The notes beneath the pieces were generated by a model that was not told where the DNA came from, made no database searches, and saw only the letters and a program-made list of their open reading frames with translations. A stretch of 64,000 bases of DNA, from IMG/VR virus record IMGVR_UViG_3300042483_000388, one strand, 5' to 3'. Of this stretch, positions 1 through 64,000 are shown one piece after another. The DNA comes from a virus (taxonomy: Duplodnaviria; Caudoviricetes). How positions within the stretch are numbered: position 1 is the stretch's first letter; each line of letters begins with the position of its first letter. The translations under genes and the position numbers were made by a program.

Positions 1-95
1 TGTTGTGATCGGTAATTTGGAGGACTCAAAAAAACTTAAACGTATTATAAAATCTGCATTCGAGATAAAATAAATTAAAAATATTTTACAAAGTG

Positions 96-127
96 TTTGG
101 CAAATCAAAAGTGATTATATATCTTTG
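96..127 (+). promoter_or_regulatory. Bacteroidota primary-sigma promoter (-33 TTTG / -7 TAnnTTTG)
   Basis: TTTG 96-99, 20-nt spacer, TATCTTTG 120-127; ATG follows at 132. Confidence 0.75.
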
Positions 128-131
128 TAAT

Positions 132-332
132 ATGGAAATAACAATTAACATACCCGATGGAGTTCTGAATAGATTGAAAGAACTTGAAATTACAGACGAA
201 AATATTCAAAAAGAAGTTCTAATTGATTTTATAAAAGATTCTTTGGATACAGATTACTTAAACGGTATGTCCGATAAATTCAGAAAATGGACATTAAATA
301 AAGAAAATATTAAAGTTTATTTGGCAGATTGA
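132..332 (+). CDS. hypothetical protein (66 aa)
   Basis: ORF-track 93..332 trimmed to ATG 132, just downstream of the promoter. Confidence 0.65.
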   Translation: MEITINIPDGVLNRLKELEITDENIQKEVLIDFIKDSLDTDYLNGMSDKFRKWTLNKENIKVYLAD

Positions 333-351
333 AATAAAATTCATAGATTTG
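320..351 (+). promoter_or_regulatory. Bacteroidota-type promoter driving the tRNA cluster
   Basis: TTTG 320-323, 20-nt spacer, TAGATTTG 344-351. Confidence 0.75.
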
Positions 352-532
352 TAAGAGAAACAACGGGGGTAGGAAGTGAGAGGTTGGTGTCCTACTCCCG
401 TGAAGAAAGAAGAAGTTCATTGAAATTAAAATATTGTGGTGGTAAGAAACGGGAAACTCGTAAAGTGCATTAACCTGTTGACATAAGATGGTGAAACGAG
501 AGTGTGTGTCAGCTACTTAACTACAAATAAAT

Positions 533-606
533 GGTGTGTGTAGCTCAATCGGAAGAGTGTCGGTTTGTGGAACCGAAGGTAGTGGGATCGTAACCCACCA
601 TTCGCC
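533..606 (+). tRNA. tRNA-His(GTG)
   Basis: Anticodon arm TCGGT-TTGTGGA-ACCGA; encoded G-1 (533) and C73 discriminator; T arm GTGGG/CCCAC; full CCA not encoded. Confidence 0.9.
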
Positions 607-618
607 CAAAAAGCACAC

Positions 619-691
619 ACGTCTGTAGCTCCAACGGTAGAGCATTGGTTTCCAAAACCAAGTGTTGGTGGTTCGAATCCATCCAGGCGTG
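619..691 (+). tRNA. tRNA-Trp(CCA)
   Basis: Acceptor ACGTCTG/CAGGCGT; anticodon arm TTGGT-TTCCAAA-ACCAA; GGTTCGAATCC T arm. Confidence 0.93.
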
Positions 692-766
692 CTAATAAGG
701 AAGTATATGAGAGTCCTGAATTGTACACAAAATATCCCTATTGACATCTCGGAAAGACGAGGACAT

Positions 767-840
767 AGTTAATTATCTCAGTTGGTTAGAGCGATTCCCT
801 GATACGGAATAGGTCATTGGTTCGAGTCCAGTATTAACTA
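767..840 (+). tRNA. tRNA-Ile(GAT)
   Basis: Acceptor AGTTAAT/ATTAACT; anticodon arm ATTCC-CTGATAC-GGAAT; TTCGA T loop. Confidence 0.9.
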
Positions 841-845
841 CATAT

Positions 846-918
846 CGCGGGATGTGGAAATTGGTCATCCGCTCGGTCTCATAAGCCGAGATTACAGGTT
901 CGAGCCCTGTTCCCGCAA
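846..918 (+). tRNA. tRNA-Met(CAT), initiator-like
   Basis: C1:A72 mismatch (CGCGGGA/TCCCGCA); anticodon loop CTCATAA; anticodon stem TCGGT/GCCGA. Confidence 0.88.
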
Positions 919-922
919 CTAA

Positions 923-1019
923 GTGTTGTTCCTGTGAGAAGGGAATGGAATAGTCAGGTGGGTATATAAACTTTACAATGGGTTATATTCACATTTGCAC
1001 AACACAGAGGACTTCTCAC
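923..1019 (+). ncRNA. unidentified pseudoknotted RNA between tRNAs
   Basis: GTGTTGT 923-929 pairs with ACAACAC 999-1005; GTGAGAAG 934-941 pairs with CTTCTCAC 1012-1019 (crossing helices). Confidence 0.55.
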
Positions 1020-1027
1020 CCTCAAAT

Positions 1028-1097
1028 AGTCAGGGGGCGTGTAGGAGAACGCAACCGATCATAAGGGAGAGAATAGGTTCGAATCCTGTCCTGACTA
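1028..1097 (+). ncRNA. degenerate tRNA-like element (intact acceptor, D and T arms; collapsed anticodon arm)
   Basis: AGTCAGG/CCTGACT acceptor; GCGT/ACGC D stem; ATAGG-TTCGAAT-CCTGT T arm; only 20 nt between D and T arms, poorly paired, contains ATCATAA. Confidence 0.7.
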
Positions 1098-1112
1098 CTA
1101 ACAGAAAAGAAT

Positions 1113-1241
1113 ATGAAAAATAAAAGAATGTTAATTAAAGTGGACCTATTAGGTTGTAAAAACATGAAAGAAGCTTGTAGAGTTGTAGATTATCTCAGAG
1201 ATGGTAAAATTAAATTATCCGTTGAAAAAATAAAGAAATGA
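1113..1241 (+). CDS. small hypothetical protein (42 aa)
   Basis: ATG 1113, MKNKRMLIKVDLLGC...; stop overlaps next start (ATGA). Confidence 0.55.
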   Translation: MKNKRMLIKVDLLGCKNMKEACRVVDYLRDGKIKLSVEKIKK

Positions 1242-1441
1242 TAAAGTGTGTTGACAGGGGGATATGGACTTGTATTAGTAATTCAGGTGTGTTAAAAAAA
1301 TCGTATGACAATTCTGATGCCGCAATTAGTGCTGCAAAATTAGTTAATAAATACGACCCAAAAGAAACAACAAAGTTAGTTGCGTACAAATGTACACATT
1401 GTCACAAATATCATTTATTAACGGTTAATAAAAAAAATTAA
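1238..1441 (+). CDS. small protein with C-terminal CxxC-x-x-x-H (Zn-finger-like) motif
   Basis: YKCTHCHKYHL; translationally coupled to upstream ORF. Confidence 0.65.
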   Translation: MIKCVDRGIWTCISNSGVLKKSYDNSDAAISAAKLVNKYDPKETTKLVAYKCTHCHKYHLLTVNKKN

Positions 1442-1448
1442 ATAATAT

Positions 1449-1602
1449 AGTCAGGTGGTGGAATGTTAGACACATAGTGACACGCACGGCAACCTTGAAT
1501 AAGTGCACTTTGAAAAGGCAATGCGAATGATGAAGAACACTACCTCACTGTGCGTAGGTAAAATTCAAAGTGTTCATACAGGTTAGAATCCTGTCCTGAC
1601 TA
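1449..1602 (+). ncRNA. tRNA-like RNA with ~100-nt structured insertion replacing the anticodon/variable arms
   Basis: Acceptor AGTCAGG/CCTGACT; D arm GTG-GAATGTTAGA-CAC; T arm ACAGG-TTAGAAT-CCTGT; insertion helix CACTTTGAA 1506-1514/TTCAAAGTG 1564-1572 and TACCT/AGGTA hairpin. Confidence 0.7.
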
Positions 1603-1605
1603 CAA

Positions 1606-1668
1606 AGGGGTAGAATATTAGTAAGGGCCTTTCCTGAAAGATGGCTAGCTAGGCCCGTGTCTACCCTT
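1606..1668 (+). ncRNA. small structured spacer RNA
   Basis: AGGGGTAGA/TCTACCCTT outer stem, GGGCCT/AGGCCC inner stem. Confidence 0.45.
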
Positions 1669-1674
1669 ATTTTT

Positions 1675-1746
1675 GGTCCCATCGACTATCGGTTAGGTCG
1701 TCAGGTTTTCATCCTGGAAAGTCGGGTTCGATTCCCGGTGGGACTA
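1675..1746 (+). tRNA. tRNA-Glu(TTC)
   Basis: Acceptor GGTCCCA/TGGGACT; anticodon loop TTTTCAT in TCAGG/CCTGG stem. Confidence 0.93.
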
Positions 1747-1826
1747 CTATAGCTAACCAAGCTTTACTACGATACGGGTTCATACCTGTGGGTTAGGGGT
1801 GACGATCAGGAAAGACTGATAAAGTT

Positions 1827-1899
1827 GGTCCCGTGGTTGAATGGTTACAATTCCACCCTGTCACGGTGCGAGATACGGGTTCGAATCCCGTCGGGACCG
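1827..1899 (+). tRNA. tRNA-Asp(GTC)
   Basis: Acceptor GGTCCCG/CGGGACC; anticodon loop CTGTCAC; GGGTTCGAATCCC T arm. Confidence 0.93.
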
Positions 1900-1925
1900 C
1901 AAAACATTTTAAAAAAATAACTATT

Positions 1926-2195
1926 ATGAAAAAATTTGAAGATTTAGAGTTTGAAAAAATTGAAGACGCACCATTCCAAATTGGTGTGAAGTGTCGAATG
2001 GTGTTTGAAAATGGATACGGTGTATCTGTTGTTTCTCACACACATTCATATGGCGGAAGGAAAGGTTTGTTTGAAGTTGCCGTTTTGGGTAAAGACGGTG
2101 ATATAACCTACGACACTCCTGTGACAAACGATGTGATTGGGTACTTGAATCCTGACGATGTTACTGACATTATGAAACAAGTTCAAGAATTATAA
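1926..2195 (+). CDS. conserved phage hypothetical protein (89 aa)
   Basis: Start at ATG 1926 (MKKFEDLEF); F-x-NGYGVSV and GLFEVAVL motifs; the track extension overlaps tRNA-Asp. Confidence 0.8.
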   Translation: MKKFEDLEFEKIEDAPFQIGVKCRMVFENGYGVSVVSHTHSYGGRKGLFEVAVLGKDGDITYDTPVTNDVIGYLNPDDVTDIMKQVQEL

Positions 2196-2202
2196 AAAAA
2201 GA

Positions 2203-2233
2203 TTTGGTAGTTTAAATAAATTACCTATATTTG
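2203..2233 (+). promoter_or_regulatory. Bacteroidota-type promoter
   Basis: TTTG 2203-2206, 19-nt spacer, TATATTTG 2226-2233. Confidence 0.7.
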
Positions 2234-2267
2234 TATGAGTATTAACTAAATTAAAAAAAAAAGAAAA

Positions 2268-2489
2268 ATGGGAAAAGGATCTGACAGAGGACGTTACATT
2301 TGTAAAGTGGGTTTTTATGATATCTACGCAAAAGACTCGATGGTAAACATTAAAGACAGGGGAAACAAAAAACAAGTTGGGAGTACTGAGTATAACGTAT
2401 ACCACGCAAAAAGATTAGTAGAGAAAGGATTTAAGACTAAGGACCTTGCGGTCATTAAATCTAATGAACTTTTACTTAAAAAAAAATAA
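2268..2489 (+). CDS. hypothetical basic protein
   Basis: 73-aa ORF downstream of promoter, A-rich leader. Confidence 0.65.
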   Translation: MGKGSDRGRYICKVGFYDIYAKDSMVNIKDRGNKKQVGSTEYNVYHAKRLVEKGFKTKDLAVIKSNELLLKKK

Positions 2490-2490
2490 T

Positions 2491-2700
2491 ATGAAAAAAA
2501 TTTTAGCAACCATACTTGGGTTTCTTATGTCTTCAATTGGAATCGTGTTTTGTTCCATTTACCTACAATATGAATTATCTATCGTTTCGTTAATTATAGG
2601 GTTATTTGGGTCAGTAATTCTTACTCCGGCGTTTACTTCTTGGAAAGAATATTTTATAACCATTTTTGAAAAAAACGATAAGCATGTGGATGATAATTAA
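2491..2700 (+). CDS. small membrane protein (2 TM)
   Basis: MKKILATILGFLMSSIGIVF...; two hydrophobic segments. Confidence 0.65.
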   Translation: MKKILATILGFLMSSIGIVFCSIYLQYELSIVSLIIGLFGSVILTPAFTSWKEYFITIFEKNDKHVDDN

Positions 2701-2778
2701 TATCCGTATTATGCTAATATTGGGGTTTAAACACTAACAAAATACATATTTATACTTATACTATAAAAAACATAAGCC

Positions 2779-2862
2779 ATGTCACCAGAGATTTACATTG
2801 CAGTCGGGATACCAATTTTATTTGTTGGTATTTTGATCTACTTACGATTTACCCACAAATAA
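2779..2862 (+). CDS. putative 27-aa single-TM peptide
   Basis: MSPEIYIAVGIPILFVGILIYLRFTHK. Confidence 0.4.
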   Translation: MSPEIYIAVGIPILFVGILIYLRFTHK

Positions 2863-2966
2863 AAATAATACAATTTAAAGGGTAAAATATAAAAATTTCC
2901 ATATAATTAAATAATTTATTGGGTCTCATTAGTATTTATAATAAAATAAACATTAAATATTTTATT

Positions 2967-3143
2967 ATGAAATTAACAAAAGATCAATTAATGGGGATTG
3001 TTAGACACGTAATCACATTTGTTGGTGGTATCCTTGTTACTAAAGGGTTAATTGACGATTCGACATTAACTGAGATTATTGGTGGAACTGTTGCATTATC
3101 AGGAGCCATTTGGTCAATCGTATCTAAAATCAAATCTAATTAA
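2967..3143 (+). CDS. putative holin-like small membrane protein (2 TM)
   Basis: MKLTKDQLMGIVRHVITFVGGILV...GAIWSIVSK; TATTTAT at 2933-2939. Confidence 0.6.
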   Translation: MKLTKDQLMGIVRHVITFVGGILVTKGLIDDSTLTEIIGGTVALSGAIWSIVSKIKSN

Positions 3144-3150
3144 TTAGAAT

Positions 3151-3180
3151 AAAAAAAAGGGTTCGTCTGAACCCTTTTTT
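3151..3180. terminator. intrinsic terminator (bidirectional form)
   Basis: A8-GGGTTC-GTCT-GAACCC-T6. Confidence 0.8.
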
Positions 3181-3205
3181 AAAGTATTAAATATTTATAG
3201 TTTAT

Positions 3206-3817
3206 ATGGAAAATGTTGCAACAATCATAATAGCGTTTATAACAGGTGTTTTAGGTCCGGTTACATTATTATATATAAAACATGTATTAGCTAAGAGGCA
3301 AGTTAAACCCGACATGGTTAAAGAAACTCTAAGGGTGAGTGAATTAGTTACCGCAAAAATAGAACATATAAAAGATGAATTTGACGCAGATCGTGTTTGG
3401 ATAACACAATTCCATAATGGGGGTAATTTCTACCCAACAGGGAAGTCAATGGCTAAATTCTCAATAATGTATGAAACCGTCCATCAAGGTGTTCAATCGG
3501 TTCAAAGTAATTTCAATAACATACCAGTTAATTTATTTTCAAAATCAATCAATGAATTATTAAGTAACGACATTATTGAAATTCCTGATTTTAAGGACGA
3601 TTCAATTGCAACATTTGGTTTAAAATATATTGCCGAAGATACGGGATGTAAATCTGGTTATTTATTTGCAATTAAGACGATTGATAATAGATTTATTGGT
3701 TCTTTAGGTTTAGATTACACAAAACGTAAGAAGAAATTGGACATGGAATCAATTAATCACCTACAAGTCCATGCAACATCGTTAGGTGGAGTTCTTATGA
3801 GACACTTAGAACAATAA
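3206..3817 (+). CDS. N-terminal TM + GAF-like domain protein (architecture like T4 holin T)
   Basis: TM residues ~5-25; RVWITQFHNGG...IGSLGLDY GAF-like pattern; late motif 3192-3198. Confidence 0.55.
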   Translation: MENVATIIIAFITGVLGPVTLLYIKHVLAKRQVKPDMVKETLRVSELVTAKIEHIKDEFDADRVWITQFHNGGNFYPTGKSMAKFSIMYETVHQGVQSVQSNFNNIPVNLFSKSINELLSNDIIEIPDFKDDSIATFGLKYIAEDTGCKSGYLFAIKTIDNRFIGSLGLDYTKRKKKLDMESINHLQVHATSLGGVLMRHLEQ

Positions 3818-3853
3818 TTTTGTAAATCACAATTTAATTCATATCTTTACTGT

Positions 3854-4342
3854 ATGAATATATTTTTTTTAGATCTAGACACAAAAAAATGTGCGGAATA
3901 TCATTGTGATAAACACGTAGTAAAAATGATTTTGGAAACAGCACAACTATTGTGTGGTGTTCATCATGTAATCGGAAACGATACAATACCTATACCATAC
4001 AAGTTATCTCACAAAAATCATCCCTGTGCAATTTGGTCTCGCGAGTCCTTACCCAATTATCTTTATTTATGTGATTTTGGTTTGGAGTTATGTAAAGAAT
4101 ATACATATCGTTATGGTAGACGACATAAGTCCCAGGACGTAATAGAGTGGTGTTTAATAAACAAACCAAATATTTCCGACACAGAGTTCACAGAACCACC
4201 CAAGGCTATGCCAGATGAGTATAAAGTTGATAGTGTGGTAGAATCCTATAGAAATTACTATATTGGTGCAAAGAAAGACTTCGCAAAATGGAAAAATAGG
4301 GAAATACCTGAATGGTTTTTAAACGAGGGAGTATTTATATAA
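3854..4342 (+). CDS. denV: pyrimidine-dimer DNA glycosylase (T4 endonuclease V/DenV family)
   Basis: MNIFFLD...HCDKHVVKMILETAQLL, HKNHPCAIW, YRNYY motifs. Confidence 0.85.
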   Translation: MNIFFLDLDTKKCAEYHCDKHVVKMILETAQLLCGVHHVIGNDTIPIPYKLSHKNHPCAIWSRESLPNYLYLCDFGLELCKEYTYRYGRRHKSQDVIEWCLINKPNISDTEFTEPPKAMPDEYKVDSVVESYRNYYIGAKKDFAKWKNREIPEWFLNEGVFI

Positions 4343-4357
4343 AAAATATAAATTAAC

Positions 4358-5176
4358 ATGGGTTTAAAAGTTTCAAGACAGGCATGTAATACTTCAGATC
4401 CTTGCTCCACTAATCCTGGTGTAAGCGGATGTATTAACGACTCAAATTTAAAATCGGTGGGTGTTGGTAGTCATAAACTACAAAAAGATGCTGCGGATGG
4501 TTTTATTAAGATGTACGCTGACATGCCTGCTGATATTAAAAGTTCGGTAAAATTATCGGATAGTTATAGACCATTAAAAGTTCAATGTAATATATTTGAT
4601 TTTGATCATTACGAAAGTACAGGTAAACGAAGAAAAAAAGGAACTAGTGGAACTCCTGTTGCAACACCAGGCGGATCAAACCATGGTTGGGGTAGAGCAA
4701 TTGATATATCCCCAAGTAATGTTCAAAAGTGGATTAAAGACAATGGAACAAAATATGGTTGGTGTTGGGGTGAAGTGAAATCAGAATCTTGGCATTTCAC
4801 ATTTTGCGGACCTGGACCAAATAGAGATAAAAACTGTGATAGCTTTTGTACAGGTAAAATGACTGTGAACACATCAACTAAAAGTTCATCTTCAGATGTA
4901 ACTGATAAAAAATCTGATACAACATCTTCAGATGTGACTGATAAAAAACCTGATACAACATCTTCAGATGTAACTGATAAAAAACCTGATACGGAAATAA
5001 AAACAAATGATAAAACAGATCCAGTTAACGATTTTGATTCCCTAATAAAAGATTTTGTTAGTTCAAAATTTAATATTCCCAAAAAAGATGAACCAAAAGA
5101 TAAAGAAGAAGTTGTTGCCGAAGGGTTAATACAAGAGATTTATAGAATTAAAGATATTATGAAAAAAATTCTTTAA
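4358..5176 (+). CDS. M15B/VanY-type Zn peptidase (peptidoglycan hydrolase) with Ser/Thr/Asp/Lys repeat linker
   Basis: DSYR, SNHGWGRAID (SxHxxGxAxD) and ESWH (ExxH) motifs. Confidence 0.85.
   Translation: MGLKVSRQACNTSDPCSTNPGVSGCINDSNLKSVGVGSHKLQKDAADGFIKMYADMPADIKSSVKLSDSYRPLKVQCNIFDFDHYESTGKRRKKGTSGTPVATPGGSNHGWGRAIDISPSNVQKWIKDNGTKYGWCWGEVKSESWHFTFCGPGPNRDKNCDSFCTGKMTVNTSTKSSSSDVTDKKSDTTSSDVTDKKPDTTSSDVTDKKPDTEIKTNDKTDPVNDFDSLIKDFVSSKFNIPKKDEPKDKEEVVAEGLIQEIYRIKDIMKKIL
4887..4992 (+). repeat. 36-nt in-frame tandem repeat x3 (SSDVTDKK[S/P]DT)
   Basis: CATCTTCAGATGT starts at 4887, 4923, 4959. Confidence 0.9.
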
Positions 5177-5234
5177 TATATTTGACTCATCCAATCATTT
5201 AACATATCTTTTCATTATATAAAAAATAAAACAT

Positions 5235-5393
5235 ATGAACGAAGGAATTAAAGAAATAGAGATGTATTATTACATCGTAAATGGTAAACAACTATGGACA
5301 TCAAATGAGTTATTTGCTCACATTAGAGCAAACCATTATGGATCAGAAAATGTTTATATTGAAAAAATAAACACATCAGATTTGACAAATTAA
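5235..5393 (+). CDS. small hypothetical protein (52 aa)
   Basis: MNEGIKEIEMYYYIVNGKQLW...; promoter variant TTTG 5181/TATCTTTT 5205 upstream. Confidence 0.55.
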   Translation: MNEGIKEIEMYYYIVNGKQLWTSNELFAHIRANHYGSENVYIEKINTSDLTN

Positions 5394-5512
5394 AATAAAG
5401 TCATTATCTTTGTAAGACAAATGAGGTAGATAACAGTTCAGACACAAGTCTCAAAAAAAAATAAAAAAGTTTAGAAAAAATTTGGAAAATTCAAAAAGTA
5501 TTCTTATCTTTG
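5381..5512 (+). promoter_or_regulatory. two tandem Bacteroidota-type promoters upstream of the large ncRNA
   Basis: TTTG 5381-5384/TATCTTTG 5405-5412 and TTTG 5481-5484/TATCTTTG 5505-5512, both with 20-nt spacers. Confidence 0.8.
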
Positions 5513-5516
5513 TAAA

Positions 5517-6425
5517 ACAAATCGGAAACGTCCGATAACGTTCTTTGAAAATTTAGATATTATCCGTTCAGGATTAGGTTAAGAACCTTCGGGTTTAAGA
5601 GTGAAACTGATAAAGATATTGGGCCGTGTATAGTCCATAAAATAAACTACGAAAGTAGGATAAAGTGAATCCACAAGTGTAACGGGTTTGCGTCTTAATA
5701 GTCTTCGGAATATTGAGGTCGAGTACACAGGCGAGATACCATAAGATCTTTAGTACCGAGGCCAACGGTGTAGGGAAAGTGATTTTATGACGAGGTGATG
5801 TGGGTCATCTTGTTGAGGAGGGAACTCCAATAGGAATAACTCGTAGGGACGTTGCAAGAATCAATATTTCCAATGTTGTTATTGCGGGTTCCAGTATCAA
5901 AGGATACTTAAAACCGAAAGGTATGTTAATGTACGGGTGGTGCCGTTATTAACCTTAACCGACTTCTACCAAGGGGTTAGTTTCGAAGTAGTCTTGAAAT
6001 ATTGAAATGGGGACATTTCACGGAGTTGTTTGGTATTTTGTTATTCAAAAGATAATGAAGCTTAAGACGGACCACAACTTTGATCAATCCACAACACAAA
6101 AACTTTTATAGAAAAGGTAAAACTTATAACTAAAAAGCAAAAGTGTTCGTCACGATATAACGGAAGTTACCCACCTATTCACTGGCTGTCAGTGGAACGT
6201 GATAACCGCAAGTTTGACCGTATTTTTATGAAAAATCTCTAGGTCGTCGAAGACCGAACCAGGACGCAATCTTGGGGAGACAGGAGTAGTAAGAGAGTAG
6301 TTGTATCGTCAAGGGGTGATTGGTCTAACCAATCGGTAATGAGTGTTACGGGACAAAATCCTGTGGATAAGAGTAGAACCAATAATGACTCGAAAGACAC
6401 TTACAAAAACTGTAATCTCAGGTTT
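5517..6425 (+). ncRNA. large (~900 nt) structured non-coding RNA, GOLLD/ROOL-like
   Basis: No ORF of 60 aa or more; visibly G/C-richer than flanks; many GNRA/UUCG hairpins (5584-5595, 5647-5658, 5817-5828, 5913-5922, 6003-6020, 6178-6197, 6318-6334); own promoters; ends at U-tract; near tRNAs and tmRNA. Confidence 0.75.
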
Positions 6426-6461
6426 TTATTTTTAACATAAACTTTAAATTTAATTGAAAGC

Positions 6462-6635
6462 ATGCAAAAATTAATTCTCTTATCTATTGCTATTTTTACG
6501 ACAATCACTCTTATGACTGCTTGTGGTGAAAACGGAAATGGAACAACAACTGAAGTTTCAAGTCAAGATGTAACAAACGTATCAGATTCTACTTTAACAA
6601 CAAGTGAAGTTGTTTCTGACACAACAAAAAAATAA
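6462..6635 (+). CDS. small lipoprotein (57 aa)
   Basis: MQK + hydrophobic core + MTA-C lipobox, then Ser/Thr-rich tail. Confidence 0.65.
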   Translation: MQKLILLSIAIFTTITLMTACGENGNGTTTEVSSQDVTNVSDSTLTTSEVVSDTTKK

Positions 6636-6650
6636 TTTTATATTATTTTA

Positions 6651-6681
6651 AAACGGAACCTACCTTTTGGTGGGTTTTTTT
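6651..6681 (+). terminator. intrinsic terminator
   Basis: AACCTACC-TTTT-GGTGGGTT followed by T-run. Confidence 0.7.
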
Positions 6682-6686
6682 GTGCT

Positions 6687-6731
6687 CTAAAATATAATAT
6701 TAGCGCAACACTAAAATATAATTATAGCGCA
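6687..6731. repeat. 21-nt direct repeat x2 (24-nt period)
   Basis: CTAAAATATAATATTAGCGCA 6687-6707 and CTAAAATATAATTATAGCGCA 6711-6731. Confidence 0.8.
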
Positions 6732-6760
6732 TAAAAAAACCCCACCTGTGGAGATGGGGT
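6732..6760 (-). terminator. intrinsic terminator for tmRNA
   Basis: A-run then ACCCCA...TGGGGT hairpin on + strand, i.e. hairpin plus U-tract on - strand. Confidence 0.65.
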
Positions 6761-6769
6761 AATATAAGG

Positions 6770-7166
6770 TGGAGGTGCGGAGGCTCGAACTCCGGTCCAT
6801 AATATCCTGTCAGAGAAGGACTACACGTTTAGGTCAAGGTTTGTCATACCTTCCGAAATATCTGAGTTCTCACACCACTCAGCGACGGTGGTAGTTCTTA
6901 CGGGGAACCACGCCCGTTTTGTCCTCTTTTAGAGTGAAAACCAACTCATCAACGACTTCTGTTGCTAGGTTATCTGTCTGACCGACCCCCCGTTTCCGTA
7001 AACCTCTTAGGCTACAGTAACTTCAGAACCTCTTAGTAAACCAAGAGTTTCCATTTTCGATAAAACGTCGCCGATTGTTTTTGTGAATCAGTTTTTAAGG
7101 AGATTAATTCAGTCTCCACGTGCCCTTTGTCTTCAGCCAATACCTGTCAAATCCAAAAACACCCCC
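6770..7166 (-). ncRNA. ssrA: tmRNA
   Basis: 5' GGGGGTG..GGATTTGAC; 3' CGGAG-TTCGAGC-CTCCG-CACCTCC-A; G3.U70 Ala identity; tag ORF 7072..7007 encodes GDVLSKMETLGLLRGSEVTVA*. Confidence 0.93.
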
Positions 7167-7243
7167 ATATGTCAAATAACTTGTTATATTATAAATACAA
7201 ATATAATACAAAGATTTATATTATTCAATATATTTATAAAAAT

Positions 7244-8389
7244 ATGAGAAAAAGATTACTTATAGAAAACGATATTTCAGAGTTAGATGACTTTCAAAAG
7301 ATACTTCTTTTAAATAAACGAAAGATATCTCCTGACGAGGTTGAATTTTTTAATTCAGATGGTAAATCATATGACGAAATGGAGGTAAAATATGATGGTC
7401 TTTATTTTACTTTTGATGGTCTTGAGGAGTTTTTAAAGTTTTTCTTTCCTGGCACATATGGTGATGGTTCATATGATGAATATGAGGCTTCGAATCTTGA
7501 GCAAATGTATAATAGTCGATGGGATTTTGGTTTTGGTGATAGAGCATATGATGAGTGGAGAGATGGTTATATATTTGGGTATTTTTGCGAAAATAATATG
7601 AATTTATTATATGATGTCGTTAAACTTGTTTCACCTAAACTTATGTCTTGTTTTGTTAAAAATAATTCTGGGAAATTTATATTAAAAAGTGGTGATAATG
7701 AAAGTTGTTATAATAGTATGGTTGAGGTTCTTGACTCACTTCCTAACATATCCGATCAAATCCAATGGATATGGTCTGACGCTATGCAAGAGGCAAGTGA
7801 GGATGATGCATCTAATTATATTAAAGATAGATACTGTGATGGTTTAAATGGGGTTGGCATTAAAAGGTATTCTGATAGATATTGTTTTTGGAAATACAAT
7901 ATTAGTTGGGGTAATTTAGCGATGATGTTTATTAATACGGGTGAGTTTGATGGTAACTTAATTGATACTATGCATACATATATTGATAAAAATTTTAAAG
8001 ACCACACACCTGAATCCTATGCCTATGAGATTGCAGATTACGCTCATAATAGTGAAAAATTTAATGATTATTTTTGCGATAAAATTACCATTAGGTTAGA
8101 AGAATTAATTGAAAATTTGATGGAGGATTTTGATACTGAATATTTTGAGGTATTAACAAAAGTAATAGATATGGGCGGATTTGGTAATTTTTTACCAATG
8201 AAATCATATAATGATAAATACCAAATAAGACTCAATTCAATAGATCCTGATAATTTAAAAATTAAATATACCATTAAGTTAAAAAATTCTTGGGGTGAAG
8301 ACAAACAAGGAGAACTACCACTTAAAGATTTATTGAATCTCATCAACCAACCGGGATTATTTGACCCAATGGATTATAGAACTAGTTAG
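7244..8389 (+). CDS. hypothetical acidic protein (381 aa), possible virion protein
   Basis: Start at ATG 7244 after TATTTAT 7231-7237; the track extension overlaps tmRNA. Confidence 0.8.
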   Translation: MRKRLLIENDISELDDFQKILLLNKRKISPDEVEFFNSDGKSYDEMEVKYDGLYFTFDGLEEFLKFFFPGTYGDGSYDEYEASNLEQMYNSRWDFGFGDRAYDEWRDGYIFGYFCENNMNLLYDVVKLVSPKLMSCFVKNNSGKFILKSGDNESCYNSMVEVLDSLPNISDQIQWIWSDAMQEASEDDASNYIKDRYCDGLNGVGIKRYSDRYCFWKYNISWGNLAMMFINTGEFDGNLIDTMHTYIDKNFKDHTPESYAYEIADYAHNSEKFNDYFCDKITIRLEELIENLMEDFDTEYFEVLTKVIDMGGFGNFLPMKSYNDKYQIRLNSIDPDNLKIKYTIKLKNSWGEDKQGELPLKDLLNLINQPGLFDPMDYRTS

Positions 8390-9419
8390 ATCCGTATATC
8401 CTTTCTTGTAAAATTTCATAAAGTTTAAAACAATCGTCATTGTCAATAAACAATCCTGTTCCATCATAAACGTCCGATATCATAATTCCACATTCTTCCT
8501 CAAACACGTCAACTGAAACCAATGAATGGATCTTATCAATCTCACTTTCGACAATATCATCGTCCTCAAACTTATCATAAGTTGGATAAACAAATGGTTT
8601 ATATTCAAATCCGTATTTTTTAAGACCCAGATCTTTAACCAAGTTTTTGCCGGCCTCAATTGCTCGTACAACATCGTCAACACAAACAAACTCATTTGAT
8701 GTATGCATATTATAGTATCCACAAGAAATGTTAATACAAGAAAAATCGGACTTTTGTTTGATTTGCATGATATCCGTATAAGGGTGAGACTGAACCATCA
8801 TTTCATTTTTAAATGACTTTATAACTGATGGTAGAGCCAATTTAAAGAACTCTCCGTCAACGTCGAATAACTGTGTTCCTGAGCAAGATAATGATATCAA
8901 GTGGTCACCAGGCGCATCGTATTGGGCGCAATACCCAACATCCTTAAGGAAATCAACATTGCAGTTTCTTGATCCATGACAACCAGTTTCTTCTGACACA
9001 AAGAAGGCCACCTTTACTTTATCCAATTGTTTAAGCAATTCCAAACAGATAAAAATACCACATTTGTCGTCACCACCAATACCCGTTGGGTTTCCTTTTT
9101 CATTGTATGCCTTTAAACATGGGACAGGTTCTTTATCAAAAGTTTTTCCAAATGTGTTTGGTCTTGATAACATTTCTTCTTTAACGATAATTTCATCAAC
9201 AAGTTCGTGTACCGTATCTGTGTGGGAAATAAACATTGGATAGAATTCACCTTCATCTAACGTTCCTTTTGTTGCGTAGATATTATTGTGTTCATCACAA
9301 GTAAGGGTAACACCATCCATATCACTAATTGATGACATGATATACTCAACCATCTTAGTCTCTTCATAAGTTTTGGTTGGGACTGAAAGTAATTCTTTAA
9401 ATTTATCTATATTCATCAT
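8382..9419 (-). CDS. M20/M28/M42-clan Zn peptidase
   Basis: SHTDTVH, GGDDKCG, SEETG, YDAP, YYNMH; TATCTTTG on - strand at 9432-9439. Confidence 0.85.
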   Translation of the reverse strand: MMNIDKFKELLSVPTKTYEETKMVEYIMSSISDMDGVTLTCDEHNNIYATKGTLDEGEFYPMFISHTDTVHELVDEIIVKEEMLSRPNTFGKTFDKEPVPCLKAYNEKGNPTGIGGDDKCGIFICLELLKQLDKVKVAFFVSEETGCHGSRNCNVDFLKDVGYCAQYDAPGDHLISLSCSGTQLFDVDGEFFKLALPSVIKSFKNEMMVQSHPYTDIMQIKQKSDFSCINISCGYYNMHTSNEFVCVDDVVRAIEAGKNLVKDLGLKKYGFEYKPFVYPTYDKFEDDDIVESEIDKIHSLVSVDVFEEECGIMISDVYDGTGLFIDNDDCFKLYEILQERIYGSN

Positions 9420-9487
9420 ATATTGTTTTTACAAAGATAATCATTTTTTTTTGATAATACCAAGTATTTATAATTAAAAATATAATT

Positions 9488-9730
9488 ATGAAAATTGTAA
9501 GACTAACAGAAAATGATTTAGTTCGTATTGTAAGACGTGTTATTAATGAAGAGGAAGATGATATGGATGAGTTAATTGATATAAATGTGGAGGTTGAAAA
9601 TCCCGAATGTTGGGAAAACACAACATCTTCTGATGGTAAACGAAAAAAACGAAGAAGAAAAAGTTCAAGTTGTTCTCGCAAATACAAAACTAAATCAAAA
9701 ACAAGTCATTACGGAAATAATTGGCATTAA
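9488..9730 (+). CDS. small protein with LTE-x-DL-x-RIV-x-x-VINE leader and basic tail
   Basis: MKIVRLTENDLVRIVRRVINEEE; late motif 9465-9471. Confidence 0.75.
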   Translation: MKIVRLTENDLVRIVRRVINEEEDDMDELIDINVEVENPECWENTTSSDGKRKKRRRKSSSCSRKYKTKSKTSHYGNNWH

Positions 9731-9753
9731 AATTAAAATAAAAAATATATATT

Positions 9754-10515
9754 ATGAATAGAAGTTATAGTAAAATTAGACACATACTACAAGCCAATCT
9801 GATGTTGGAGGGAAGAATGATGTCGGAGAAAAGAATATTACTTGAAGAAGATAAAAAAGAAGGGGATATAGTTGCCTCTCCTAGAGACCCTTCCGAAATT
9901 GCAACGGGAATGATTGATGCACCGTTTAATGTTATTAATTCTAATGGTCAATATGGAAAACAATATTATTACACTTGTGTGTCTAACAAAGATCTCCCAC
10001 TAGATAAACAAACACCAGCTGAAAAAGCCGGCGCAATAGTTGACGGAAATAATAATTTAGTTACCGCTGCGGGGTTAGGGTTAATACCAGGATATCAGAA
10101 TAAACTTAATGTTGCATGTAAACCTATTTACGATAACTTAGCAAAATGGAGAAAAACATTTTGTGCTAATCTTAAAAATAAAACAAAACCTAATTACGCT
10201 TGGAATTGTCCTGAAGCTGCAAAACCAGTTGTGGCGGCAGCAGTAACAACTGCAACACCTGAGGAATATATTAACCTTTACAATTCAAATTCACTTAAAT
10301 CCAACCCTAAAATAGTACAACTAATAAAGGATGGTAACATAACAGTGATAGATAAGGAGAATGTTAGTGATAATGGGATGGAGAGAACCTATGAACTAAG
10401 ATATTTTACAACCGGAAAAACATTCACATTAGGACAGGGAACTGGACAAGATAAAGTGATAAATTCCCCAAAAGGTACAGATATTACCGATTTGGTTGTG
10501 TCGTTGACTAAATAG
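9754..10515 (+). CDS. hypothetical protein, possible internal head protein
   Basis: 253-aa ORF; leader MNRSYSKIRHILQANLMLE. Confidence 0.75.
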   Translation: MNRSYSKIRHILQANLMLEGRMMSEKRILLEEDKKEGDIVASPRDPSEIATGMIDAPFNVINSNGQYGKQYYYTCVSNKDLPLDKQTPAEKAGAIVDGNNNLVTAAGLGLIPGYQNKLNVACKPIYDNLAKWRKTFCANLKNKTKPNYAWNCPEAAKPVVAAAVTTATPEEYINLYNSNSLKSNPKIVQLIKDGNITVIDKENVSDNGMERTYELRYFTTGKTFTLGQGTGQDKVINSPKGTDITDLVVSLTK

Positions 10516-10522
10516 TCTATAA

Positions 10523-11038
10523 TTATTTAAACATAGTTAAAACACAATAAAAAATATCACCATTGGTGTAGGTTACCCCACCTTGTGTGATTTTATTGGA
10601 TGTTTTACTACCAACACATATACCATCATATTGACTACTTAACAATAACTTATTGTGTGGAGGTGAATTTTTCCAAACGTTTAAAGCCATTGTTGCACAT
10701 TCCTCATCTGTTGAAAGTTTTATAAATGTGCATAAATTTTCCCCAACACATATGTAGTCAAAATTGTAAACATAGTTTATCCTATCTATAAAATTATCGA
10801 ACGTCTTAGAATTAGATGTTTGTATTTTTTGGGAATGATCTAAAGGAATGGTCGATGTCTCAACCATATAATTTAACATCTGTTTATTTGCAATTTTTGC
10901 TTTTTCAGAATAACATAATGGTGGTAATAGGTTTTCTTTACGATATTCGTTGACTTTTTTAATTATTAATTGATCAACATTTTGACCAAAAAAGAAAAAG
11001 AAAACAAAAATAAAAATAAATAATAAAAAAGTTTTCAT
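10523..11038 (-). CDS. secreted CAP (SCP-like) domain protein
   Basis: Signal peptide; VNEYRKEN..PL, VGENL, WKNSPPHNKLLL; promoter on - strand 11057-11088. Confidence 0.8.
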   Translation of the reverse strand: MKTFLLFIFIFVFFFFFGQNVDQLIIKKVNEYRKENLLPPLCYSEKAKIANKQMLNYMVETSTIPLDHSQKIQTSNSKTFDNFIDRINYVYNFDYICVGENLCTFIKLSTDEECATMALNVWKNSPPHNKLLLSSQYDGICVGSKTSNKITQGGVTYTNGDIFYCVLTMFK

Positions 11039-11089
11039 AGTTTCTGTTTGTTTCTACAAATATATTATAAATAACTCTTGTTTACAAAA

Positions 11090-13147
11090 CTATTCCTTCT
11101 TTTTTCTAACTCTTTTTGGTTTTTCCACAATAACCTCATCAACTTTATTACCAATTACTACGTTCTCATCAACAATCGTTAAATTGTAGTTCTCATCCTC
11201 ATTAATTTCAGACATTAAAATCTTCTCAGAAATTAAATCCTCAATCTTATCTTGGATTGCCCTTTTGATCGGTCTTGCTCCGAATGTTTCGTCAAACCCA
11301 ACTTTGGATATATAATCAATTAGTGATTGGTCGTAAGTAAAGTTGTATTTTTTACCCTCAACACGTTTTAACAATCTATCAATCTCCAACTTGGTAATAA
11401 CGTCAATGTGTTCTTTCTTAAGTGAGTTGAAGACAATAACGTCATCAATACGATTTAAGAATTCAGGGGCAAAAAACTTACTAAGTTCTTTTTTAAGGAT
11501 GTCTCTCTTTTGTTCTTCTTGTATAACATTACTTGAATTATTACTTTTAAATCCAACACCTGTGCCAAAGTCGTGTAGTTTTTTAACACCAATATTGGAG
11601 GTCATAATTATTAAACAATTCTTAAAGTTAATTTTTCTACCTAATGAGTCTGTTATATGTCCATCATCCAAAAGTTGTAATAATGTTGAGAATATATCTT
11701 TATGTGCTTTCTCAATTTCATCAAACAAAATAACCGAATATGGTTTGTTTTTAACTTGTTCTGTAAGTTGTCCACCATCTTCATGACCAACATATCCTGG
11801 AGGTGACCCAATCAAACGAGAAATTGTGTGTTTTTCTTGATATTCAGACATATCAATACGGATGAGATTATCGGGACTACCAAAGATTTCTTTTGCCAAT
11901 TGTTTTGCTAAGAATGTTTTACCGACACCTGTTGAACCTAAGAAGATAAATGAACCAATCGGTTTATTTGGATCTTTAATCCCAATTCTATTTCTACGAA
12001 TAGATTTTGTGATTTTCAAAACTGCCTCTTCTTGACCAATAACGATTGAGTTAAGGTTTTTATCTAAATTAATAAGTGAGTTTTTCTCATCTAAATTTAT
12101 GTTTGAAATTGGAATTTTGGTCATGTTGGAAACAACCTCATAGATTAATTCTTCCGGTATATTTCTTTTACTAATTTTAAGTTCTTCGTTAAACTTTTTC
12201 TTCTCAATTTCTAAATTAGTCAAAACATTTCTCTCTCTATCTCGAAGATTTGCGGCTTGCTCATAATCTTGACGCTTAATTACGTTAATTTTTTCCAATT
12301 TAATGTCGGAAGCTTTACGTTTTAAGTTTTCAATAATTTCGGGAAGTTTAATATCTATTTGCATTCTTGCCCCAACCTCATCCAATATATCAAACGCCTT
12401 ATCGGGAAACTCACGATCTGTGATATATCTATCGGCCAACTCAACAAATATCCGAAGAGTTTCATCACTGTAAATAACTTTATGATGGTCTTCGTATTTT
12501 GATTTACTTTGTTTAAGGATTTCAAATGTTTCTTCTTTGGTTGATGGATCAACGACGACTTTTTGAAATCTCCTCTCTAACGCACCATCTTTTTCGAAGT
12601 TAGTTCTATATTCATCCAAAGTAGTTGCTCCAATACATTGGATCTCACCACGAGATAAGGCTGGTTTAAATATGTTGGAGGCATCTAACGAACCTGAACT
12701 ATTTCCCGCACCTACAATAGTGTGAATTTCATCAATAAAAAGTATGATATTTGGACTATTTTGTAATTCCTCAATAATAACCTTCATTCTTTCTTCAAAC
12801 TGACCACGATATTTGGTGCCCGCAACAATTGAGTTCATATCCAACGATACGATTCTTTTATCTAATAAATTTTTTGGACATTCTCCGCCATGTATCATCA
12901 TTGCTAAACCTTCAACAATGGCTGTTTTACCACATCCAGGTTCACCAATTATAATTGGATTATTTTTCTTACGTCTTGAAAGAATCTGAGCAATCCTAAG
13001 GATTTCCTTTTGTCTACCAACAACTGGATCAAGTTTTCCTTCTTCCGCTAATTTATTTAAATCCTTACTAAAGTTATCAAGTACTGGTGTTCCGCTATCC
13101 GGCTTCTTTTTCCCATTATCTCCCTTATCATCTACAAAGTCTAACAT
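11090..13147 (-). CDS. clpC: ClpC-like Hsp100 AAA+ ATPase lacking the N-terminal domain
   Basis: Two NBDs (GEPGCGKT, GSTGVGKT), LFIDEIH/LFDEIEK Walker B, GYVG pore loop, UVR-like M domain, GVGF ClpP-docking loop. Confidence 0.92.
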   Translation of the reverse strand: MLDFVDDKGDNGKKKPDSGTPVLDNFSKDLNKLAEEGKLDPVVGRQKEILRIAQILSRRKKNNPIIIGEPGCGKTAIVEGLAMMIHGGECPKNLLDKRIVSLDMNSIVAGTKYRGQFEERMKVIIEELQNSPNIILFIDEIHTIVGAGNSSGSLDASNIFKPALSRGEIQCIGATTLDEYRTNFEKDGALERRFQKVVVDPSTKEETFEILKQSKSKYEDHHKVIYSDETLRIFVELADRYITDREFPDKAFDILDEVGARMQIDIKLPEIIENLKRKASDIKLEKINVIKRQDYEQAANLRDRERNVLTNLEIEKKKFNEELKISKRNIPEELIYEVVSNMTKIPISNINLDEKNSLINLDKNLNSIVIGQEEAVLKITKSIRRNRIGIKDPNKPIGSFIFLGSTGVGKTFLAKQLAKEIFGSPDNLIRIDMSEYQEKHTISRLIGSPPGYVGHEDGGQLTEQVKNKPYSVILFDEIEKAHKDIFSTLLQLLDDGHITDSLGRKINFKNCLIIMTSNIGVKKLHDFGTGVGFKSNNSSNVIQEEQKRDILKKELSKFFAPEFLNRIDDVIVFNSLKKEHIDVITKLEIDRLLKRVEGKKYNFTYDQSLIDYISKVGFDETFGARPIKRAIQDKIEDLISEKILMSEINEDENYNLTIVDENVVIGNKVDEVIVEKPKRVRKKKE

Positions 13148-13200
13148 ATTTTTTCTTTTTTCTAATACTAATAATAAAAAGATAAAAAGTCCATAATGTA

Positions 13201-13241
13201 ATTTTGTCAGGTTTATTTACTTATAACTGACATTTTGTCAG
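13201..13241. promoter_or_regulatory. operator-like palindrome and direct repeat upstream of clpC
   Basis: CTGACA-TTT-TGTCAG 13227-13241; ATTTTGTCAG at 13201 and 13232. Confidence 0.45.
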
Positions 13242-13323
13242 TATTTGAATGTTTTACCATAAAATAAGTCAAAAAATTGAATTACCAACAACACAATTAA
13301 ATTTTTGTGTTATATTTATTTGT

Positions 13324-13614
13324 ATGGAATCTTGGAAAAAATTTGCGGAAACTTTGGAATTAACAAGAGAGTTAGAAAAAACTTATTTCAAGATTAGAAA
13401 AGTGTTCCAAAGAGAAGGGTGGTCACAAAAAGATATTGAAAAACCACCATATTATCCAAATGATTTAATGTTATTACACAGAAGCATGTCACCATTGGTA
13501 AGGGAAATAGACCAAACAATTAGAGATTATGGTTTTAATGTTGACGGAGACGAAGTTCATTATTATATTATGAATAAACTTCGTCATATAGATGACATAA
13601 CCCCGTTAAATTAA
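13324..13614 (+). CDS. hypothetical protein (96 aa)
   Basis: ATG 13324 after TATTTAT 13313-13319. Confidence 0.7.
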   Translation: MESWKKFAETLELTRELEKTYFKIRKVFQREGWSQKDIEKPPYYPNDLMLLHRSMSPLVREIDQTIRDYGFNVDGDEVHYYIMNKLRHIDDITPLN

Positions 13615-13620
13615 AATATT

Positions 13621-13863
13621 ATGGCAATAACAAAAGAACAAATTGTAGGAACAAAAATTTTAAATGAAATTGAGTCATCTAATATCGTAAGAACAGAGTA
13701 TGACACCTTAACTAAAAAAATGATTGCCGAGTTTAAAAACGGAGTTAAATATGAATATGAAGATGTTCCACACCAAAAATATACAGAGTTTAGATCTTCA
13801 CAATCACAAGGTAATTTCTTCAATAAGAATATTTCAAAAACTTACAAATACACAAAACTATAA
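13621..13863 (+). CDS. KTSC domain protein
   Basis: SSNI..TEYD, F-x-NG-x-x-Y-x-Y-x-x-VP, S-x-G-x-FFN. Confidence 0.85.
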   Translation: MAITKEQIVGTKILNEIESSNIVRTEYDTLTKKMIAEFKNGVKYEYEDVPHQKYTEFRSSQSQGNFFNKNISKTYKYTKL

Positions 13864-13882
13864 TTTGTAGGTATTTATTAAT

Positions 13883-14620
13883 ATGGATACTAAAAAACTA
13901 ATAAAAAGTTTTGATACTCAAGATGAATTAAATCCTAAGATTTGGCAATTACCAAATGGTCAGGATTATAAAATGAAGAATGAGATTAGGGAGAGGTTAT
14001 TAGAAATTGCTTACCAATTTATAGATTATTTGGGTGTTGATATTGTTGTAACCGATATTGTTCTTACGGGATCGTTAGCAAATTATAATTGGTCAAAGTA
14101 TTCCGATTTTGATGTTCATATAATTACCAATTTCCAACAATACCCACCAGAACAATTAGAGCTCTATAAGGAATTATTTATGTTAAAGAAAGCGCTATTC
14201 AATAAAAACTACGACATTAAACTTTTTGGTTATGAGGTTGAGTTATATGTTGAGAATGAATCTGAAGCTCATTTCTCAAGTGGTGTTTATTCCTTATTAT
14301 TTAATGAGTGGGCGATGAAACCAAAAAAAGAAAAAATATCAATTGATAAACCTACCATTGAAAGGAAGGCTAAACAATGGATGGGGATTATTGATGGTGT
14401 ATTAGAGAACATTGAAGATGAAGATATTGAGGACGCTAAGGACCTTATTGAGAAATATAAAGAAAAACTTAGGAAGTTTAGATCTTGTGGTTTAGAAAAA
14501 AATGGTGAGTATTCTTCAGAAAATCTAGTATTTAAAATCTTAAGAAGAAATGGATATCTTGAAAAACTAAGAGGTGCAACACATAAAATATTGGAAAAAG
14601 GTTTATCAATGAACCAATAA
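13883..14620 (+). CDS. Pol-beta-superfamily nucleotidyltransferase
   Basis: LTGSLANYNWSKYSDFDVH (GS...DxD); third acid near VELYVE; late motif 13872-13878. Confidence 0.85.
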   Translation: MDTKKLIKSFDTQDELNPKIWQLPNGQDYKMKNEIRERLLEIAYQFIDYLGVDIVVTDIVLTGSLANYNWSKYSDFDVHIITNFQQYPPEQLELYKELFMLKKALFNKNYDIKLFGYEVELYVENESEAHFSSGVYSLLFNEWAMKPKKEKISIDKPTIERKAKQWMGIIDGVLENIEDEDIEDAKDLIEKYKEKLRKFRSCGLEKNGEYSSENLVFKILRRNGYLEKLRGATHKILEKGLSMNQ

Positions 14621-14696
14621 TAATTGTAAAAACAAAATATTACCAAATATCAATATATTTATTAAGAAAAAATAATTTATTAAAAATAAAGAAACT

Positions 14697-16151
14697 ATGT
14701 CAGGATTAAGACCAATAGGTAGTGAAAAATTAGAAGGTATGGATAAAATTAGACGAATAATGGAAATTGCTCGTTATAATGAAAACACACCTGAATCAGT
14801 TAATGAAGGATCCTTAACAACATACAGTTTATCTTTGGCTGACGGTAACACATATGAAATCGTAAAAGAAAGATTAGGGTATATTGTTAAGTTATCGATA
14901 AACGAATCTGATGCGGATTATATTGAACCGATTCAGAATAGGAAGTATTACCCATCTTATTCGAGAGCATTAAAGAAATTAAATTTAATGGCTAAAGAGT
15001 TTAATACGATATATGAAAATGTAGAAGGGACCTCGTTATTTAACGAGCAAAAAAAAAAGTATATACTAAAGGTTCCTAAACCAAAAACAACGGATAATGA
15101 AATGCCCGCACCAGCGGATATTCCCCCTCCAGCACCGGCACCAGAAATGGGTGCTCCGGTAGATGTTCCACCTCCGGTATCCGGACCACCAATGGATGAA
15201 TCAGGAATGCCACCAATGGATGATGCGGGAATACCACCAATGGGTGATACAGGAATGCCACCAATGGGTGATGCAGGAATGCCACCAATGGACGATGCGG
15301 GAATGCCACCAATGGACGATGCGGGAATGCCACCAATGGATGGTGAAGATGAATTACCTGGTTTAGGGTCAGGTGAAGGTATGGATGATGATGAACCGAA
15401 AGATAAAAAAGTATCCGATATTAAAAGAATCCAAATACTCGTTGGAAAATTAGCCCAAAAAATAAGATCTTATGAGGAAGGAAAAGAACTTTCATCTAAA
15501 GATGTAAAATATGTTATTAACTCCATTTTATCTGCTATAGATGTTGATGTTCTAAGTGAAAAAGATATAGAACAAATTATTTCAAAACTAGAAGGTCCTG
15601 ACGATGAGGATGAAGATGGTGACGTTAATGTTGATATGGAAGATGAAGAAATGGCACCTGAAGAACCTGAAGGTGAGATGGGTGAGGGTTATAATAATTT
15701 AGAGTCAGCATTTAATGATTATATGGGAGCAGCATATGCTAATACCGCAATGAGAAAATCTCTTGGTCAAGAAATTGATGAAGAAGATGATGACGAATAC
15801 CACAGAGAAAGAAGAAAAGGAAGAAAACATTTAGTAAATCCACCACAATTCTCTAACGGAACATATAATGAGTCTTCAGTGGATAAGGTCCTTTCAAAAT
15901 ATTTTATATTATCTGAAAACGAAGAAAAAGATAATCAAAAAAAACAACAAGAAAGAGCTCAAAAACAATATAAAGACACTAAATTCCAAATAATAAGATT
16001 ATCGGAAAGTATTGACCAAATTGAAGCTGCAACTGAATACATTAAAGAATTCCCAAGATCTAAATTATTTGGAGTATCAAATAAAGGAAATCTTATTTTT
16101 AAACAAGGTATTAGTGAAGTTAAAATTACTAAATATGGTGATATCCTATGA
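14697..16151 (+). CDS. acidic Pro-rich protein with PPM repeats; probable prohead/internal protein
   Basis: 484 aa; multiple hydrophobic-x-E sites; late motif 14656-14662. Confidence 0.75.
   Translation: MSGLRPIGSEKLEGMDKIRRIMEIARYNENTPESVNEGSLTTYSLSLADGNTYEIVKERLGYIVKLSINESDADYIEPIQNRKYYPSYSRALKKLNLMAKEFNTIYENVEGTSLFNEQKKKYILKVPKPKTTDNEMPAPADIPPPAPAPEMGAPVDVPPPVSGPPMDESGMPPMDDAGIPPMGDTGMPPMGDAGMPPMDDAGMPPMDDAGMPPMDGEDELPGLGSGEGMDDDEPKDKKVSDIKRIQILVGKLAQKIRSYEEGKELSSKDVKYVINSILSAIDVDVLSEKDIEQIISKLEGPDDEDEDGDVNVDMEDEEMAPEEPEGEMGEGYNNLESAFNDYMGAAYANTAMRKSLGQEIDEEDDDEYHRERRKGRKHLVNPPQFSNGTYNESSVDKVLSKYFILSENEEKDNQKKQQERAQKQYKDTKFQIIRLSESIDQIEAATEYIKEFPRSKLFGVSNKGNLIFKQGISEVKITKYGDIL
15186..15341 (+). 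repeat. 24-nt in-frame tandem repeat (PPMDDAGM-like, 6 full copies + 1 partial)
   Basis: CCACCAATGG recurs every 24 nt from 15186 to 15330. Confidence 0.9.
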
Positions 16152-16555
16152 ATAGATTAATATATATAAATGGAATGGGTCCAAACTATAAGGGGGACAA
16201 TATTTATGAGTTTATATTTTCTGACACATTGGAGGTTTGGGGTGAGAATTGGGATTCAAAACCATCAAATGGATACCCAAGACCTCCAGATATTGATCAC
16301 ATAAAAAAAGTGGGAACATTAGTAAATGAAAATATAGTGTTAGAATTGGTGCAAGATTCGGACGTTTTTTCAGTAATTGACTCAATGGATGGGGTTTTAG
16401 CTTTATCTTGGGAAAAAGAAAACGATAATGTTGATTTTTCTTTGGTTAAAAGATTAGTGTTCCAATTTGGGGATACTGAGGATATTGTTAAAGATAAACT
16501 ATATGAAAGAGATATAGTATTACAATTTGAAAAACAAGTGATTTATGAAAAATAA
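16148..16555 (+). CDS. conserved phage hypothetical protein
   Basis: 135-aa ORF overlapping both neighbours. Confidence 0.75.
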   Translation: MNRLIYINGMGPNYKGDNIYEFIFSDTLEVWGENWDSKPSNGYPRPPDIDHIKKVGTLVNENIVLELVQDSDVFSVIDSMDGVLALSWEKENDNVDFSLVKRLVFQFGDTEDIVKDKLYERDIVLQFEKQVIYEK

Positions 16556-17354
16556 TAAAGACATCGTTTATTTAATTGAGAATGGTCTTCATGTAAAAAC
16601 TCTTTCTAAAATGAGCGACCCTCAAATTAGAGTTTTGGTTGAGAAATTTAAAACAATGAGACAGGAAACAAAAGAAGTAGAGACTATAACATCGGCAATG
16701 ACAAAAACAATTGCAACTCCCCAAGAAATATCAAAAGGAATTCCAATTCCTCCAGGAACTAAAACTGTAAAAACTAATCCCGATGGTACTACCGAATTTA
16801 CGGAATCAGTTGAGGTGGATAGTGATCCAAATAAAGAAACTGAAACACAAGACCCTATTCAAGTAGGTCCTGGAACTGATGATGGGGATAATGATAATAA
16901 TGATGGAATGCCAACCAATGAAGGCGAACTTAGAGAGAAATTTGAATCAAAAGCTCAACAAAACTTCTTTTGGGGTAAATGTAACACAACAAAGGGTGTT
17001 CAAAAACAAAAGTGGTGTCAATTAGCAAGAGAATTCTCAAACGACACAACTAAAAAAGATTACAAAAAAATGCCGGAAAAATTACATCCAGAAAAAACCG
17101 TAAAAGTTAAAAAATCAGAAAAAACAGAAACCATTGAAAAATTTCTGGAGAAAAAAATCTCGGAAATGGTGGAAAGTAAGATACAAGCAAAAATGTCTAA
17201 AAAAGATTTAATTGATGCGGTTAAGAAAAAAAAAGAACCTAAGACAGAAGAACCTATGATTATTCGTAAACCAAAAAAAATGAATATGTTTTCTGATGAA
17301 GCTCCTATGGAACTACCAATAGGTAGAATGTTCTCAATCGGAAAAACAAAGTAA
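16545..17354 (+). CDS. hypothetical protein with internal EKFESKAQQ module
   Basis: 269-aa ORF upstream of terminase. Confidence 0.75.
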   Translation: MKNNKDIVYLIENGLHVKTLSKMSDPQIRVLVEKFKTMRQETKEVETITSAMTKTIATPQEISKGIPIPPGTKTVKTNPDGTTEFTESVEVDSDPNKETETQDPIQVGPGTDDGDNDNNDGMPTNEGELREKFESKAQQNFFWGKCNTTKGVQKQKWCQLAREFSNDTTKKDYKKMPEKLHPEKTVKVKKSEKTETIEKFLEKKISEMVESKIQAKMSKKDLIDAVKKKKEPKTEEPMIIRKPKKMNMFSDEAPMELPIGRMFSIGKTK

Positions 17355-17408
17355 TTTTTTGGGTAAAGTCATTATTTCGTAAAAACCCCTACCAAGTATT
17401 TATATTAT

Positions 17409-19184
17409 ATGGGACTATCTAAAGAACAGGTAATGATTGAATATGTTAAGTGTATGCAGGACACTCCATACGCTCTTCGCACATATTTACAAACTTACGA
17501 CAATACGGTATCACAATACGTCCCATTAGAATTATTTCCGGATCAGGTTTCTTTATTACAAGATTATGAGGATTATGAGGAAAACATCGCATTAAAATAT
17601 AGACAAGCTGGTGTATCAACGGTAACGGCAGCTTGGGTGTCAAAACGATTAGTTTTTGCTAAGAAAACTAAACCAGAAAAAATCTTAATTATTGCTAACA
17701 AACTTGATACATCCCAAGAGATGGCAAATAAGATTAGATCGTTTGTGGGTCAATGGCCTTCTTGGGTTGGTACTGGATTTGCGTCAGAAAAAAATGCACA
17801 AAAACACTACAAACTTGTAAATGGGTCTGAGGTTAAAGCGGTGGCAACATCAAAAGATGCCTTGAGAGGATTTACACCAACAATACTCATATTTGATGAG
17901 GCAGCATTTATTGAGGCGGATAACGATTTTTGGGCGGCTTGTATGGCGTCCCTATCCACTGGAGGTAAGGTAATCGTGGTTTCTACCCCTAACGGGTATG
18001 ACCCAATTTACTATGAAATATATGACCAAGCATTAAAAGGGATGAATCAATTTAAGATTACTGAAATGTTTTGGTATAGGGATCCACGATACACAAAAGA
18101 TCTTTATTTAGTTAAGACTGACGATATAGTTCATTATTTGCTCAATAGAGAAGAATATGACGAATCAAAAAATATTTCATTATCACATGTTGACCCATAT
18201 GAAAGAGATTACGATGAAATGTCTTACTTTTTTAAACAAGGGTATAAGCCATGTTCAAGTTGGTATGAAAAAATGGTTAAAAAACTTAAATATGATAAAA
18301 GAAAAATTAACCAAGAATTAAATTGTGCGTTTTTAGGGTCTGGTGACAACGTATTTGATAATAAACAACTTGAAGATATTAAAAATCTCTCATTGCAAGA
18401 ACCAATAACAAAGTTAATGGGTAATTCTATTTGGATATGGAAAGAACCTGTTGAGGGACATAAATATATTATGGGTATGGATGTTTCTCGTGGTGATAGC
18501 GAAGATTTTTCATCTATACAGATTATTGATTTTGATACAAGAGAACAAGTTTTTGAATATGTTGGAAAAATTCCTCCAGATAATTTAGCTGAAGTCGCCT
18601 ATAAATGGGCTGTTATGTATAAAGCATTTATTGTTGTGGATATTACTGGTGGTATGGGAATTACAACGGTAAGAAAACTACAAGAATTAGGATATAGGAG
18701 TTTATATGTTGAGGGTGTTGATTCTATGAATATTTGGGCGGTTAATAAAACTGCTATTGATAAAATACCTGGAATAAACTTTAACAACAAAAGAGTTCAG
18801 ATTATTGCCGCCTTTGAGGAGGGAATAAGACATAAATTCCAAATTAGAAGTGTTCGTTTATATAATGAGATGAATACGTTTATGTATATGAATGGTAGAC
18901 CAGACCACCAAAAAGGACAACATGATGACCTTATTATGGGAATATCTATGGCACTATATGTTGGTGAATCATCATTCTCTAAATTAGAAAAAGTAACCGA
19001 ACAAACAAAATCTATGATTAATTCATGGGCGGTTGTTAATAACGATACGGTGGCTAAGGAAGCTCACTTTAACCCAGTAATCCCAAATCAGAATATGTTG
19101 AATGAGAGGGCGGGTTTAAACACAGGAGCATCACGTAAGGACTATGAACAATATGGTTGGTTATTTGGTGGTATGAGAAGATAA
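17409..19184 (+). CDS. terL: terminase large subunit (T4 gp17-like)
   Basis: KYRQAGVST Walker A variant, LIFDEAAF Walker B, VSTPNG, GMDVSRG and HDDL nuclease motifs. Confidence 0.95.
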   Translation: MGLSKEQVMIEYVKCMQDTPYALRTYLQTYDNTVSQYVPLELFPDQVSLLQDYEDYEENIALKYRQAGVSTVTAAWVSKRLVFAKKTKPEKILIIANKLDTSQEMANKIRSFVGQWPSWVGTGFASEKNAQKHYKLVNGSEVKAVATSKDALRGFTPTILIFDEAAFIEADNDFWAACMASLSTGGKVIVVSTPNGYDPIYYEIYDQALKGMNQFKITEMFWYRDPRYTKDLYLVKTDDIVHYLLNREEYDESKNISLSHVDPYERDYDEMSYFFKQGYKPCSSWYEKMVKKLKYDKRKINQELNCAFLGSGDNVFDNKQLEDIKNLSLQEPITKLMGNSIWIWKEPVEGHKYIMGMDVSRGDSEDFSSIQIIDFDTREQVFEYVGKIPPDNLAEVAYKWAVMYKAFIVVDITGGMGITTVRKLQELGYRSLYVEGVDSMNIWAVNKTAIDKIPGINFNNKRVQIIAAFEEGIRHKFQIRSVRLYNEMNTFMYMNGRPDHQKGQHDDLIMGISMALYVGESSFSKLEKVTEQTKSMINSWAVVNNDTVAKEAHFNPVIPNQNMLNERAGLNTGASRKDYEQYGWLFGGMRR

Positions 19185-19189
19185 TAATT

Positions 19190-19357
19190 ATGGGACTAAG
19201 TTTTAGAAAAAGATCGGGTAAAATAGCAAATGGGTCAAGATTGGTTGTTCCTGGACAAATAACAACAGGCCAAAAAGTTTTTGAGGTTACATTCACTAAA
19301 AAACAAAATCCATATGATGGATTGCCACTTCCACCATTTTCGGGAACTACACCATAA
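19190..19357 (+). CDS. small hypothetical protein (55 aa)
   Basis: MGLSFRKRSGK...; between terL and portal. Confidence 0.55.
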   Translation: MGLSFRKRSGKIANGSRLVVPGQITTGQKVFEVTFTKKQNPYDGLPLPPFSGTTP

Positions 19358-19413
19358 AATCAAGGTATTAAACAAACTATTTAGATATTTATTAGTATAG
19401 TTAAATTATTTAC

Positions 19414-21195
19414 ATGGAAAATAACAATCAAAATTTTACAGTTTGGCAAAGGTTATCCAAAACTTTTGGACCTGATTCAACATTGGGGATGAGTCAACCT
19501 GACTATAAGTTAGATAAGAAAGAAATACTAAAAACAACAGATAAGGCCGAATACGAAAGGGCTAAATTACAGAATCAACAATCACTATACCTAAGTTCAA
19601 ATTGGGCTAAGGTCGAGAACAATCTTTATACTCAGGCGGTTTATTACGAACCAACAAGATTAGCAGCATTTTATGATTTTGAAAGTATGGAATACACTCC
19701 AGAAATCTCCGCAGCATTAGATATATATGCCGAAGAATCGACAACACCAAATCAAGATGGGTATGTTCTTCAGGTATATTCAGAATCAAAAAGAATTAAA
19801 AGTATTTTAGTTGATTTATTCGTAAATAATTTAGACGTAAACACCAACTTACCAATGTGGATTAGGAATATGTGTAAGTATGGTGATAATTTCGTTTATT
19901 TAAAATTAGATCATGAAAAGGGTGTCACTGGTTGTCTGCAACTACCTAACATTGAAATTGAAAGATTAGAGAAGGGTATGGAATCTAGATCATTTAATAT
20001 AACACCAGATGAAAATCAAAAAGCGTTAAGATTTACATGGAAAGTTAAAAATGTTGATTTTAACACTTGGGAGGTCGCTCACTTCAGATTATTGGGTGAT
20101 GATAGAAAACTTCCTTATGGGACATCTATGTTGGAGAAAGCAAGACGTATTTGGAAACAATTGGTTTTGGCCGAAGATGCGATGTTAATTTATAGAACAT
20201 CAAGAGCTCCTGAAAGACGAGTATTCAAAGTTTTTGTTGGTAATATGGATGATAAAGATGTTGAGGCCTACGTTCAAAGGGTTGCAAACAAATTTAAAAG
20301 GGATCAAGTGGTTGATAATAAAACGGGTAATGTAGATCTAAGATTCAACCAAATGGCGGTTGATCAAGATTATTTTATACCTGTACGTGACACCGCACAA
20401 GCAAGTCCCATCGACACCTTACCTGGAGCAACAAATTTATCTGAAATCGCCGATATTGAATATATTCAAAAGAAATTGGTAACGGCATTAAGAATACCTA
20501 AAGCGTATTTAGGTTTTGAGGAGGCTCTTGGAGATGGTAAAAACTTATCATTGTTGGATATTCGTTTCGCAAGAACAATTAACAGGATTCAAAAATCAGT
20601 AATTGCTGAATTAAATAAAATCGCAATTATTCACCTATTCTTAATGGGTTTTGAGGATGAATTACAAAACTTTACCTTAGGACTTACTAATCCATCTAAA
20701 CAAGCCGATTTGTTAATGATTGATGTTTGGAAAGAAAAAGTGACATTATATAAGGATATGGTTGCGGAAATTCCAAAATCAATTCAAGCTACTTCGGCAA
20801 CATGGGCTAAGAAACATATATTCGGATTCTCTGATGAGGAAATTAAGTTGGAGTTACAACAAGTTAGAATGGAAAGAGCGGTTGCTGCCGAACTTGATAA
20901 TACGGCAACAATTATTACTAAAACTGGATTATTTGATACTGTGGATAGGTTATATAAACCACCAGCATCCGGATCAACAGAATCTCCAGCACCTGAAGCT
21001 GGAGGGGCACCACCACCTGATGCGGGAGGTCCTCCACCTCCACCAGACGCAGGTCCACCAATTCCGGAATCAACTCTTAATAGTAAATTAAATATTCTTA
21101 CCGAAAATTCTGAGGACGAATTTTTGGATTTCTATAAAATGAATAACTCTTTAGGTTCAATTGAAAAAGAATTATCTAAATTATTACGAGATTAA
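19414..21195 (+). CDS. portal protein (T4 gp20-like)
   Basis: YR..RAPERRVF, EDAMLIYR, DYFIP, IDTLPGATNLSEIADIEY. Confidence 0.95.
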   Translation: MENNNQNFTVWQRLSKTFGPDSTLGMSQPDYKLDKKEILKTTDKAEYERAKLQNQQSLYLSSNWAKVENNLYTQAVYYEPTRLAAFYDFESMEYTPEISAALDIYAEESTTPNQDGYVLQVYSESKRIKSILVDLFVNNLDVNTNLPMWIRNMCKYGDNFVYLKLDHEKGVTGCLQLPNIEIERLEKGMESRSFNITPDENQKALRFTWKVKNVDFNTWEVAHFRLLGDDRKLPYGTSMLEKARRIWKQLVLAEDAMLIYRTSRAPERRVFKVFVGNMDDKDVEAYVQRVANKFKRDQVVDNKTGNVDLRFNQMAVDQDYFIPVRDTAQASPIDTLPGATNLSEIADIEYIQKKLVTALRIPKAYLGFEEALGDGKNLSLLDIRFARTINRIQKSVIAELNKIAIIHLFLMGFEDELQNFTLGLTNPSKQADLLMIDVWKEKVTLYKDMVAEIPKSIQATSATWAKKHIFGFSDEEIKLELQQVRMERAVAAELDNTATIITKTGLFDTVDRLYKPPASGSTESPAPEAGGAPPPDAGGPPPPPDAGPPIPESTLNSKLNILTENSEDEFLDFYKMNNSLGSIEKELSKLLRD

Positions 21196-21219
21196 TAATA
21201 TTTATATTAAAAACTAATT

Positions 21220-21936
21220 ATGAATTTCGGAGAATTAAAATCAAAAATAGAGGTCTGTTTGTCAGAATCTTATAAGAAGAATAACTTAAAGAAAGATCTT
21301 TTCGTATTTAACGAACTGGTCTTGAAGAATAAAAATATTTCAAAAATATTCTTTCTTTATGATGAATTGTCTAAAAACAAGGGATTGTCTGAGTCAATTG
21401 CAAATGAATACATTAATGGGTCTATAACGGCTTACGAAAATACTGTTAACAAAATATCGTTAAAAGAGATTAAAGAATTAAAGTATTGGATTGGTCACAT
21501 TATTTGTGAAAATGAATATAAAAATATTGATAATTTATTTTCAACAAACTTTTTAGTTTTAGAAAATAAAATTAAAAGTAAAAAACTTATTTCTGAAAAC
21601 TTAAGACAAACAGAAAAAGAAATAAAAGATGTGATCAATGTTCCTTTAAAGTCGATGATTAATGTGGCAAATAAAACGGTAAAAAATTTTATTTCTAGCC
21701 TGAACGAGTCTGAACAAAAAGAATTAAATAAAATATTATCTACACCAAAAAATATTTTGGTTAAAAAATACGACAAAATTAAAGATGATGTTAAGGAAAA
21801 ATTGGAAGATAGAAGACTAACAGAATCTGACGACGAAACTGTAAACACTATTGATAAAGTTTTAGGTAGATTACAAACAGAATCTTTTAATGAACTTAAT
21901 CTTTATAAGTTGATTAAGTTATCAGACTCTCTTTAA
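21220..21936 (+). CDS. helical head-module protein (prohead core-like)
   Basis: Between portal and protease; repeated LSES/LNES/LTES sites. Confidence 0.6.
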   Translation: MNFGELKSKIEVCLSESYKKNNLKKDLFVFNELVLKNKNISKIFFLYDELSKNKGLSESIANEYINGSITAYENTVNKISLKEIKELKYWIGHIICENEYKNIDNLFSTNFLVLENKIKSKKLISENLRQTEKEIKDVINVPLKSMINVANKTVKNFISSLNESEQKELNKILSTPKNILVKKYDKIKDDVKEKLEDRRLTESDDETVNTIDKVLGRLQTESFNELNLYKLIKLSDSL

Positions 21937-22104
21937 TTTTTGGGTATAAATTGCTTTTTGGATCTCCGATCTTCTTTTAATAGATTTTTTGGTAAATTCT
22001 TTTCCATTAAATAATTTAGCATTTTGTTTTGTTCTTATCACTTTTCCTTTAAGTTCTTTTAGGGATTTATCAATATTTCCCTTTTTTACCACTACAATTA
22101 ACAT
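21922..22104 (-). CDS. rpsU: phage-encoded ribosomal protein bS21
   Basis: MLIVVVKKGNIDKSLKELK...EFTKKSIKRRSEIQKAIY follows the Bacteroidota bS21 pattern (IDxxLKxxK; FTKxSxxRRxExxKA). Confidence 0.85.
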   Translation of the reverse strand: MLIVVVKKGNIDKSLKELKGKVIRTKQNAKLFNGKEFTKKSIKRRSEIQKAIYTQKLKRV

Positions 22105-22184
22105 ATTTTTTTCTTTTGTTGATATAAATATAATGATTACTTATCTTTATGTCAAAAATAAACCTAAGAGTATGAAAATTTTAC

Positions 22185-22652
22185 ATGAAAAAAGGGAAAA
22201 CAACCAAATTAAATGGATATAGAACATTTAAATCGCATTATGGAACCATTGATGCACAAAACCTTAAATCAATTTACGTCAATCTACAGACGTGGGTAGA
22301 ACCAAAAGAAGAAGTAGAGAATTGGAATAGAGTAGTCCTAAACATGTCAAGATCCGTTAAACATTCGGTTTTAGAAAACATAAACAAAGAAGTATTTGAC
22401 GACAAATTTATTGTCGATTTAGATCTTAGAACAAGTGGATTACACCTAAAGAAAAAATCATTTATGAATTTAGAGGTTAATCTTTTCTTACACGAACCGA
22501 TGGACTTCAAATCACCAAAATTAAAGAAACATGTGAAATCTTTAATTAAATCAATATATGGTAACGTATTCAGTAAAAACAAAAATTTTAAATTTTATTT
22601 AACCAAAACCGGAAATTTAAAACCTATTAAACAAGAAACAGAAACTATTTAG
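22185..22652 (+). CDS. conserved phage hypothetical protein
   Basis: 155-aa ORF in head module. Confidence 0.75.
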   Translation: MKKGKTTKLNGYRTFKSHYGTIDAQNLKSIYVNLQTWVEPKEEVENWNRVVLNMSRSVKHSVLENINKEVFDDKFIVDLDLRTSGLHLKKKSFMNLEVNLFLHEPMDFKSPKLKKHVKSLIKSIYGNVFSKNKNFKFYLTKTGNLKPIKQETETI

Positions 22653-22673
22653 TATTTATATATAAAATAATAA

Positions 22674-23405
22674 ATGGAAGAATTTAAAATATTAGGTCCG
22701 AGAGATTCAGGTAAGAAAGGAATTCTTATTGAATATGATGCTGGATACATCAACCCAAAAGAAAGAAGAAATTTAGATGCTATCAACGAAAATAGAGATA
22801 TGTTGGATCATTCTAAACCATTTGAGTTTTATGCTGTTCTTCAAAAATACGACACCCCAAATAGAAATGGTCGTATATACCCTGAAAGAATATTAAAAAG
22901 AGAGTCGGAGAATTATAAAAAGATGATTGAAAAAGGAACGTCTCTTTCTGAGTTAAATCACCCTGAGTCATCTTTAATTGATTTAGACAGAGCATCACAT
23001 CTTATTACAGAGATATGGTGGGAGGGTCCTGTTTTATTAGGTAAATTGAAATTACTTACAAGTCCAGGTTTCCATGAAAGAGGTATTGTATCAACAAAAG
23101 GGGATTTAGCCGCAAATTTCTTACGTCAGGGGGTTACATTAGGAATATCCTCTCGCGGAGTAGGTTCCCTTAAGAAGGTTGGAGAACAAAATGAAGTTCA
23201 GGATGACTTTGAATTAATTTGTTTTGACCTTGTATCTTCACCATCTACACCGGGAGCTTATTTGTTCTCAGATAAAAACGATAGAATGAAATATGAGGAG
23301 AACTTAGACGAGGAGAAAAAAATGTCAGTAGAAAGAAATGTTGGGGAATCAGGAAACAAATCACTTGACTTAATGAAAAGATTAACCCATTATTTGGATA
23401 AATAA
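22674..23405 (+). CDS. prohead core protease (T4 gp21-like)
   Basis: NRNGRIY, ELNHP, GISSRGVGS, FDLVSSPSTPGA. Confidence 0.93.
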   Translation: MEEFKILGPRDSGKKGILIEYDAGYINPKERRNLDAINENRDMLDHSKPFEFYAVLQKYDTPNRNGRIYPERILKRESENYKKMIEKGTSLSELNHPESSLIDLDRASHLITEIWWEGPVLLGKLKLLTSPGFHERGIVSTKGDLAANFLRQGVTLGISSRGVGSLKKVGEQNEVQDDFELICFDLVSSPSTPGAYLFSDKNDRMKYEENLDEEKKMSVERNVGESGNKSLDLMKRLTHYLDK

Positions 23406-23412
23406 AAAAATT

Positions 23413-23625
23413 ATGGACGAAAAGTATTTTGTAACGAAGATCACCACAGATATGTTGGATGAGAACACAGGAAAGATTAAAAAAATGAGAGAGGAAAAAT
23501 TGGTTAAAGGTTACTCACCTACCGATGTTGAGGCTAAAGTGACTAAAGTGTATGAAAATTACACAATGGCTTGGAGAATTACTTCTATTGGTGAAAGTAA
23601 AATTGATGAAGTAATCGAAGGGTAA
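23413..23625 (+). CDS. small hypothetical protein
   Basis: 70-aa ORF after protease. Confidence 0.7.
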   Translation: MDEKYFVTKITTDMLDENTGKIKKMREEKLVKGYSPTDVEAKVTKVYENYTMAWRITSIGESKIDEVIEG

Positions 23626-23646
23626 TTTTAAAATTTTAAGGTGTGA

Positions 23647-23682
23647 ATGGGAAAGGACAATAGTCTTTTTCCATTTTTTTTT
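23647..23682 (+). terminator. intrinsic terminator
   Basis: ATGGGAAAGGAC-AATA-GTCTTTTTCCAT then T-run. Confidence 0.75.
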
Positions 23683-23753
23683 GCGTTATAATACCAAAAA
23701 CCCAATTTTTTTTAAAAACATAGATATTTATTTGAAAACTATATAAAAAAAGC

Positions 23754-25478
23754 ATGGAAAAAAAACAAAATGTAGTAGAAGACGCTCTATTCCAAATTCG
23801 TAATTTGGAAGAGACTCTACAAGAAAATGCAAAAGGAATACTTCAATCTACAATGAAAGAAGAAATCAGACAATTAGTAAAAGAATCTCTTAGGGAACAA
23901 GATGAAGAGGAGATTGAACCATTAACAGGCGGAGAAGCCGAACTTGATTCTGAGACAGAATTTGAAGATGACGACATGGATGACATGGAAGATGATGACA
24001 TGGATGACATGGAAGATGACGAAATGGGTGACGTGGAAGATGACGAAATGGAATTTGATGTTGACGATGAAGAAACTATTGATTTGACAAGTGCGTCAGA
24101 TGAAGAAGTATTAAAGGTTTTCAAAGCTATGGGAGATGAAGATGGAATCATCGTGAAAAAAGAAGGTGGTAATATTCACCTTAAAGATGGTGATAATGAT
24201 TATATGATCCAATTAGGAGAATCTTACATGGACGATGGTCAAGAAGAAGATGAATTTGAACCAACTGACCTTGAAGAAACAATCTATGAAATTCAAATGG
24301 ATGAAGAAGATGATTTAAATCCTGAAGGAGAAACAATCTACGAAATTCAAATGGATGAAGAATACGACGAAATGGATTTTGAAACTCCTGTGAGAGATGC
24401 TATCAGATCTCATAAAGGTAGATTTGAAACTCCTATGAGAGATAGATTAAGATCTCGTATGGAAGATAACGTGGAAGATGACATGTCAGATAGATTCAGA
24501 TCTCGTAGATATAGAGATATGGAAGATGACATGGCAGAAGGTGTTGATCCTGAAATGATGGAATACAATATGTCTAACCTTGATCTTGGTGAAGAAGATG
24601 ATATGTATTCTAGTCCAGAAATGGGTGAAGGAAATCATATGTATGGTAATTCAGAAATGGAAGAAGAAGAAGAAGTGAGTATGAGTGATTTAAACTCAGT
24701 TATGGAAGCCGTTAAAAAAGCTATGAAACCGAAAGGAATTGGAATGGGAAATGCTTCTAAATTCAAATATGGTAAAAAACCTAACATGAGTGGAGGGTTT
24801 AACGAAAAAAGAAAAGAAGGACCTAAATCTGTTGGTACAGGTAAAGCTAGATTTGAATACAAAGAAGAACATGAATATGGTGGTAACTCACACGATTACA
24901 AACGTAAGGATGTTAAGGGTGTTGAGAAAAAAACCGGAGTCGTGAAAGGTCATTTTAAAGATTATGAAGGTAAGAAATCTGAAACTAAAGAATCCGCGAG
25001 AACTTTAGGTAATGGTAGTAGAAATTATCCGGAAAGAAAATCTATACCTAAAATGAGAGTAAGACCAACTAATGAAAGTGTTTCAAATGAAGTGAATTTG
25101 TTAAAAGAAAAAAATAATGAATACAGACAAGCTCTTGATATTTTTAGAACAAAACTTAATGAAGTTGCAACATTTAATTCAAACTTGGCTTATGCAACAA
25201 GACTATTTACTGAACACTCAACAACTAAACAAGAAAAAATAAATATTCTTAGAAGATTTGACAATGTCGATACTTTGAAGGAATCAAAAAGTCTGTATAG
25301 GTCAATAAAGGATGAGTTATCATCTGGATCTAAATCAGAAGAAAGATTAACCGAATCAATTGAAAGAACTGTTAACAGAACCGCATCTACGGGATCGTCA
25401 ACTAATCTAATTGAATCAAAAACGTATGAAAATCCACAATTCTTAAGAATGAAGGATTTGATGACAAAAATAAAATAA
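23754..25478 (+). CDS. prohead scaffold/core protein (gp22-like)
   Basis: Very acidic, coiled-coil C-terminus, immediately upstream of MCP; DDMDDMED-type repeats. Confidence 0.8.
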   Translation: MEKKQNVVEDALFQIRNLEETLQENAKGILQSTMKEEIRQLVKESLREQDEEEIEPLTGGEAELDSETEFEDDDMDDMEDDDMDDMEDDEMGDVEDDEMEFDVDDEETIDLTSASDEEVLKVFKAMGDEDGIIVKKEGGNIHLKDGDNDYMIQLGESYMDDGQEEDEFEPTDLEETIYEIQMDEEDDLNPEGETIYEIQMDEEYDEMDFETPVRDAIRSHKGRFETPMRDRLRSRMEDNVEDDMSDRFRSRRYRDMEDDMAEGVDPEMMEYNMSNLDLGEEDDMYSSPEMGEGNHMYGNSEMEEEEEVSMSDLNSVMEAVKKAMKPKGIGMGNASKFKYGKKPNMSGGFNEKRKEGPKSVGTGKARFEYKEEHEYGGNSHDYKRKDVKGVEKKTGVVKGHFKDYEGKKSETKESARTLGNGSRNYPERKSIPKMRVRPTNESVSNEVNLLKEKNNEYRQALDIFRTKLNEVATFNSNLAYATRLFTEHSTTKQEKINILRRFDNVDTLKESKSLYRSIKDELSSGSKSEERLTESIERTVNRTASTGSSTNLIESKTYENPQFLRMKDLMTKIK

Positions 25479-25511
25479 ACAATAAACAAAAATAATAAAA
25501 ACCAAAAAAAA

Positions 25512-27398
25512 ATGGGAGCATTATTAGAATCAGGTCTTGTTGGTAACATAGGGTTAAAACACCTTAAAGTTATCAAAGAAGACACTATTAACAAATGGAA
25601 CAAATTAGGGTTCCTTGATGGACTTAAAGGTCATCTAAAAGAAAATATGGCTCAATTATATGAGAATCAAGCGTCACATTTGATTAACGAAGCAACTGGA
25701 GAAGGTTCTAACGGAGCATTTGAAACTGTTGTTTTCCCAATCGTAAGACGTGTATTCTCTAAATTGTTAGCTAACGACATCGTATCAGTACAAGCAATGA
25801 ACTTACCTATCGGTAAATTGTTCTACTTCGTACCTAAAATCCAAGGATATCAAAATGAATATCAAGGACCAGATGCGACAGGTGGTATTCATTATCCTCC
25901 AGTTGGAGCACCAAATGGACCTGCTAATGGAGCTGGATATGAGCCAACAGGACCATACGCTTACAAGAAAAACCTTTATGATTTATTCTACGAAGGAAAT
26001 GAGGCAGGAATGGATCCACAAGGATTATTTGACTACTCTAAAGGTAAGTGGACCGCAGTTACTGCAACTACAACAATCCAAGCATGGGCTGGTTCAGCAC
26101 TTGTTAACGCAACTATCAACGGAGGTACTCCTGCAGGTGGAACACAAATTCCAGCAGGTAACATAAGAAAAGTTCTTATGAAAATGTGTGGTTTCGCAAA
26201 TTCAGGAGCTGGTAAATTAATCGGACCTGATGGTAACGAAATGGATAGTGAGGCATTTTTGTCTGACTTGAGAATATTCGCATCAACAGGATTATCCGCA
26301 TCTACTACACCTTGTGACGTTCTTAAAAACAGTGCAGGACAATACATTCCTTTATTATTTAGATGTGTTACTCAAATATACGGTAAAGGTCTTGTTAAAT
26401 ATGGTGGTCAACAATCAACAACATTTGCAAACACTAGTACTCAACCTAACGACGCAGGTAATGGTGGTTCTTACTACGATATCTGTGACTCAGATGGTTG
26501 TATCTATTTAGAAGTAGATTTATCTTGTCCAGTATGTGCTGATTGTGACTCAACATCTTTAGATGGTTACACAGGTACTACAATATACTCAGGTGGATCT
26601 GGAACTTCATTTACTGCATTCTTTAGACGATATGCTAACTTAGAATTTGAAGACGAAATTGGTGAGGTTTCTTTTGATTTAGAATCAGTAACTGTTTCTG
26701 TAACTGAAAGAAAACTAAGAGCACAATGGTCTCCTGAATTAGCTCAAGACGTTGCGGCATTCCACAACATCGACGCTGAAGCTGAATTAACAGCATTGTT
26801 ATCTGAACAAGTAGCAGCTGAAATCGACCGTGAGATCCTTCGTGACTTACGTAAAGGTGCGGCATGGAACTTACGTTGGGATTACAACGGATGGAGAAGA
26901 ATTTCTCAAACAACATCTTACACTCAGAAAGACTGGAACCAAACATTAATTACAGCAATCAATCAGTTGTCTGCACAAATTCACAAATCAACTTTGAGAG
27001 GTGGTGCTAACTGGATCGTTGTTTCTTCTGAGGTTTCTGCTATCTTTGACGATTTAGAATACTTCCACGTATCTAACGCGGCTCCTGAGCAAGATCAGTA
27101 TAACATGGGTATTGAAAGAGTTGGTACTCTTGCAGGACGTTACCAAGTTTATCGTGATCCTTACTTCCCAGCAAACCAAGTTTTGATTGGACACAAAGGA
27201 ACATCATTGTTAGACACAGGTTACATCTACGCACCGTATGTACCATTACAATTAACACCTACAATGTACAATCCGTTCAACTTTACTCCGATCAAAGGAA
27301 TAATGACGAGATACGCGAAAAAAATGGTAAATAATCGCTTTTACGGGAGAATTACCGTAGATGGTGTTCGTACATTCGATTTAAGAGAATTGAGATAA
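25512..27398 (+). CDS. major capsid protein (T4 gp23-like)
   Basis: VSVQAMNLPIGKLFY, RKLRAQWSPELAQD, AEIDREI, YAPYVPL, GIMTRYA. Confidence 0.96.
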   Translation: MGALLESGLVGNIGLKHLKVIKEDTINKWNKLGFLDGLKGHLKENMAQLYENQASHLINEATGEGSNGAFETVVFPIVRRVFSKLLANDIVSVQAMNLPIGKLFYFVPKIQGYQNEYQGPDATGGIHYPPVGAPNGPANGAGYEPTGPYAYKKNLYDLFYEGNEAGMDPQGLFDYSKGKWTAVTATTTIQAWAGSALVNATINGGTPAGGTQIPAGNIRKVLMKMCGFANSGAGKLIGPDGNEMDSEAFLSDLRIFASTGLSASTTPCDVLKNSAGQYIPLLFRCVTQIYGKGLVKYGGQQSTTFANTSTQPNDAGNGGSYYDICDSDGCIYLEVDLSCPVCADCDSTSLDGYTGTTIYSGGSGTSFTAFFRRYANLEFEDEIGEVSFDLESVTVSVTERKLRAQWSPELAQDVAAFHNIDAEAELTALLSEQVAAEIDREILRDLRKGAAWNLRWDYNGWRRISQTTSYTQKDWNQTLITAINQLSAQIHKSTLRGGANWIVVSSEVSAIFDDLEYFHVSNAAPEQDQYNMGIERVGTLAGRYQVYRDPYFPANQVLIGHKGTSLLDTGYIYAPYVPLQLTPTMYNPFNFTPIKGIMTRYAKKMVNNRFYGRITVDGVRTFDLRELR

Positions 27399-27420
27399 TC
27401 AAAATCTTAAAGAATACTAC

Positions 27421-27450
27421 AAAAGGGACAAGAAATTGTCCCTTTTTTTT
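27421..27450. terminator. intrinsic terminator after MCP
   Basis: AAAAGGGACAA-GAAA-TTGTCCCTTTTTTT. Confidence 0.85.
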
Positions 27451-27503
27451 ATCTTTTTATCTTAACAATATGTTTTTTGGTAAAATGTGTTATATTTATA
27501 ATT

Positions 27504-28187
27504 ATGAAGAAGATAGAACTAAATAAAGAAGAATTAGATAATATTCTAAAAATGTATAATGAAGAATTATTGGGTACCCATACGATATCCATAAAAACGG
27601 GAATTAGTAAGCCAACGATTAATAGAATTCTTAAAGAAAATAATATTATTTTTAGACCATCAGGTAGAAGAAATATTGGTGGTAAAAAAGTTGCGGATAA
27701 AAAATGGAGAGATTCTAATAAAGAGTATATGTCTAATAAATCCAAAACTTGGTACGAACAAAACAAAGAACATCGTAAAGAATACATTAAAGAATACCAT
27801 AAAAACAATATTGATAAGATTAGAAAAACCAAACGTGATTACGAAAGAAATCGTAAAGCGAGAGACCCCCTCTATAAATTAATCAGTAATTTCAGAACCG
27901 CAATATATCAGGTATTAAAGGAGAGTAATGTGGAAAAGAACAAACACTATTTTGATATACTACAATACACGCCTGAACAACTAATAACACATTTAGAGAA
28001 TAAATTTACAGATAAAATGACGTGGGACAATTACGGTGAGTGGCATGTAGACCATAAATTACCTATAACTCATTTTAATATCTCTGAAATGGGGGATAGT
28101 GAATTTATGAAATGTTGGTCATTAGATAATCTACAACCTATGTGGGGTGATGAAAACATTAAAAAATCTAATAAATTACTTGATTAA
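27504..28187 (+). CDS. HNH-family endonuclease (probable homing endonuclease)
   Basis: WHVDHKLP...NLQPMWGDENIKK; N-terminal HTH-like and basic helical segments; ATG 27504 after late motif. Confidence 0.8.
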   Translation: MKKIELNKEELDNILKMYNEELLGTHTISIKTGISKPTINRILKENNIIFRPSGRRNIGGKKVADKKWRDSNKEYMSNKSKTWYEQNKEHRKEYIKEYHKNNIDKIRKTKRDYERNRKARDPLYKLISNFRTAIYQVLKESNVEKNKHYFDILQYTPEQLITHLENKFTDKMTWDNYGEWHVDHKLPITHFNISEMGDSEFMKCWSLDNLQPMWGDENIKKSNKLLD

Positions 28188-28385
28188 AGTCCTAATTGAT
28201 TTTGATATCACTTCAGATTCACCAATAGTGAACACTCCTTTAGAATGTGCGGATTTAATTGCCTCAATAAGGTAATACAAAGCGTGGTCATGATTCATTG
28301 TTGATAACATCAATTCTAATTGATCCTCATTAATTAAATTTATTGTTCCAAATAGATTACCAAAATTACCTTGTTTTTCTTCCAT
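28176..28385 (-). CDS. small hypothetical protein
   Basis: 69-aa ORF, GNLFGTINL... Confidence 0.7.
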   Translation of the reverse strand: MEEKQGNFGNLFGTINLINEDQLELMLSTMNHDHALYYLIEAIKSAHSKGVFTIGESEVISKSIRTLIK

Positions 28386-28419
28386 TTTATTTTTTCTTTA
28401 TATTTATATAATATAACAT

Positions 28420-29358
28420 ATGAGTAGAATAAGTCAAATAATAAGAAAAGTAATTAAAGAGGCGACAGGAGATAGTTCTGGTGGTAGGGGTTCGTATATT
28501 GCACCATTACAACCAGGGTTAAGACCATTTACTCGTGAATCATTACAACCATTTACCGATGCGGTATCTAAATGGAAAAGCCCGTTAGTACAATACGATA
28601 GTTATGATGGCAGTTGGGATTTAAGATTGGGACAGATTAAGGAGTTAGAAAAGACTGCCTCCAAGATACAAGATTACATCAAACACCACCCATATTCAAC
28701 ATTTTCTGATGACGATGGTAGTATTATTAACCAATATTTCCAAGACTCAAAAAAGGCCCCATATAAAGAAAAAATGGAACCATACACAATCAAAGTTAAT
28801 GAATGGGTAGAAATTAAAAATAAAGATTATGTAAACGAAGTAGATAGTTCATCAACTGCGGGTTTATATAATGCACCATTAGAGGTTGGTAGTTATGAAT
28901 GGGAAAAAAATTACTTATCACCATTCACTGAAAAAGTGGAAAGTGAATTTAATAAAAAATCTTTAGAAAATACTTTGAAAAGAAATATAAAACGTATCGT
29001 AGGTGTTTGGGAAAAAAATAAAAATGGTTCATATTTTAGAGATATAGATTATCCCGACACAATTAATGAAGATCTTGCCGTTTGGTTTGGTAAAAAGAAA
29101 AAACCTAAGGGATCTTCCCAACCAAAAGGACCTTGGGTTGACATTTGTCGTAAAGTTGACGGTAAACATCCTCCCTGTGGACGACAAGATACCTCTAAGG
29201 GTTCATACCCTAAATGTAGGGCGGCTGGAGTTGCCGGTAAAATGAGTGATTCTGCAAAAAGATCTGCTTGTCAACAAAAAAGATCTGCTGAGAAAAAAGA
29301 CACTCAAACAGGGAAAGGTCAAAAACCTATCATGACTAGTTATAAGTCTAAAAAATAA
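28420..29358 (+). CDS. multi-module protein with helical leader and basic Cys-containing C-terminal domain
   Basis: MSRISQIIRKVIKE; C-terminal WVDICRKVDGKHPPCGR...YPKC. Confidence 0.75.
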   Translation: MSRISQIIRKVIKEATGDSSGGRGSYIAPLQPGLRPFTRESLQPFTDAVSKWKSPLVQYDSYDGSWDLRLGQIKELEKTASKIQDYIKHHPYSTFSDDDGSIINQYFQDSKKAPYKEKMEPYTIKVNEWVEIKNKDYVNEVDSSSTAGLYNAPLEVGSYEWEKNYLSPFTEKVESEFNKKSLENTLKRNIKRIVGVWEKNKNGSYFRDIDYPDTINEDLAVWFGKKKKPKGSSQPKGPWVDICRKVDGKHPPCGRQDTSKGSYPKCRAAGVAGKMSDSAKRSACQQKRSAEKKDTQTGKGQKPIMTSYKSKK

Positions 29359-29796
29359 TTATTTCTTATTATCTGTAATCTCATTTAACCGTTTTAATAC
29401 ATGGTCTAATGAGTTTTTAATGTTGGAGCTAACCTCTTTTTCCATTTCAACACGTCTTTTTTCTGTTTCTGTGTCGTATATATAAGTTAATCGTTCCCAA
29501 TCTCTTGAGGATAATTTAACATTATAATTAAACACATGGTTTGTTACCTCAACTCGATAATTATCTAGTGTTACAAATATACCTAACTCATTATTACGAA
29601 TATATCTTTTATTAGACATTGGGGCAATCATAAATTCAGAGTCTAAATTAGATATAAGTTTTAAACAAATTTTAAAACATGTTTTTTCGTAAACACTGAT
29701 TTCTTCCATATATGTTGGGGCAAAGGAAGATCTTTTTGTGAATATGTAAATTTTTACTTTAAGTCTTTTGTAGAATTTTAGAATTGATTTTATCAT
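29359..29796 (-). CDS. hypothetical protein
   Basis: 145 aa; promoter on - strand TAGATTTG 29819-29826/TTTG 29847-29850. Confidence 0.75.
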   Translation of the reverse strand: MIKSILKFYKRLKVKIYIFTKRSSFAPTYMEEISVYEKTCFKICLKLISNLDSEFMIAPMSNKRYIRNNELGIFVTLDNYRVEVTNHVFNYNVKLSSRDWERLTYIYDTETEKRRVEMEKEVSSNIKNSLDHVLKRLNEITDNKK

Positions 29797-29866
29797 TTTT
29801 ATTTAGTTTACGTTTAAACAAATCTAAACATAAATAAACGATTAAACAAAAATTTTTAAAAAAAAA

Positions 29867-30328
29867 TTAACAATAAGAACCTGAACAATGTTTTTTACCA
29901 TCAAGACCTTTGATTTTTCCTTTACATACTTGAACAGCATGTCCATTACTGTAAGCACTTGGGTACACGTCATATTTTGCCTTTGCTGATGCCTTACCTC
30001 TTGCACAAAGAGGTGTGCCTGTTTTTTTTCTACCTTCAGACATTGTCATAACCATGTCATCATCATTCATAGACATTCCATCTTTTTTCGATTCATTCAT
30101 CATGAAATCAAATACTTGATCCATATTGTTTTTGGCTTCTGAAATATGATCTTGAGCCCAATCATGTCCATCATCTAAAATAGATTCAACCATACTACGA
30201 TCAAAATCTAATAACATATCACACTGTCTTTTAATTTGTTCTAAATTAGAAAAGAACATATATCTTTGAGATTTTTCTTCGTGTGTTTCTCTAATAACTT
30301 TTTTTATAATTCTATTTAAATCTCTCAT
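29867..30328 (-). CDS. protein with helical leader and basic C-terminal KYDVYPSAY module
   Basis: MRDLNRIIKKVIRE; LCARGKASAKAKYDVYPSAYSNG. Confidence 0.75.
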   Translation of the reverse strand: MRDLNRIIKKVIRETHEEKSQRYMFFSNLEQIKRQCDMLLDFDRSMVESILDDGHDWAQDHISEAKNNMDQVFDFMMNESKKDGMSMNDDDMVMTMSEGRKKTGTPLCARGKASAKAKYDVYPSAYSNGHAVQVCKGKIKGLDGKKHCSGSYC

Positions 30329-30332
30329 AATA

Positions 30333-30719
30333 CTAACTATTTAATCCGTTACCTCCTAGTGTAACTGCATTCATTTGAATTACCTCAGTACCATCTAAAG
30401 CTGTCCATACTGGATGTGGTGGTTCTACAGATACTGTTGTGGTTCCTCCTGACGTACATATTACAACACATACGTCTTCAGCTGCGTTTGCGTATGTTAC
30501 AACATTAAATATCATACATTCGTAACAACTATCGTAGGTTGTGATTGCGGTATATGGTGGTGCTGGTGCGGGTCCTTGTTGTTCCCCAACAGTTCCACAT
30601 ATTACATCACCTGTTGATGAACTAAATGAGATTACATCACCCTGATTTGGGTGAATTCCGTTATCTTCGACATCAACCTCGGTACCGTTTTGACAAAGAA
30701 ATACACTATATGTTGCCAT
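30333..30719 (-). CDS. Cys-containing putative structural protein
   Basis: 128 aa; late motif ATAAATA 30731-30737. Confidence 0.7.
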   Translation of the reverse strand: MATYSVFLCQNGTEVDVEDNGIHPNQGDVISFSSSTGDVICGTVGEQQGPAPAPPYTAITTYDSCYECMIFNVVTYANAAEDVCVVICTSGGTTTVSVEPPHPVWTALDGTEVIQMNAVTLGGNGLNS

Positions 30720-30742
30720 AATTTTTTATTATAAATATCCTA

Positions 30743-32209
30743 TTATTCTATTTTTTCATTAACAATTTGAAATTTTATTTGTCTTTTGTAAGTATTGACT
30801 TGTCCGGACGTTGTAACTTGTATGTCAATGTAGTATTCGTTAGGTATTTTATCCCTCGTGTCAAAGATAAAGTAGTATTCATTTGGAGTTCTATTTAACT
30901 CAGTCCAATCCTGTACCGCAACTTCAGTTTGACCTTCACGAACATATATACGGTATTTACCATCAATATTTGGTAATTGTTTGTTTGTGGTATAAGCCTC
31001 TTTAATTATAACACCAACTTTTCTAATATCCGAGTTTATTATTTTTTCATTTTGTTTAATTCCGTAATAGTTAAATCCATATTGTGATGGGTCATTTGTG
31101 TTTGTACCAATTTGAATTGATTTCTTAATTGGGTAAATTGTGAACTCATTAATTTGGTTAGGTAAAGAAAACCCATTCAATTTAATGTCAGACCAAGTAT
31201 CGGTAAACATACAAGGGGTTTTATATCCAATAAGTGCCGGTATTGTAATTTCATACACACCTTTTGTCCTTAAACAAGATTGTAAATTTATTAAACCAAC
31301 GATCGGTATTCCAGAAGAATCACTAATTGTTACTTTTGGAGCGTAATCCAAGTTTTTAAAATCACCATCCTCATATATATACAAATATAATTTGTTAACT
31401 TTTCCCAATGAAAAACTATTCCTGTTGTCAAGAATTAGATCGTCATAGGTAGTTTCAAGGTATGGCTCGTAAAACGTCTGTGTGTGTCTTGTAAAGAAAC
31501 CTACGGAGTATGATCCGGTGGTTCCTGTTAAGTTCTCAACACCTGGAAGATAAGCAATCCCCCATCCAACAGGATTTACAATTCCACCAATTAATAAATT
31601 ATTAATTTCTTGTGTCATATCAAACTCAATATTTTCATTACCAAATTCAAAATGTTGTATATCTACTATTGTTAAAGCTGAAAATGGGAACGTCCCTCCG
31701 TTGGTATTATCGTAAATACCCGGTTGTTCCCAATTATCTAATGTTGTCGTTTGGAACCAATTTGATGGTCTAACAGAATATTCTTTATTATACCCCAATT
31801 GTTCGGGAATATTATAATAATCATACCCAACTCCCTCATCCCAATATTGTGGTTGATTAACGTCATAATTTTTTGGTGGAATTCTAAATAAGATTAAATC
31901 AAATGATGTTGCCCTTAATGATCCATCCGGCATGCTTGTATTTAACAAATCTTTACTAAAATATGACGTGTTTGTCATTTTTAAGATGTGTTTCATATTA
32001 TTCCCACATTCTGTTGAAATGACTCCTGTTGATAATTTTTCTTTAAGCAACAGTAAGTCTAAATCAAAAATAAAACGAGAGTAACCGACTGGGGTTGATA
32101 GACCACCATCACCATAATAAAGTTGAACTACGGGATTTCTACCAGTATTTACATAACTATTATAAACAATAGTGTTGTTTCTATTGAAGTAAGAATTATT
32201 AGTTGACAT
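30743..32209 (-). CDS. putative virion structural protein
   Basis: 488 aa, beta-rich; late motif 32223-32229. Confidence 0.65.
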   Translation of the reverse strand: MSTNNSYFNRNNTIVYNSYVNTGRNPVVQLYYGDGGLSTPVGYSRFIFDLDLLLLKEKLSTGVISTECGNNMKHILKMTNTSYFSKDLLNTSMPDGSLRATSFDLILFRIPPKNYDVNQPQYWDEGVGYDYYNIPEQLGYNKEYSVRPSNWFQTTTLDNWEQPGIYDNTNGGTFPFSALTIVDIQHFEFGNENIEFDMTQEINNLLIGGIVNPVGWGIAYLPGVENLTGTTGSYSVGFFTRHTQTFYEPYLETTYDDLILDNRNSFSLGKVNKLYLYIYEDGDFKNLDYAPKVTISDSSGIPIVGLINLQSCLRTKGVYEITIPALIGYKTPCMFTDTWSDIKLNGFSLPNQINEFTIYPIKKSIQIGTNTNDPSQYGFNYYGIKQNEKIINSDIRKVGVIIKEAYTTNKQLPNIDGKYRIYVREGQTEVAVQDWTELNRTPNEYYFIFDTRDKIPNEYYIDIQVTTSGQVNTYKRQIKFQIVNEKIE

Positions 32210-32229
32210 TTATGTTTTTATTATAAATA

Positions 32230-33774
32230 TCAATTAATTCGAATATATTGATTAAGAATTGAATTATCAGCATCTTGTAGGATTTTGTTTATCTGACTCA
32301 ACTCCGTACCATCAACCCCTATTGGGATTGGCGCTTCATTTATATTATGAACATGCGAGGATAAAAACTTAACAATTAGTGTTAATAGTTTCATTAACTC
32401 ATCCCCCCTAACCATAGGATCTGTATTTTGAAGTATGTTATCGGTAAAATACGGTTGATCAATACCATATAAAGTTTCTTTTGGTTCTAAAGTAATTTTA
32501 GATTTTGACGGAATGTCCGATTTGTGAGATAATAAATAAACAAAATCCGCACCTATTGTCCCATAAGAAACTGGTGTTGGGGTGAACACACTTTGTTTTA
32601 AAGTTGAGGTTTCCAATGTTAATTGTTGTCCAATAATATTCTTATCCCAAACAAGAACATTACCAGATTGTTCGTCAGATGGTAACAATTTAATTTTTTT
32701 CTTGAAATTGGCAACCATATTATAATCTGTTGATCCTGATGAATCTAACTTATCTATGTTACCCTTAGAGGGTCTAAAATAGAATGGAAATTGATTTTCA
32801 ATGTTGGTATTGTTTTGTGGTGGGTATTGATCATATCCGTTAATATTGATTTTACCGTCATTAACGCCATTTATAAATTGGTTAATTATTTTAACCCCAT
32901 CATCTAATGTTTTTCCGGTAAATACTAAGGTATATTCTGGCGCTCCCTTATATTGGTCTAATGGTGTGTCCATTTCAATTACGGTTGATTGGGTTTCTGG
33001 TTTTGGTATTAATGAAAATAATTTAACATTACCATCATAAAACGTTGATCCGGTTATACCTCCACCAATAGTATTACCCGTAATTGTGCCCTCATTGGTT
33101 ATTTCCCACTCAATAAGTTTTTTAACTAATTTTGGTTTGTTTGAAAAAAACTTTTTAATAATGGGGTCTAATTCTTTTTTTTCTAAATCAAAGGTTGATA
33201 TCTGTAAGAAACTTCTATTTTGTCTTGGTGTTGGTAGATTAAACCCATCGGTTTGAGTTTCAACATTTTTACCAGATCTTACTAAAACTTCATTTGTTTT
33301 AACAATAACATCTGCGGTGCCTCGACCCAATAACGCATTATCTCCTGGCTCTGGATATATTCCCCTAACTTCAGCTTTCGTTTCAGTACTAATACGATCT
33401 TTTAAATCGTTTGCTTGTTTTAAGAATGAACCACTAGTTAACATAGATTCGGCATTGTGCCAGTCTTCAAAACTATTGTTTTGTGGTCTTGTTATTGGCC
33501 CTTGAATATAGAATTTATTATTATCTACTCTTTGTAGTTTGTTATAATAAAATATGTGGATATATTCATCAATTCTTGGAACCTGACTTATATAATAAGG
33601 TATTAATGGTAAATAAATTAATGGGTCTCTTTGTGTCCAAATATCCTTTTCCTCGTTCCAATCCTGAGGTAGTAAATCGGCCTCAATTTCTGTAACAGGT
33701 ACCGCCCTAACTCTACCCAACATTAATGGGTCTTGATTGTTAACTACGTAACCTTGAAATATTCCTTTACTCAT
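32230..33774 (-). CDS. putative baseplate hub/spike protein (gp5/VgrG OB-fold-like N-terminus)
   Basis: GYVVNNQDPLMLGRVRA at N-terminus; FLSSHVH near C-terminus. Confidence 0.6.
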   Translation of the reverse strand: MSKGIFQGYVVNNQDPLMLGRVRAVPVTEIEADLLPQDWNEEKDIWTQRDPLIYLPLIPYYISQVPRIDEYIHIFYYNKLQRVDNNKFYIQGPITRPQNNSFEDWHNAESMLTSGSFLKQANDLKDRISTETKAEVRGIYPEPGDNALLGRGTADVIVKTNEVLVRSGKNVETQTDGFNLPTPRQNRSFLQISTFDLEKKELDPIIKKFFSNKPKLVKKLIEWEITNEGTITGNTIGGGITGSTFYDGNVKLFSLIPKPETQSTVIEMDTPLDQYKGAPEYTLVFTGKTLDDGVKIINQFINGVNDGKININGYDQYPPQNNTNIENQFPFYFRPSKGNIDKLDSSGSTDYNMVANFKKKIKLLPSDEQSGNVLVWDKNIIGQQLTLETSTLKQSVFTPTPVSYGTIGADFVYLLSHKSDIPSKSKITLEPKETLYGIDQPYFTDNILQNTDPMVRGDELMKLLTLIVKFLSSHVHNINEAPIPIGVDGTELSQINKILQDADNSILNQYIRIN

Positions 33775-34006
33775 TTCCCTTTAATCTAGATGTATATTCT
33801 TTATGTAATAAATTATATGTGTTTTCTAATTTATCTAAATGGTGAGTCAATTTAATAACTGTATTTTTCGCCATTTCAAAATCCTCTTTAATAAAGTCCA
33901 TAGCCAAGGTTAAATCTTTATTAGATCTTTCTTTATGTTCTTTAATTATTTGTAAAATTTCAACTGATTTTACTTTTTTTTCGTTAATACTAAATGAACT
34001 TTCCAT
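33767..34006 (-). CDS. small coiled-coil protein
   Basis: 79-aa ORF. Confidence 0.65.
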   Translation of the reverse strand: MESSFSINEKKVKSVEILQIIKEHKERSNKDLTLAMDFIKEDFEMAKNTVIKLTHHLDKLENTYNLLHKEYTSRLKGNE

Positions 34007-35912
34007 ATGCGTCTTTAGGTATTGTTATTCCCGCAGGAGTAATGGTTAATGGTCCGATACCAATTGCAACTTTTCCATTTTCAGAAATTTCTTTATCATT
34101 ACCATCAATCATTGCTTTTATTGATGCTAAGAACTTATTAGGACTACCATCCGGCATTGGACCTGTTGGGACACCTATTTCTTGTAAATTATTTATCGTA
34201 TTAAGAAATGATCTTGTTGGTGAATATCCATCAAGTAATTTTGATGACAATAACAAAGGTAATGGTAAATCACCGCCAGCGGCATTAATGGCATTTAATT
34301 TGTTCCTAACGGCCAAATTTAATAGTTGTAATAATTCGTCCAAAATACTTTTACATTCTCTAAAATCTTTTACCGTTATGATTAAACCTGAGATTACCCC
34401 AACAATAGATAAAATCATTTGATATTTCTTTTTTATTTTTTCTGTCGAAATATCCCCCAATAAAAGTTTAACTAATAGTTTAATTTCCTTTTTAAGTTCT
34501 TTGAATATCTCTTTGGTAAAAATCGCACCTATCTTACTTACAAATTCAACAAAGAACGATCTAAATAATTTGGCAAAATCTTCCAAATTACTCACTAATT
34601 TAGAAAAAGGCTGGTTCAATAATTCAGCAACAACCATTATTGGTAATACTGTTTTTGGGGAAAGAATTGTACTTATTAATGCCTTTACGAACTGCTCAAA
34701 AAATCCAGTATCTACAGACAATTTAAAAGTATCACTAACCGCAGGATATATAATACCTAAGGCCGCATTTATTTCATTAATATCACTAGTGTCTTCATTA
34801 AATGTTAAATTATCTAACGCAGTTAAAAGAGCCTCAACATTAAGAGGTTCTTTAACCATATCACAATCTTGAAATTCAATAACACCCCTTTTAATATCCG
34901 AAGTTTTTTGTTCTATAATTCTTAAATCTAAATCTGTAAACTCAAAAAATGAATTATCAATATTGTCATTTTCTGAAAGTTTTGATACTCCTGAAACATC
35001 TATCTCTTTATTTGAGTCATAACAAAGACCTAAAATTCTTTGCATAACTAATAATGATTTTTGTAATGACTCTAATTTTAAATTACCATCTCCTCTACCA
35101 AAAGAAATTGCTCCGGTAACATAGTCAGATAAATTAGTAAAAAAAGTCTTATAATCTAAAATATCAACCGTTGAATAGTAGTCATTTAAAAATTCATCAA
35201 TTACTGGTAAATTTTGTCTTGGTTTTAAATCAACTTTAAAAAAACTACCTTGTATTGGTTGTACAGTTATGGGATCAATATAACTTTCCACATAAGTCAT
35301 ATCAAATAAATTTTGAGCTGATTCTCCTATGTAGTTCGCACCGGCCACAGCACTATATGGTTGGTTTAAGTTTTGAGTTCTTTGATATAACTCTCTATTC
35401 ATTGAGAATGGATATTGGTTATATGATATTGGTTTTTTTTCGTAATATAATTTACCTATCCTATCATCAGTTGCCAATTCTAAAGACCCTAATAAATCTA
35501 CAGATTTTACCGGAACATAAACCGTTTGATTAAATGTGTATAATTGAACCCCCTCACAAGAAAGAGCCTTTTTAACTGAATCAATTAATAATGGTTTAAT
35601 TTGTGGTTTTAATGTCTTAAGTGAGTTTATGAATATTCTTTTGATTAACTTATCACTTTCTATTCCAGATCCCTTTAAATCTTTTAGTTGAGTTATTAAT
35701 TCGTCTAAAAAAGTTTTACTATTGGCCGTATGTTTTTTTCTTTTTTTTGTAAAATTAGAGAGTTGGTCAGACAAAAAATCGTTTGACGATTCTTGTGAAC
35801 TTCCGGCTTTTTTCTTTAATTGATCATATTGGGTTTTATACTCCTTATATGATTTATATACGGAAGTTTTATTTGCCGATTTTTTTAATTCTTCATTTAT
35901 ATCAACTGCCAT
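33990..35912 (-). CDS. putative structural protein (baseplate region)
   Basis: 640-aa ORF in operon with hub-like gene. Confidence 0.6.
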   Translation of the reverse strand: MAVDINEELKKSANKTSVYKSYKEYKTQYDQLKKKAGSSQESSNDFLSDQLSNFTKKRKKHTANSKTFLDELITQLKDLKGSGIESDKLIKRIFINSLKTLKPQIKPLLIDSVKKALSCEGVQLYTFNQTVYVPVKSVDLLGSLELATDDRIGKLYYEKKPISYNQYPFSMNRELYQRTQNLNQPYSAVAGANYIGESAQNLFDMTYVESYIDPITVQPIQGSFFKVDLKPRQNLPVIDEFLNDYYSTVDILDYKTFFTNLSDYVTGAISFGRGDGNLKLESLQKSLLVMQRILGLCYDSNKEIDVSGVSKLSENDNIDNSFFEFTDLDLRIIEQKTSDIKRGVIEFQDCDMVKEPLNVEALLTALDNLTFNEDTSDINEINAALGIIYPAVSDTFKLSVDTGFFEQFVKALISTILSPKTVLPIMVVAELLNQPFSKLVSNLEDFAKLFRSFFVEFVSKIGAIFTKEIFKELKKEIKLLVKLLLGDISTEKIKKKYQMILSIVGVISGLIITVKDFRECKSILDELLQLLNLAVRNKLNAINAAGGDLPLPLLLSSKLLDGYSPTRSFLNTINNLQEIGVPTGPMPDGSPNKFLASIKAMIDGNDKEISENGKVAIGIGPLTITPAGITIPKDAYGKFI

Positions 35913-35917
35913 ACAAC

Positions 35918-36289
35918 TTATTTTTTCATTTTATATGTGTTGTCCCCACTAGCGTCTTTTCTAATTAAATTTTGAATTGTTTCATCATCCATCTCAAGGT
36001 CTGAAAGGTTAAAATCTTCTTCTTTTTCGGTATTTTTCTGCCACATCTGTGATTGTAGTTTAGAAAGAGTCAATTTTTTATCAACACAATCATTTATTAT
36101 TTTTTGTTGTTTCTCAATCACAGGACCAATAAGAGTCATATCTTCAGGTTCTTTCATCATTGTCAACATTTTGTTTTGAATTCTAATTGCAGTATTCCTT
36201 TGTTCCACAAGCTCATTGTAGATTTCCTGCATTAAGGATAACATTGATTCTTTACTGAGATTTATTTCTTTCTTACGTGGTCTTGACAT
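35918..36289 (-). CDS. hypothetical helical protein
   Basis: 123 aa; late motif 36294-36300. Confidence 0.7.
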   Translation of the reverse strand: MSRPRKKEINLSKESMLSLMQEIYNELVEQRNTAIRIQNKMLTMMKEPEDMTLIGPVIEKQQKIINDCVDKKLTLSKLQSQMWQKNTEKEEDFNLSDLEMDDETIQNLIRKDASGDNTYKMKK

Positions 36290-36300
36290 ATATATAAATA

Positions 36301-37044
36301 TTATTTTTTTAAAATTTCTTGAACCAAATCAAAATATAATTTTTTATATTTTTTAATCATAGTTCTTATCTCCTTAGTTGATAGATTTGTCATTTCCCTA
36401 AGTTCAAATAAAATAATATTTTTATTAAACTTATTATTGTTTGTGTCCGGAAAAATTGTTCCGTAATTCTCAAACAAATCATATATTGCAGACCCTAATT
36501 TGTGCTCTTGTTCGTCACAATCTTTTTGGTTTAAATTTTCCTTTAATCTTTGTAAAAATTTTTTAATAATATATTCAGAGTTTATTTCATCATTTTCTAT
36601 AATATAGGATAATTCTGGCCTATTTGATAAATCGGAAGATATATCTTCATAAGATATCTTTCTATTCATTTCTTTTTGATCTTTCATTATCTGACCCATA
36701 AGATAATTTTTACAAATAGTCCCAAAATATGAGTATGCCTTTTTTTCTTTTGAGGGCTTAAATTTGTCCATTTTTGTCATAAGAAAAGAATGTGTGTCGG
36801 CATGAATTTCTTCATAATTCATGTCTTTCCTATATAGTTTATACCTTCTAATAATTGAAGATATCATCTTATCTAAAGGGTCTTTTAAGAACTCATTATA
36901 TATTTTATTTCTTTCTCCGTTACTTTCTGTAACTAAAAATAATCTAACTGCGTCCTCTTCTCGCACATCAAAATAATTATTTGTTGTTGGTTTTCTACCT
37001 TTCTTTTTCTTTTCTATGGTTGGATCAATCTCAAGTTCTATCAT
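36301..37044 (-). CDS. phage sigma-factor-like protein (gp55-like late sigma candidate)
   Basis: PLDKMISSII...FKPSKEKKAYSYFGTICKNYL resembles sigma region 2 of T4 gp55-type factors. Confidence 0.7.
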   Translation of the reverse strand: MIELEIDPTIEKKKKGRKPTTNNYFDVREEDAVRLFLVTESNGERNKIYNEFLKDPLDKMISSIIRRYKLYRKDMNYEEIHADTHSFLMTKMDKFKPSKEKKAYSYFGTICKNYLMGQIMKDQKEMNRKISYEDISSDLSNRPELSYIIENDEINSEYIIKKFLQRLKENLNQKDCDEQEHKLGSAIYDLFENYGTIFPDTNNNKFNKNIILFELREMTNLSTKEIRTMIKKYKKLYFDLVQEILKK

Positions 37045-37850
37045 TAAGCATTTTGTGGTTCATAATTTATGTCCCTTTGGGTGGTAAAAAAACATTCTTT
37101 TTTTGCTGATTCTATCCAGAATCTAGCTTCTTCTGAATCCATACTATTAGCACCATTTTTATAATTCCAAAAAATTGATCCTTCTCTTAAATTCATATGT
37201 TTGTAACCAATTTTTGGTATAGTTAAAATTTTTGCCGAATTATGTGTCATTCTTAAGAAAAGTTCATAACCAAACGTTAACTTTATATTTGATTTCATTT
37301 TACCAACTCTCTCATACATTTCTTTTTTAAAGACCATACCTGAAGTTTGGAAGTTTTGAAATGTTTGTAAAGTTTCGTTTGTTAAATACCCCATATCAGA
37401 TGAAATATTTGCTGCGAATGTAGCCTCATTTGTAAACCCAGCAAAAACTAATTTATCATCAACATCAACCACAATTGGTAAAAAAGCGTCAATATCTTTA
37501 TAGATGGACATATATTTATGTGCATTTTTAAACCAAATGTTTGAATACTCATCATCGAACTCTAAAATTGAACACCATTCTGATTTGGCTAATTCAACAC
37601 CCCTATTAACTTGATTTGCGAAATTTGGATCCTCAGTCCAAGACTCGAGAACAACGGTCAATCCGCTAAAATCGTAGGCATTTAAATGGTTAGTTAAGTA
37701 TGGTTCATCACCGTGAACAATAATAAGCTCGTCCGCATTTTTATGTTGATGTTGTACGGATTGAATAGCTCTCGAAAAGAAGTCTTCAAAACCAATGGCT
37801 TTACCTGATTTTATAGGTAATATAACTGAAATTGTATTTTTATTTTCCAT
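37044..37850 (-). CDS. glycosyltransferase, GT2 family
   Basis: ISVILP, NRG, ILEFDD. Confidence 0.8.
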   Translation of the reverse strand: MENKNTISVILPIKSGKAIGFEDFFSRAIQSVQHQHKNADELIIVHGDEPYLTNHLNAYDFSGLTVVLESWTEDPNFANQVNRGVELAKSEWCSILEFDDEYSNIWFKNAHKYMSIYKDIDAFLPIVVDVDDKLVFAGFTNEATFAANISSDMGYLTNETLQTFQNFQTSGMVFKKEMYERVGKMKSNIKLTFGYELFLRMTHNSAKILTIPKIGYKHMNLREGSIFWNYKNGANSMDSEEARFWIESAKKECFFTTQRDINYEPQNA

Positions 37851-37852
37851 AA

Positions 37853-38908
37853 TTAAATTGTTTCAAATTTAGATAGTTGATCTTCAAAAGAAGTAAGTCT
37901 TGTTGACATAAGGTTGTTAAAAAGGTCTGTAGTGTTTTTTTCAAAACTCGACAAAGAAGGTAAAGAATTTACAGTTTCTTCCATTTTACTATAAAGTTCT
38001 GGATTGATGTTATCCTCTAACCAATTTTGTATAAAATCAGAAAGTACATCGTTCAATATTGTTTTATTGTTAATCCAAATACCATTATTTTCATCCATCC
38101 ATTCAGGAACGATATCAGGAACCAAACCAATAACAGGAATACCCATCTTCATTGACTCGAGTGGGAAAGTTCCGTAAGAACTTGATTGGTCAATCCAAAT
38201 AGAAACAAAACTATCCTTCATGGCTTCTGCGAATTCTTTTTCGGTTAAACCTCTTAAATCTCTAAAAGTAATCCATCTATATTGTGGGAACTTAGAGTAG
38301 AAAGTTTTTATAAGATTAACAGTATCTCTCTGATCTCTTGTATGAACATTAACAATTGTCTTGGGTGGAAATTCGGCTTTTTTGAAATTATCCGAAATTG
38401 ATGGTTGTAAAACATCTACGGAGATTTGTCTCATGACACCATTTATATATTCTTTTTGTTTTTCTGAGGTTGTTATACATTTATGAAAACCTAATTGAGA
38501 CCATGTTTGTCCTGGTTGTAAGGTCTCAAAAATATGGTCATATGCTTGACACAAAACAATTTTACCACAAGGTAATTTTGTAATTTGATCCATAATGAAA
38601 CCATAAATTTCAGGAATAATAATAAGGTCATCTGGAGATATCTCCAAATTTGTCCCGTCGATTGACGTATGCGGCAATTCCATATATTCCTCACCCATCC
38701 AATCAGAAACACCAAAATACTCTGGTTTCTCATGTAGAATAATAGGGTTATACCCATCTTTTTTTAATGCCATGGCCATCTCATAAATGTATCTTACGGA
38801 TGCCTTCACATTTCCTTTAGTATCTTGTACCACAAAATACAATCTTGATTTCTTTTCTTTCATGTTAGAAATCGACAATTCTAATTTTTGAATTTGTTCT
38901 TCGTTCAT
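37853..38908 (-). CDS. glycosyltransferase, GT-B (GT4-like)
   Basis: SSYGTFPLESMKMGIPVIG (GT-B ExxxG motif). Confidence 0.75.
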   Translation of the reverse strand: MNEEQIQKLELSISNMKEKKSRLYFVVQDTKGNVKASVRYIYEMAMALKKDGYNPIILHEKPEYFGVSDWMGEEYMELPHTSIDGTNLEISPDDLIIIPEIYGFIMDQITKLPCGKIVLCQAYDHIFETLQPGQTWSQLGFHKCITTSEKQKEYINGVMRQISVDVLQPSISDNFKKAEFPPKTIVNVHTRDQRDTVNLIKTFYSKFPQYRWITFRDLRGLTEKEFAEAMKDSFVSIWIDQSSSYGTFPLESMKMGIPVIGLVPDIVPEWMDENNGIWINNKTILNDVLSDFIQNWLEDNINPELYSKMEETVNSLPSLSSFEKNTTDLFNNLMSTRLTSFEDQLSKFETI

Positions 38909-38915
38909 ACTTAAA

Positions 38916-39173
38916 TTATAGTTTATTTATTATTTTTTTTACCAATAATGAATTGAATGCAATTTTAAATGGGATTGAAACTTCATTACTTTTCATCCCT
39001 AAATTCTCGTCAACAATCTCATCTTCTGTTAATACAATATCTACCAACATTTTTATTAGTTCATATTTAACTAAATGAATTTGAGAATCACCACTCACAC
39101 TTTTTAACTCTACCTCTTTATCAACCTTATCGATATCAATGTAATAGTTTTGACCAAACGTACTAAACAACAT
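38916..39173 (-). CDS. hypothetical protein
   Basis: 85-aa ORF in operon. Confidence 0.7.
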   Translation of the reverse strand: MLFSTFGQNYYIDIDKVDKEVELKSVSGDSQIHLVKYELIKMLVDIVLTEDEIVDENLGMKSNEVSIPFKIAFNSLLVKKIINKL

Positions 39174-39828
39174 GTTTTAGTTCTTTTATTAGTTTACCAA
39201 ATTCTGAAAGTGAAGTAATCTCATATTCAGAATTGATGTGTTTATTATACTCGGTGGTAAATTTAATGACCACCTTTCCTTCGTGTTTTTCTAATAGTAA
39301 GGTAGGATCCGCAGTAAGTAAAACATCTACTTGATCCCACATAGATTTTTTTGTAATTTCACTAAAGAAAAATACCTTTTCCAATAAACACCCAAATTTA
39401 GATAGGAAGAATAATGAGGATGGTTTTGATTTACCAATCTCACTTGACACAATCATTAATTCATTCTCATCTCTTAACTCAAGATACAAATCGTTTAACA
39501 TGTTAAATGTTGTCATCTCCGTTGATGGGGCGTGTCCGAATAATTCCATCGTATATTCCTCATACATAAATGAAAATAATTCCTCACTATTACGAAACGC
39601 AAAATGTTTGGTCAAGTCTAAAGAGTCAACGTCGGTTAGTTTTTTATATTCAAAAGGAATTACGTCGGACACCTCCAATTCAGTGTTTCCAGATATGTCC
39701 ACATTATATGTTTTACCTAAATACCCATCCGGATCACTTTCAATTAAGTGTTTTTCGTAAAGTTGTTCAAATTTGGTAATAGTATCCCTTAATACCCCAT
39801 TAATATCAATCCCTATTCTCTTTGTCAT
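39163..39828 (-). CDS. HAD-family 5'(3')-deoxyribonucleotidase-like protein
   Basis: RIGIDINGVLRD motif I variant. Confidence 0.65.
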   Translation of the reverse strand: MTKRIGIDINGVLRDTITKFEQLYEKHLIESDPDGYLGKTYNVDISGNTELEVSDVIPFEYKKLTDVDSLDLTKHFAFRNSEELFSFMYEEYTMELFGHAPSTEMTTFNMLNDLYLELRDENELMIVSSEIGKSKPSSLFFLSKFGCLLEKVFFFSEITKKSMWDQVDVLLTADPTLLLEKHEGKVVIKFTTEYNKHINSEYEITSLSEFGKLIKELKHVV

Positions 39829-40552
39829 ATTCTGATAATATTTTAGTAATTAATGGGTTTCTAACGTTCTTAGCGTCCCTAAAATCATAAACACCAATGT
39901 CCGGAACATTACTGAATTTTTGTATTGCGTCGTATAGTCCTGATTGTTTTTTATCTTTATACCTATCCGTCTGCTCAAGATCACCAGATATAAAGAATTT
40001 ACTATTATACCCTATCCTTGTCAATAGTAGTTTCATTTGATTGGGGGTTGAATTTTGAGCCTCCTCAAAAATTAGGATTGAGTTGTCTATATTCATACCT
40101 CTCATATAGGCTAAAGCAAACACCTCAATAATTTCGGCCTTCTTTAATTCTTCCCTTGATTCTTTACCAATAATTTTATTTAATAAATAATAGGAGGGGA
40201 ATATATATGGATCCAATTTTTCTTCAAGACCTCCGGGAAGGCTACCTAATTTCTCTTCTGCCTCAACCGCCGGTCTAACAATTATTATTTTCTCATATGA
40301 GTTGTTTGTATCCACTAAAAGATCGACTGCCGCCTTCATTGCGATAAAACTCTTACCAACACCTGCAGGTCCCGAAGCAACCGTAATTTGATTATTCTTT
40401 AAAATGTTATAATAATCTTCTTGGTGTTCAGATAAAAATTTATTTTTTTGTTTCCGTTTAATTATTGAGTTAATTAAATCCTTTTTTGAAAAAGGTTTAG
40501 AATCTTTAGTCTCCAATTTAATTATTGGATCTGGTTTTTTTCTTATTGCCAT
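39806..40552 (-). CDS. phoH: PhoH family ATPase
   Basis: GPAGVGKS, RPAVEAEEKLGSLPG, YMRG, EEAQN, GDLEQTD. Confidence 0.92.
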   Translation of the reverse strand: MAIRKKPDPIIKLETKDSKPFSKKDLINSIIKRKQKNKFLSEHQEDYYNILKNNQITVASGPAGVGKSFIAMKAAVDLLVDTNNSYEKIIIVRPAVEAEEKLGSLPGGLEEKLDPYIFPSYYLLNKIIGKESREELKKAEIIEVFALAYMRGMNIDNSILIFEEAQNSTPNQMKLLLTRIGYNSKFFISGDLEQTDRYKDKKQSGLYDAIQKFSNVPDIGVYDFRDAKNVRNPLITKILSEYDKENRD

Positions 40553-40555
40553 ATT

Positions 40556-40999
40556 TTAATTAATAAATCTTTTTTTACTCTCACCATCATAGATTTTTTT
40601 TCTAAGGTTTGTTGTTGAGTAATTATGGTCACGTTTATTGTATATAATTCTAATCCCCCTCTTTTGACAAATACTTTTTCCCGTGTAGTCAATGTCTTTA
40701 TAATCCTCACCAATTATTCGGACATCTAAATCCAATGAACTAAAAAGTTCTTCTAACTCATCTTCAGTATTGTAGGGGATTATCTTATCAACATATTTAA
40801 CCGCATCCAATTGCAAGTATCTTTCTACAAGGGATTGGATTGGTTTATTTTTATCTTTTCTATCTATTGTAGGATCGTTCTGTAATGCACATATTAAATA
40901 ATCACAATGTTTTTTACATTCTTCTAACATAATGATATGTCCTGTATGTAGGAGATCAAAAGTACTACATGTTATTCCTACCGTTTTATTTTTTTCCAT
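40556..40999 (-). CDS. cytidylyltransferase (TagD/RfaE-like)
   Basis: TFDLLHTGH (HxGH); GEDY; RDHNYSTT. Confidence 0.88.
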   Translation of the reverse strand: MEKNKTVGITCSTFDLLHTGHIIMLEECKKHCDYLICALQNDPTIDRKDKNKPIQSLVERYLQLDAVKYVDKIIPYNTEDELEELFSSLDLDVRIIGEDYKDIDYTGKSICQKRGIRIIYNKRDHNYSTTNLRKKIYDGESKKRFIN

Positions 41000-41966
41000 A
41001 ATATTCTAACCAATAATTTATCATTTCATCTAACATTGTTTCAAATGTATATTTTGGTTTCCATTTTAACTCATTTCTAAGTTTAGATGAATCACCTTTT
41101 AAATCATAAAGTTCCTCAGGTCTAAAATGTTTTTCATTGACTTCAATATAATTAGTAAAATCTAAACCTATTTTTGAAAATGTGTAGTCACATAAATCTT
41201 TTACTGAGTGAGATATACCGGTAGAGCACACATAATCATCTGGTTTGTCAGTTTGTAACATCATCCACATTGCTTCAACATAATCTTTAGCGTGACCCCA
41301 ATCTCTTGTAGCGTCTAAATTGCCTAAATATAACTTATCTTGTAACCCTAATTTAATTCTAACCGCAGCTTTTACGACTTTATTGGTTACGAAATTTGTC
41401 CCTCTTCTTGGTGATTCGTGGTTGAATAATATTCCATTCCATATTTTCATACCATAAGAGTTTCTATAATTTCTACAAATGTTGTATGAAAATACTTTAG
41501 CACAACCATATGGTGAGACCGGATTTAATTGTGTTGTTTCTCTTTGGAACCCGTCATCATCAATAGTATTACCAAACATTTCTGATGATGAAGCTTGATA
41601 AATTTTTATTTTTGTGTCAACTAATTTACATGCTTCTAAAACGTTTAATGTTCCTAAACCAGTTACATTTGCCGTATATATTGGTTGGTCAAAAGATATT
41701 CTAACGTGAGATTGTGCTGCCAAATTATAAACCTCTTGAGGTTTAATTTCACTAATTACTCTAATTATTGATGATAAGTCGGTTAGATCTGCGTAATGTA
41801 AATTTAATTTATCGAAAACACTATCTAATCTTGATGTTTGATTTTCAGATACCGAATTTCTTTTTAAAGTTCCATGAACTTCATACCCTTTTTCTAATAA
41901 TAACTCAGCAAGATATGATCCGTCTTGACCATTTATCCCTGTAATGAGTGCCACTTTTTTATCCAT
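40986..41966 (-). CDS. gmd: GDP-mannose 4,6-dehydratase
   Basis: GINGQDGSYL, LAAQSHV, ASSSEMFG, YGCAK, FNHESPRRG. Confidence 0.95.
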   Translation of the reverse strand: MDKKVALITGINGQDGSYLAELLLEKGYEVHGTLKRNSVSENQTSRLDSVFDKLNLHYADLTDLSSIIRVISEIKPQEVYNLAAQSHVRISFDQPIYTANVTGLGTLNVLEACKLVDTKIKIYQASSSEMFGNTIDDDGFQRETTQLNPVSPYGCAKVFSYNICRNYRNSYGMKIWNGILFNHESPRRGTNFVTNKVVKAAVRIKLGLQDKLYLGNLDATRDWGHAKDYVEAMWMMLQTDKPDDYVCSTGISHSVKDLCDYTFSKIGLDFTNYIEVNEKHFRPEELYDLKGDSSKLRNELKWKPKYTFETMLDEMINYWLEYYGKK

Positions 41967-43107
41967 TTACGATATTTGTAATTATTTTAATTTGATCTTC
42001 AGTTAAATCTTGGTGGTTTGGTATATAAAACCCAAATTCATTAATTTTTTCACAATTTGGTAAACTAACTTTACCAAATCTTTCATACCACATTGGTTTT
42101 TTTGACATATCACCAGCAATCAAAGGTCTAACTTCAATTCCTTCTGACGTTAATCTATCAACTATTTCTTTTTTATTTTTGGACACAATAGGTAGTGCAA
42201 AATTTGAAACAAAATCACCCTCTCTCTCAAATAAATTTAATTCGTTAATCTTAATTAAATTATTATATTGTTTAAAATTAATGTTCCTTAATTTTGAATA
42301 GTTGTCTAATTTGTCCAATGATCTAATACCAATAAATGCCTGTAAATCAGTTGATCTTAAATTAAGTCCTGGTACGTAAAAATTATATAAAGAATCAAAA
42401 TCACTAACTGAGTATTTTTCCCTTAATTCTTTTTGTTTCCATTCAGGTAGATCCCTATCCCAACCGTGACTCCTCATCATTAGTAATAGGTGGTAAAAAT
42501 CCTCATCATTTGTGTTAATAAATCCACCCTCAATTGTACTTAAGTGATGACCAAAATACATTGAGAAAAATGATGCGAACCCAAATGAACCTAAATATTT
42601 TCCTTGGAATTTAGATCCCATACTTTCACAAACGTCCTCAAATAATATAACTTCGTATTTTTCACAAAGTGATAAAACTTTATCCATCTCAGGAACTAAA
42701 CCTAATGGGGAAACAAGTATCATAGATGAAGGATTATGGATTTTAAATAAATCTTCAAGGTAATTTAAGTCACACGATAAATCGGTTAAGTTACAATCAC
42801 ACATTATTGGTTCCATACCTAATAAAATTGGTGAACTAACGTCAGTTGCCCAACTCAAACTTGGGATAATAATCTTTTTATTTTTTATCTTTTTACTCTC
42901 GAGTAATGCCGCCAATGCCAATAGAATTGCTGACGATCCTGAGTTAACATAAACAGAATATTTTGTCCCTATTTTTTTTGCCCATTTAGATTCTAATTCC
43001 CAAGTCAAATCACCCTTAGTTAATCTTGGTATTTCTGATTGACTTAACCACTCAATCAAAGAATTAATATCATCTTTGTTTATGGTGTCACTTACTAATT
43101 TTATCAT
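41959..43107 (-). CDS. PLP-dependent GDP-4-keto-6-deoxymannose 3-dehydratase (ColD-like; DegT fold)
   Basis: EDVCES; SMYFGHHLSTIEGG has His instead of the Schiff-base Lys; RSHGWDRDLP. Confidence 0.75.
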   Translation of the reverse strand: MIKLVSDTINKDDINSLIEWLSQSEIPRLTKGDLTWELESKWAKKIGTKYSVYVNSGSSAILLALAALLESKKIKNKKIIIPSLSWATDVSSPILLGMEPIMCDCNLTDLSCDLNYLEDLFKIHNPSSMILVSPLGLVPEMDKVLSLCEKYEVILFEDVCESMGSKFQGKYLGSFGFASFFSMYFGHHLSTIEGGFINTNDEDFYHLLLMMRSHGWDRDLPEWKQKELREKYSVSDFDSLYNFYVPGLNLRSTDLQAFIGIRSLDKLDNYSKLRNINFKQYNNLIKINELNLFEREGDFVSNFALPIVSKNKKEIVDRLTSEGIEVRPLIAGDMSKKPMWYERFGKVSLPNCEKINEFGFYIPNHQDLTEDQIKIITNIVNG

Positions 43108-43178
43108 GATCTTTTTTTTATTAATCGTAATTGATGATTGATTTAAGTAAATTAAAGATAAATCTATTTTTTATTGTC

Positions 43179-43952
43179 TTAAACGTCTTCCCATGTGTGT
43201 AATGATATTGACACTGAATCATTATTTTTATAGTCATCTAAAATTTTAATAATTTCTTGTTCGGTATAATTTAAAGGATATGTCTTACCCATTAATGTTG
43301 TTTGTACGTTTTTTTCTATATGATACCCTAAATCATGTTTGAGGCACCAATTTGCATAACAATCTTGTTCAGTAGGGTAACTACTTAAATTAATGTTTTC
43401 ACATGCAACTTTAAAAAAATGATTAAAATTATCGTAATTTCCTAACATTTTTTTGGTTAGTCTTTTATCGTACATCATAAAATCAATTATAAATGAGTCA
43501 TCACCAACTCTTTCTAAATCAAACATTTTTTTACTAAAATTAAAATAAGGTTGATGATAATGAGAATGTTGGGGTGACATAAAAAATATTGGTTTATTAT
43601 CAGTTGTAAACAAATTAATAGGTTTTACAAAAAAGTTATCCGACTGTATGTCTAAATAATAGTTTTGTTCGGTTACATCTTGAAATAAGGCGATAAACGT
43701 TGCGAAACACCAATTTTTTCTATACGGGATATTATTTCTGTCACACCCTGGAAATACATCATCATCTTTAACTACCACAATTTTGTCTTCATAATCAGTG
43801 CCCTCAGGTTTATACCCGTCAGGATTTATTAAGAAGATTTTACTTGGTTGCGGATTTAAAAATTTTATCGAATTTATTACTAATTTTAATTTTACGTAAT
43901 CTTTCGTTCCTGATTTTATGGTAACATCATACTTATTTGATTCTTTCATCAA
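43179..43952 (-). CDS. putative GT-A fold glycosyltransferase
   Basis: KDYVKLKLVINSI; YLDIQSDNFFVKP; PTEQDCY. Confidence 0.55.
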   Translation of the reverse strand: MMKESNKYDVTIKSGTKDYVKLKLVINSIKFLNPQPSKIFLINPDGYKPEGTDYEDKIVVVKDDDVFPGCDRNNIPYRKNWCFATFIALFQDVTEQNYYLDIQSDNFFVKPINLFTTDNKPIFFMSPQHSHYHQPYFNFSKKMFDLERVGDDSFIIDFMMYDKRLTKKMLGNYDNFNHFFKVACENINLSSYPTEQDCYANWCLKHDLGYHIEKNVQTTLMGKTYPLNYTEQEIIKILDDYKNNDSVSISLHTWEDV

Positions 43953-44871
43953 TTAAACTTATTTGTTTTTTATATTCTAACAATCCTTCAAATGTTTCTG
44001 GGGAAATATAGTTGATAATACTCATAGGGTTCTCCTTTAAATCTTTTAATAGATTTAAAGTGTGTACATTACCTAATATCTCGTCCTTAAAATCTTTTGT
44101 TTCATCATGAACATGTCTATCGTGTCTTACATCGACTTCAGTGTATACCATTTTAAATCCACAAGATTGGTTATAAAAAGATGCCCAAATATCTGTCATT
44201 CTTCCTGTTCTAGCCATCATAAAATATTCTTTGGATGCTTTTCTTGATAAAATAGTATTTTGTGAATTAAATGGTGAAAATGTGTTTGTTGAGATTGGGA
44301 AACCAATTTTTAAAAAGTCACATTTTGGTAAATGTTCCATCCTACAAATTGCATCAATATCTGGTTCATTATTCCAAAGACCTGATTGTACATCGGGTAT
44401 AACCACTTTTTTATTCATTACATATTCATTTCTATTTTTTAATAATTGTAATGGATATCCTCTATGCCACAATTGAGGGTAATTTGTATGGTAAAGAGGG
44501 TCAAAACATAATCTATTAGTTTCATAATGAAAAACTTCAACTTCCTTACCTATTAAAATATTTTTACCCCAATTTTCTAAAGGGACATTATCATCATCAA
44601 CAATAGCGATTAAATCGGCACCTCTTTCATATGCTTCTAACACACCTAAAGTTTTTCTTTCGGCGCAATTCCACCCAATAAGGTTACTTAAAGTTGGCCA
44701 TTTGGTACTTTGATATTCAATTGTTAAATAATCACAATTTATCTCATCATATAATTCTTTTGGTGTTTTAAGATCTCCAACAACAATAAAATCCCACCCT
44801 TCCATGTTTGAATACTTAATTGTTGCCTCAGTTGGTGCGCTTATAGTCGTTGTTACAATTATTTTTTTCAT
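43933..44871 (-). CDS. STELLO/RGP-like GT-A protein
   Basis: IVTTTI, VVGDLKTP, IVDDDN, RGYP, PDIDAI, SPFNSQNT, DIWASF. Confidence 0.7.
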   Translation of the reverse strand: MKKIIVTTTISAPTEATIKYSNMEGWDFIVVGDLKTPKELYDEINCDYLTIEYQSTKWPTLSNLIGWNCAERKTLGVLEAYERGADLIAIVDDDNVPLENWGKNILIGKEVEVFHYETNRLCFDPLYHTNYPQLWHRGYPLQLLKNRNEYVMNKKVVIPDVQSGLWNNEPDIDAICRMEHLPKCDFLKIGFPISTNTFSPFNSQNTILSRKASKEYFMMARTGRMTDIWASFYNQSCGFKMVYTEVDVRHDRHVHDETKDFKDEILGNVHTLNLLKDLKENPMSIINYISPETFEGLLEYKKQISLIDERIK

Positions 44872-45782
44872 AGTTCGTTTTTATAAGTATTATAATGACA
44901 TTTAATTCCTTCTTTTAAAGTTGTAAATTTATAATCAGGTATTAGTTTTCTAAACTTAGTAATATCCAAATCTTTCCTATATTGACCATTTGGTTTTGAT
45001 TTATCGTATCTTATCTCAAGTTTTGAGTTTGTTGCTTCTAAAGCAATTTCAGCAATTTGGTTAATTGTAATATTTTCCTCAGTTGCTAAATTAAATGATT
45101 CGGTTATATCTCTGTCAATAATTATTTTTATTATATTTGCAATATCATTTGCGTGTATAAATTGTCTTAGGGATTCTCCATTACCATATAAAGTTATATG
45201 ATCTTCATTATTTTTATTTGCTTCAAAAATTTTTTTAATAAGTGCTGTCACAAAATGACTTCTATTTTCGTCGTCTTTGTCTGATTCACCATATAAATTA
45301 CAAGGCGATATGTAACTATAATTGGTTTCATATTGTTCATTACAGGTGTCAATTTGAACCGCAAGAGATCTTTTTGCCATACCATATGAAAAGTTAGTTT
45401 TAGTTGGTGGTCCATTATGTAAAACATCCTCTTTCATAGGGTATTCATCCACTGTGTCAGGAAATATACAACTACTTAATACACCTAAAAATCTTTTTAC
45501 ACGATTAAGTCTTGCGTACTTAACCATTAATGTATTCATTAAAATATTGTCCTCAAAGTACTCTAAAGGGTGGTTAATATTATCAATTATTCCGCCTACC
45601 CTTGCGGCGAGATGTACCACATAGTCAGGTTCTAATTCTTTATATAATCGTATTACTTCCGATTCTAAAATTAAGTTATAATCTTTTGATGAAAGAAAAG
45701 TCGCATTTGGCATAATTTTTTTTAAGTGATTACCGACCAAACCAGAACCACCTGTTACTACTATTTTCATATTTTTATCCAA
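44868..45782 (-). CDS. fcl: GDP-L-fucose/GDP-L-colitose synthase (Fcl/ColC family)
   Basis: GGSGLVG, HLAARVGG, SSCIFP, YGMAKR, NLYG. Confidence 0.85.
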   Translation of the reverse strand: MDKNMKIVVTGGSGLVGNHLKKIMPNATFLSSKDYNLILESEVIRLYKELEPDYVVHLAARVGGIIDNINHPLEYFEDNILMNTLMVKYARLNRVKRFLGVLSSCIFPDTVDEYPMKEDVLHNGPPTKTNFSYGMAKRSLAVQIDTCNEQYETNYSYISPCNLYGESDKDDENRSHFVTALIKKIFEANKNNEDHITLYGNGESLRQFIHANDIANIIKIIIDRDITESFNLATEENITINQIAEIALEATNSKLEIRYDKSKPNGQYRKDLDITKFRKLIPDYKFTTLKEGIKCHYNTYKNEL

Positions 45783-46537
45783 TTATCACAATAAATATCA
45801 TTAGTGGGAACGTCCAATAATTTCCCAAACCAAATAGATGGTGATATTATTTTTTTATTTATGTTATTATTTAACCAAGCTCCCCACCAACTAAATGTTG
45901 AGTTTGATATTATATTATGATCACATAACGACATCATATATAAGTCATTAATATTACCTTCATTTTCAATATAATTGATGTTATTAAAATTTAAATTGTT
46001 TTTACACCAATTTATATCATCAGAAAAAATTGCAACATTTATATTGTTATTGTTTATTATGTCATAACCATCTTTATAATAATTAATTGTTTGTGTCGGG
46101 TGGTGATCTGGTAGGTTTAAATAATCACCTCTTCTAACATGAATACATAATGTCGGTTCATTTAAAAATATATATTTTTTAAAAAAATATTCTTTTAAAT
46201 TTTCAGGTATACTTAATTCTTCTCTAATTATTTTTTTGTTTTCCTTAAAATATTTTTCAGACTGCCAATAACCATCTAAATATGAGTTATCGTTAATTTC
46301 TTTGTATGTAAAATTGTCAATAACTCTGTTTAGTTGTGTATTATTTGTTGAGGAGTTAATTATTATATTTTTGAATTTATCTAATTCCATTCCTCGACTA
46401 TTCACATCAAAACTACTTTTACCAATATGTGTTAAATCAAAATAATATTCGGTATTGTATTTAATTGAAAGATTTCTAGTGACTGCCCATTGAAATAATT
46501 GATTACCCAACCCTCCTTGTAGTTTTGTTGTTATCAT
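45767..46537 (-). CDS. alpha-1,2-fucosyl(colitosyl)transferase, GT11
   Basis: GGLGNQLFQ, GYWQSEKYF, HVRRGDY, NSTFSWWGAWL. Confidence 0.92.
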   Translation of the reverse strand: MITTKLQGGLGNQLFQWAVTRNLSIKYNTEYYFDLTHIGKSSFDVNSRGMELDKFKNIIINSSTNNTQLNRVIDNFTYKEINDNSYLDGYWQSEKYFKENKKIIREELSIPENLKEYFFKKYIFLNEPTLCIHVRRGDYLNLPDHHPTQTINYYKDGYDIINNNNINVAIFSDDINWCKNNLNFNNINYIENEGNINDLYMMSLCDHNIISNSTFSWWGAWLNNNINKKIISPSIWFGKLLDVPTNDIYCDNWIKI

Positions 46538-47184
46538 AATATTTTAGTTAAATCGTATTGTTTAGTGTTAAAATTACTATTACTATGTACTCTATGTAAC
46601 AATAAATTTTCTGGTATATTAAAAAATGTTTTATTATTTCTCATTAACCTTAACCAAAAATCATAATCCTCAATCCCGTCCAAATCCTCTCTCCACCCAT
46701 CAATTTCTAAAGAGTCTGATTTTTTAAAAATCGCACTAGTATTAGCAATTTGATTTACACCCAAAAATGAATTTTTCTTAATATCTTCATCTTGTGTTGA
46801 TAATAAAGGGGATCCTATGATAATATCGTTACTATCTATATAGTTAATAAAAGTTCCTATAACATCATAATTATTAATATAATTTAATTGTTTTTCTAAT
46901 TTAGTGGTAACCCAAATATCATCATCATCTTGTATGGCAATCCAACCATATTTTGATTCTATTAATAGTTTGTTTAATGTTTTTGATTTACCCTTTTCAT
47001 CACCGTAATCAAATATTCTAATTCTACCATCGTTAAATTTATTTACAATTTCTTTTGAGTTGTCTGTTGTACCATTAAACCCAATTAATAATTCAAAATC
47101 TTTAAAAGTCTGATTTAATATGGACTCAATTGATTTTTTAATAAATTTTTCACCGTTATATGTTGCTAGTAATATTGTTACCAT
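46534..47184 (-). CDS. glycosyltransferase, GT2 family
   Basis: LATYNGE, IQDDDD, EDYDFWLR. Confidence 0.88.
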   Translation of the reverse strand: MVTILLATYNGEKFIKKSIESILNQTFKDFELLIGFNGTTDNSKEIVNKFNDGRIRIFDYGDEKGKSKTLNKLLIESKYGWIAIQDDDDIWVTTKLEKQLNYINNYDVIGTFINYIDSNDIIIGSPLLSTQDEDIKKNSFLGVNQIANTSAIFKKSDSLEIDGWREDLDGIEDYDFWLRLMRNNKTFFNIPENLLLHRVHSNSNFNTKQYDLTKIL

Positions 47185-47187
47185 AAC

Positions 47188-47886
47188 TTAATTTCTAAAA
47201 TATTCAAACCCACCATATTTTCGTTTATCTAAAAAAAATATTTTACTATGATCGTGTTTATGGTTTTCATCTGCGGCATAACCTAAAGGTAAAATTAATG
47301 TTGGTGTGTTATTTAAAAAATACCTATTTAAATGAGATTCATCGTGCCATATTGCAATAATACCATTTTTTAGGTCTTTATTGATGTTAGATTCAATCGT
47401 TCTTGATAGGTTTAAAAATTCGGAACTGATTCCACCAAAAAATCCACCACAAAAATATTGATTACTTTCCCCATTTGTAATGTATGCGGTGGAATTTGGG
47501 TTTCTTTCGGGTGTACCTTCACCATTCCCCAAATAAGGGTGTAACGTACCAATAATATTAGATAATATATCTTCAGGGTTTATCTGACCAACAAACAAAC
47601 TATCAGCGTCAATATAAAATGAATAATCATAATTAGAAATAATTTCCTCACATTCATTGAAAAATTTAAACCGGTGTAAGGTTGAGCTAGGCCAAGGGTT
47701 ATGATCCACTTTATGGATTATGTGATCACCCTCAATTTTAATGTCTTCTTGGTCCGTATGAATTAAATAAGTTTTACTAACACTTGGTAAAAAAAAATTT
47801 TCAATGGACGGTATTAACTTATCCAAAAAGAAAATGTATTTATTTGTTGCAATGATATTAACTACTATTTTTAAATTATTTTTCAT
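47188..47886 (-). CDS. GT6 family (ABO-like alpha-1,3-GalNAc/Gal transferase)
   Basis: IATNKY, WPSSTLHRF, YIDAD, YFCGGFFGG, WHDESHLNRY. Confidence 0.9.
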   Translation of the reverse strand: MKNNLKIVVNIIATNKYIFFLDKLIPSIENFFLPSVSKTYLIHTDQEDIKIEGDHIIHKVDHNPWPSSTLHRFKFFNECEEIISNYDYSFYIDADSLFVGQINPEDILSNIIGTLHPYLGNGEGTPERNPNSTAYITNGESNQYFCGGFFGGISSEFLNLSRTIESNINKDLKNGIIAIWHDESHLNRYFLNNTPTLILPLGYAADENHKHDHSKIFFLDKRKYGGFEYFRN

Positions 47887-47910
47887 TATCAGTGTATGTT
47901 ATATTATTTA

Positions 47911-48540
47911 TTACTTTATCAACCATTTATAATCTGTGACCTTATTTTCTATATCGCTAAAACTAACTCTTTGGGTTGCAATTACAGGGTAAAAAGAATA
48001 AACATTTAATGATTTTTGTAATTCAGAATATATCACATCTAATGCGTTATCGTATTTTTTTAATCTTTCTAATATAACATTAAATGATTTTTTATTTATT
48101 GCAACACAGTGAGTGCTAAATGTGTTATGTAATTTGCAAACTTTTTCATTTACTATTAATGGAGGTTTTATTCCCATATGTGTATTATGGTTCCCACCAA
48201 AATATAACATATCCCAATCTTTTGGTAACATATTAAAATATTCGTCCATGTCCCCAACTTGTTTTTCAAACTCAACGTCGTCCTCTAATATTAATATTGA
48301 GTTATAACCATTTTGAATTGATTCCTCTAATATTTGTATGTTTGTTAAAACTAATGCCAACCTTGATGGTGTCATAAAACCTGATGAAGTTTGGGTTAAC
48401 TCTTTTCCGTCTACAGCTTTAAATCTATTAACGTTTGTTAGTTTGTTTTTTTCAAATTCAACAACACATTCACTCCACCTATCTGGTCTACGATCTAAAT
48501 TTACGCAATATGTTTTATCAAAAAATTCTGTTATTTTCAT
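47911..48540 (-). CDS. GT25 family (LgtB/Lex2-like beta-galactosyltransferase)
   Basis: VNLDRRPDRW, FKAVDG, ILEDDV, WDMLYFG. Confidence 0.85.
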   Translation of the reverse strand: MKITEFFDKTYCVNLDRRPDRWSECVVEFEKNKLTNVNRFKAVDGKELTQTSSGFMTPSRLALVLTNIQILEESIQNGYNSILILEDDVEFEKQVGDMDEYFNMLPKDWDMLYFGGNHNTHMGIKPPLIVNEKVCKLHNTFSTHCVAINKKSFNVILERLKKYDNALDVIYSELQKSLNVYSFYPVIATQRVSFSDIENKVTDYKWLIK

Positions 48541-49100
48541 TAGTGTCTTACGTTATAATATACCTCAGGAGTAATAACCCAATTATCTGTTAATTTTTTT
48601 AACTTCATTAAAAAATCAAAGTCTTCTCCATCTCGATTATTATCAAATAATAAGTTATCAAATTTATTTTTGTAACAAAAAGATATTCCAACACGACCAA
48701 AAATAATGTCTTTAATTTTTTGTGGTGGTAACACCAAACCATTTTGATATTTCATTCTCCAAACAACAAAATCATTTTCTAAATATTTTTCACTTAGTGT
48801 TGAGATGTAATTTACGTCTATTGTGTCATCATCATCTAAAAATCCAATCCATTCTGTTTTAACCATTTTAATTCCTACGTTTCTAACCAAACCTGATTGA
48901 CCATTTGCCGGGCCAACCAAACCTGTTTTTGGTATCTCTAAAGTTTTTATTCTTTCGTCTTCAAATCCTTTCCCAACAACGCCATCATATAATATAATTG
49001 CGTTCCAATTTGGATTTGTTTGGTTTAATAACGAATCTACGGTTCTTGTGATTGTTGATCTGTTAAGTGAGGGGATAATAAATGTAATAAAAGGTTCCAT
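48540..49100 (-). CDS. glycosyltransferase, GT2 family
   Basis: IIPSLNR, RNVGI, FLDDDD, GEDFDF. Confidence 0.85.
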   Translation of the reverse strand: MEPFITFIIPSLNRSTITRTVDSLLNQTNPNWNAIILYDGVVGKGFEDERIKTLEIPKTGLVGPANGQSGLVRNVGIKMVKTEWIGFLDDDDTIDVNYISTLSEKYLENDFVVWRMKYQNGLVLPPQKIKDIIFGRVGISFCYKNKFDNLLFDNNRDGEDFDFLMKLKKLTDNWVITPEVYYNVRH

Positions 49101-49101
49101 A

Positions 49102-50601
49102 CTAATTAGTAATTACTGTGTATTTTTTAAATTTTTCAAAATTTTCTTTAATAAATGGGTAAACATGTTCATTAAAATCTTGCATCATTTCTAGCTTATT
49201 GTTCTCAACTTCTCTTGTTTGAGATTCGTGGTGATAAGCAACACATTCTCCATTACAATAATTATAATACCCATTTTTTATAAGTTGTAAACCTAAAATC
49301 GCATCCTCATAACAATGTCTAAAGGACTCGTTAAAGCCACCCATAGTTTCAAAAACTTTTTTTCTTACCATCATTAACGCTGCGGTGTTTCCGCCAACCT
49401 CATCAATACCCGTATTAAATTTATAATATGTTTCCCTATTTAAATGGTCTAATGTATATGCCTTATGTTTTTGTCTCAGAATGATTGAAATACCATCGTG
49501 TTGTACTGTGTTGTTTGAAAAATGTAATCGACACCCAACGGTACCAACCCTATCTTTTGTTTTGAATGTTTTTAACATTCCTGAAATTACATCATTTAAT
49601 AACTCAATATCGTTATTACAGAATAATAAAAATTCATAATTGTTTGGTAAATTTTTTACGACATCATTATTTATTTTGGCATAATTGTAATAATCATATT
49701 CAATTAGAGTTATAGATTTAATATTTTCTTTAATCCAATTTTTTTCCTCATCTGTTGATCCTGTATCCGCAATAAAAATATCATATAGGTTTGAATCACA
49801 ATATTTGTGAATTGAGTCGACACATTCTTTTAACATCTCCACCTTACCTTTCGTTGGTATGATTACCGCAACTTTACCAACATTTTTTATTGGTTTGTAT
49901 TTTACTTGTGGAACATAAACTTCGGATGGTTTAAGATCCAATGGTAATACGTAACCCCACTTCTCAAGGAACTTTACCTTACTATCATAAAATTCTTTAT
50001 TTGGTTGACCAACAGATTCGTGAGTTATTTCAAATGATGAGGTTATACCTAATTTAACGTTATCCAAATAATTTGGCAAACAGAATAGGTGGTCGTAAAA
50101 GTGGAACTTACCAATCGTCTCATCAAAAGTATGTTTGATTTTTGTTTTATCAAATGCGATAAATAACCCATCAATTGTAACAACGGGAATTAAGAATGGT
50201 AATTTTGGTGAGTATTTGTTTATCCATTTTTTTTGACCTTCCGGATGGTGATAAACTTGACCCACCATTGTGTAGTGCATCCTATCCCAATAAACTCCAG
50301 TGTCAGGAAAATAACAAGATCCGGCTTTTCCAATTATACCGAATTCGGGGTTATTAGAAAAATCGTTTAACAATTTTTTGCCCCAATTTTTTTCAAGTTT
50401 TATATCATTATGACAACAAACAACAATATCATAAATTGATTCTGTAATCCCTGAATTATAAACACTAGATAAAGAATATTGGTTATGATTAACGTATTCT
50501 AAAATCTGAACATCTTTAACGCCAACGTTTTGTAACAAATGTTGTTTAAATTTGTTATTGTATTCTTGGTCCTTATGTGTTGAGTAAACTATTGTAATCA
50601 T
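49102..50601 (-). CDS. two-domain glycosyltransferase (GT2-like + GT2)
   Basis: N-domain CCHND/IDG/HFYD; C-domain IIPTK, FCNND, YEDA. Confidence 0.85.
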   Translation of the reverse strand: MITIVYSTHKDQEYNNKFKQHLLQNVGVKDVQILEYVNHNQYSLSSVYNSGITESIYDIVVCCHNDIKLEKNWGKKLLNDFSNNPEFGIIGKAGSCYFPDTGVYWDRMHYTMVGQVYHHPEGQKKWINKYSPKLPFLIPVVTIDGLFIAFDKTKIKHTFDETIGKFHFYDHLFCLPNYLDNVKLGITSSFEITHESVGQPNKEFYDSKVKFLEKWGYVLPLDLKPSEVYVPQVKYKPIKNVGKVAVIIPTKGKVEMLKECVDSIHKYCDSNLYDIFIADTGSTDEEKNWIKENIKSITLIEYDYYNYAKINNDVVKNLPNNYEFLLFCNNDIELLNDVISGMLKTFKTKDRVGTVGCRLHFSNNTVQHDGISIILRQKHKAYTLDHLNRETYYKFNTGIDEVGGNTAALMMVRKKVFETMGGFNESFRHCYEDAILGLQLIKNGYYNYCNGECVAYHHESQTREVENNKLEMMQDFNEHVYPFIKENFEKFKKYTVITN

Positions 50602-51203
50602 AAACCAGTACTTCCAAAACCTTTATCTTCCCTATCTTTGGGTGTTAATTCAACTTTCTCAATAAGGTTAACCCATTTTCCGGCAACAACTGGACATAAT
50701 ACAGCTTGTGCCACTTTTTGTCCTTTTTGTATTTTAATTCTATCTTTTGTTGTGTTAAATAAGATAACTTGTATCTCTCCGGTATAATTTTGATCTACGG
50801 TTCCCGGAGAATTTAAAACCATCAACCCTTGTTTTAACGCTAAACCACTTTTTGATCTTATTTGTATTTCATGTCCCTCAGGAATATCCAAATGTATCCC
50901 TGTTGGTATTAACTTTCTATCAAACCCAAATATCCAAATATCTTCTGAGGAACATAAATCCATACCAGAATCAGACTGATATGCGTATGATGGTGTTATG
51001 GCATCAGGATTTGATTTTCTATAACCTAAATCAAGTTGTGGGATGTAATTATCCATGTCGTCCTCCAAGTCTTTTAAATCAATACCGAAAGAGTCCATTA
51101 TTGTTTTGTAATCAATTTCACCATCATCAATATCGTCCATGTCATCTAATAATCTTATTAAACTATTAATGTCATCTTCATTTATATTTTCATCTTCTAT
51201 CAT
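50598..51203 (-). CDS. dut: trimeric dUTPase with acidic N-terminal extension
   Basis: SGMDL, RSKSG, GTVDQNYTGE, AQAV, RED-KGFGSTG. Confidence 0.93.
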   Translation of the reverse strand: MIEDENINEDDINSLIRLLDDMDDIDDGEIDYKTIMDSFGIDLKDLEDDMDNYIPQLDLGYRKSNPDAITPSYAYQSDSGMDLCSSEDIWIFGFDRKLIPTGIHLDIPEGHEIQIRSKSGLALKQGLMVLNSPGTVDQNYTGEIQVILFNTTKDRIKIQKGQKVAQAVLCPVVAGKWVNLIEKVELTPKDREDKGFGSTGL

Positions 51204-51922
51204 TGTAATGTTTTTAATTTCATTATTGTATCAATTAATACGTCAACATCTCGTTCACAATATTCCGAAATTTCTTTTAATCTATTATGGTCCCAATATG
51301 CGGCATGAACCATTCCACCATTAATTTCTCCGTCTTTTGGTGTTGGAATTTCTAAACAAGCACACATTAAATCTAATGACCCAATTGAGGTATATGATCC
51401 GTATTGCCAAATTTCCTTTGTGTCTATAGCTTTAACCTCCCAAGGCTTTGTATCATAAGATGGGAGAATCTTGGATGGCATAATTCCGTTTATAATCATT
51501 CGTTTTGCCAACATAGGGATATCAAAGTTTTTAAGGTTATGCCCACATAGGTAAAAATCTAATTTATGACAACGATCCAATAGGTTTCTTACATCAATAA
51601 GAAGTTTTTTCTCATCATTACCAGAGAATGTTTGTTTTTTAACGTCTCCGTTATCTAAAACAAATGCCATAGATACACATACAATTTTTGCAAACTCAGG
51701 AACTAATGCCGATCTTCGTTGAAATACCTCATCCATGTGTTCTTCAGTGGACATCATGTCAGTTATCTTGTCTTCGGGGAATCTTTTAAGAAACCAATCA
51801 AAGTATTTCTCAAATTGGTTTGATACAGTTGGGTTTGTTTCTCTACAACTTTGGTAGTCTTTACAACCACCAACTGTTTCAATGTCGATAAATAAAATTT
51901 TTGTTATTGGTATGTTAATCAT
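51200..51922 (-). CDS. 3'-5' exonuclease (PolB-exonuclease-related, DEDD)
   Basis: FIDIET, GHNLKNFDIP, YCERDV. Confidence 0.85.
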   Translation of the reverse strand: MINIPITKILFIDIETVGGCKDYQSCRETNPTVSNQFEKYFDWFLKRFPEDKITDMMSTEEHMDEVFQRRSALVPEFAKIVCVSMAFVLDNGDVKKQTFSGNDEKKLLIDVRNLLDRCHKLDFYLCGHNLKNFDIPMLAKRMIINGIMPSKILPSYDTKPWEVKAIDTKEIWQYGSYTSIGSLDLMCACLEIPTPKDGEINGGMVHAAYWDHNRLKEISEYCERDVDVLIDTIMKLKTLQ

Positions 51923-51925
51923 AAT

Positions 51926-53140
51926 TTAATTTATTAAGGATATGTAAAATTCCGCCCTATTTTTTGTCACAATATTAAGGTCATATTTGTCTTTTACCGT
52001 TTCATATAATCTCTCACCAAGATCGGTAATCATATTTGGATTTTCAACCAACTTTTTAATGTTTTTTGCCCAATCACTATGATTGTTAGTTTCGTTAACC
52101 AACAATGCGTTTCCATCGGTAAACTGACCTTTATCCAATGCGTGTTTCAAGTCAATGGTATAAGGTCCAACATTCGACGCAATTAACGCTTTCTTATAAA
52201 ATCCTGCTTCAATAACCTTCAATTGTGATTTCATTCTATTGAATATATGGTTTTTAATTGGTGCCAATGAAATGTCAAAGTTAGAATAGTTTCTAGCGTA
52301 TTGGTCAACAGGTCTCGTCCAAACTCTAACATAGTTTTCGTTTTGGATTGCCGGATAGTCCCCCTCTTCAAATTTGTCTAAGTAAATTTTATATTCTGGT
52401 GAGATAATTTTATAATCATTGGTAAAAATTTTCTCATACATTACCCAAACCGTTTCATTAGGTTTAATTGGTCTTTGTTTTTTTTCTCCAGTATCTTTAT
52501 TTAATTCGGTAATAACCCCACGAATATCAAATCCACAAATATAATATTGTAACTTATCTTGTATTTGCCCAAGTTTGTTGGTCATTCCATCTAATAACTT
52601 AAGATCGTGTAAGTGGGATGAACCACCCAACCAACCAACTCGTATCTTATCCGATTTTGGTGTGGGTTGATTAAACTGAGGTTCTGTTGGGTCAATTGCG
52701 TTAGGTAAAACAATAACATTCTTATTGATTTTTCTAATTTCGTTGGCAAATAAGTCAGTTGTTGTTGTAACATATGAACACTCCCTTAAATTGTTTACAA
52801 TTTTTGTATTCATATTTTGTTGTCTAATCAATTCATGAATAGGGTGTTCCTTTGTGGGAAGCCAATAGTCATCAATGTCACCAATAACGATAATACCCAT
52901 AGACTTTAACCTTTTTATAAGTTCAGGACATTCATCAATATTCCCAAAACTTCTATGGAAATGAACTATTTGGTATTTTTTCCAATAATTTATGTCATTA
53001 ATTTTTGGTTGGTAATCAATATCAACGTGAAAATCATTTGGATATAAATTTTGTAGTTTAACGTGGGGGTCTACAGATCTGAACTTTCCTACTCCCGACG
53101 TATCTGAGGGGAGACACAATACTTTAATTTTTTCTTTCAT
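51926..53140 (-). CDS. glycosyltransferase, GT-B (GT4-like)
   Basis: DIDDYW, VLPNAID, GWLGGSSH, KSQLKVIEAG. Confidence 0.85.
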   Translation of the reverse strand: MKEKIKVLCLPSDTSGVGKFRSVDPHVKLQNLYPNDFHVDIDYQPKINDINYWKKYQIVHFHRSFGNIDECPELIKRLKSMGIIVIGDIDDYWLPTKEHPIHELIRQQNMNTKIVNNLRECSYVTTTTDLFANEIRKINKNVIVLPNAIDPTEPQFNQPTPKSDKIRVGWLGGSSHLHDLKLLDGMTNKLGQIQDKLQYYICGFDIRGVITELNKDTGEKKQRPIKPNETVWVMYEKIFTNDYKIISPEYKIYLDKFEEGDYPAIQNENYVRVWTRPVDQYARNYSNFDISLAPIKNHIFNRMKSQLKVIEAGFYKKALIASNVGPYTIDLKHALDKGQFTDGNALLVNETNNHSDWAKNIKKLVENPNMITDLGERLYETVKDKYDLNIVTKNRAEFYISLIN

Positions 53141-53300
53141 ATTTTTTTATAATTTTTTTTAAATAGGTAAGATCATAAAAATCACTTTCCCACATTATTT
53201 CTAAAATATAACCTTTTTCTATTGTTAAGTCAATCTTGTTTTTATCATACTCCCATAATTCTTTTGCCGTCTTTTGTTTTTTAATTAAAAATAGACCAGT
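53124..53300 (-). pseudogene. C-terminal remnant of a Vsr/PD-(D/E)xK-type homing endonuclease
   Basis: AKELWEYDKNKIDL..KGY..EIMWESDF without the N-terminal catalytic part or a credible start. Confidence 0.5.
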
Positions 53301-53376
53301 CTTATCAAAAGGTAAAAATATAAACACAAAAAAAACCCCCACTTTAGATGGAGGTTATAAGAAATTATAAAAAATA

Positions 53377-54036
53377 TTATTTTGCCATTTTCTTAACTTT
53401 CAGAACTTTACCTTCAAATAGGTGTTGTCCCACCCTGAATTTAAATAAATCACTACTTCTTGATTCAGATTCCACTAAAAGACCATTTTCTTTTAATACG
53501 TCTTCTACCGTTTCTCGAACAATATCTCTAATATCATTTGATGATAAACCAAGAGATGGTTGTTGTGTTTGTTGTTGAGGTTGTCTTTTTTGTATTTGTT
53601 CATTAACAATATCTCCCTTTGCGTTTGTTTTCATTAGTCGAGAAGCTTTCTCAACTAATTCGTCGGAAATTACACTTCCAGAACCCATACCCATTGTTGG
53701 TTGTTGTATTGGGTGTTCCATCATTAATCTTTTAATTTCATCTGGAAGCTTTGAGTTAGATATTCTATCTGCTGTTGGTGGGCCAGAATGTGATTGTGTT
53801 GGACGAGATTCTTGAGTTTCCTGTAAAAGATCGTTAGGTAAGTTGTAAGTCGCGTTCATAGGTTGAAAGTTCTCAACTCTTGGTGATGTATGGTTACTAT
53901 TATTAGATGATGCATTGTCATCTTGGCTTGAGTAATCCCCATCCATTGTTCCCTGTCCTCTACCCATATTGTTATGTTTTTCCATGATCTTCTTTGAGAC
54001 CATTAATCTTTGCATTAATTCGTTTTCTGATGTCAT
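53377..54036 (-). CDS. hypothetical low-complexity protein
   Basis: 219 aa; IRDIVRETVEDVLKE segment. Confidence 0.75.
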   Translation of the reverse strand: MTSENELMQRLMVSKKIMEKHNNMGRGQGTMDGDYSSQDDNASSNNSNHTSPRVENFQPMNATYNLPNDLLQETQESRPTQSHSGPPTADRISNSKLPDEIKRLMMEHPIQQPTMGMGSGSVISDELVEKASRLMKTNAKGDIVNEQIQKRQPQQQTQQPSLGLSSNDIRDIVRETVEDVLKENGLLVESESRSSDLFKFRVGQHLFEGKVLKVKKMAK

Positions 54037-54055
54037 ATTATATTATATTTTTATT

Positions 54056-54436
54056 TCAAAAGACTGCGTTTATGAGAACCCTTGACATACTTTTATCCCC
54101 ATTTGGGTTATAGTTTGGTCTTGGGGTATCGAATATTTCAGTTGTTGGTCTAATAAACTGAGTTTTATCAATTCTAAACATTCTCCATCCAGGTAATGGT
54201 TTCTCACCCTTGTATGCTGTGTGAGATGCCCCCTCTTTATCCCAAGCTCGTAAAACAGGATTCCCACTTTTACTATAACCAAAACATACAGGTTCAATAA
54301 CCCTTAACCCTTTACCCCCTGGTTCATCACCATCGTAATAAATTGCACACACTCTTCTTTGCTTTATCGCATCAATAACTTGGTCTTTTGATGCTACTTC
54401 TAATATAAGACTATTGAGAGTGTTGTAAAGTTTCAT
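54056..54436 (-). CDS. standalone WYL-domain-like protein
   Basis: AIKQRR...IYY, RVIEP, LRAW, WRMFRIDK. Confidence 0.7.
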   Translation of the reverse strand: MKLYNTLNSLILEVASKDQVIDAIKQRRVCAIYYDGDEPGGKGLRVIEPVCFGYSKSGNPVLRAWDKEGASHTAYKGEKPLPGWRMFRIDKTQFIRPTTEIFDTPRPNYNPNGDKSMSRVLINAVF

Positions 54437-54723
54437 TATGCTGATGGTGTTGTATATGGTTTGTCTGGTTGAAATTCATTAACTTTTATTTCACTTTTTC
54501 TTTCGGCAGCATCAATGGATGATCCCCCATTAACGGTGTCTAAAAAAACTCCCGTACCTTTTCCAAATTGATCTCCATCGGATATTGCGTCTTTATTTGT
54601 TGAGGAGTAAGGATTAACCGTTTTGTAATCATTTTTTACGATCAATCTTTTTCTTTGCGCATCGCCAATCGCAGTCAAATCGTTTTCTGGTTGGCTATAA
54701 TCTAGTCTTTCTATTTCCGGCAT
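54436..54723 (-). CDS. hypothetical protein
   Basis: 95-aa ORF in operon. Confidence 0.7.
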   Translation of the reverse strand: MPEIERLDYSQPENDLTAIGDAQRKRLIVKNDYKTVNPYSSTNKDAISDGDQFGKGTGVFLDTVNGGSSIDAAERKSEIKVNEFQPDKPYTTPSA

Positions 54724-54724
54724 C

Positions 54725-55195
54725 TTAAATTATTTGTTTTATTATTTGGTTTATTCTATCTAAGTCTTCTTTTATTCTAACATCTTGTGTAAAAGTGCTA
54801 TGGTCTTTTGATGGTCTTGCCATATCAGCCAACGGACCTAAATCATCGATAAGGTCATCGGTAACATCTGCTGGCATATATTCATTCTCAATCTCATTAT
54901 CAAAATTATCATTACGTCTTAAACCATCTATTGTGGTATCAACCCAATTTTTCATATAGTCAGCACCATTCAACGTAAATGGGGCATCAGTTTTGTCTCC
55001 AATATAATTATCAAACCAATGTTTTATTCTACCCAATTGTTGATAAGTTACATACCCACTATTCCTTAATTCCTCATTCCGTTTGTGACCTTCAATTGAT
55101 GCGTCGGAATTTGGGATATGTTCAAAACAAGTCTCTAAATACTCCAACATTTTATCGGGTATTTGAATCGTCTTACCATATAAACTACTATTCAC
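54725..55195 (-). CDS. hypothetical protein with C-terminal IKE-DLDRINQII helix
   Basis: 156-aa ORF. Confidence 0.7.
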   Translation of the reverse strand: MNSSLYGKTIQIPDKMLEYLETCFEHIPNSDASIEGHKRNEELRNSGYVTYQQLGRIKHWFDNYIGDKTDAPFTLNGADYMKNWVDTTIDGLRRNDNFDNEIENEYMPADVTDDLIDDLGPLADMARPSKDHSTFTQDVRIKEDLDRINQIIKQII

Positions 55196-56075
55196 CTTGA
55201 CTTAAGTGTTTTATTAATTTATTTAAGCTAATCCCCTCTTTTTCTGCAATTTTTTTAATTGACTCAATGTTTCTCATCAAAATTTTAGAAATGGGACTAT
55301 TATCTTCAGTTTCTTCTTTTGTTTTTTTAACTACGTCTTTGTTATTATTTTTTTTTGAAAGTAATATCTCATCTAACATATTATTCATTTTTTGTTTCTC
55401 TAATTCTGCCAATCTTTTTTTGGTGAAACAATTTTTACACTCCCCGTGTTCCTTTTCAATTTCAAGTTGTCTATCAAGTTTTGGGTCAAACCCAAAAACT
55501 TTACATCTTTCATCTCTTTCTAAATAATCTTCAACACCAAGTTCTTCCATTGATTCCATACATTCATTATATGTTCTATCATTTTCAGTCTCTTCTTTTG
55601 CAAATGCTCCTGACATATCTTCTTCATCTATAACAGGTTTGTCTTCTTTTGTTCCCTCATTCCAATAACCACGAATATATGGGAATTGATTTGACTTTGT
55701 CATTTTGGCCGTTTGGTCGGTAGTTTTTTTGGCAAGAACCCTTTGGTTTAATATTGGAATGTTTGAACTGATATAAGATCCATCAGCGTTAACTAGTTCA
55801 TCAATCTCTCCGTTTTGTTTTTTAGAATTCTTTTGTTTTGAATTAAGAATCATCGATATCCTTTCCTTTGACAATTTTTTACCTGATTTAAGAATTTTTA
55901 AAATAGTTTTTTTAATTTCTTCTTTTTGACTTTTATCAAACTTAATAACTTTATTATCTTTTCGTGATTCACTTATAGTATCTGATACGGAGTAATATAA
56001 TGAAAACATATCCTTCCCCTCTTTTAGGTAGAAGTAATAAGGTGACTCAAAATATTCTTTATTGAACTCAATCAT
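55188..56075 (-). CDS. hypothetical protein
   Basis: 295 aa; late motif 56092-56098. Confidence 0.75.
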   Translation of the reverse strand: MIEFNKEYFESPYYFYLKEGKDMFSLYYSVSDTISESRKDNKVIKFDKSQKEEIKKTILKILKSGKKLSKERISMILNSKQKNSKKQNGEIDELVNADGSYISSNIPILNQRVLAKKTTDQTAKMTKSNQFPYIRGYWNEGTKEDKPVIDEEDMSGAFAKEETENDRTYNECMESMEELGVEDYLERDERCKVFGFDPKLDRQLEIEKEHGECKNCFTKKRLAELEKQKMNNMLDEILLSKKNNNKDVVKKTKEETEDNSPISKILMRNIESIKKIAEKEGISLNKLIKHLSQGE

Positions 56076-56129
56076 AAAATTAGTTTTTACAATAAATACT
56101 TTGATATGTTGTATTTATAATTAAAACAA

Positions 56130-58313
56130 ATGGCATACCAAAATATAAATCAGTATAATTACCCAAAACTTAAATTGAATGTCATTTATGATGGTCAGGA
56201 TATGTCTTTGGCATCTGATGAGGTGGATTTTAATCAAGAGGTTGTATTTTCGCCTTACTTAATTGCGGAAGGTGATGGTACAAGATTGCCGGTTTTTTTG
56301 GATTTAAACAACCCTCTTTCATCTCAGGGACTTACTTTAAATTATGGATCTTATAATCCTAACAATATTATTGTGTCGGAAAATTATTATGAGTATCCAG
56401 ATTTAAAATTAAATTGTTTTTCCGCTAGCACGACATGTGACATTGGTCTTACGGGTATTGATAATGGTTTAGTTAATCAAATTGAGGGTGAGACAATAAC
56501 TTTTACTAATGGTTTATTTTCCGATTATTTAAAGTTTAGTAGAGAGTATTTTGATAGAAGAATGAAATTTATTCAGGTGACAACCAACGTCCCACAAAAT
56601 CATAAGTTTTCTGGGGTTCCCGAATATACGTCCTACCAAATTGTATCAAAAGAAAATCCTCAGGTTGGTAAATATCACGAACTATATGGTGGATTCTATC
56701 AAGGGTTTTATAAGTTATTTGATTATGATTATGATATATTACCCGAAAGAATGAAAAAAGGTTGGTCTATTGAGTTATTATTAAAACCAAGGCTTTTTGA
56801 TGAATATACTCCACCTCCAGGATATACAACTTTAAATAGGATATACCCAAATAATAAGAACACATTCTTTTATATGGGAACAAGAGCTGAGAATAAATTT
56901 TATCATTATGCTGACGGATCACCAAAATGTGACCCAAGTTATACAAGAGTTACATCGGGATTAACAAATTGTTTTCAAACTTGCGCTTGTTGTAATTTAA
57001 CAATAACAAATAGCAGATGTATTTTTGTTTACCCACCAAGACCAAATAATGGTTTTTATAATCCATATGCAAATAATGGATGTAATGTTTGTAATAATGG
57101 TCAAACACAACAATATTGTGGATGTAGTTGTGGGGAAAACCCTTGTCTACCTTGTGGGTGGGAATGTAAAACACATATTTGTGATAACGTAATCCAACCA
57201 ACACCAACTCCAACACCAAGCCCAACACCAATAGTTCCGTGTGATGCACCCGTTACTCCCATCTGTACACCTACGTGTAGTAATTGTGCAAACAATGATT
57301 GTGATAGTTGTAACACTTGTGGATGTTGTCCTAGTTATGTTCCAACAGGATTTACATCAATAGAAAATACGTGTGAGGTAGACCCAAAAATGGACGCACT
57401 ATCTAACAATATTTCCATTAGATTATGTGGTGACCCTAAAAATCCTGGTATTGGTATTAGAGTTATTAAAATTACCGGATCGTGTGAAACAACAGGAACT
57501 TGTATAACGGGACAAACTTATGTTACCGGATATACAATACAGGATATTTGTACTCCACCAATATACCCTTATTGTTTATCGGTTAATCCTGCTTGGTTAG
57601 AGTTTGAACATTGGTTCCAAATAGATGTTGTTTGGGAAAGATATACATTCATTGATTATTGTGATTTAAGATGGTTCGGCGGTTTAGATGACATAACTAA
57701 AGTTAGGTATTTAGATTCTTTAGCGAACAACACCGTATCTCTTATAGAACCACCATACACTAATGGATTGGCAACACCAAAAACGGTAACAATTGTTGAG
57801 TTAAATCAAAAATGGTTGGACGACACAAAATTCAGGGAGGGTAGATTAAAAATATATATAAATGGTAAAATATTCTATGTTGTTGAAAACTTTGAGGAAG
57901 TTATTCCAAGGGGATTGGACACAGATAAAGAAAAACAAGTTGGGGTTCCGTTTAACATGTCTTGGGGTGGAGGAACTCAAGGTCTTCACGAAAACTTAAC
58001 ATTGTCAGCTTGTACCGCAACAACCATCGGAGAATTTATACAAGACCCGGAATGTTTCCCAGAAAATGTTTTAAGTTCAACAAGTTTAAATAGTTTAAAA
58101 ACTCACATCTTATTGGAAGAAAATTTTGGTGGAACATTTGATGGTGGTATTTCTCAGTTTAGATTCTACACTCAACCACTATCGTCACCTGAAGTTAAAC
58201 ATAATTTTAGTTTATTAAAAAATAAATTTATGATGTTTGATCCTGATTGTCCCGTTTGCGACACCTCAACTTGTGTTACTAACGATTTTACATATACAAT
58301 AATAAATGAATAA
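56130..58313 (+). CDS. large structural protein with Cys-rich insertion and LamG/ConA-like beta C-terminus
   Basis: 727 aa; HWFQIDVVW...GRLKIYING; FDGGISQFRFYTQPLS; late motif 56112-56118. Confidence 0.65.
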   Translation: MAYQNINQYNYPKLKLNVIYDGQDMSLASDEVDFNQEVVFSPYLIAEGDGTRLPVFLDLNNPLSSQGLTLNYGSYNPNNIIVSENYYEYPDLKLNCFSASTTCDIGLTGIDNGLVNQIEGETITFTNGLFSDYLKFSREYFDRRMKFIQVTTNVPQNHKFSGVPEYTSYQIVSKENPQVGKYHELYGGFYQGFYKLFDYDYDILPERMKKGWSIELLLKPRLFDEYTPPPGYTTLNRIYPNNKNTFFYMGTRAENKFYHYADGSPKCDPSYTRVTSGLTNCFQTCACCNLTITNSRCIFVYPPRPNNGFYNPYANNGCNVCNNGQTQQYCGCSCGENPCLPCGWECKTHICDNVIQPTPTPTPSPTPIVPCDAPVTPICTPTCSNCANNDCDSCNTCGCCPSYVPTGFTSIENTCEVDPKMDALSNNISIRLCGDPKNPGIGIRVIKITGSCETTGTCITGQTYVTGYTIQDICTPPIYPYCLSVNPAWLEFEHWFQIDVVWERYTFIDYCDLRWFGGLDDITKVRYLDSLANNTVSLIEPPYTNGLATPKTVTIVELNQKWLDDTKFREGRLKIYINGKIFYVVENFEEVIPRGLDTDKEKQVGVPFNMSWGGGTQGLHENLTLSACTATTIGEFIQDPECFPENVLSSTSLNSLKTHILLEENFGGTFDGGISQFRFYTQPLSSPEVKHNFSLLKNKFMMFDPDCPVCDTSTCVTNDFTYTIINE

Positions 58314-59546
58314 ATGAGTCAGAGTATAATAATTAATAGTGTTTTTTATGATGGTGAATTGGCCGAAGTGTTATTTACGCCCGACAATGATGATGTTGTT
58401 ATTAATTTTGAGGAAATATTATTGCCCTTTTTATTTGAACCAAATTTATTATACCCACCAAGAGAAATTTTTGGAACGTACACCATAAAACCTGTTTCAA
58501 CTAACTGCCCTTATTTTTTAAATGTTGTAAGACCAACACCAACACCAACACCGACAAATACCCCAACGCCTACACCAACACCTACACCGACTTCAACCGT
58601 TACTCCAACACCAACATTAGACCCTTGTAAACTTCCGAGTCCAACACCAACATCTACTTTAACACCGACACCAACTCCTACAATTAGTGTTACACCAACA
58701 CCAACACCAACTTGGAATGTATGTATAGAACCATTACCACCATTAGTCGTTACAATTTTATTGGAAATACTTCAAGGTTCTGTCATATTAAAAACTACAA
58801 TCACTTACAATAGATCATTAATAACTGACACATCAATTAAGTTTAATGCGATACTAACTACAAAAACAAATGAAAGAATTGTCATTCCAAAAGAAATTTT
58901 AATAAATGCGGGAACAAGTTTGGGGGTATTTGAAACAGTACTCGATATGGATTTTAATTCGTTATCAAATGTTGTGTTTATTGAAGATAGTCAAATTGAG
59001 GGTCATGATATTACTCCAAATTTTATAAAAGAAATAAAAAAACATTTACCACCAACTAACACTCCGACAAATACACCAACTCCAACACCAACAATAACTG
59101 CAACTTTGGGATCATCACCTACACCTACACCAACTAATACTCCAACTAATACTCCTACTAACACACCAACTAATACTCCTACTAACACACCAACACCAAC
59201 ACCAAGCACTACTACTATACCAAAAATATATTTTGGAAAATTAACAAACGCTAACTTCAATTCGGGAGATGAATTATTGTTGTCCACAATAGAAACATTA
59301 CAAACAATTAATTTACATTTGGAAATTGTTTCGGGATCGGGGTATGTTTATATTTTAATTCCAACGAATAGCGATCAACCTACAATGTTTAGAAATAGTG
59401 AATATGGTTGTAATGGCAATATAATTCCAATCATAACAAGACCAAATGTGAATATAGTTGACAATTTTGGCAATACTACTATTTATTCAATATATAGATC
59501 ATATGTTTCAACTTTTTCTAAAGTGGATGTATGGTTATGTGAATAA
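58314..59546 (+). CDS. structural protein with two Pro/Thr-rich linkers
   Basis: PTPT/PTNT tracts at ~58533-58712 and ~59049-59217. Confidence 0.7.
59049..59217 (+). repeat. in-frame PT/PTNT low-complexity repeat
   Basis: CCAACTAATACT-type 12-nt units. Confidence 0.85.
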
Positions 59547-59567
59547 TAACATAATATGAATATTTAA

Positions 59568-60113
59568 ATGACCGATTTTAGTAACATCGGTGGGGTGGGG
59601 ATTATGGGCTTCATCTCCCCAATGAACACATTAGACAATTATGCCGTTATTGATCCTTTATATGGGGTCGATGGATTACGTAATGTTGACGAAGAATCGG
59701 ATTTAAATTCAATATCCTACGAAAGACGAAGACCTGGTATGATTGTCGGAACTGATGGAGGTTCTAAATTTTTCAAACTTAAAAATATTTTTTGGTCTTT
59801 TGAATTAACTGATTGGGAAGAAATCTTTTTTTTAAACACAACACAATTAAATTTCGTTCAAAATTTAATAACTAATTTTGTTAACCCACCTTCATTTGTC
59901 GATAGAGAATTAATGTTAGGGTCTATTGATGGCGTAAATAAAGAGTTTAAATTACAATTTACCCCCGAATTAAATTCGGAACACATATATTTAAACGGAC
60001 TTTTGCAAGATCAAGGCGAAAATAATGACTATACCATAAGTGGAAAAATAATAACCTTTAATATCTCTCCACAAATTTCAAGTAAAATAACATGTTCTTA
60101 TAGATTTTTTTAA
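59568..60113 (+). CDS. putative fibre-associated structural protein
   Basis: C-terminal DGVNKEF...YLNGLLQ...DY domain. Confidence 0.6.
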   Translation: MTDFSNIGGVGIMGFISPMNTLDNYAVIDPLYGVDGLRNVDEESDLNSISYERRRPGMIVGTDGGSKFFKLKNIFWSFELTDWEEIFFLNTTQLNFVQNLITNFVNPPSFVDRELMLGSIDGVNKEFKLQFTPELNSEHIYLNGLLQDQGENNDYTISGKIITFNISPQISSKITCSYRFF

Positions 60114-60179
60114 AAAAAATAATATAAATGGTAAACAACTTGAAAAGTAAAGATACTTATATATAGAAAAAAAATAAAA

Positions 60180-60413
60180 ATGGAAAACGTAGAAAAATAC
60201 ACAACAAGTGACCTATACTTGGGAGCTTATTTAAAATTGAAGGGGTTTAAAATGTCGTTAGAAAAACTAAATAATAAATCAGGTTTTGTTTTTGATAAAA
60301 CAAAGGAATTGCAAACAGAAGTTAATAATTATTTAAATGAGATGGGATCGTGTGACCCACTATTATATACCAATTCTATTAAAAATTTAAAAAATTTACT
60401 ATATCATTTGTAA
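60180..60413 (+). CDS. small protein, DUF5659-like
   Basis: YTTSDLYLGAYLKLKGF...FVF. Confidence 0.55.
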   Translation: MENVEKYTTSDLYLGAYLKLKGFKMSLEKLNNKSGFVFDKTKELQTEVNNYLNEMGSCDPLLYTNSIKNLKNLLYHL

Positions 60414-60640
60414 AAAGTTTGTCTTTTTCAAATGTTGTAGATATTTATCTATATATGTAAATTAATGTCGGTAATTCGACAATCTATTATTTATCTTCCC
60501 ATTTAAATTTATAAAAATATTTAGTGACTAATCATACAGATTAGTCAGGGCAATATGTTTATGTGTCATCCAACTCCCCTCAAGAGTTGAGGTGGAGGTG
60601 TAAAGAACACTTTTAATAAATAAATTAAAAATAAATTTTT

Positions 60641-63004
60641 ATGGCGACTACTAAAATAGTTTTAAATAATCAATCCGATTTGGTTCTAACTGGACCTACT
60701 ATTAGTTTACCAATAGGTATTGTTAAATCCGACATCCCATCTTTGGTTCAGGATCTTATTGGTCTTGGTGCTGCTGATGCTGCTGAAGCGGTTTCTCGTG
60801 CAAATGGAGACGTTGCTCTTCAGGCCGCATTGACACTTGCCGAAAACACATTAAACGCTGCCATTGTTTCTGGTGATGCCGCAGTAACTTCTGCATTAAA
60901 CGCATACAAGACGTTAAATGATGCTGCTCTCGCTTCTGAAGTAAGTTCAAGAAGTGCTGGTGATATCTCATTACAATCAGCTATCAATGCTGAGACATCT
61001 CGTGCAACTGCCGCTGAAGGTGTATTAACCACAGATTTAGGGGCTGAGGTAACTCGTGCGACTAACGCTGAAGGTGTTCTACAATCAAACATCAATACTG
61101 AACAGGCAAGAGCTGAGGCCGCTGAATTGTCAAACGCAAATGCAATCTCTACTGAAACACTTTCAAGAATTGCTGATGTAAACGCTGAACAACTCCGAGC
61201 TGAAACTGCAGAAAACCAATTGTCTGCTGATTTATCTACTGAGTCTGCAAATAGAGTGGCTGGTGACAGCGACAACTTGGCGGCAATAAACTTGGAAAAA
61301 GGAAGAATTGATGCTATCCTATTGGCCTCTGACGCAAACAAAGACAGCTTTGCTGAAATCGTTTCCTTAATCAACTCTGTTGATACAACAAATGATCAGG
61401 CTTTCGCTTCTTACGTTCTTTCTAATGATGCCTCTTTGGCTTCTGAGGTAACCGCTCGTGAATTTGGTGATTCAACTTTAACATCTAACTTGAATTCTGA
61501 AGTAATTCGTGCAACTGCTGCTGAGGGTGTATTAACCACAAACTTGTCTGCTGAGGTAACTCGTGCAACTGCTGCTGAGAGTTCATTAAGAAGTGACTTA
61601 ACTTCTGAGACAAATAACAGAACTTCCGCTGACTTAATGATCACAACTAATCTAAATGGTGAAATTGCTGATCGTATTGCTGGTGATGCAACTTTAACAA
61701 CCGACTTGGGTGCTGAAGTATCTCGTGCAACCCTTGCTGAAGGTGTATTAAGATCTGATTTAGCTGATGAAGTACAAGATCGTATGGATGCTGTAAGTGC
61801 TGAAGCAACTGCAAGAATTGCAGGTGATTCAACTTTAACAACCAACTTGGCTTCTGAAGTATCTCGTGCAACTGCGGCTGAAGGAGTAATCTCTTCTAAC
61901 TTGTCTGCTGAGGTAATTCGTGCAACTGGTGCTGAAGGTGTATTAGGTGGTCGAATTGATTCTGAAATATCTCGTGCAACAGGTGCTGAAGGAGTATTAA
62001 CTACTGATTTGGCTAATGAAGTACAAGATCGTATGGATGCTGTAAGTTCTGAAGAAACTGCAAGAATCGCAGGTGATTCAACTTTAACAATGGGCTTGGC
62101 TTCTGAAGTATCTCGTGCAACTCTTGCTGAGAATCAAATAAAATCTGACTTGATTGCTGAAGAATCTCGTGCAACTCTTGCTGAGAATCAAATAAAATCT
62201 GACTTGATCGCTGAAGAATCTCGTGCAACTGCTGCTGAAGTTGTTTTACAAACAAACATTAACACGGAAAAAGGAAGAATCGACGCAATACTTGACGGAT
62301 CAACTGTTAATTTAGATCAATTCTCTGAAATCGTTGCTTTTGTTAATGGTATTGATTTAACTAATGATAGTGATCTTCTTACTGCGGTTACGAACATAAA
62401 CACTTCAATTACTGCTGAGGTAACTCGTGCTGAAGGTGCTGAAGGTATGTTAGACGGTAAAATTTCAACTGAAAAATCAAGAGCTGAGGCTGCTGAGTTA
62501 GTATTAACTAATAATTTATCAAGTGAAGTTTCTCGTGCAATGCTTGCTGAAGGTGCATTATCTAATAGAATCAATTCTGAAGAAGAAGCTCGTATTGCGG
62601 CTGATGGTTTATTAGACGGTAGAATTTCTAATATCCTATCAAACACAGACCTTACTGCGACAGATTCATTTTCTGAGGTGGTTTCCAAAGTTAACAACGG
62701 ATTGTCTAGTGTTAACGGTAATGCTGATCTTTTTGTAAAGGCAAACCGACCAAGTATGATTGGATTTGCAGATAGCCCTGACGGAATCAAAACTCAATTT
62801 GACGCAAGTGTTGAATTTGGTACTGAGATTGTATTCTTAAATGGTTTAATGCAATTGGCGGGTGTAGGATTAGACTATGAAGTAATATCTAAGCCTTCAG
62901 GTTTATCGATTACATGGTTTAGATCTCCTTCGTTAAGTGACAAAATCAATATATATGGCGTACCTTCTGGTACATCAATTGGTTCAGTTCCAACAATTGG
63001 ATAA
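60641..63004 (+). CDS. long coiled-coil fibre protein with 18-aa repeats
   Basis: Recurrent EV[ST]RAT[AL]AE; C-terminal FLNGLMQ...DY domain; 787 aa. Confidence 0.75.
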   Translation: MATTKIVLNNQSDLVLTGPTISLPIGIVKSDIPSLVQDLIGLGAADAAEAVSRANGDVALQAALTLAENTLNAAIVSGDAAVTSALNAYKTLNDAALASEVSSRSAGDISLQSAINAETSRATAAEGVLTTDLGAEVTRATNAEGVLQSNINTEQARAEAAELSNANAISTETLSRIADVNAEQLRAETAENQLSADLSTESANRVAGDSDNLAAINLEKGRIDAILLASDANKDSFAEIVSLINSVDTTNDQAFASYVLSNDASLASEVTAREFGDSTLTSNLNSEVIRATAAEGVLTTNLSAEVTRATAAESSLRSDLTSETNNRTSADLMITTNLNGEIADRIAGDATLTTDLGAEVSRATLAEGVLRSDLADEVQDRMDAVSAEATARIAGDSTLTTNLASEVSRATAAEGVISSNLSAEVIRATGAEGVLGGRIDSEISRATGAEGVLTTDLANEVQDRMDAVSSEETARIAGDSTLTMGLASEVSRATLAENQIKSDLIAEESRATLAENQIKSDLIAEESRATAAEVVLQTNINTEKGRIDAILDGSTVNLDQFSEIVAFVNGIDLTNDSDLLTAVTNINTSITAEVTRAEGAEGMLDGKISTEKSRAEAAELVLTNNLSSEVSRAMLAEGALSNRINSEEEARIAADGLLDGRISNILSNTDLTATDSFSEVVSKVNNGLSSVNGNADLFVKANRPSMIGFADSPDGIKTQFDASVEFGTEIVFLNGLMQLAGVGLDYEVISKPSGLSITWFRSPSLSDKINIYGVPSGTSIGSVPTIG
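62111..62235 (+). repeat. 54-nt near-exact tandem duplication (SRATLAENQIKSDLIAEE)
   Basis: TCTCGTGCAACT at 62111, 62165, 62219. Confidence 0.9.
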
Positions 63005-63020
63005 TATCTAATGGTTTAAC

Positions 63021-63054
63021 AAAAAAAAGGGGACTCTTAGGAGTCCCTTTTTTT
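63021..63054. terminator. bidirectional intrinsic terminator between convergent genes
   Basis: A8-GGGGACTC-TTAG-GAGTCCC-T7. Confidence 0.85.
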
Positions 63055-63063
63055 ATTTAGTTA

Positions 63064-63618
63064 CTATTGATTTGTTTGATTTATGAATTTTTTTATTATT
63101 TCATCTTTTTCTTCTTGAGTTTCAGAATGAACCCATAACCATAAAAAAGAACCAGAGACTGGTTGTAATTCTTTTTTCTTTTCTTCTATTGTTTTTTGTA
63201 TCAATAATATTTCATTTTTTTCAAAATCTATTCCAATATTAATTTTTTTTGAAATTTTATATAATGTTAGAAGATCATTTTTTTCATAAGCAATTTGAGA
63301 TTCATTATACCATTTTATTCTTATTTGACTATTTGTTTTATCGGGATGACATTCTTTGGCGATAGATCTAAAAATTCTTTTAATTGTTTTTTCTTCTTCT
63401 GATGTCACCTCATATTGTTTGTCTTTTTTTTTATCAAAATGAGAACTTGTTTCACCTGTAATAATTGAAGGTGAATACCCTAACTTTGTTGCCTCTTCCA
63501 TAAACTGAGGGGTGTAGTAAGACGTAAACTCGTCCACGTATTCTTTTTCAGACTCCAAAAGGGTTAACTCCTTTAGATATAGGTCTAACTTCATTTTATT
63601 CAACTTACTTTTCGACAT
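63064..63618 (-). CDS. J-domain (DnaJ-like) protein
   Basis: IKRIFRSIAKECHPDK (HPD motif); late motif 63624-63630. Confidence 0.75.
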   Translation of the reverse strand: MSKSKLNKMKLDLYLKELTLLESEKEYVDEFTSYYTPQFMEEATKLGYSPSIITGETSSHFDKKKDKQYEVTSEEEKTIKRIFRSIAKECHPDKTNSQIRIKWYNESQIAYEKNDLLTLYKISKKINIGIDFEKNEILLIQKTIEEKKKELQPVSGSFLWLWVHSETQEEKDEIIKKFINQTNQ

Positions 63619-63738
63619 TACATATAAATATGTTTGAGTTTATATTTATATAAGACACTAATTTAAATCCAATTATAATTTTTGGTTTAGATAAAAGTGA
63701 TTAATAATTTTAGTTAACAGTAATATTTATAAAATAAG

Positions 63739-64000
63739 ATGCCAGTATATAATAGATTAACAGATAGGTCAAAAGTTTCGGCGGTTACGTTAAACGACAT
63801 TTTTCATGTTGTGGTTACTGGTGATACATCACAAAGTCCACAAGGTTCATCATATTATGCACCTTTAAGTGATTTACAAACAATATTAAGTGGGTCAACA
63901 GGACCAAGCGGTACCTCAGGTACAAGCGGAATAAATGGAACATCAGGGTCAAATGGAACTTCAGGAACAAATGGTACTAATGGAACTTCAGGAACAAATG
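63739..64000 (+). CDS. collagen-like G-x-x repeat structural protein (runs off window)
   Basis: MPVYNRLTD...SGTSGTSGINGTSGSNGTSGTNGTNG; TATTTAT 63724-63730. Confidence 0.75.
   Translation, partial: MPVYNRLTDRSKVSAVTLNDIFHVVVTGDTSQSPQGSSYYAPLSDLQTILSGSTGPSGTSGTSGINGTSGSNGTSGTNGTNGTSGTN

What the first reader, a model, noticed from the sequence alone, without database searches (positions are those of the whole stretch)
5517..6425. ~900-nt ORF-free, ornately structured phage RNA with two dedicated host-type promoters
Seen: no ORF of 60 aa or more. The region is G/C-richer than its flanks and dense in GNRA/UUCG-capped hairpins (e.g. AACC-TTCG-GGTT 5584, CTAC-GAAA-GTAG 5647, GGAG-GGAA-CTCC 5817, TGAAATG-GGGA-CATTTCA 6003, GATTGGT/ACCAATC 6318). 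An A-rich linker (~6090-6140) splits it into two domains. Two perfect Bacteroidota promoters lie 100 nt apart upstream, and a U-tract follows. Known: GOLLD and ROOL are giant phage-associated RNAs of unknown function found near tRNA genes, and are reported to form multimeric RNA cages. Inference: this is a GOLLD-like or new large RNA, expressed early and strongly by host RNA polymerase, alongside tRNAs, tmRNA and bS21 in a translation-control toolkit.
Basis: partly seen in the sequence, partly recalled or inferred. Interest (0 to 1): 0.85.

Follow-up and report, generated by a model that had tools for sequence, protein, structure and literature searches.

The report
GOLLD RNA with rRNA-style leader
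The 900-base gene-free stretch is a full-length copy of the already known giant phage RNA called GOLLD, here in a T4-like lake phage of Bacteroidota, and it sits behind a control region copied from the host's ribosomal-RNA operons.

Summary
Window 5517-6425 (+) has no ORF of 60 aa or more, is richer in G+C than its flanks, and is heavily structured.

Its 3' half (6021-6424) matches the whole Rfam GOLLD model at 287 bits (threshold 150). Its 5' half (5517-6020) has no Rfam model. It is conserved in about 40 IMG/VR phage contigs and in the 635-kb phage LR745206. Fifty of its 108 predicted base pairs show compensatory changes.

So this is a member of a known family, not a new class.

- **Leader.** All 29 distinct homologs start with a Bacteroidota promoter, a covarying hairpin and an invariant GTTCTTTGAAA. 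That motif (up to 1 mismatch) lies upstream of 16S rRNA in 60 of 101 loci sampled with a Bacteroidota-type 16S pattern. It resembles the NusB-binding boxA of B. subtilis. I infer rRNA-type antitermination and chaperoned folding.
- **Expression.** Sixteen freshwater metatranscriptome runs hold about 70-77% of the RNA's sampled words. In four of the five runs compared, they hold almost none of its flanks.
- **Mosaicism.** The 5' and 3' parts recombine among phages.

Function remains unknown; a self-assembling RNA cage is inferred from published GOLLD structures. This scan noted a GOLLD behind a boxA leader before, on other DNA (e1-2366704).

The parts
5381..5412 (+). Distal promoter-like site P1 (TTTG-N20-TATCTTTG)
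   Evidence: Exact pattern match. It is present only in a subset of homologs and in LR745206. In several relatives it is a tandem duplicate of P2 together with the leader hairpin.
5413..5480 (+). Spacer between P1 and P2, with a small hairpin AGAC-ACAA-GTCT followed by an A-run
   Evidence: The promoter-to-promoter region (5405-5521) is 78.8% identical to the otherwise divergent phage LR745206. The hairpin changes to AGAT/ATCT there. Its function is unknown.
5481..5512 (+). Proximal promoter P2 of Bacteroidota type (TTTG-N20-TATCTTTG); inferred transcription start near 5517-5520
   Evidence: Exact pattern match. The TAnnTTTG element and a (T/C)TTG element are conserved in all 29 distinct homologs. 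The start site is inferred from motif spacing, not measured.
5517..5552 (+). rrn-like leader: 5' hairpin (5521-5536) followed by the boxA-like GTTCTTTGAAA (5540-5550)
   Evidence: The motif is invariant in all 29 homologs (columns G27-A37). The hairpin stem covaries: AUCGGA/UCCGAU, UCAGGA/UCCUGA, UUCGGA/UCCGAA. The same motif and layout occur in Bacteroidota 16S leaders and in LR745206, 510 nt before its 3' domain.
5553..5618 (+). Variable insert of the 5' domain, including the AACC-TTCG-GGTT hairpin (5584-5595)
   Evidence: Homologs replace it with other hairpins or lack it altogether (alignment columns 39-136).
5619..6020 (+). Conserved core of the GOLLD 5' domain: a multi-stem structure of about 18 helices
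   Evidence: The 5' domain as a whole (columns up to 6020) has 108 predicted pairs, 98.8% of cells canonical and 50 pairs with compensatory changes. Sliding the partner column by 1-3 gives 6-12. An nhmmer profile of it finds LR745206 at E 5e-55.
6021..6424 (+). GOLLD 3' domain (the Rfam RF02032 model)
   Evidence: 287 bits against a gathering score of 150, covering model positions 1-416 of 416. It has 77 predicted pairs, 37 of them with compensatory changes, against 4-13 when the partner is slid.
6083..6150 (+). A-rich variable linker inside the 3' domain
   Evidence: It aligns to the unpaired, poorly conserved model positions of about 62-137. Its length and sequence vary among homologs. In the published structure the equivalent linker is disordered and points into the cage (PMC12286853).
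6242..6275 (+). Two adjacent hairpins with self-complementary loop dinucleotides (candidate L21a and L21b kissing loops)
   Evidence: The first loop reads GUCGAA (CG) in 20 of 29 sequences and CGCAA (GC) in 9. The second always holds GC. PMC12286853 reports the same GC/CG switch for the inter-chain bridge B8, at nt 656-657 of env-38. The helix numbering is mapped here by position only.
6425..6433 (+). U-rich tract after the last hairpin; possible 3' end
   Evidence: It is T-rich in 27 of 29 homologs. The terminator scan did not call it. The stem is only 3 bp, plus a possible A/U extension.

Best explanation
Window 5517-6425 (+) encodes a full-length GOLLD RNA of about 908 nt in a T4-like phage that most likely infects a freshwater member of Bacteroidota.

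**Shown.**
- It belongs to the GOLLD family.
- Both domains are conserved and show covariation.
- A host-type promoter is conserved in every homolog.
- The leader consists of a hairpin followed by GTTCTTTGAAA, the motif found upstream of 16S rRNA genes in Bacteroidota.
- The RNA is present in lake metatranscriptomes.

**Inferred.**
1. Host RNA polymerase starts at the proximal promoter. The nascent hairpin-boxA leader recruits NusB/S10 and the other Nus factors, as on an rRNA operon. This makes the elongation complex resistant to Rho on this long untranslated transcript and helps the RNA fold as it is made. I put this at about 55%.
2. The finished RNA assembles with copies of itself into a closed cage, as shown by cryo-EM for other GOLLD RNAs. 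The 5' domains form the caps, the 3' domains form the ring, and the A-rich linker points inside. I put this at about 70%.
3. The cage acts on the translation apparatus during infection, in step with the phage's tRNAs, tmRNA and bS21. This is speculative, at about 25%.
For: **Family membership.** RF02032 scores 287 bits, E 6e-81, over the full model.

**Homologs.** 42 IMG/VR contigs carry the exact 3' motif. Identity to the window is 70-98% in the 5' half and 67-100% in the 3' half.

**Structure.** RNAalifold predicts 189 pairs, 87 of them with compensatory changes. My control found 50 compensatory pairs in the 5' domain against 6-12 after sliding the partner, and 37 against 4-13 in the 3' domain. 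The fold favours the + strand.

**Phage context.** T4-type large terminase and portal, plus tRNAs and a tmRNA.

**Leader.**
- GTTCTTTGAAA is invariant in 29 of 29 homologs.
- In 101 16S upstream regions, from loci found with a Bacteroidota-type 16S pattern, the motif with up to 1 mismatch occurs in 60 (17 exact). The reverse strand gives 2 and shuffles give 0.85. The median position is -145.
- Host leaders show the same order of TAnnTTTG promoter, hairpin, boxA.
- B. subtilis rrn leaders have a 5' hairpin followed by AUGAUCUUUGAAA, which binds NusB (PMC13753749).
- The window's tRNA operon has the same layout: promoter 320-351, hairpin 364-400, GTTCATTGAAA at 415.
- LR745206 has hairpin plus GTTCTTTGAAA at the 5' edge of its homologous 5' domain.

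**Expression.** RNA runs hold 0.44-0.49 of 150 sampled words for 5300-6700. The same runs hold 0.68-0.77 of 90 words for 5517-6424 alone. In X16, X17, X18 and X20 the held words therefore nearly all lie inside the RNA. Sixteen RNA runs hold it, some of only 7-52 million letters.

**Cage.** GOLLD env-38 forms a 14-mer and the S. agalactiae GOLLD 3' domain mainly a 10-mer (PMC12286853, PMC12990946). The GC/CG switch in the candidate L21a loop is present here.
Against: - No read-level mapping was obtained.
- The missing flank words in RNA runs could partly reflect strain divergence of the flanks rather than transcript boundaries.
- boxA function is inferred from sequence and position only.
- No boxA-like motif lies within 1300 nt upstream of the GOLLD 3' domain in phiCbK, PegLeg, PG07 or DSS3P8. 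The leader is therefore not a general GOLLD feature.
- The invariant motif could instead be held constant by a role in the RNA's own fold.
- Cage stoichiometry differs between GOLLD RNAs that differ in their helices (PMC12990946). The assembly state of this one cannot be predicted.
- The host is not identified. No match was found in 185,579 species genomes.
Confidence: 0.9

Rival explanations
1. The GTTCTTTGAAA motif and its hairpin are simply part of the GOLLD fold or a processing site. They do not recruit Nus factors, and the resemblance to the host's rRNA leader is coincidental.
For: Four GOLLD-bearing phages of other phyla have no boxA-like motif within 1300 nt upstream of the 3' domain. 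The motif is A/U-rich in an A/T-rich genome, and 1-mismatch matches in the window as a whole occur at the chance rate: 5 found against 4.9 expected. RNAalifold leaves the motif unpaired, but tertiary contacts cannot be seen this way.
Against: The motif is invariant in 29 of 29 homologs while the sequence right after it is replaced or deleted. It sits in the same order (promoter, hairpin, motif) and at a similar distance as in host 16S leaders: 60 of 101 against 2 on the reverse strand. The same layout precedes the window's tRNA operon and two stable-RNA units of LR745206.
Confidence: 0.35
2. The two halves are separate RNAs: a known GOLLD 3' domain at 6021-6424, plus an unrelated upstream structured RNA or long leader at 5517-6020.
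For: Rfam models only the 3' half. The identities of the 5' and 3' halves are uncoupled between phages. For example, L014 is 84.6% identical in the 5' core but 99.3% in the 3' domain.
Against: There is no promoter-like site or terminator between the halves. The halves are contiguous, with constant spacing, in all 29 distinct homologs and in LR745206. Published GOLLD RNAs have exactly this build: a variable 5' domain of about 420 nt and a conserved 3' domain that form separate modules of one chain (PMC12286853). The recombination breakpoint in L014 lies inside the 5' domain (near 5890), not at the border.
Confidence: 0.05
3. The region is not a functional RNA gene. It would be a degenerate coding region, a self-splicing intron, an rRNA fragment or a chance run of hairpins.
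For: A single-sequence fold z-score of -2.3 is modest on its own.
Against: A permissive Rfam scan gave only GOLLD, plus one sub-threshold snoRNA match that lies outside the region. There is no ORF of 60 aa or more. Covariation is extensive and strand-specific. The RNA is present in many metatranscriptomes.
Confidence: 0.01

Closest known systems
GOLLD RNA (Rfam RF02032; Weinberg et al. 2009, cited from my own knowledge; cryo-EM of env-38 in PMC12286853)
   Same: Full-length match to the 3'-domain model. An unresolved variable linker follows the first 3' hairpin. A large multi-stem 5' domain precedes it. It is carried by a phage close to tRNA genes. The candidate self-kissing loop shows the published GC/CG switch. 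Total length of about 900 nt compares with 833 nt for env-38.
   Different: Nothing that excludes membership. Specific to this clade: a Bacteroidota promoter, an rrn-like hairpin-boxA leader at the 5' end, a lineage-specific insert at 5553-5618, and no tRNA inside the linker. The published alignment lists Caulobacter, Vibrio, Roseobacter and Mycobacterium phages. Its matches in Bacteroides and Flavobacterium genomes, as far as they were shown, are short, of 149-289 nt.
rRNA operon leader with boxA (E. coli UGCUCUUUAACA; B. subtilis 5' hairpin plus AUGAUCUUUGAAA, PMC13753749)
   Same: The order is promoter, small 5' hairpin, then a boxA-like motif. The motif matches B. subtilis GAUCUUUGAAA at 10 of 11 positions. 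With up to 1 mismatch it occurs upstream of 16S in 60 of 101 loci sampled with a Bacteroidota-type 16S pattern.
   Different: No rRNA follows it. No second boxA lies between the domains. boxC was not examined. No binding or antitermination data exist.
ROOL RNA (PMC5737381, PMC12286853)
   Same: A large ornate phage-associated RNA found near tRNAs. It also forms a homo-oligomeric cage.
   Different: The sequence and fold are unrelated, and there was no Rfam ROOL hit here. In ROOL the 5' and 3' parts are intertwined, whereas here they are modular and recombine.
GOLLD of the 635-kb uncultured phage LR745206.1
   Same: GOLLD at 287.3 bits. It has a homologous 5' domain starting at hairpin plus GTTCTTTGAAA (E 5e-55) and the same tandem promoter module at about 80% identity.
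   Different: A tRNA gene lies between the promoters and the boxA leader. blastn does not detect its RNA body.

Membership tests
GOLLD RNA (RF02032) | Covariance-model score at or above the curated gathering score (150 bits) over the conserved 3' domain | tested here: met
   287 bits, E 5.8e-81, model positions 1-416 of 416, + strand, at 6021-6424.
GOLLD RNA (RF02032) | 3'-domain helices supported by covariation, including the long-range helix that encloses the multi-stem core | tested here: met
   77 pairs, 98.5% of cells canonical, 37 pairs with compensatory changes. In the helix 6152-6161/6300-6309, 8 of 10 pairs covary.
GOLLD RNA (RF02032) | A variable, unstructured linker inside the 3' region | tested here: met
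   6083-6150 aligns to unpaired model columns at low posterior probability. It varies in length and sequence among homologs.
GOLLD RNA (RF02032) | A large, less conserved 5' domain on the same transcript | tested here: met
   5517-6020: 108 pairs, 50 with compensatory changes. It is contiguous with the 3' domain in all homologs. It was not aligned to the published P1-P13 consensus, because that alignment could not be brought into the tools.
GOLLD RNA (RF02032) | Located in a phage or prophage, often near tRNA genes | tested here: met
   T4-type terminase and portal. Six tRNAs lie 3.6-5 kb upstream and a tmRNA 340 nt downstream. tRNA arrays are seen near the RNA in a subset of related loci.
GOLLD RNA (RF02032) | Self-complementary kissing loops that bridge chains (L21a GC/CG switch, L21b conserved) | tested here: met
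   The loop at 6246-6251 holds CG in 20 sequences and GC in 9. The next loop always holds GC. The published switch is at nt 656-657 of env-38. Correspondence of the helices is judged by position only.
GOLLD RNA (RF02032) | Assembly into a homo-oligomeric nanocage | not testable with these tools
   Needs mass photometry or cryo-EM of the transcript.
rrn-type antitermination leader (boxA / Nus factors) | A boxA sequence matching that of the host group's rRNA operons | tested here: met
   GTTCTTTGAAA with up to 1 mismatch occurs in 60 of 101 16S upstream regions from loci found with a Bacteroidota-type pattern (17 exact). The reverse strand gives 2 and shuffles 0.85.
rrn-type antitermination leader (boxA / Nus factors) | The promoter-proximal order: promoter, hairpin, boxA | tested here: met
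   Promoter 5481-5512, hairpin 5521-5536, boxA 5540-5550. Host leaders show the same order, with 5-98 nt between the promoter and boxA.
rrn-type antitermination leader (boxA / Nus factors) | Binding of NusB-S10 and resistance to Rho-dependent termination | not testable with these tools
   Needs biochemistry or genetics in a Bacteroidota host.
rrn-type antitermination leader (boxA / Nus factors) | A boxC element or a second spacer boxA | tested here: not met
   No second copy of the motif lies inside 5551-6425. boxC was not examined, because no Bacteroidota consensus is known to me.

The most novel reading that the evidence does not exclude
In Bacteroidota phages, GOLLD and the phage tRNA operons are transcribed as mock rRNA operons. 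The host's rRNA promoter type, 5' hairpin and boxA load the Nus antitermination and chaperone complex onto RNA polymerase. This loading would be required to make and fold the 900-nt cage RNA, which becomes one of the most abundant phage RNAs in lake water. A bolder version holds that the leader also draws S10, NusB and S4 away from host ribosome synthesis.
Probability: 0.3. Interest if true: 0.55.

Novelty: new member of a known kind. Interest (0 to 1): 0.4.

Why it matters
The function of GOLLD has stayed unknown since it was first described in 2009, even though its cage structure is now solved. This locus does not answer that question, but it offers three practical handles.

1. **A rich comparative set.** There are 29 distinct sequences that include the 5' domain, which Rfam does not model. 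The set also contains natural 5'/3' chimeras. These could test which contacts between the domains, and between chains, must co-evolve.
2. **A concrete hypothesis about expression.** An rRNA-type boxA leader may drive synthesis and folding of the RNA. This can be tested with purified NusB-S10 and with reporter constructs. The held literature does not connect GOLLD with antitermination.
3. **Evidence of abundance in nature.** The RNA is plentiful in freshwater metatranscriptomes. It could therefore be studied in environmental samples before the host is cultured.

Tried and rejected
There is therefore no read-level view of transcript ends.
- **blastn of 5400-6440 against 50,697 phage records** found only the promoter module of LR745206 and not its GOLLD body. 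blastn is too insensitive for this RNA.
- **The exact 3' motif is absent from 185,579 species genomes**, so there is no prophage copy and no host clue.
- **No whole genome is held for the window**.
- **The published GOLLD Stockholm alignment** could be listed but not searched for motifs. Gapped rows gave no matches, and helix labels are not in the held supplements. The 5' domain therefore could not be mapped onto the published P1-P13 numbering.
- **The 2009 discovery paper is not held**.
- **A recoded genetic code was considered**, because LR745206 is a megaphage, and rejected. Table 11 already gives 54.7 kb of long ORFs in the 64-kb window, and TAG=Q adds little.
- **boxA as a general GOLLD feature is rejected for now.** No boxA-like motif lies within 1300 nt upstream of the 3' domain in phiCbK, PegLeg, PG07 or DSS3P8.
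- **RNAalifold's 4-bp helix joining the RNA's two ends** (5515-5518 with 6422-6425) has no covariation, and I do not rely on it.
- **The count of structure pairs was not used**, because it would have needed a typed 973-character structure. The same counts and slid-partner controls were computed in Python.

Full report
**What is there**

Window 5517-6425 has no ORF of 60 aa or more on either strand; the longest are 56, 53 and 50 aa. Its G+C content is 0.38-0.43, against 0.24-0.33 in the flanks.

A scan of the whole window against Rfam 15 places the complete GOLLD model (RF02032, positions 1-416 of 416) on 6021-6424, + strand. The score is 287 bits against a gathering score of 150, with E 5.8e-81. 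A permissive scan of 5350-6500 adds nothing inside the region.

The + strand folds better than its shuffles (-236.4 kcal/mol, z -2.3). The - strand does not (z -0.8).

**The 5' half is part of the same conserved RNA**

Rfam models only the 3' half of GOLLD. To study the rest, I scanned IMG/VR for an exact 3'-end motif taken from the window. This found 42 phage contigs of up to 321 kb.

BLAST of the window's two halves against these contigs gives 70-98% identity for 5517-6020 and 67-100% for 6021-6424. An alignment of the 29 distinct full-length sequences (A2) has 82% mean column identity.

RNAalifold predicts 189 pairs on A2, and 87 of them show compensatory changes. I checked this with my own counts.

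| Domain | Predicted pairs | Cells canonical | Pairs with compensatory changes | Same count after sliding the partner 1-3 columns |
|---|---|---|---|---|
| 5' | 108 | 98.8% | 50 | 6-12 (33-45% canonical) |
| 3' | 77 | 98.5% | 37 | 4-13 |

The structure was derived from this same alignment, so part of the contrast is built in. The size of the gap and the many G-U pairs still make the + strand fold convincing.

- 5647-5658 and 5817-5828 covary at 3 of 4 and 4 of 4 pairs.
- 6004-6019 covaries at 2 of 6 pairs.
- The UUCG hairpin at 5584-5595 sits in an insert (5553-5618) that other lineages replace or lack.

A profile of the 5' domain also finds the 635-kb uncultured phage LR745206 at E 5e-55. That phage's GOLLD scores 287.3 bits.

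**Genomic setting**

The window is phage DNA.
- T4-type large terminase (PF03237) and portal (PF07230, E 3.5e-77).
- A ClpB-like AAA+ protein.
- Six tRNA genes at 534-1900.
- A tmRNA at 6767-7166 on the minus strand.
- A bS21-like ORF at 21922-22104, at the Pfam threshold.

Table 11 fits the coding density. The runs that hold the DNA are lake-water metagenomes.

This setting is typical for GOLLD. tRNA arrays lie near the RNA in a subset of related contigs. Mycobacteriophage PegLeg also has a tmRNA beside its GOLLD.

**The control region**

Two exact matches to the Bacteroidota promoter pattern TTTG-N(17-21)-TAnnTTTG lie at 5381-5412 and 5481-5512. The window holds 12 such matches against 4.6 expected.

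The proximal promoter is conserved in every homolog. The distal one occurs only in a subset, and in some relatives it is a plain tandem duplicate of the proximal promoter plus the first hairpin.

All 29 RNAs begin in the same way: AAAACAAAU, then a hairpin (5521-5536) whose stem covaries, then an invariant GTTCTTTGAAA at 5540-5550.

- A scan of species genomes with a Bacteroidota-type 16S 5' end returned 120 loci, and 101 of them had at least 300 nt of upstream sequence.
- The motif, with up to one mismatch, occurs in 60 of the 101 (17 exact). The reverse strand gives 2 and shuffles give 0.85. The median position is 145 nt before the pattern.
- Host examples show the same order of TAnnTTTG promoter, hairpin(s), then (A/C)GTTCTTTGAAA. 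Lake Sediminibacterium and Chitinophagaceae genomes are among them.
- B. subtilis rrn leaders likewise start with a small hairpin followed by AUGAUCUUUGAAA, which binds NusB (PMC13753749).
- The window's tRNA operon has the same build: promoter 320-351, hairpin 364-400, GTTCATTGAAA at 415.
- LR745206 has hairpin plus GTTCTTTGAAA 510 nt before its 3' domain, exactly where its homologous 5' domain starts.

I found no paper in the held library that links GOLLD with antitermination.

The feature is not general to GOLLD. Four GOLLD phages of Proteobacteria and Actinobacteria have no such motif within 1300 nt upstream of the 3' domain. This scan had, however, already noted a GOLLD-plus-tRNA array behind a boxA leader in another genome (e1-2366704). 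I did not re-test that case.

**Expression**

For the 1401-nt stretch 5300-6700, DNA runs hold 84-97% of 150 sampled words, while metatranscriptome runs hold 44-49%. For the 908-nt RNA alone, the same RNA runs hold 68-77% of 90 words.

Converted to counts, X16 holds 69 words in both searches, X17 holds 69 and 68, X18 holds 68 and 68, and X20 holds 66 and 66. Almost every held word therefore lies inside the RNA and almost none in the flanks. X15 is the exception, with about 12 flank words.

Sixteen runs on record as RNA hold the stretch; the 21 holding rows of that search span 15 studies. Several are very small, at 7-52 million letters. This argues for an abundant RNA and against carried-over DNA.

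Two limits apply. Contigs cannot show ends or strand. Flank words could also be missing because related strains differ more in the flanks than in the RNA.

**Modularity**

Identity to the window is uncoupled between the two halves.

| Homolog | 5' core identity | 3' domain identity |
|---|---|---|
| L014 | 84.6% | 99.3% |
| L025 | 80.5% | 95.5% |
| L033 | 84.5% | 63.8% |

Of 406 sequence pairs, 171 differ by 12 points or more between the halves. In L014, identity jumps from about 75% to 97-100% near alignment column 420, which is window position about 5890.

Recombination therefore shuffles parts of this RNA among phages. This fits the published finding that the 5' and 3' regions form separate three-dimensional modules (PMC12286853).

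**How it probably works**

Published cryo-EM shows GOLLD env-38 as a closed 14-mer. The S. agalactiae GOLLD 3' domain is mainly a 10-mer. In env-38 the 5' domains form the caps, the 3' domains form the ring, and the linker lies inside (PMC12286853, PMC12990946).

The window's RNA keeps the features I could check. It has the full 3' domain, the linker, and two adjacent loops with self-complementary dinucleotides. The first loop switches between CG (20 sequences) and GC (9), as reported for the inter-shell bridge B8.

My proposal is as follows. Host RNA polymerase starts at P2. The hairpin-boxA leader loads the Nus complex, which protects this long untranslated transcript from Rho and acts as a folding chaperone, as described for rRNA (PMC8632103). 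The RNA then self-assembles into a cage.

What the cage does is unknown. A role in translation during infection is suggested only by its neighbours and by a pull-down of ribosomes mentioned in PMC12286853.

**Verdict**

This is a new member of a known family, so the basic finding is not novel.

The added value has four parts: the rRNA-style leader, the attribution of a large lake GOLLD clade to T4-like phages that use Bacteroidota signals, the comparative data on the 5' domain, and the evidence of high abundance in nature.

Noticed in passing
window 320-425 (+): The tRNA operon leader has the same build as the GOLLD leader: a Bacteroidota promoter (320-351), an 11-bp hairpin (364-400), then GTTCATTGAAA (415-425). 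That variant of the motif also occurs upstream of 16S in several Flavobacteriaceae.
   Followed up: partly
window 6767-7166 (-): Phage tmRNA: Rfam RF00023 at 97 bits against a gathering score of 47. ARAGORN misses it. In the related contig L032, ARAGORN finds a tmRNA in the same position and orientation (1947-2348, minus strand) with the long tag GNVLNKMEAIGLIRTSEVTVA.
   Followed up: partly
window 21922-22104 (-): A 60-aa basic ORF matches Ribosomal_S21 (PF01165) at 27.3 bits, just at the cut-off of 27. It is a phage-encoded bS21 candidate, 16 kb from the GOLLD gene.
   Followed up: partly
window 5405-5521 and L001 3001-3108: The tandem promoter module, including the roughly 70-nt spacer between P1 and P2, is 78.8% identical to the 635-kb phage LR745206, although blastn cannot align the two GOLLD bodies. 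The spacer hairpin AGAC/GTCT becomes AGAT/ATCT. It may be a small leader RNA or a regulatory site.
   Followed up: no
L001 3284-3356 (LR745206.1): In the megaphage, a tRNA gene sits between the tandem promoters and the hairpin-boxA start of GOLLD. tRNA and GOLLD are therefore probably co-transcribed there. A second promoter-hairpin-GTTCTTTGAAT leader at about 2800-2840 precedes another tRNA.
   Followed up: partly
L014 versus window, alignment A2 column about 420 (window about 5890): There is an abrupt switch from about 75% to 97-100% identity inside the 5' domain. This is a recombination breakpoint within the RNA gene. Natural 5'/3' chimeras are common in this clade.
   Followed up: partly
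L008 10863-10937; L003 5643-5733; L005 1198-1288: Related phage contigs carry a tRNA with anticodon UUA, which would read the stop codon UAA. They also carry 91-nt tRNA-like genes for which ARAGORN reports a four-base anticodon (ctta). These are possible suppressor or frameshift tRNAs.
   Followed up: no
window 6462-6635 (+) and 6655-6678: A 57-aa ORF with a lipoprotein-like signal (hydrophobic N-terminus followed by Cys) starts 37 nt after GOLLD. A canonical hairpin-plus-T-run terminator follows it. The ORF has only a weak sub-threshold Pfam match (DUF4969, 18.6 bits against a cut-off of 31.4).
   Followed up: partly
L165 (Mycobacterium phage PegLeg, NC_021299.1 54674-56259): PegLeg also has a tmRNA and tRNAs directly upstream of its GOLLD 3' domain. 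The pairing of GOLLD with tmRNA thus recurs in an unrelated phage lineage.
   Followed up: no
window 4358-5176 (+): The ORF upstream of the GOLLD locus is a VanY/M15-type peptidase (PF02557, E 2.9e-12). It also matches a peptidase segment of a tape-measure protein family in PHROGs.
   Followed up: no

What the first reader, a model, noticed from the sequence alone, without database searches (positions are those of the whole stretch)
7007..7072. Phage tmRNA with a rewired 21-aa tag (GDVLSKMETLGLLRGSEVTVA)
Seen: an intact tRNA-Ala-like domain and a tag frame that resumes at GGC after ACAATC. The tag is 21 aa and ends in VTVA. Both a late motif (ATAAATA 7191-7197) and a TATATTTG element (7198-7205) lie upstream on the minus strand. 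Known: Bacteroidota tags are short, begin with Gly and end in YALAA, which is read by host ClpXP/Tsp. Inference: the phage tag changes the fate of rescued proteins, either avoiding host proteolysis or routing them to the phage ClpC encoded 4 kb away.
Basis: partly seen in the sequence, partly recalled or inferred. Interest (0 to 1): 0.75.

Follow-up and report, generated by a model that had tools for sequence, protein, structure and literature searches.

The report
Phage tmRNA with long conserved tag
A ~300-kb lake phage carries its own ribosome-rescue RNA (tmRNA) that adds a 21-residue tail, twice as long as and unlike its likely Bacteroidota host's tag; more than 100 related phages keep this tail, always near a phage ClpC-type unfoldase, but what the tail does is untested.

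Summary
Window 6767-7166 (minus strand) is a complete one-piece tmRNA (Rfam 97 bits, gathering score 47), although ARAGORN does not call it. It has its own promoter box and terminator.

The 21-codon frame GGC...GCC TAA (7072-7007) is real. All 114 related phage tmRNAs from IMG/VR have a 21-22 codon frame at this place (38 distinct peptides). The frame shows coding-type substitution, the other two frames carry stops, and the stop codon sits in a helix-5 hairpin.

The tRNA-like domain pairs in 60 of 60 unique sequences, with G3.U70 invariant and compensatory changes. Bacteroidota tmRNAs fetched here share the resume context but encode 9-residue GENNYALAA-type tags.

The window is a T4-like jumbo phage from lakes. 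Four near-complete relatives lack SmpB. All have an N-domain-less ClpC, usually in the order ClpC, PepT-like peptidase, tmRNA. ClpP is in one of the four and in one fragmentary contig.

Known phage tmRNAs already carry odd tags, such as 25 aa in Bxz1.

This scan has noted the same kind of tmRNA on other DNA, in at least 18 genomes.

The parts
6767..7166 (-). tmRNA (ssrA) gene, 400 nt, one-piece
   Evidence: Rfam RF00023 at 97 bits over the full model. Relatives score 96-118 bits.
7160..7166 (-). 5' strand of the acceptor stem (GGGGGUG), with G3 of the G3.U70 alanine identity pair
   Evidence: All 7 pairs form in 60 of 60 unique relatives. G.U at pair 3 is invariant. Pairs 4 and 6 show compensatory changes.
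6768..6794 (-). T arm (6778-6794), 3' strand of the acceptor stem (6771-6777), discriminator A (6770), CC (6768-6769). The next base is T, so the terminal A of CCA is not encoded here.
   Evidence: The T arm pairs in 60 of 60 with several compensatory pair types. Most relatives encode ACCA.
7084..7117 (-). Pseudoknot 1 (GGAGA/UCUCC crossing UGAAUUA/UGAUUCA)
   Evidence: The Rfam alignment. Close relatives show a G-C to A-U exchange in GGAGA/UCUCC. Counts across the wide family are blurred by the alignment.
7070..7072 (-). Resume codon GGC (Gly)
   Evidence: Same context and spacing as in Bacteroidota tmRNAs: GATTCAC, 10 nt, then GGC in Weeksellaceae L119. Gly1 is invariant in 38 tags while the codon before it varies.
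7007..7072 (-). Tag reading frame: 21 codons (GDVLSKMETLGLLRGSEVTVA) plus TAA
   Evidence: 114 of 114 relatives have 21-22 codons here, with coding-type substitution and stops in the other frames.
6992..7021 (-). Helix 5 (GUUACUGUA / UACGGAAAC) with the stop codon at its tip
   Evidence: The stop codon is enclosed by a hairpin of at least 4 bp in 60 of 63 distinct variants, and the stem sequences differ between sub-groups. Rfam had placed helix 5 on an inner hairpin that is not conserved.
7190..7228 (-). Promoter region: TTGAAU, 17 nt, UAUAUU, with UAUAUUUG (7198-7205), the Bacteroidota -7 box TAnnTTTG. TATTTATA (7190-7197) follows it.
   Evidence: (promoter-like site). TAnnTTTG lies within 60 nt upstream in 58 of 68 distinct relatives, against 4.6% of control windows. 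TATTTAT is present in only 36 of 68.
6739..6760 (-). Intrinsic terminator, starting 6 nt after the tmRNA 3' end
   Evidence: 9-bp stem followed by a T run. Relatives have hairpins of different sequence at the same place.
11090..13147 (-). ClpC-type double AAA+ unfoldase, 685 aa, without N-domain and with a GVGF loop
   Evidence: Pfam AAA_2, AAA, AAA_lid_9, ClpB_D2-small and UVR. It aligns to S. aureus ClpC from residue 151 on (E 1e-209), and VGF aligns to the ClpP-docking loop. It is present in 22 of 22 and 46 of 50 related contigs.
8382..9419 (-). PepT/M20-M42-like metallopeptidase lying between ClpC and the tmRNA
   Evidence: Weak Pfam M42 and M20 hits and NCBIfam PepT-like hits. It is directly next to ClpC in G048, G065, G066 and G067.

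Best explanation
This is a working ssrA gene of a T4-like jumbo phage (~300 kb) of lake bacteria, most likely Bacteroidota. It descends from a Bacteroidota-type tmRNA. It is transcribed as its own unit from a host-type promoter (TAnnTTTG box) to an intrinsic terminator, and is then trimmed at both ends. In this window the terminal A of CCA must be added. Host AlaRS charges it with alanine (G3.U70). It uses host SmpB, because the phage has none. On a stalled ribosome, translation resumes at GGC and runs for 21 codons to a UAA held in the helix-5 loop. Rescued chains therefore end in Ala plus GDVLSKMETLGLLRGSEVTVA. Shown: the gene, its structure, the reading frame, purifying selection on the peptide, the absence of SmpB, the gene neighbourhood, and its presence in lake RNA libraries. 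Inferred: the phage keeps ribosome rescue running through a long infection and marks the rescued fragments with a clade-specific C-terminal degron. The apolar V-x-V-A end looks like a classical ssrA end. The 12 or so extra conserved residues (Lys6, Gly11-Leu12, Arg14, Glu17) imply a reader that sees more than the last three residues. The phage's adaptor-less ClpC is the leading single candidate and host ClpXP is the other.
For: Rfam scores 97 bits over the full model. At least 120 IMG/VR contigs hold the family. All 114 extracted tmRNAs have a 21-22 codon tag, with 38 distinct peptides and 54 distinct DNAs. Entropy by codon position runs 3 > 1 > 2, the synonymous to non-synonymous ratio is 0.55 against 0.18 and 0.04 in the other frames, and those frames carry stops. 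Acceptor stem and T arm pair in 60 of 60 with covariation, and G3.U70 is invariant. The stop codon lies in a hairpin in 60 of 63 variants. The resume context matches Bacteroidota tmRNAs, which encode GENNYALAA-type tags. One sub-group tag, GETFAKLQTLGLIRTEEVYAA, keeps a host-like start and end. The TAnnTTTG box is present in 58 of 68 upstream regions against 4.6% of controls, and there is a terminator. SmpB is found in 0 of 22 contigs and 0 of 4 near-complete genomes. Terminase, portal and a T4-type capsid protein are in the window. Fourteen metatranscriptome runs from 14 studies hold 44-69% of the tmRNA's words. The family's 18-mer is absent from 185,579 species genomes apart from one chance hit.
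Against: There is no direct evidence of charging, tagging or degradation. Expression rests on word matches in assembled RNA runs, and I could not lay reads, so DNA carry-over is not excluded. The host is inferred, not shown. The resume codon rests on homology and on where conservation begins. The codons GUU ACU GUA also form one strand of helix 5, so part of the conservation of 'VTV' may be RNA constraint. ARAGORN rejects the window's gene.
Confidence: 0.8

Rival explanations
1. Private tag-and-destroy module. The 22-residue tail is read by the phage's N-domain-less ClpC, which docks through its VGF loop on host ClpP, or on phage ClpP where one is present. The neighbouring PepT-like peptidase then finishes the peptides, recycling amino acids during infection.
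For: ClpC-like is present in 22 of 22 and 46 of 50 contigs and in 4 of 4 near-complete genomes. The order ClpC, peptidase, tmRNA on one strand, within 2-6 kb, is kept down to 56-61% ClpC identity, while GOLLD lies more than 150 kb away in those genomes. The VGF loop is present and the N-domain absent, so there is no MecA/McsB-type adaptor docking. No Lon, S41, SspB, ClpS or MecA was found in the phage genomes. True ClpP genes occur in G011 and G048. Inference: an adaptor-less unfoldase needs a longer tail to engage, which would fit the length of the tag.
Against: All this evidence comes from one clade, where synteny is inherited. ClpP is missing from 3 of 4 near-complete genomes and from the window. 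A huge phage with a 58%-identical ClpC has no tmRNA. An earlier follow-up on a marine phage group found that ClpC-tmRNA adjacency held only in a sub-group (e1-4433704, not checked here). No binding test was possible, because the tag is shorter than complex prediction accepts.
Confidence: 0.3
2. Ordinary ssrA degron read by host proteases (ClpXP, ClpAP, Tsp, Lon or FtsH). The phage supplies extra tmRNA only to keep rescue going. The longer tag serves a host adaptor or tunes the rate.
For: The C-terminus is apolar and ends in Ala in 33 of 34 of the 21-residue tags, with Val at -1 and -3. From my own knowledge (Andersen et al. 1998, recalled), LVA-ending ssrA variants are degraded quickly by ClpXP. 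The phage depends on host SmpB anyway. Most relatives lack ClpP.
Against: ClpX needs only the last residues, which does not explain strict conservation of Lys6, Gly11, Leu12, Arg14 and Glu17 over 38 variants. The phage lineage gave up a host tag that would have served this purpose.
Confidence: 0.3
3. Rescue without destruction. The tag shields rescued chains from host proteases, or directs them somewhere other than a protease.
For: The tag differs from the host's throughout.
Against: The apolar V-x-V-A-COOH end is the kind of end that Clp and Tsp proteases read. No targeting partner is evident. A tag that merely avoids recognition need not be conserved at 10 or more positions.
Confidence: 0.1
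4. Not a translated tmRNA: either a relic of integration into host ssrA, or a decoy that only titrates SmpB.
For: Phage TLD-only molecules exist (DS6A, PMC4131195). A 112-nt TLD-only match occurs in huge phage LR756508.1.
Against: The gene is full length, with its own promoter and terminator, a conserved reading frame with synonymous changes, and helix 5 around the stop codon.
Confidence: 0.03

Closest known systems
Bacteroidota one-piece tmRNA (SsrA) with tag (A)GENNYALAA
   Same: 5' end GGGG..UGGAUUUGACAG. The GGGCACG/ACGUG segment of helix 2. GATTCAC, 10 nt, then GGC resume codon. 71% identity over the first 104 nt to a Weeksellaceae tmRNA. One-piece layout. A TAnnTTTG promoter box.
   Different: The tag has 21-22 codons instead of 9, with its own consensus G-N/D-V-L-x-K-M-x-x-h-G-L-h-R-x-x-E-V-T-V-A. 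The T arm and PK2-PK4 differ. The family is found only on viral contigs, not in 185,579 species genomes.
Known phage tmRNAs: mycobacteriophage Bxz1 group, Bacillus phage G, huge phages (PMC4131195, PMC7162821, PMC9004378)
   Same: A complete ssrA on a large lytic phage next to tRNA genes. The tags are not host-like: ARAGORN gives 25 aa for Bxz1 and 13 aa ending QVA for phage G. Huge phage LR756508.1 has a 36-codon frame after a Bacteroidota-type resume context.
   Different: Different hosts and no sequence relation between the tags. Here the tag is shown to be conserved as a peptide across more than 100 phages, and the gene lies in a conserved ClpC-peptidase-tmRNA arrangement. Most of this family escapes ARAGORN, the tool those surveys used.
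Mycoplasma/Mesoplasma ssrA tag read by Lon
   Same: A tag much longer than the usual one. The length goes with a change of the protease that reads it (PMC9382460).
ClpC of Firmicutes and Actinobacteria (S. aureus 6em8, B. subtilis ClpC/MecB, M. tuberculosis ClpC1)
   Same: Two AAA+ modules, a short coiled-coil M-domain (UVR), a D2-small domain and a VGF-type ClpP loop. E 1e-209 to 6em8.
   Different: The N-terminal domain of about 150 residues, which binds MecA, McsB-phosphoarginine and ClpS-type adaptors, is absent in the whole phage clade (open frames of 671-712 aa, except in G060 and G066, where the gene appears split).

Membership tests
tmRNA (Rfam RF00023, one-piece SsrA) | Covariance-model score above the curated gathering score, over the whole model | tested here: met
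   97 bits against 47, model positions 1-374.
tmRNA (Rfam RF00023, one-piece SsrA) | tRNA-Ala-like domain: 7-bp acceptor stem, G3.U70, T arm, discriminator A and CCA | tested here: met
   All pairs form in 60 of 60 unique relatives, G.U is invariant, and there are compensatory changes. The window encodes ACC-T and most relatives ACCA.
tmRNA (Rfam RF00023, one-piece SsrA) | Pseudoknot 1 shortly upstream of the resume codon | tested here: met
   The Rfam alignment. GGAGA/UCUCC changes to AGAGA/UCUCU in close relatives. Counts over the wide family are inconclusive because of the alignment.
tmRNA (Rfam RF00023, one-piece SsrA) | Short reading frame without a start codon, ending at a stop codon in the helix-5 loop | tested here: met
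   21 codons with coding-type substitution. The stop codon is enclosed in a hairpin in 60 of 63 variants.
tmRNA (Rfam RF00023, one-piece SsrA) | Tag ends in the apolar, Ala-rich degron (..ALAA/..LAA) | tested here: inconclusive
   It ends V-T-V-A. The terminal Ala is kept in 33 of 34 of the 21-residue tags, but residue -1 is Val rather than Ala. One sub-group ends VYAA.
tmRNA (Rfam RF00023, one-piece SsrA) | Works with SmpB, is charged by AlaRS, and tags nascent chains | not testable with these tools
   No SmpB in 22 contigs or in 4 near-complete genomes, so host SmpB would be needed.
Bacteroidota-type tmRNA | GGC resume codon in an A-rich context, and a 9-residue G-E/N-x-x-Y-A-L/M/F-A-A tag | tested here: not met
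   The resume codon and its context are met, but the tag is not: 21 residues with a different consensus.
ClpC (class I AAA+ unfoldase partner of ClpP) | Two AAA+ modules, M-domain, ClpP-docking loop, and an N-terminal Clp_N repeat domain | tested here: not met
   The modules, the UVR/M-domain and the VGF loop are present. The N-domain is absent, since the alignment starts at residue 151 of S. aureus ClpC. It works like a ClpC core but is not a full-architecture member.

The most novel reading that the evidence does not exclude
A widespread clade of lake jumbo phages runs a trans-translation and proteolysis circuit that is orthogonal to the host's. Its own tmRNA writes a 22-residue degron that host ClpXP reads poorly. 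The phage's adaptor-less ClpC engages that tail directly, and ClpP plus a PepT-like peptidase turn stalled or truncated (perhaps mainly host) proteins into amino acids for phage synthesis.
Probability: 0.25. Interest if true: 0.75.

Novelty: new variant of a known kind. Interest (0 to 1): 0.5.

Why it matters
Why phages carry tmRNAs is an open question, and nobody has tested what their odd tags do. Here the tag is clearly selected as a peptide across more than 100 phages: 38 variants with one consensus. It also sits in a conserved arrangement with an unfoldase and a peptidase. That gives a concrete, cheap experiment: reporters carrying the tag, tested with host ClpXP against phage ClpC plus ClpP. 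If the tag has its own reader, it would also be a new orthogonal degron and protease pair for Bacteroidota genetics. In practical terms, ARAGORN misses or misreads most of this family (89 of 114 not called, and the right tag in only 8). Published counts of phage tmRNAs that rely on ARAGORN are therefore underestimates.

Tried and rejected
- **ARAGORN on the window.** Rfam and comparative data replace it.
- **Alternative frames.** The +1 frame (ATFYRKWKLLVY) has a typical length and ends in the inner hairpin that Rfam took for helix 5. I rejected it because that frame stops after 2-3 codons in some relatives (AMC*, ATY*) and carries an internal stop in 47 of 47 variants.
- **Inner hairpin and direct repeat.** The hairpin CTCTTGG/CTAAGAG and the 10-nt direct repeat CTAAGAGGTT are confined to the window's sub-group. 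They therefore give no evidence that the long tag arose by internal duplication.
- **Relatives of the neighbouring ORF.** The search for related loci with the neighbouring 381-aa ORF found nothing.
- **Mis-spaced helix-5 pattern.** One pattern had the wrong spacing and found nothing.
- **TLD 26-mer in genomes.** It hit 68 contigs, mostly Chloroflexota. Only those 26 nt match and ARAGORN sees no tmRNA there, so this says nothing about the host.
- **Family 18-mer in genomes.** It hit only a Pyrobaculum MAG contig with no tmRNA around it, a chance match.
- **MecA-like adaptor.** The weak hit (E 0.006) of ORF 14697-16151 did not hold up: there is no MecA in five relatives. There is also no UVR adaptor next to ClpC in this window.
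- **RNAalifold on the tag and helix-5 region.** It gave no consensus because of indels, so I folded each sequence on its own instead.
- **Complex prediction.** Not used, because the tag is shorter than the 30 residues the tool needs.
- **Phylum-wide BLAST for the nearest host tmRNA.** Not pursued, because BLAST sees only the first 24 nt.

Full report
**Observation**

Rfam's tmRNA model matches window 7166-6767 on the minus strand over its whole length (97 bits, gathering score 47, E 1.4e-36). The sequence shows several features directly:
- a 7-bp acceptor stem, GGGGGUG paired with CACCUCC, with G3.U70;
- a canonical T arm;
- discriminator A followed by CC;
- the frame GGC GAC GUU ... GUA GCC UAA after ACAAUC.

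That frame is GDVLSKMETLGLLRGSEVTVA, at exactly 7072-7007 as reported. ARAGORN does not call the gene, even at 80% thresholds. The window belongs to a tailed phage: it holds a large terminase, a portal and a T4-type major head protein. Six tRNA genes and a GOLLD RNA lie nearby.

**Is the tag frame more than chance?**

On its own it is not, because 21 open codons are common in AT-rich DNA. The comparative data settle it.
- A 26-nt 3'-end pattern found 22 IMG/VR contigs. The 19 that I scanned all hold a full tmRNA scoring 96-107 bits.
- From these I extracted 114 tmRNAs. Every one has a 21-codon frame (or 22 codons in four of the 38 tag types) starting at GGC or GGA at the same place. They give 38 distinct peptides and 54 distinct DNAs.
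- Nucleotide variability runs codon position 3 > 1 > 2.
- The ratio of synonymous to non-synonymous codon differences is 0.55 in this frame, against 0.18 and 0.04 in the two others.
- The other frames contain stops in 47 of 47 and 43 of 47 variants.

The consensus is G-N/D/E-V-L-x-K-M/L-x-x-h-G-L-h-R-x-x-E-V-T-V-A. Gly1 and Gly11 are invariant. Lys6, Leu12, Arg14, Glu17, Val18, Val20 and Ala21 are nearly so.

The +1 frame, which has a typical tag length, stops after two or three codons in some relatives. The stop codon lies at the tip of a hairpin in 60 of 63 distinct variants, and the stem sequences differ between sub-groups. This is helix 5. Rfam had aligned helix 5 to an inner hairpin that is not conserved.

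**Is it a functional tmRNA?**

Across 60 unique full-length sequences all seven acceptor pairs and all five T-arm pairs form in every sequence. G3.U70 is invariant. There are compensatory changes at acceptor pairs 4 and 6 and at three T-arm pairs.

The gene is its own transcription unit.
- A TAnnTTTG box (TATATTTG, 7198-7205), which is the Bacteroidota -7 element, lies within 60 nt upstream in 58 of 68 distinct relatives, against 4.6% of control windows.
- A terminator hairpin starts 6 nt after the 3' end. Relatives have hairpins of different sequence at the same place.
- The motif given as 'ATAAATA 7191-7197' is TATAAATA on the plus strand. In the tmRNA's sense it reads TATTTATA, the orientation in which it also precedes many ORF starts. 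It is present in only 36 of 68 relatives, so it is the less conserved of the two elements.

Lake-water metagenomes from many studies hold the locus. Fourteen metatranscriptome runs from 14 studies hold 44-69% of the tmRNA's words. Expression is therefore supported but not proven.

**Origin and host**

A 5'-end pattern fetched bacterial tmRNAs. ARAGORN reads GENNYALAA, GENTYALAA, GEQEYAFAA or GNNDYAMAA in Pedobacter, Weeksellaceae, Flavobacteriaceae and Blattabacterium. The Bacteroidota tmRNAs that ARAGORN missed give the same type by hand.

The phage RNA shares with them the 5' end, a helix-2 segment, and GATTCAC followed by 10 nt and then GGC. It is 71% identical to a Weeksellaceae tmRNA over the first 104 nt. 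One phage sub-group has the tag GETFAKLQTLGLIRTEEVYAA, with a host-like start and end. This suggests that the long tag grew by insertion into a host-type tag; that is an inference.

The nearest isolated phages by capsid protein infect Microcystis, Flavobacterium and Rhodothermus, at 35-42% identity. The family's 18-mer is absent from 185,579 species genomes apart from one chance hit. It is therefore a phage lineage of tmRNA, not a recent capture.

**Surroundings and the ClpC idea**

ORF 11090-13147 is a ClpC-type unfoldase. It aligns to S. aureus ClpC from residue 151 onward (E 1e-209). It thus lacks the adaptor-binding N-domain, and its GVGF aligns with the ClpP-docking loop.

| Gene or element | Result in relatives |
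|---|---|
| ClpC-like | 22 of 22 close contigs; 46 of 50 more distant ones (the four misses are fragments of 4.6-16 kb); 4 of 4 near-complete genomes of 281-304 kb |
| Order ClpC, PepT/M20-like peptidase, tmRNA | on one strand within 2-6 kb in G048, G065, G066 and G067, at 56-61% ClpC identity |
| GOLLD | beside the tmRNA only in the window's sub-group and in G064; more than 150 kb away in the others |
| SmpB | 0 of 22 contigs; 0 of 4 near-complete genomes |
| Lon, S41, MecA, SspB, ClpS | not found |
| ClpP (true, 190 bits) | only in G011 and G048; none in the window |

This makes the phage ClpC the obvious candidate reader of the tag. The evidence, however, is synteny within one clade. A huge phage with a 58%-identical ClpC has no tmRNA.

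**What is known**

Phage tmRNAs have been described in the Bxz1 group, in phage G, in a TLD-only form in DS6A (PMC4131195), in huge phages (PMC7162821), and in 2.3% of isolate genomes by ARAGORN (PMC9004378). Their tags are already odd: ARAGORN gives 25 residues for Bxz1 and 13 ending QVA for phage G. Huge phage LR756508.1 has a 36-codon frame after a Bacteroidota-type resume context.

The best functional precedent for a long tag that goes with a different reader is the Mycoplasma/Mesoplasma tag read by Lon (PMC9382460). From my own knowledge, ssrA variants ending in LVA are still degraded quickly by ClpXP. An end in V-T-V-A is therefore no evidence of escape from host proteolysis.

**Verdict**

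This is a large, ARAGORN-evading family of phage tmRNAs with a peptide-level conserved tag of 21-22 residues, unlike the 9-residue tag of the likely host phylum. It sits in a conserved arrangement with an N-domain-less ClpC and a peptidase.

The mechanism of rescue is standard and depends on host SmpB and AlaRS. The fate of the tagged proteins is open. I put about 0.3 on the phage ClpC route, 0.3 on ordinary host proteolysis and 0.1 on rescue without degradation.

First-stage notes of this scan report the same kind of tmRNA in at least 18 other genomes. I treated those notes as leads only.

Noticed in passing
window 6021-6424 (+), probably extending from about 5520: GOLLD RNA (RF02032, 287 bits), convergent with the tmRNA. 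The two terminators stand back to back at 6655-6678 (+) and 6739-6760 (-). GOLLD is present in 5 of 5 large relatives but lies next to the tmRNA only in the window's sub-group and in G064.
   Followed up: partly
L027 (G011:37031-37555) and L272 (G048:275850-276377): True ClpP genes (190-191 bits, GMAASMG serine motif) in two relatives only. The window and three near-complete genomes have none. G011's tag ends VTVS.
   Followed up: partly
L284 (LR756508.1:414804-414915) and L282 (LR756508.1:92434-92880): A 484-kb uncultured phage with the best capsid match has a 447-nt tmRNA with a 36-codon frame after CTATAACT|GGC. It also has a separate 112-nt tRNA-like-domain-only match (58 bits), like the DS6A mini-tmRNA.
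   Followed up: partly
window, e.g. 17397-17404, 21199-21206, 22653-22660, 28401-28408, 56112-56119: TATTTATA (read in the sense of the gene) lies about 5-15 nt before the start codons of many ORFs, including the terminase. That is too close to be a T4-style -10 element with a leader. The overall count is not enriched (21 against 14.3 expected).
   Followed up: partly
alignment A1, columns about 213-335 (tmRNA positions about 212-330): The PK2-PK4 region is mosaic. Otherwise near-identical tmRNAs carry unrelated blocks there, which suggests recombination between phage tmRNAs.
   Followed up: no
window 6767: The window encodes ACC-T where most relatives encode ACCA, so the terminal A must be added after transcription. 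A Pol-beta-type nucleotidyltransferase gene lies at 13883-14620.
   Followed up: no
window 25512-27398 (+): The T4 gp23-type major head protein matches relatives in two pieces, covering about 50% of the query. It seems to carry a large insertion or extension.
   Followed up: no
L098, L106, L129, L122, L139 (Chitinophagales, Flavobacteriales, Marinilabiliaceae): ARAGORN also misses several ordinary Bacteroidota tmRNAs that Rfam scores at 107-131 bits.
   Followed up: partly

What the first reader, a model, noticed from the sequence alone, without database searches (positions are those of the whole stretch)
9488..54436. Shared amphipathic leader/tail ending in hydrophobic-x-E across many unrelated proteins: a candidate capsid-targeting system
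Seen: N-terminal MKIVRLTENDLVRIVRRVINE (9488), MSRISQIIRKVIKE (28420), MRDLNRIIKKVIRE (29867-30328), MKLYNTLNSLILE (54056-54436), MRKRLLIE (7244) and MNRSYSKIRHILQANLMLE (9754). Internal: IRQLVKESLRE (scaffold) and IRDIVRETVEDVLKE (53377). C-terminal: LIQEIYRIKDIMKKIL (M15 peptidase) and IKEDLDRINQIIKQII (54725). The MCP N-arm has LLES/IKED/LINE. Known: T4 gp21 cleaves after hydrophobic-x-Glu, and T4 internal proteins use a short N-terminal capsid-targeting sequence ending in such a site. Inference: a portable helix binds the scaffold, is clipped by the prohead protease, and loads diverse cargo (peptidase, WYL, basic proteins) into the head for ejection.
Basis: partly seen in the sequence, partly recalled or inferred. 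Interest (0 to 1): 0.75.

Follow-up and report, generated by a model that had tools for sequence, protein, structure and literature searches.

The report
Portable capsid-address helix on phage proteins
An uncultured ~300 kb T4-like phage lineage attaches one short helix, flanked by the cutting motif of its head protease, to either end of dozens of unrelated proteins, most likely to load them into the capsid as T4 does with its internal proteins; this is inferred from sequence only.

Summary
The core observation is real. A 13-22 residue helix starts three window genes (9488, 28420, 29867). The long form is MK+II+LTE.DL.RIV+RVI.E and the short form is M..L.(R/Q)II+KVI.E. In related contigs it heads 99 ORFs from 26 unrelated body families. 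Complete relatives (272-321 kb) carry 9-14 long-form copies each. P1 is Glu in 84 of 84 distinct junctions and P3 is I/L/V/M. Codon use shows that selection acts on the peptide.

A sister C-terminal tail (h-x-E-xxx-RI(K/N)D(I/L)(I/M)KKI(L/I)-stop) ends two unrelated families, at 4358-5176 and 54725-55195. The long module itself also ends some 28420 homologues.

These are 54056, 7244, the 53377 internal helix and the internal scaffold helix. A loose 'hydrophobic-x-E' occurs in 52% of all N-termini. 9754 carries a different, single-copy leader.

The capsid-targeting reading is plausible but unproven:
- The phage has a gp21-type protease.
- The 28420 junction copies the predicted capsid-protein maturation site.
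- Tail-like helices end the scaffold and many T4-type proteases.

Against it, the tailed peptidase sits in a conserved holin cassette, so it may simply be the endolysin.

This scan has flagged similar leader systems before, in other windows of this genome and in other T4-like phages.

The parts
9488..9550 (+). Long-form leader (21 aa, MKIVRLTENDLVRIVRRVINE) of the 80-aa gene 9488-9730. The body is acidic, then strongly basic.
   Evidence: 27.6-43.3 bits to leader profiles. Homologues keep the leader while the bodies are unrelated.
28420..28461 (+). Short-form leader (14 aa, ends VIKE|ATGD) of gene 28420-29358 ('family A'; DUF5872-like Cys-rich basic C-domain).
   Evidence: 17.5 bits. E14 is one of only 4 invariant columns in 23 homologues. 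The junction resembles the MCP maturation site.
30287..30328 (-). Short-form leader (14 aa, MRDLNRIIKKVIRE) of gene 29867-30328 ('family B').
   Evidence: 20.9 bits. Homologues of the same body carry the long form instead (L066, L040, L072).
5123..5173 (+). C-terminal tail (..IQE IYRIKDIMKKIL-stop) of the VanY/M15 peptidoglycan peptidase 4358-5176, after a ~110-aa low-complexity linker.
   Evidence: Pfam VanY 2.9e-12. The tail is kept while the catalytic domain is swapped (VanY or M23) in relatives. Reciprocal profile hits to the 54725 family.
54728..54778 (-). C-terminal tail (..IKE DLDRINQIIKQII-stop) of gene 54725-55195.
   Evidence: E143, R147, I148 and N149 are invariant in 38 homologues down to 40% identity. 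The AF2 model shows a folded domain (1-96), a disordered linker and a terminal helix at 137-155.
25434..25475 (+). C-terminal helix of the scaffold (..NPQFLRMKDLMTKIK-stop); scaffold gene 23754-25478.
   Evidence: Near-invariant in 77 scaffolds of very different length. It is the next non-self family hit by the M15-tail profile, at the C-end (iE 0.11-0.5).
23361..23402 (+). C-terminal helix of the gp21-type prohead protease (..VGE SGNKSLDLMKRLTHYLDK-stop); gene 22674-23405.
   Evidence: phrog_207 4e-41 and PF03420. The C-end is conserved in 57 relatives and is among the top hits of the scaffold C-end profile.
25512..25691 (+). Predicted MCP propeptide (residues 1-60), ending LINE|ATGEGS. It contains LLE|S and KVIKE|D. 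MCP gene 25512-27398.
   Evidence: Aligns with the T4 gp23 site LTE|AEIGG. 'LINEA' is invariant in 81 MCPs and the sequence turns variable right after it.
9754..9852 (+). Separate 33-aa leader (MNRSYSKIRHILQANLMLE..) of gene 9754-10515. It is not the same motif.
   Evidence: The leader is conserved and the bodies fall into about 8 BLAST-unrelated groups. Found as one copy in one of four relatives' genomes.
7244..7267 (+). MRKRLLIE start of gene 7244-8389. It is a possible short propeptide, not a portable tag.
   Evidence: Homologues keep basic-h-x-E followed by an acidic run. No profile score and no sharing with other families.
54398..54436 (-). MKLYNTLNSLILE start of gene 54056-54436. Rejected as a tag.
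   Evidence: The whole protein is 70-100% conserved, with no sharing and no profile score.
2967..3143 (+). Holin gene heading the conserved cassette that ends with the tailed peptidase (context for the rival reading).
   Evidence: Pfam Phage_holin_10 4.3e-17. The order holin, TM protein, Pyr_excise-like gene, tailed hydrolase is conserved in relatives.

Best explanation
The module is an address tag for the prohead core of a distant T4-like jumbo phage. It is a short amphipathic helix (core L-x-R-I-(I/V)-K-K-V-I) bounded by L/I/V-x-Glu sites.

Inferred mechanism: during head assembly the helix docks tagged proteins onto a core or shell component. The likeliest docking site is the one used by the C-terminal helices of the scaffold and the protease. 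The gp21-type protease then cuts after the flanking Glu residues. That frees the cargo inside the head, for release with the DNA.

Shown here: the tag exists, it is portable to either terminus and to fusion junctions, it is under peptide-level selection, and its invariant residues are exactly those of the protease motif.

Inferred only: binding, cleavage, packaging and ejection.

The N-terminal form marks roughly 10-14 small proteins per genome. The C-terminal form marks one to three.
For: (1) T4-type head module. TerL, portal, a PF03420 protease with ELNHP and SSRG, an acidic scaffold and a gp23-like MCP are all present.

(2) Portability. 99 leader ORFs with 84 distinct junctions fall into 26 BLAST-unrelated body families. 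Complete relatives carry 9-14 long-form copies, with E-values down to 5e-14. One body family carries the long or the short form interchangeably.

(3) Protease-motif signature. L6, E8 and E21 are the only invariant leader columns. P1 is E in 84 of 84 junctions and P3 is I/L/V/M in 84 of 84. In the tails, h-x-E sits 3-4 residues before the Arg of the helix, and E143 is invariant.

(4) The family A junction mimics the MCP maturation site, which aligns to the known T4 gp23 cut.

(5) The long module closes family A proteins in L029 (iE 8e-8) and L068, and joins two bodies in L012 and L018.

(6) Synonymous codons vary freely. Codon-position identity is 0.72, 0.78 and 0.55 for positions 1, 2 and 3.

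(7) Link to core proteins.
- The scaffold C-end profile hits M15-family tails and protease C-ends first.
- A tail-like regex occurs in the last 22 residues of 15 of 81 diverse PF03420 proteases and nowhere else in them.
- The same regex marks only 2 of 202 families in the loci, and those are the two tail families.

(8) T4 precedent. Propeptides of 10-19 residues target the hypervariable internal proteins to the core. Alt and gp21 are also processed at their C-termini (PMC9026906, PMC3012670).

(9) A fold like the 54725 N-domain recurs fused to prohead proteases and portals, though only weakly (TM about 0.47-0.49).
Against: - There is no virion proteome, no cultured relative carrying the tag and no cleavage data.
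- The co-fold of the MCP with the 54725 protein gave no answer.
- The tailed peptidase is the last gene of a conserved holin cassette, so it may be an endolysin whose helix serves lysis.
- Cross-similarity between leader, tail, scaffold and protease helices is weak by profile score (0.1-30 iE; under 4 bits for distant proteases).
- The regex test was designed after seeing the data.
- E and D before a helix can be N-caps rather than cut sites.
- The upstream TATTTAT element is only mildly enriched (48% against 34% of genes).
- The requirement that hits align through the last profile column favours Glu somewhat.
Confidence: 0.55

Rival explanations
1. The helices are membrane- or envelope-active amphipathic helices of the MinD/FtsA type, or like the cationic C-terminal helices of endolysins. 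The tailed peptidoglycan hydrolase would be the endolysin of the holin cassette. Its helix would hold it at the membrane or help breach the outer membrane. The N-terminal versions would anchor small host-takeover proteins.
For: The holin (Phage_holin_10, 4.3e-17) lies 1.2 kb upstream of the peptidase. The order holin, TM protein, third gene, tailed hydrolase is conserved in relatives. The catalytic domain is swapped (VanY or M23) while the tail is kept, as in modular endolysins. The tail is cationic and amphipathic and sits at the extreme C-terminus.
Against: This reading does not explain the invariant Glu with a hydrophobic P3 at every junction. It does not explain the copy of the MCP maturation site, the same tail on an acidic non-lytic protein in another operon, or the similar helices on scaffold and proteases. 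The leader is highly charged and has no hydrophobic core.
Confidence: 0.15
2. The module is a docking tag for some other shared partner. Candidates are a degron or adaptor signal for the phage's own N-domain-less ClpB/C-like unfoldase and M42-like peptidase encoded beside several tagged genes, or a recognition leader for a modifying enzyme, as was proposed for a shared tag in phage RB43.
For: The ClpB/C-like AAA+ gene (11090-13147) and the M42-like peptidase (8382-9419) sit between and next to the tagged genes 7244, 9488 and 9754. The peptidase is again flanked by leader genes in a distant relative (L243). Terminal tags are how Clp systems choose substrates (established knowledge).
Against: Most leader genes in complete relatives lie in arrays far from that island. 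Families A and B sit beside the MCP. No modifying enzyme was seen beside the arrays. The junction mimicry of the MCP site and the h-x-E invariance point to the head protease. Co-occurrence with any enzyme was not measured.
Confidence: 0.15
3. The shared helix is an intrinsic functional element, such as an oligomerisation or nucleic-acid-binding helix. It would have spread by recombination among fast-evolving small genes, with no sorting role. The weaker examples are compositional chance in an AT-rich genome.
For: K/I/E-rich helices are common at 31% GC. 52% of window proteins have h-x-E near the N-terminus. Many bodies are basic or Cys-rich.
Against: Chance is excluded for the core motif. The strict terminal position, a disordered linker right after the junction and use on 26 unrelated bodies argue for a separable tag rather than part of each fold.
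Confidence: 0.1

Closest known systems
Capsid targeting sequence (CTS) and propeptides of phage T4 internal proteins IPI, IPII, IPIII, Alt, gp67 and gp68, removed by the gp21 prohead protease (Mullaney & Black 1996; reviews PMC9026906, PMC3012670)
   Same: T4-type head module with a PF03420 protease. A short terminal peptide is shared by otherwise unrelated, fast-evolving small proteins. The tag ends in hydrophobic-x-Glu. T4 Alt and gp21 also lose C-terminal pieces.
   Different: There is no sequence similarity to the T4 tag, and the T4 genome has no significant match to the leader profile (best E 0.066). The module is longer (13-22 against 10 aa) and has two flanking sites. It is used at N-termini, at C-termini and as an in-frame junction. 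It marks about 10-14 genes per genome rather than 3-4. Nothing has been shown experimentally.
Propeptide processing of head and ejection proteins in giant phages phiKZ, 201phi2-1 and SPN3US (S/A-x-E motif; PMC5694885, PMC10052503, PMC7411985)
   Same: A jumbo phage in which many head-internal proteins are cut after Glu by a T4-related protease. Propeptides carry several redundant sites.
   Different: Those propeptides are long and not one shared portable sequence. The P3 preference is small (S/A/G) rather than I/L/V.
C-terminal encapsidation tails: the HK97 protease C-terminus, the herpesvirus protease-scaffold shared C-terminus that binds the major capsid protein, and encapsulin cargo-loading peptides (from my own knowledge, not checked in papers here)
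   Same: A short C-terminal peptide, shared by scaffold or protease and by cargo, directs proteins into an HK97-fold shell.
   Different: Here the similarity of the cargo tail to the scaffold and protease ends is weak statistically. The receptor is unknown, and the tail is preceded by a putative cut site.
Leader systems reported earlier by this scan in other T4-like phages (e1-3862018, e1-1066390, e1-3018276) and in other windows of this genome (e1-5322155, e1-5322076)
   Same: The same kind of observation and the same reading. Note e1-5322155 lists LTESDL.RIV..VIKE in this genome.
   Different: This report adds the C-terminal and junction use of the module, the mimicry of the MCP site, the holin-cassette caveat and the rejection of the loose examples.

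Membership tests
T4-type capsid-targeting / propeptide system | The genome encodes a gp21-type (Peptidase S77, PF03420) prohead protease with catalytic His and Ser. | tested here: met
   phrog_207 4e-41. PF03420 on the identical database protein. ELNHP and SSRG align with T4 gp21.
T4-type capsid-targeting / propeptide system | The same short terminal peptide is found on otherwise unrelated proteins. | tested here: met
   26 BLAST-unrelated body families among 99 leader ORFs. 9-14 copies per complete relative.
T4-type capsid-targeting / propeptide system | The tag ends in the protease motif (L/I-x-Glu). | tested here: met
   P1 is E in 84 of 84 junctions and P3 is I/L/V/M in 84 of 84. L6, E8 and E21 are the only invariant leader columns.
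T4-type capsid-targeting / propeptide system | The tag is cleaved off by the prohead protease in assembled heads. | not testable with these tools
   This needs N-terminomics of virions or an in vitro cleavage assay. Only the mimicry of the MCP site supports it.
T4-type capsid-targeting / propeptide system | The tag is necessary and sufficient for packaging into the prohead. | not testable with these tools
   No cultured host or phage carries the tag. The co-fold gave no verdict.
T4-type capsid-targeting / propeptide system | Sequence homology to the T4 CTS itself. | tested here: not met
   The leader profile finds nothing significant in the T4 genome, nor in immuto, Mel-JY01, LR756508 or LR756502. 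The system is therefore an analogue specific to this lineage.
Endolysin of a holin-endolysin lysis cassette (for gene 4358-5176) | A peptidoglycan hydrolase domain encoded next to a holin, in conserved order. | tested here: met
   VanY 2.9e-12. Phage_holin_10 4.3e-17. Synteny is conserved in the loci that include the cassette.
Endolysin of a holin-endolysin lysis cassette (for gene 4358-5176) | It is the only or main lytic enzyme of the phage and is absent from virions. | not tested
   The whole genome of the window is not held, and there are no proteomics.
Scaffold- or protease-type C-terminal encapsidation tail | The cargo tail resembles the C-terminus of the phage's own scaffold or protease. 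| tested here: inconclusive
   Top-ranked reciprocal hits but weak scores (iE 0.03-0.5). The post hoc regex is in 15 of 81 protease C-ends against 2 of 202 control families. The narrow tail profile gives under 4 bits on distant proteases.

The most novel reading that the evidence does not exclude
One cleavable address helix works at either terminus and as a polyprotein junction, and derives from the same element that brings the protease and scaffold into T4-type proheads. It would define the whole injected proteome (25 or more cargo families) of an abundant, uncultured jumbo-phage lineage. It would also suggest that the C-terminal helix of gp21-family proteases is the ancestral core-targeting signal, something still unresolved for T4 itself.
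Probability: 0.35. Interest if true: 0.7.

Novelty: new variant of a known kind. Interest (0 to 1): 0.55.

Why it matters
If the tag does sort proteins into the head, a simple profile search would list the proteins this widespread uncultured phage group delivers into its hosts. Those would be candidate anti-defence and takeover factors, and none has a known function. The tag would also be longer and usable at either end, which could make it a second packaging tag for engineering T4-like capsids.

The recurring C-terminal helix on gp21-family proteases offers a testable answer to how the T4 protease itself enters the core. The T4 literature lists that as an open point (PMC9026906).

If the tail turns out to be a lysis or membrane helix instead, the finding reduces to an ordinary lineage-specific leader family.

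Tried and rejected
- Co-fold of the MCP with the 54725 protein: no verdict (score 0.00, folded without alignments). This is evidence neither for nor against binding.
- Profile-profile comparison of leader and tail alignments (hhalign): it aligned 5 irrelevant columns and is not informative at this length.
- Narrow tail profile against 81 distant PF03420 proteases: best score 3.7 bits, not significant. Only a looser regex designed after the fact shows enrichment.
- Megablast of the head module against cultured phages: no match. Family A protein against phages: no match. Family B matches only through its DUF5872-like end, or in one 642-kb uncultured phage that has a different N-terminus.
- Leader profile in T4, Flavobacterium phage immuto, Microcystis phage Mel-JY01 and two huge uncultured phages: nothing significant.
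- PDB fold search with the 54725 model: nothing.
- Upstream TATTTATA element as evidence of late co-expression. It is strongly oriented: 16 of 21 sites lie upstream of genes, including TerL, portal, protease, scaffold and the tagged genes. However, it precedes 34% of all genes in the loci against 48% of leader genes, so it discriminates poorly.
- Idea that the tail resembles the phage tmRNA tag: no resemblance in any frame of the tmRNA region.
- Unbiased clustering of N-termini: single linkage merged too much, so it was used only to spot further leader types.
- Whole-genome scan of the window's own genome: no genome is held.

Full report
**What the window is**

The 64 kb window has about 31% GC and belongs to an uncultured, distant T4-like myophage.
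- The plus strand carries TerL (17409-19184), portal (19414-21195), a gp21-type prohead protease (22674-23405; phrog_207 4e-41), a long acidic scaffold (23754-25478) and a gp23-like major capsid protein (25512-27398; phrog_138 5e-68).
- The nearest cultured capsid proteins are only 41-45% identical. They come from Flavobacterium phage immuto and Microcystis phage Mel-JY01, alongside the uncultured phage record LR756508.
- IMG/VR holds hundreds of contigs with 75-97% identical capsid proteins. Several are near-complete genomes of 272-321 kb.
- No whole genome is held for the window itself.

**The N-terminal module is real**

- Three window genes start with one helix: 9488 (MKIVRLTENDLVRIVRRVINE), 28420 (MSRISQIIRKVIKE) and 29867 on the minus strand (MRDLNRIIKKVIRE).
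- A regex scan of about 1.1 Mb of related loci in six frames found 48 matches. Every one had an in-frame Met within 12 residues upstream.
- A profile built from these hits scores the three window genes at 27.6, 17.5 and 20.9 bits. The best score in 100 shuffled window proteomes was 10.3.
- Long and short forms are one family. The body family of 29867 (..RYMFFSNLEQ..) carries the short form in the window and the long form in L066, L040 and L072.
- Homologues of the 9488 leader keep the 22 residues while the sequence after it is unrelated.
- Across all sampled loci, 99 ORFs carry the leader. They give 84 distinct junctions and 26 BLAST-unrelated body families.
- Four long relatives hold 9-14 long-form copies each, with E-values down to 5e-14. 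The copies mostly head ORFs of 90-190 aa that lie in arrays.
- Paralogous leaders differ freely at synonymous sites. Identity at codon positions 1, 2 and 3 is 0.72, 0.78 and 0.55, and identical residues share a codon only 58% of the time. Flanking DNA is not conserved. Selection therefore acts on the peptide, not on a DNA or RNA element.

**The conserved residues are those of the protease motif**

- In an alignment of 14 diverse long leaders the only invariant columns are L6, E8 and E21. That is an L-x-E site followed by the Glu of a second h-x-E site.
- In all 84 distinct junctions P1 is Glu and P3 is I, L, V or M. P1' is mostly Q, A, E, S or T. The filter used favours Glu somewhat, which I note as a mild bias.
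- T4 gp21 cuts after L/I-x-Glu, and Asp at P1 blocks cutting but not targeting (PMC9026906).
- The window protease keeps the ELNHP and SSRG motifs of T4 gp21 and is PF03420.
- A global alignment of the capsid-protein N-termini puts the known T4 gp23 cut (LTE|AEIGG) on LINE|ATGEGS of the window protein.
- In 81 related capsid proteins residues 1-60 are almost invariant and 'LINEA' is invariant. The sequence becomes variable immediately afterwards.
- The junction of the 28420 family (..VIKE|ATGDSSGG, and in relatives ..VLSE|ATSDSGGS) closely matches that site (consensus LINE|ATSDGSSG). E14 is one of only four invariant columns of that family.

**The module also works at C-termini and as a junction**

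- Two unrelated window proteins end in h-x-E-xxx-RI(K/N)D(I/L)(I/M)KKI(L/I)-stop. They are the VanY/M15 peptidase (4358-5176) and the 156-aa protein at 54725-55195.
- A profile built from one family alone finds the other as its best non-self hit among 8,477 ORFs, exactly at the C-terminus (iE 0.0014-0.025).
- In the 54725 family E143, R147, I148 and N149 are invariant down to 40% identity.
- The AF2 model shows a confident domain (residues 1-96), a disordered linker and a terminal helix.
- The long N-terminal module itself closes 28420 homologues in L029 (..KTIKLTENDLIRIVKKVLVN-stop, iE 8e-8) and L068. It also links two bodies in frame in L012 and L018.
- The strict tail form is rare, at one to three proteins per genome.

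**Links to prohead core proteins**

- The scaffold ends in ..NLIESKTYENPQFLRMKDLMxKxK-stop in 77 relatives, although scaffold length varies from 473 to 675 aa.
- A profile of that scaffold end ranks M15-family tails and protease C-ends first among non-scaffold ORFs (E 0.03-0.06).
- The M15-tail profile ranks the scaffold end next after the 54725 family (iE 0.11-0.5).
- The protease ends in ..(V/I)GE(S/T)GxKSLDLMK(K/R)LxDYLxK in 57 relatives. T4 gp21 ends ..AEAMKKAL.
- Among 81 full-length representatives of distant PF03420 proteases, 15 carry a tail-like pattern in their last 22 residues and none carries it elsewhere. An example is ..SDRINRILNDILQKS.
- Only 2 of 202 control families have the same pattern at the C-end, and those are the two tail families.
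- That regex was written after seeing the data, and the narrow tail profile does not reach significance on these proteases. I treat the link as suggestive only.
- The 54725 N-domain weakly resembles a domain fused to prohead proteases and portals in other phages (Foldseek E 6e-3 to 0.2; Atlas TM 0.47-0.49).

**What fails**

- The loose criterion of hydrophobic-x-E within the first 25 residues fits 37 of 71 window proteins.
- MKLYNTLNSLILE (54056) and MRKRLLIE (7244) belong to proteins that are conserved throughout, and no other family shares them.
- The 53377 helix is part of a conserved C-terminal domain.
- 9754 has its own 33-residue leader with divergent bodies. It was found as one copy in one of four relatives' genomes searched.

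**The main caveat**

- 2967-3143 is a Phage_holin_10 holin (4.3e-17).
- The order holin, TM protein, Pyr_excise-like gene, tailed hydrolase is conserved in relatives.
- The hydrolase domain changes between VanY/M15 and M23 while the tail stays.
- The peptidase may therefore be the endolysin, with the helix serving lysis or membrane binding.
- That rival does not explain the invariant Glu, the copy of the capsid-protein site, or the same tail on 54725.

**Other rivals and what was not possible**

- A phage ClpB/C-like unfoldase (11090-13147) and an M42-like peptidase (8382-9419) lie among tagged genes. They offer a degron or adaptor rival that I could not test.
- The leader is specific to this lineage. 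It is absent from T4, immuto, Mel-JY01 and two huge uncultured phages, so no cultured system is at hand.
- The single co-fold allowed gave no verdict.

**Comparison and verdict**

- The closest known system is the T4 capsid targeting sequence with gp21 processing. There, propeptides of 10-19 residues sort hypervariable internal proteins into the core, and Alt and gp21 are also trimmed at the C-terminus (PMC9026906, PMC3012670).
- The system here works like T4's by every sequence criterion I could test, but it is not homologous in sequence.
- It differs in length, in having two flanking sites, in its use at both ends and at junctions, and in copy number.
- Earlier notes of this scan describe similar leaders in other windows of this genome and in other T4-like phages. 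The kind of finding is therefore not new to the scan.
- I rate it a new variant of a known kind. My confidence in the capsid-targeting mechanism is 0.55 and my interest score is 0.55.

Noticed in passing
window 6021-6424 (+): Full-length match to the GOLLD RNA family (RF02032, 287 bits, E 2e-82), in a gene-poor stretch next to the tmRNA.
   Followed up: no
window 6767-7166 (-): tmRNA found by Rfam (97 bits, E 4.5e-38) but missed by ARAGORN. Together with the M42-like peptidase (8382-9419) and an N-domain-less ClpB/C-like AAA+ protein (11090-13147) it forms the 'proteostasis island' that earlier notes describe in relatives.
   Followed up: partly
window 534-1900 (+): Cluster of six tRNA genes (His, Trp, Ile, Met, Glu, Asp).
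   Followed up: no
window, e.g. upstream of 17409, 19414, 21220, 22674, 23754, 28420, 9488, 4358, 7244: Strongly oriented promoter-like element (R)TATTTATA, 11-35 nt before start codons. 16 of 21 occurrences lie in sense orientation within 45 nt upstream of a gene and none lies in coding sequence. It is probably the phage's main (late?) promoter.
   Followed up: partly
window 2967-5176 (+) and loci L171-L223: Conserved cassette of holin, N-terminal-TM protein, Pyr_excise-like protein and peptidoglycan hydrolase. The catalytic domain is exchanged between VanY/M15, M23 and unassigned domains, while the linker and terminal helix are kept.
   Followed up: partly
L009, L012, L018/L019, L031, L027, L049 (homologues of window 28420-29358): In several relatives the 28420-family ORF runs in frame, without a stop, into a second leader plus another body. 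This is a polyprotein-like arrangement with the module as the junction.
   Followed up: partly
window 27507-28187 (+): A homing-endonuclease-like gene sits between the capsid gene and the next head-region gene, in the same place as segD between genes 23 and 24 of T4.
   Followed up: no
window 29050-29355 (+) and 29870-30010 (-): Both leader-bearing neighbours of the capsid gene end in a very conserved, basic, four-Cys domain related to DUF5872. It also occurs without any leader in pelagiphage podoviruses (HTVC023P gp51).
   Followed up: partly
L241 (G002:109800-115400), L242, L066, L012: Relatives carry further N-terminal leader types on small array genes, MKIIITE.Q.. and ..ESEK.RIL.LH.., which are absent from this window. 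The second type does not end in h-x-E.
   Followed up: no
window 14697-16151 (+): A 484-aa protein in the head/packaging region with (GMPPMDDA)n-like repeats and long acidic runs. Relatives have an unrelated ~455-aa leader-bearing protein (..IVKE|APVDYGDY..) at about the same distance upstream of the MCP gene.
   Followed up: partly
window 37000-51000 (-): Long operon that looks like glycosyltransferase and sugar-nucleotide pathway genes, judged from the N-terminal sequences only. Other first-stage notes on this genome discuss virion glycosylation.
   Followed up: no
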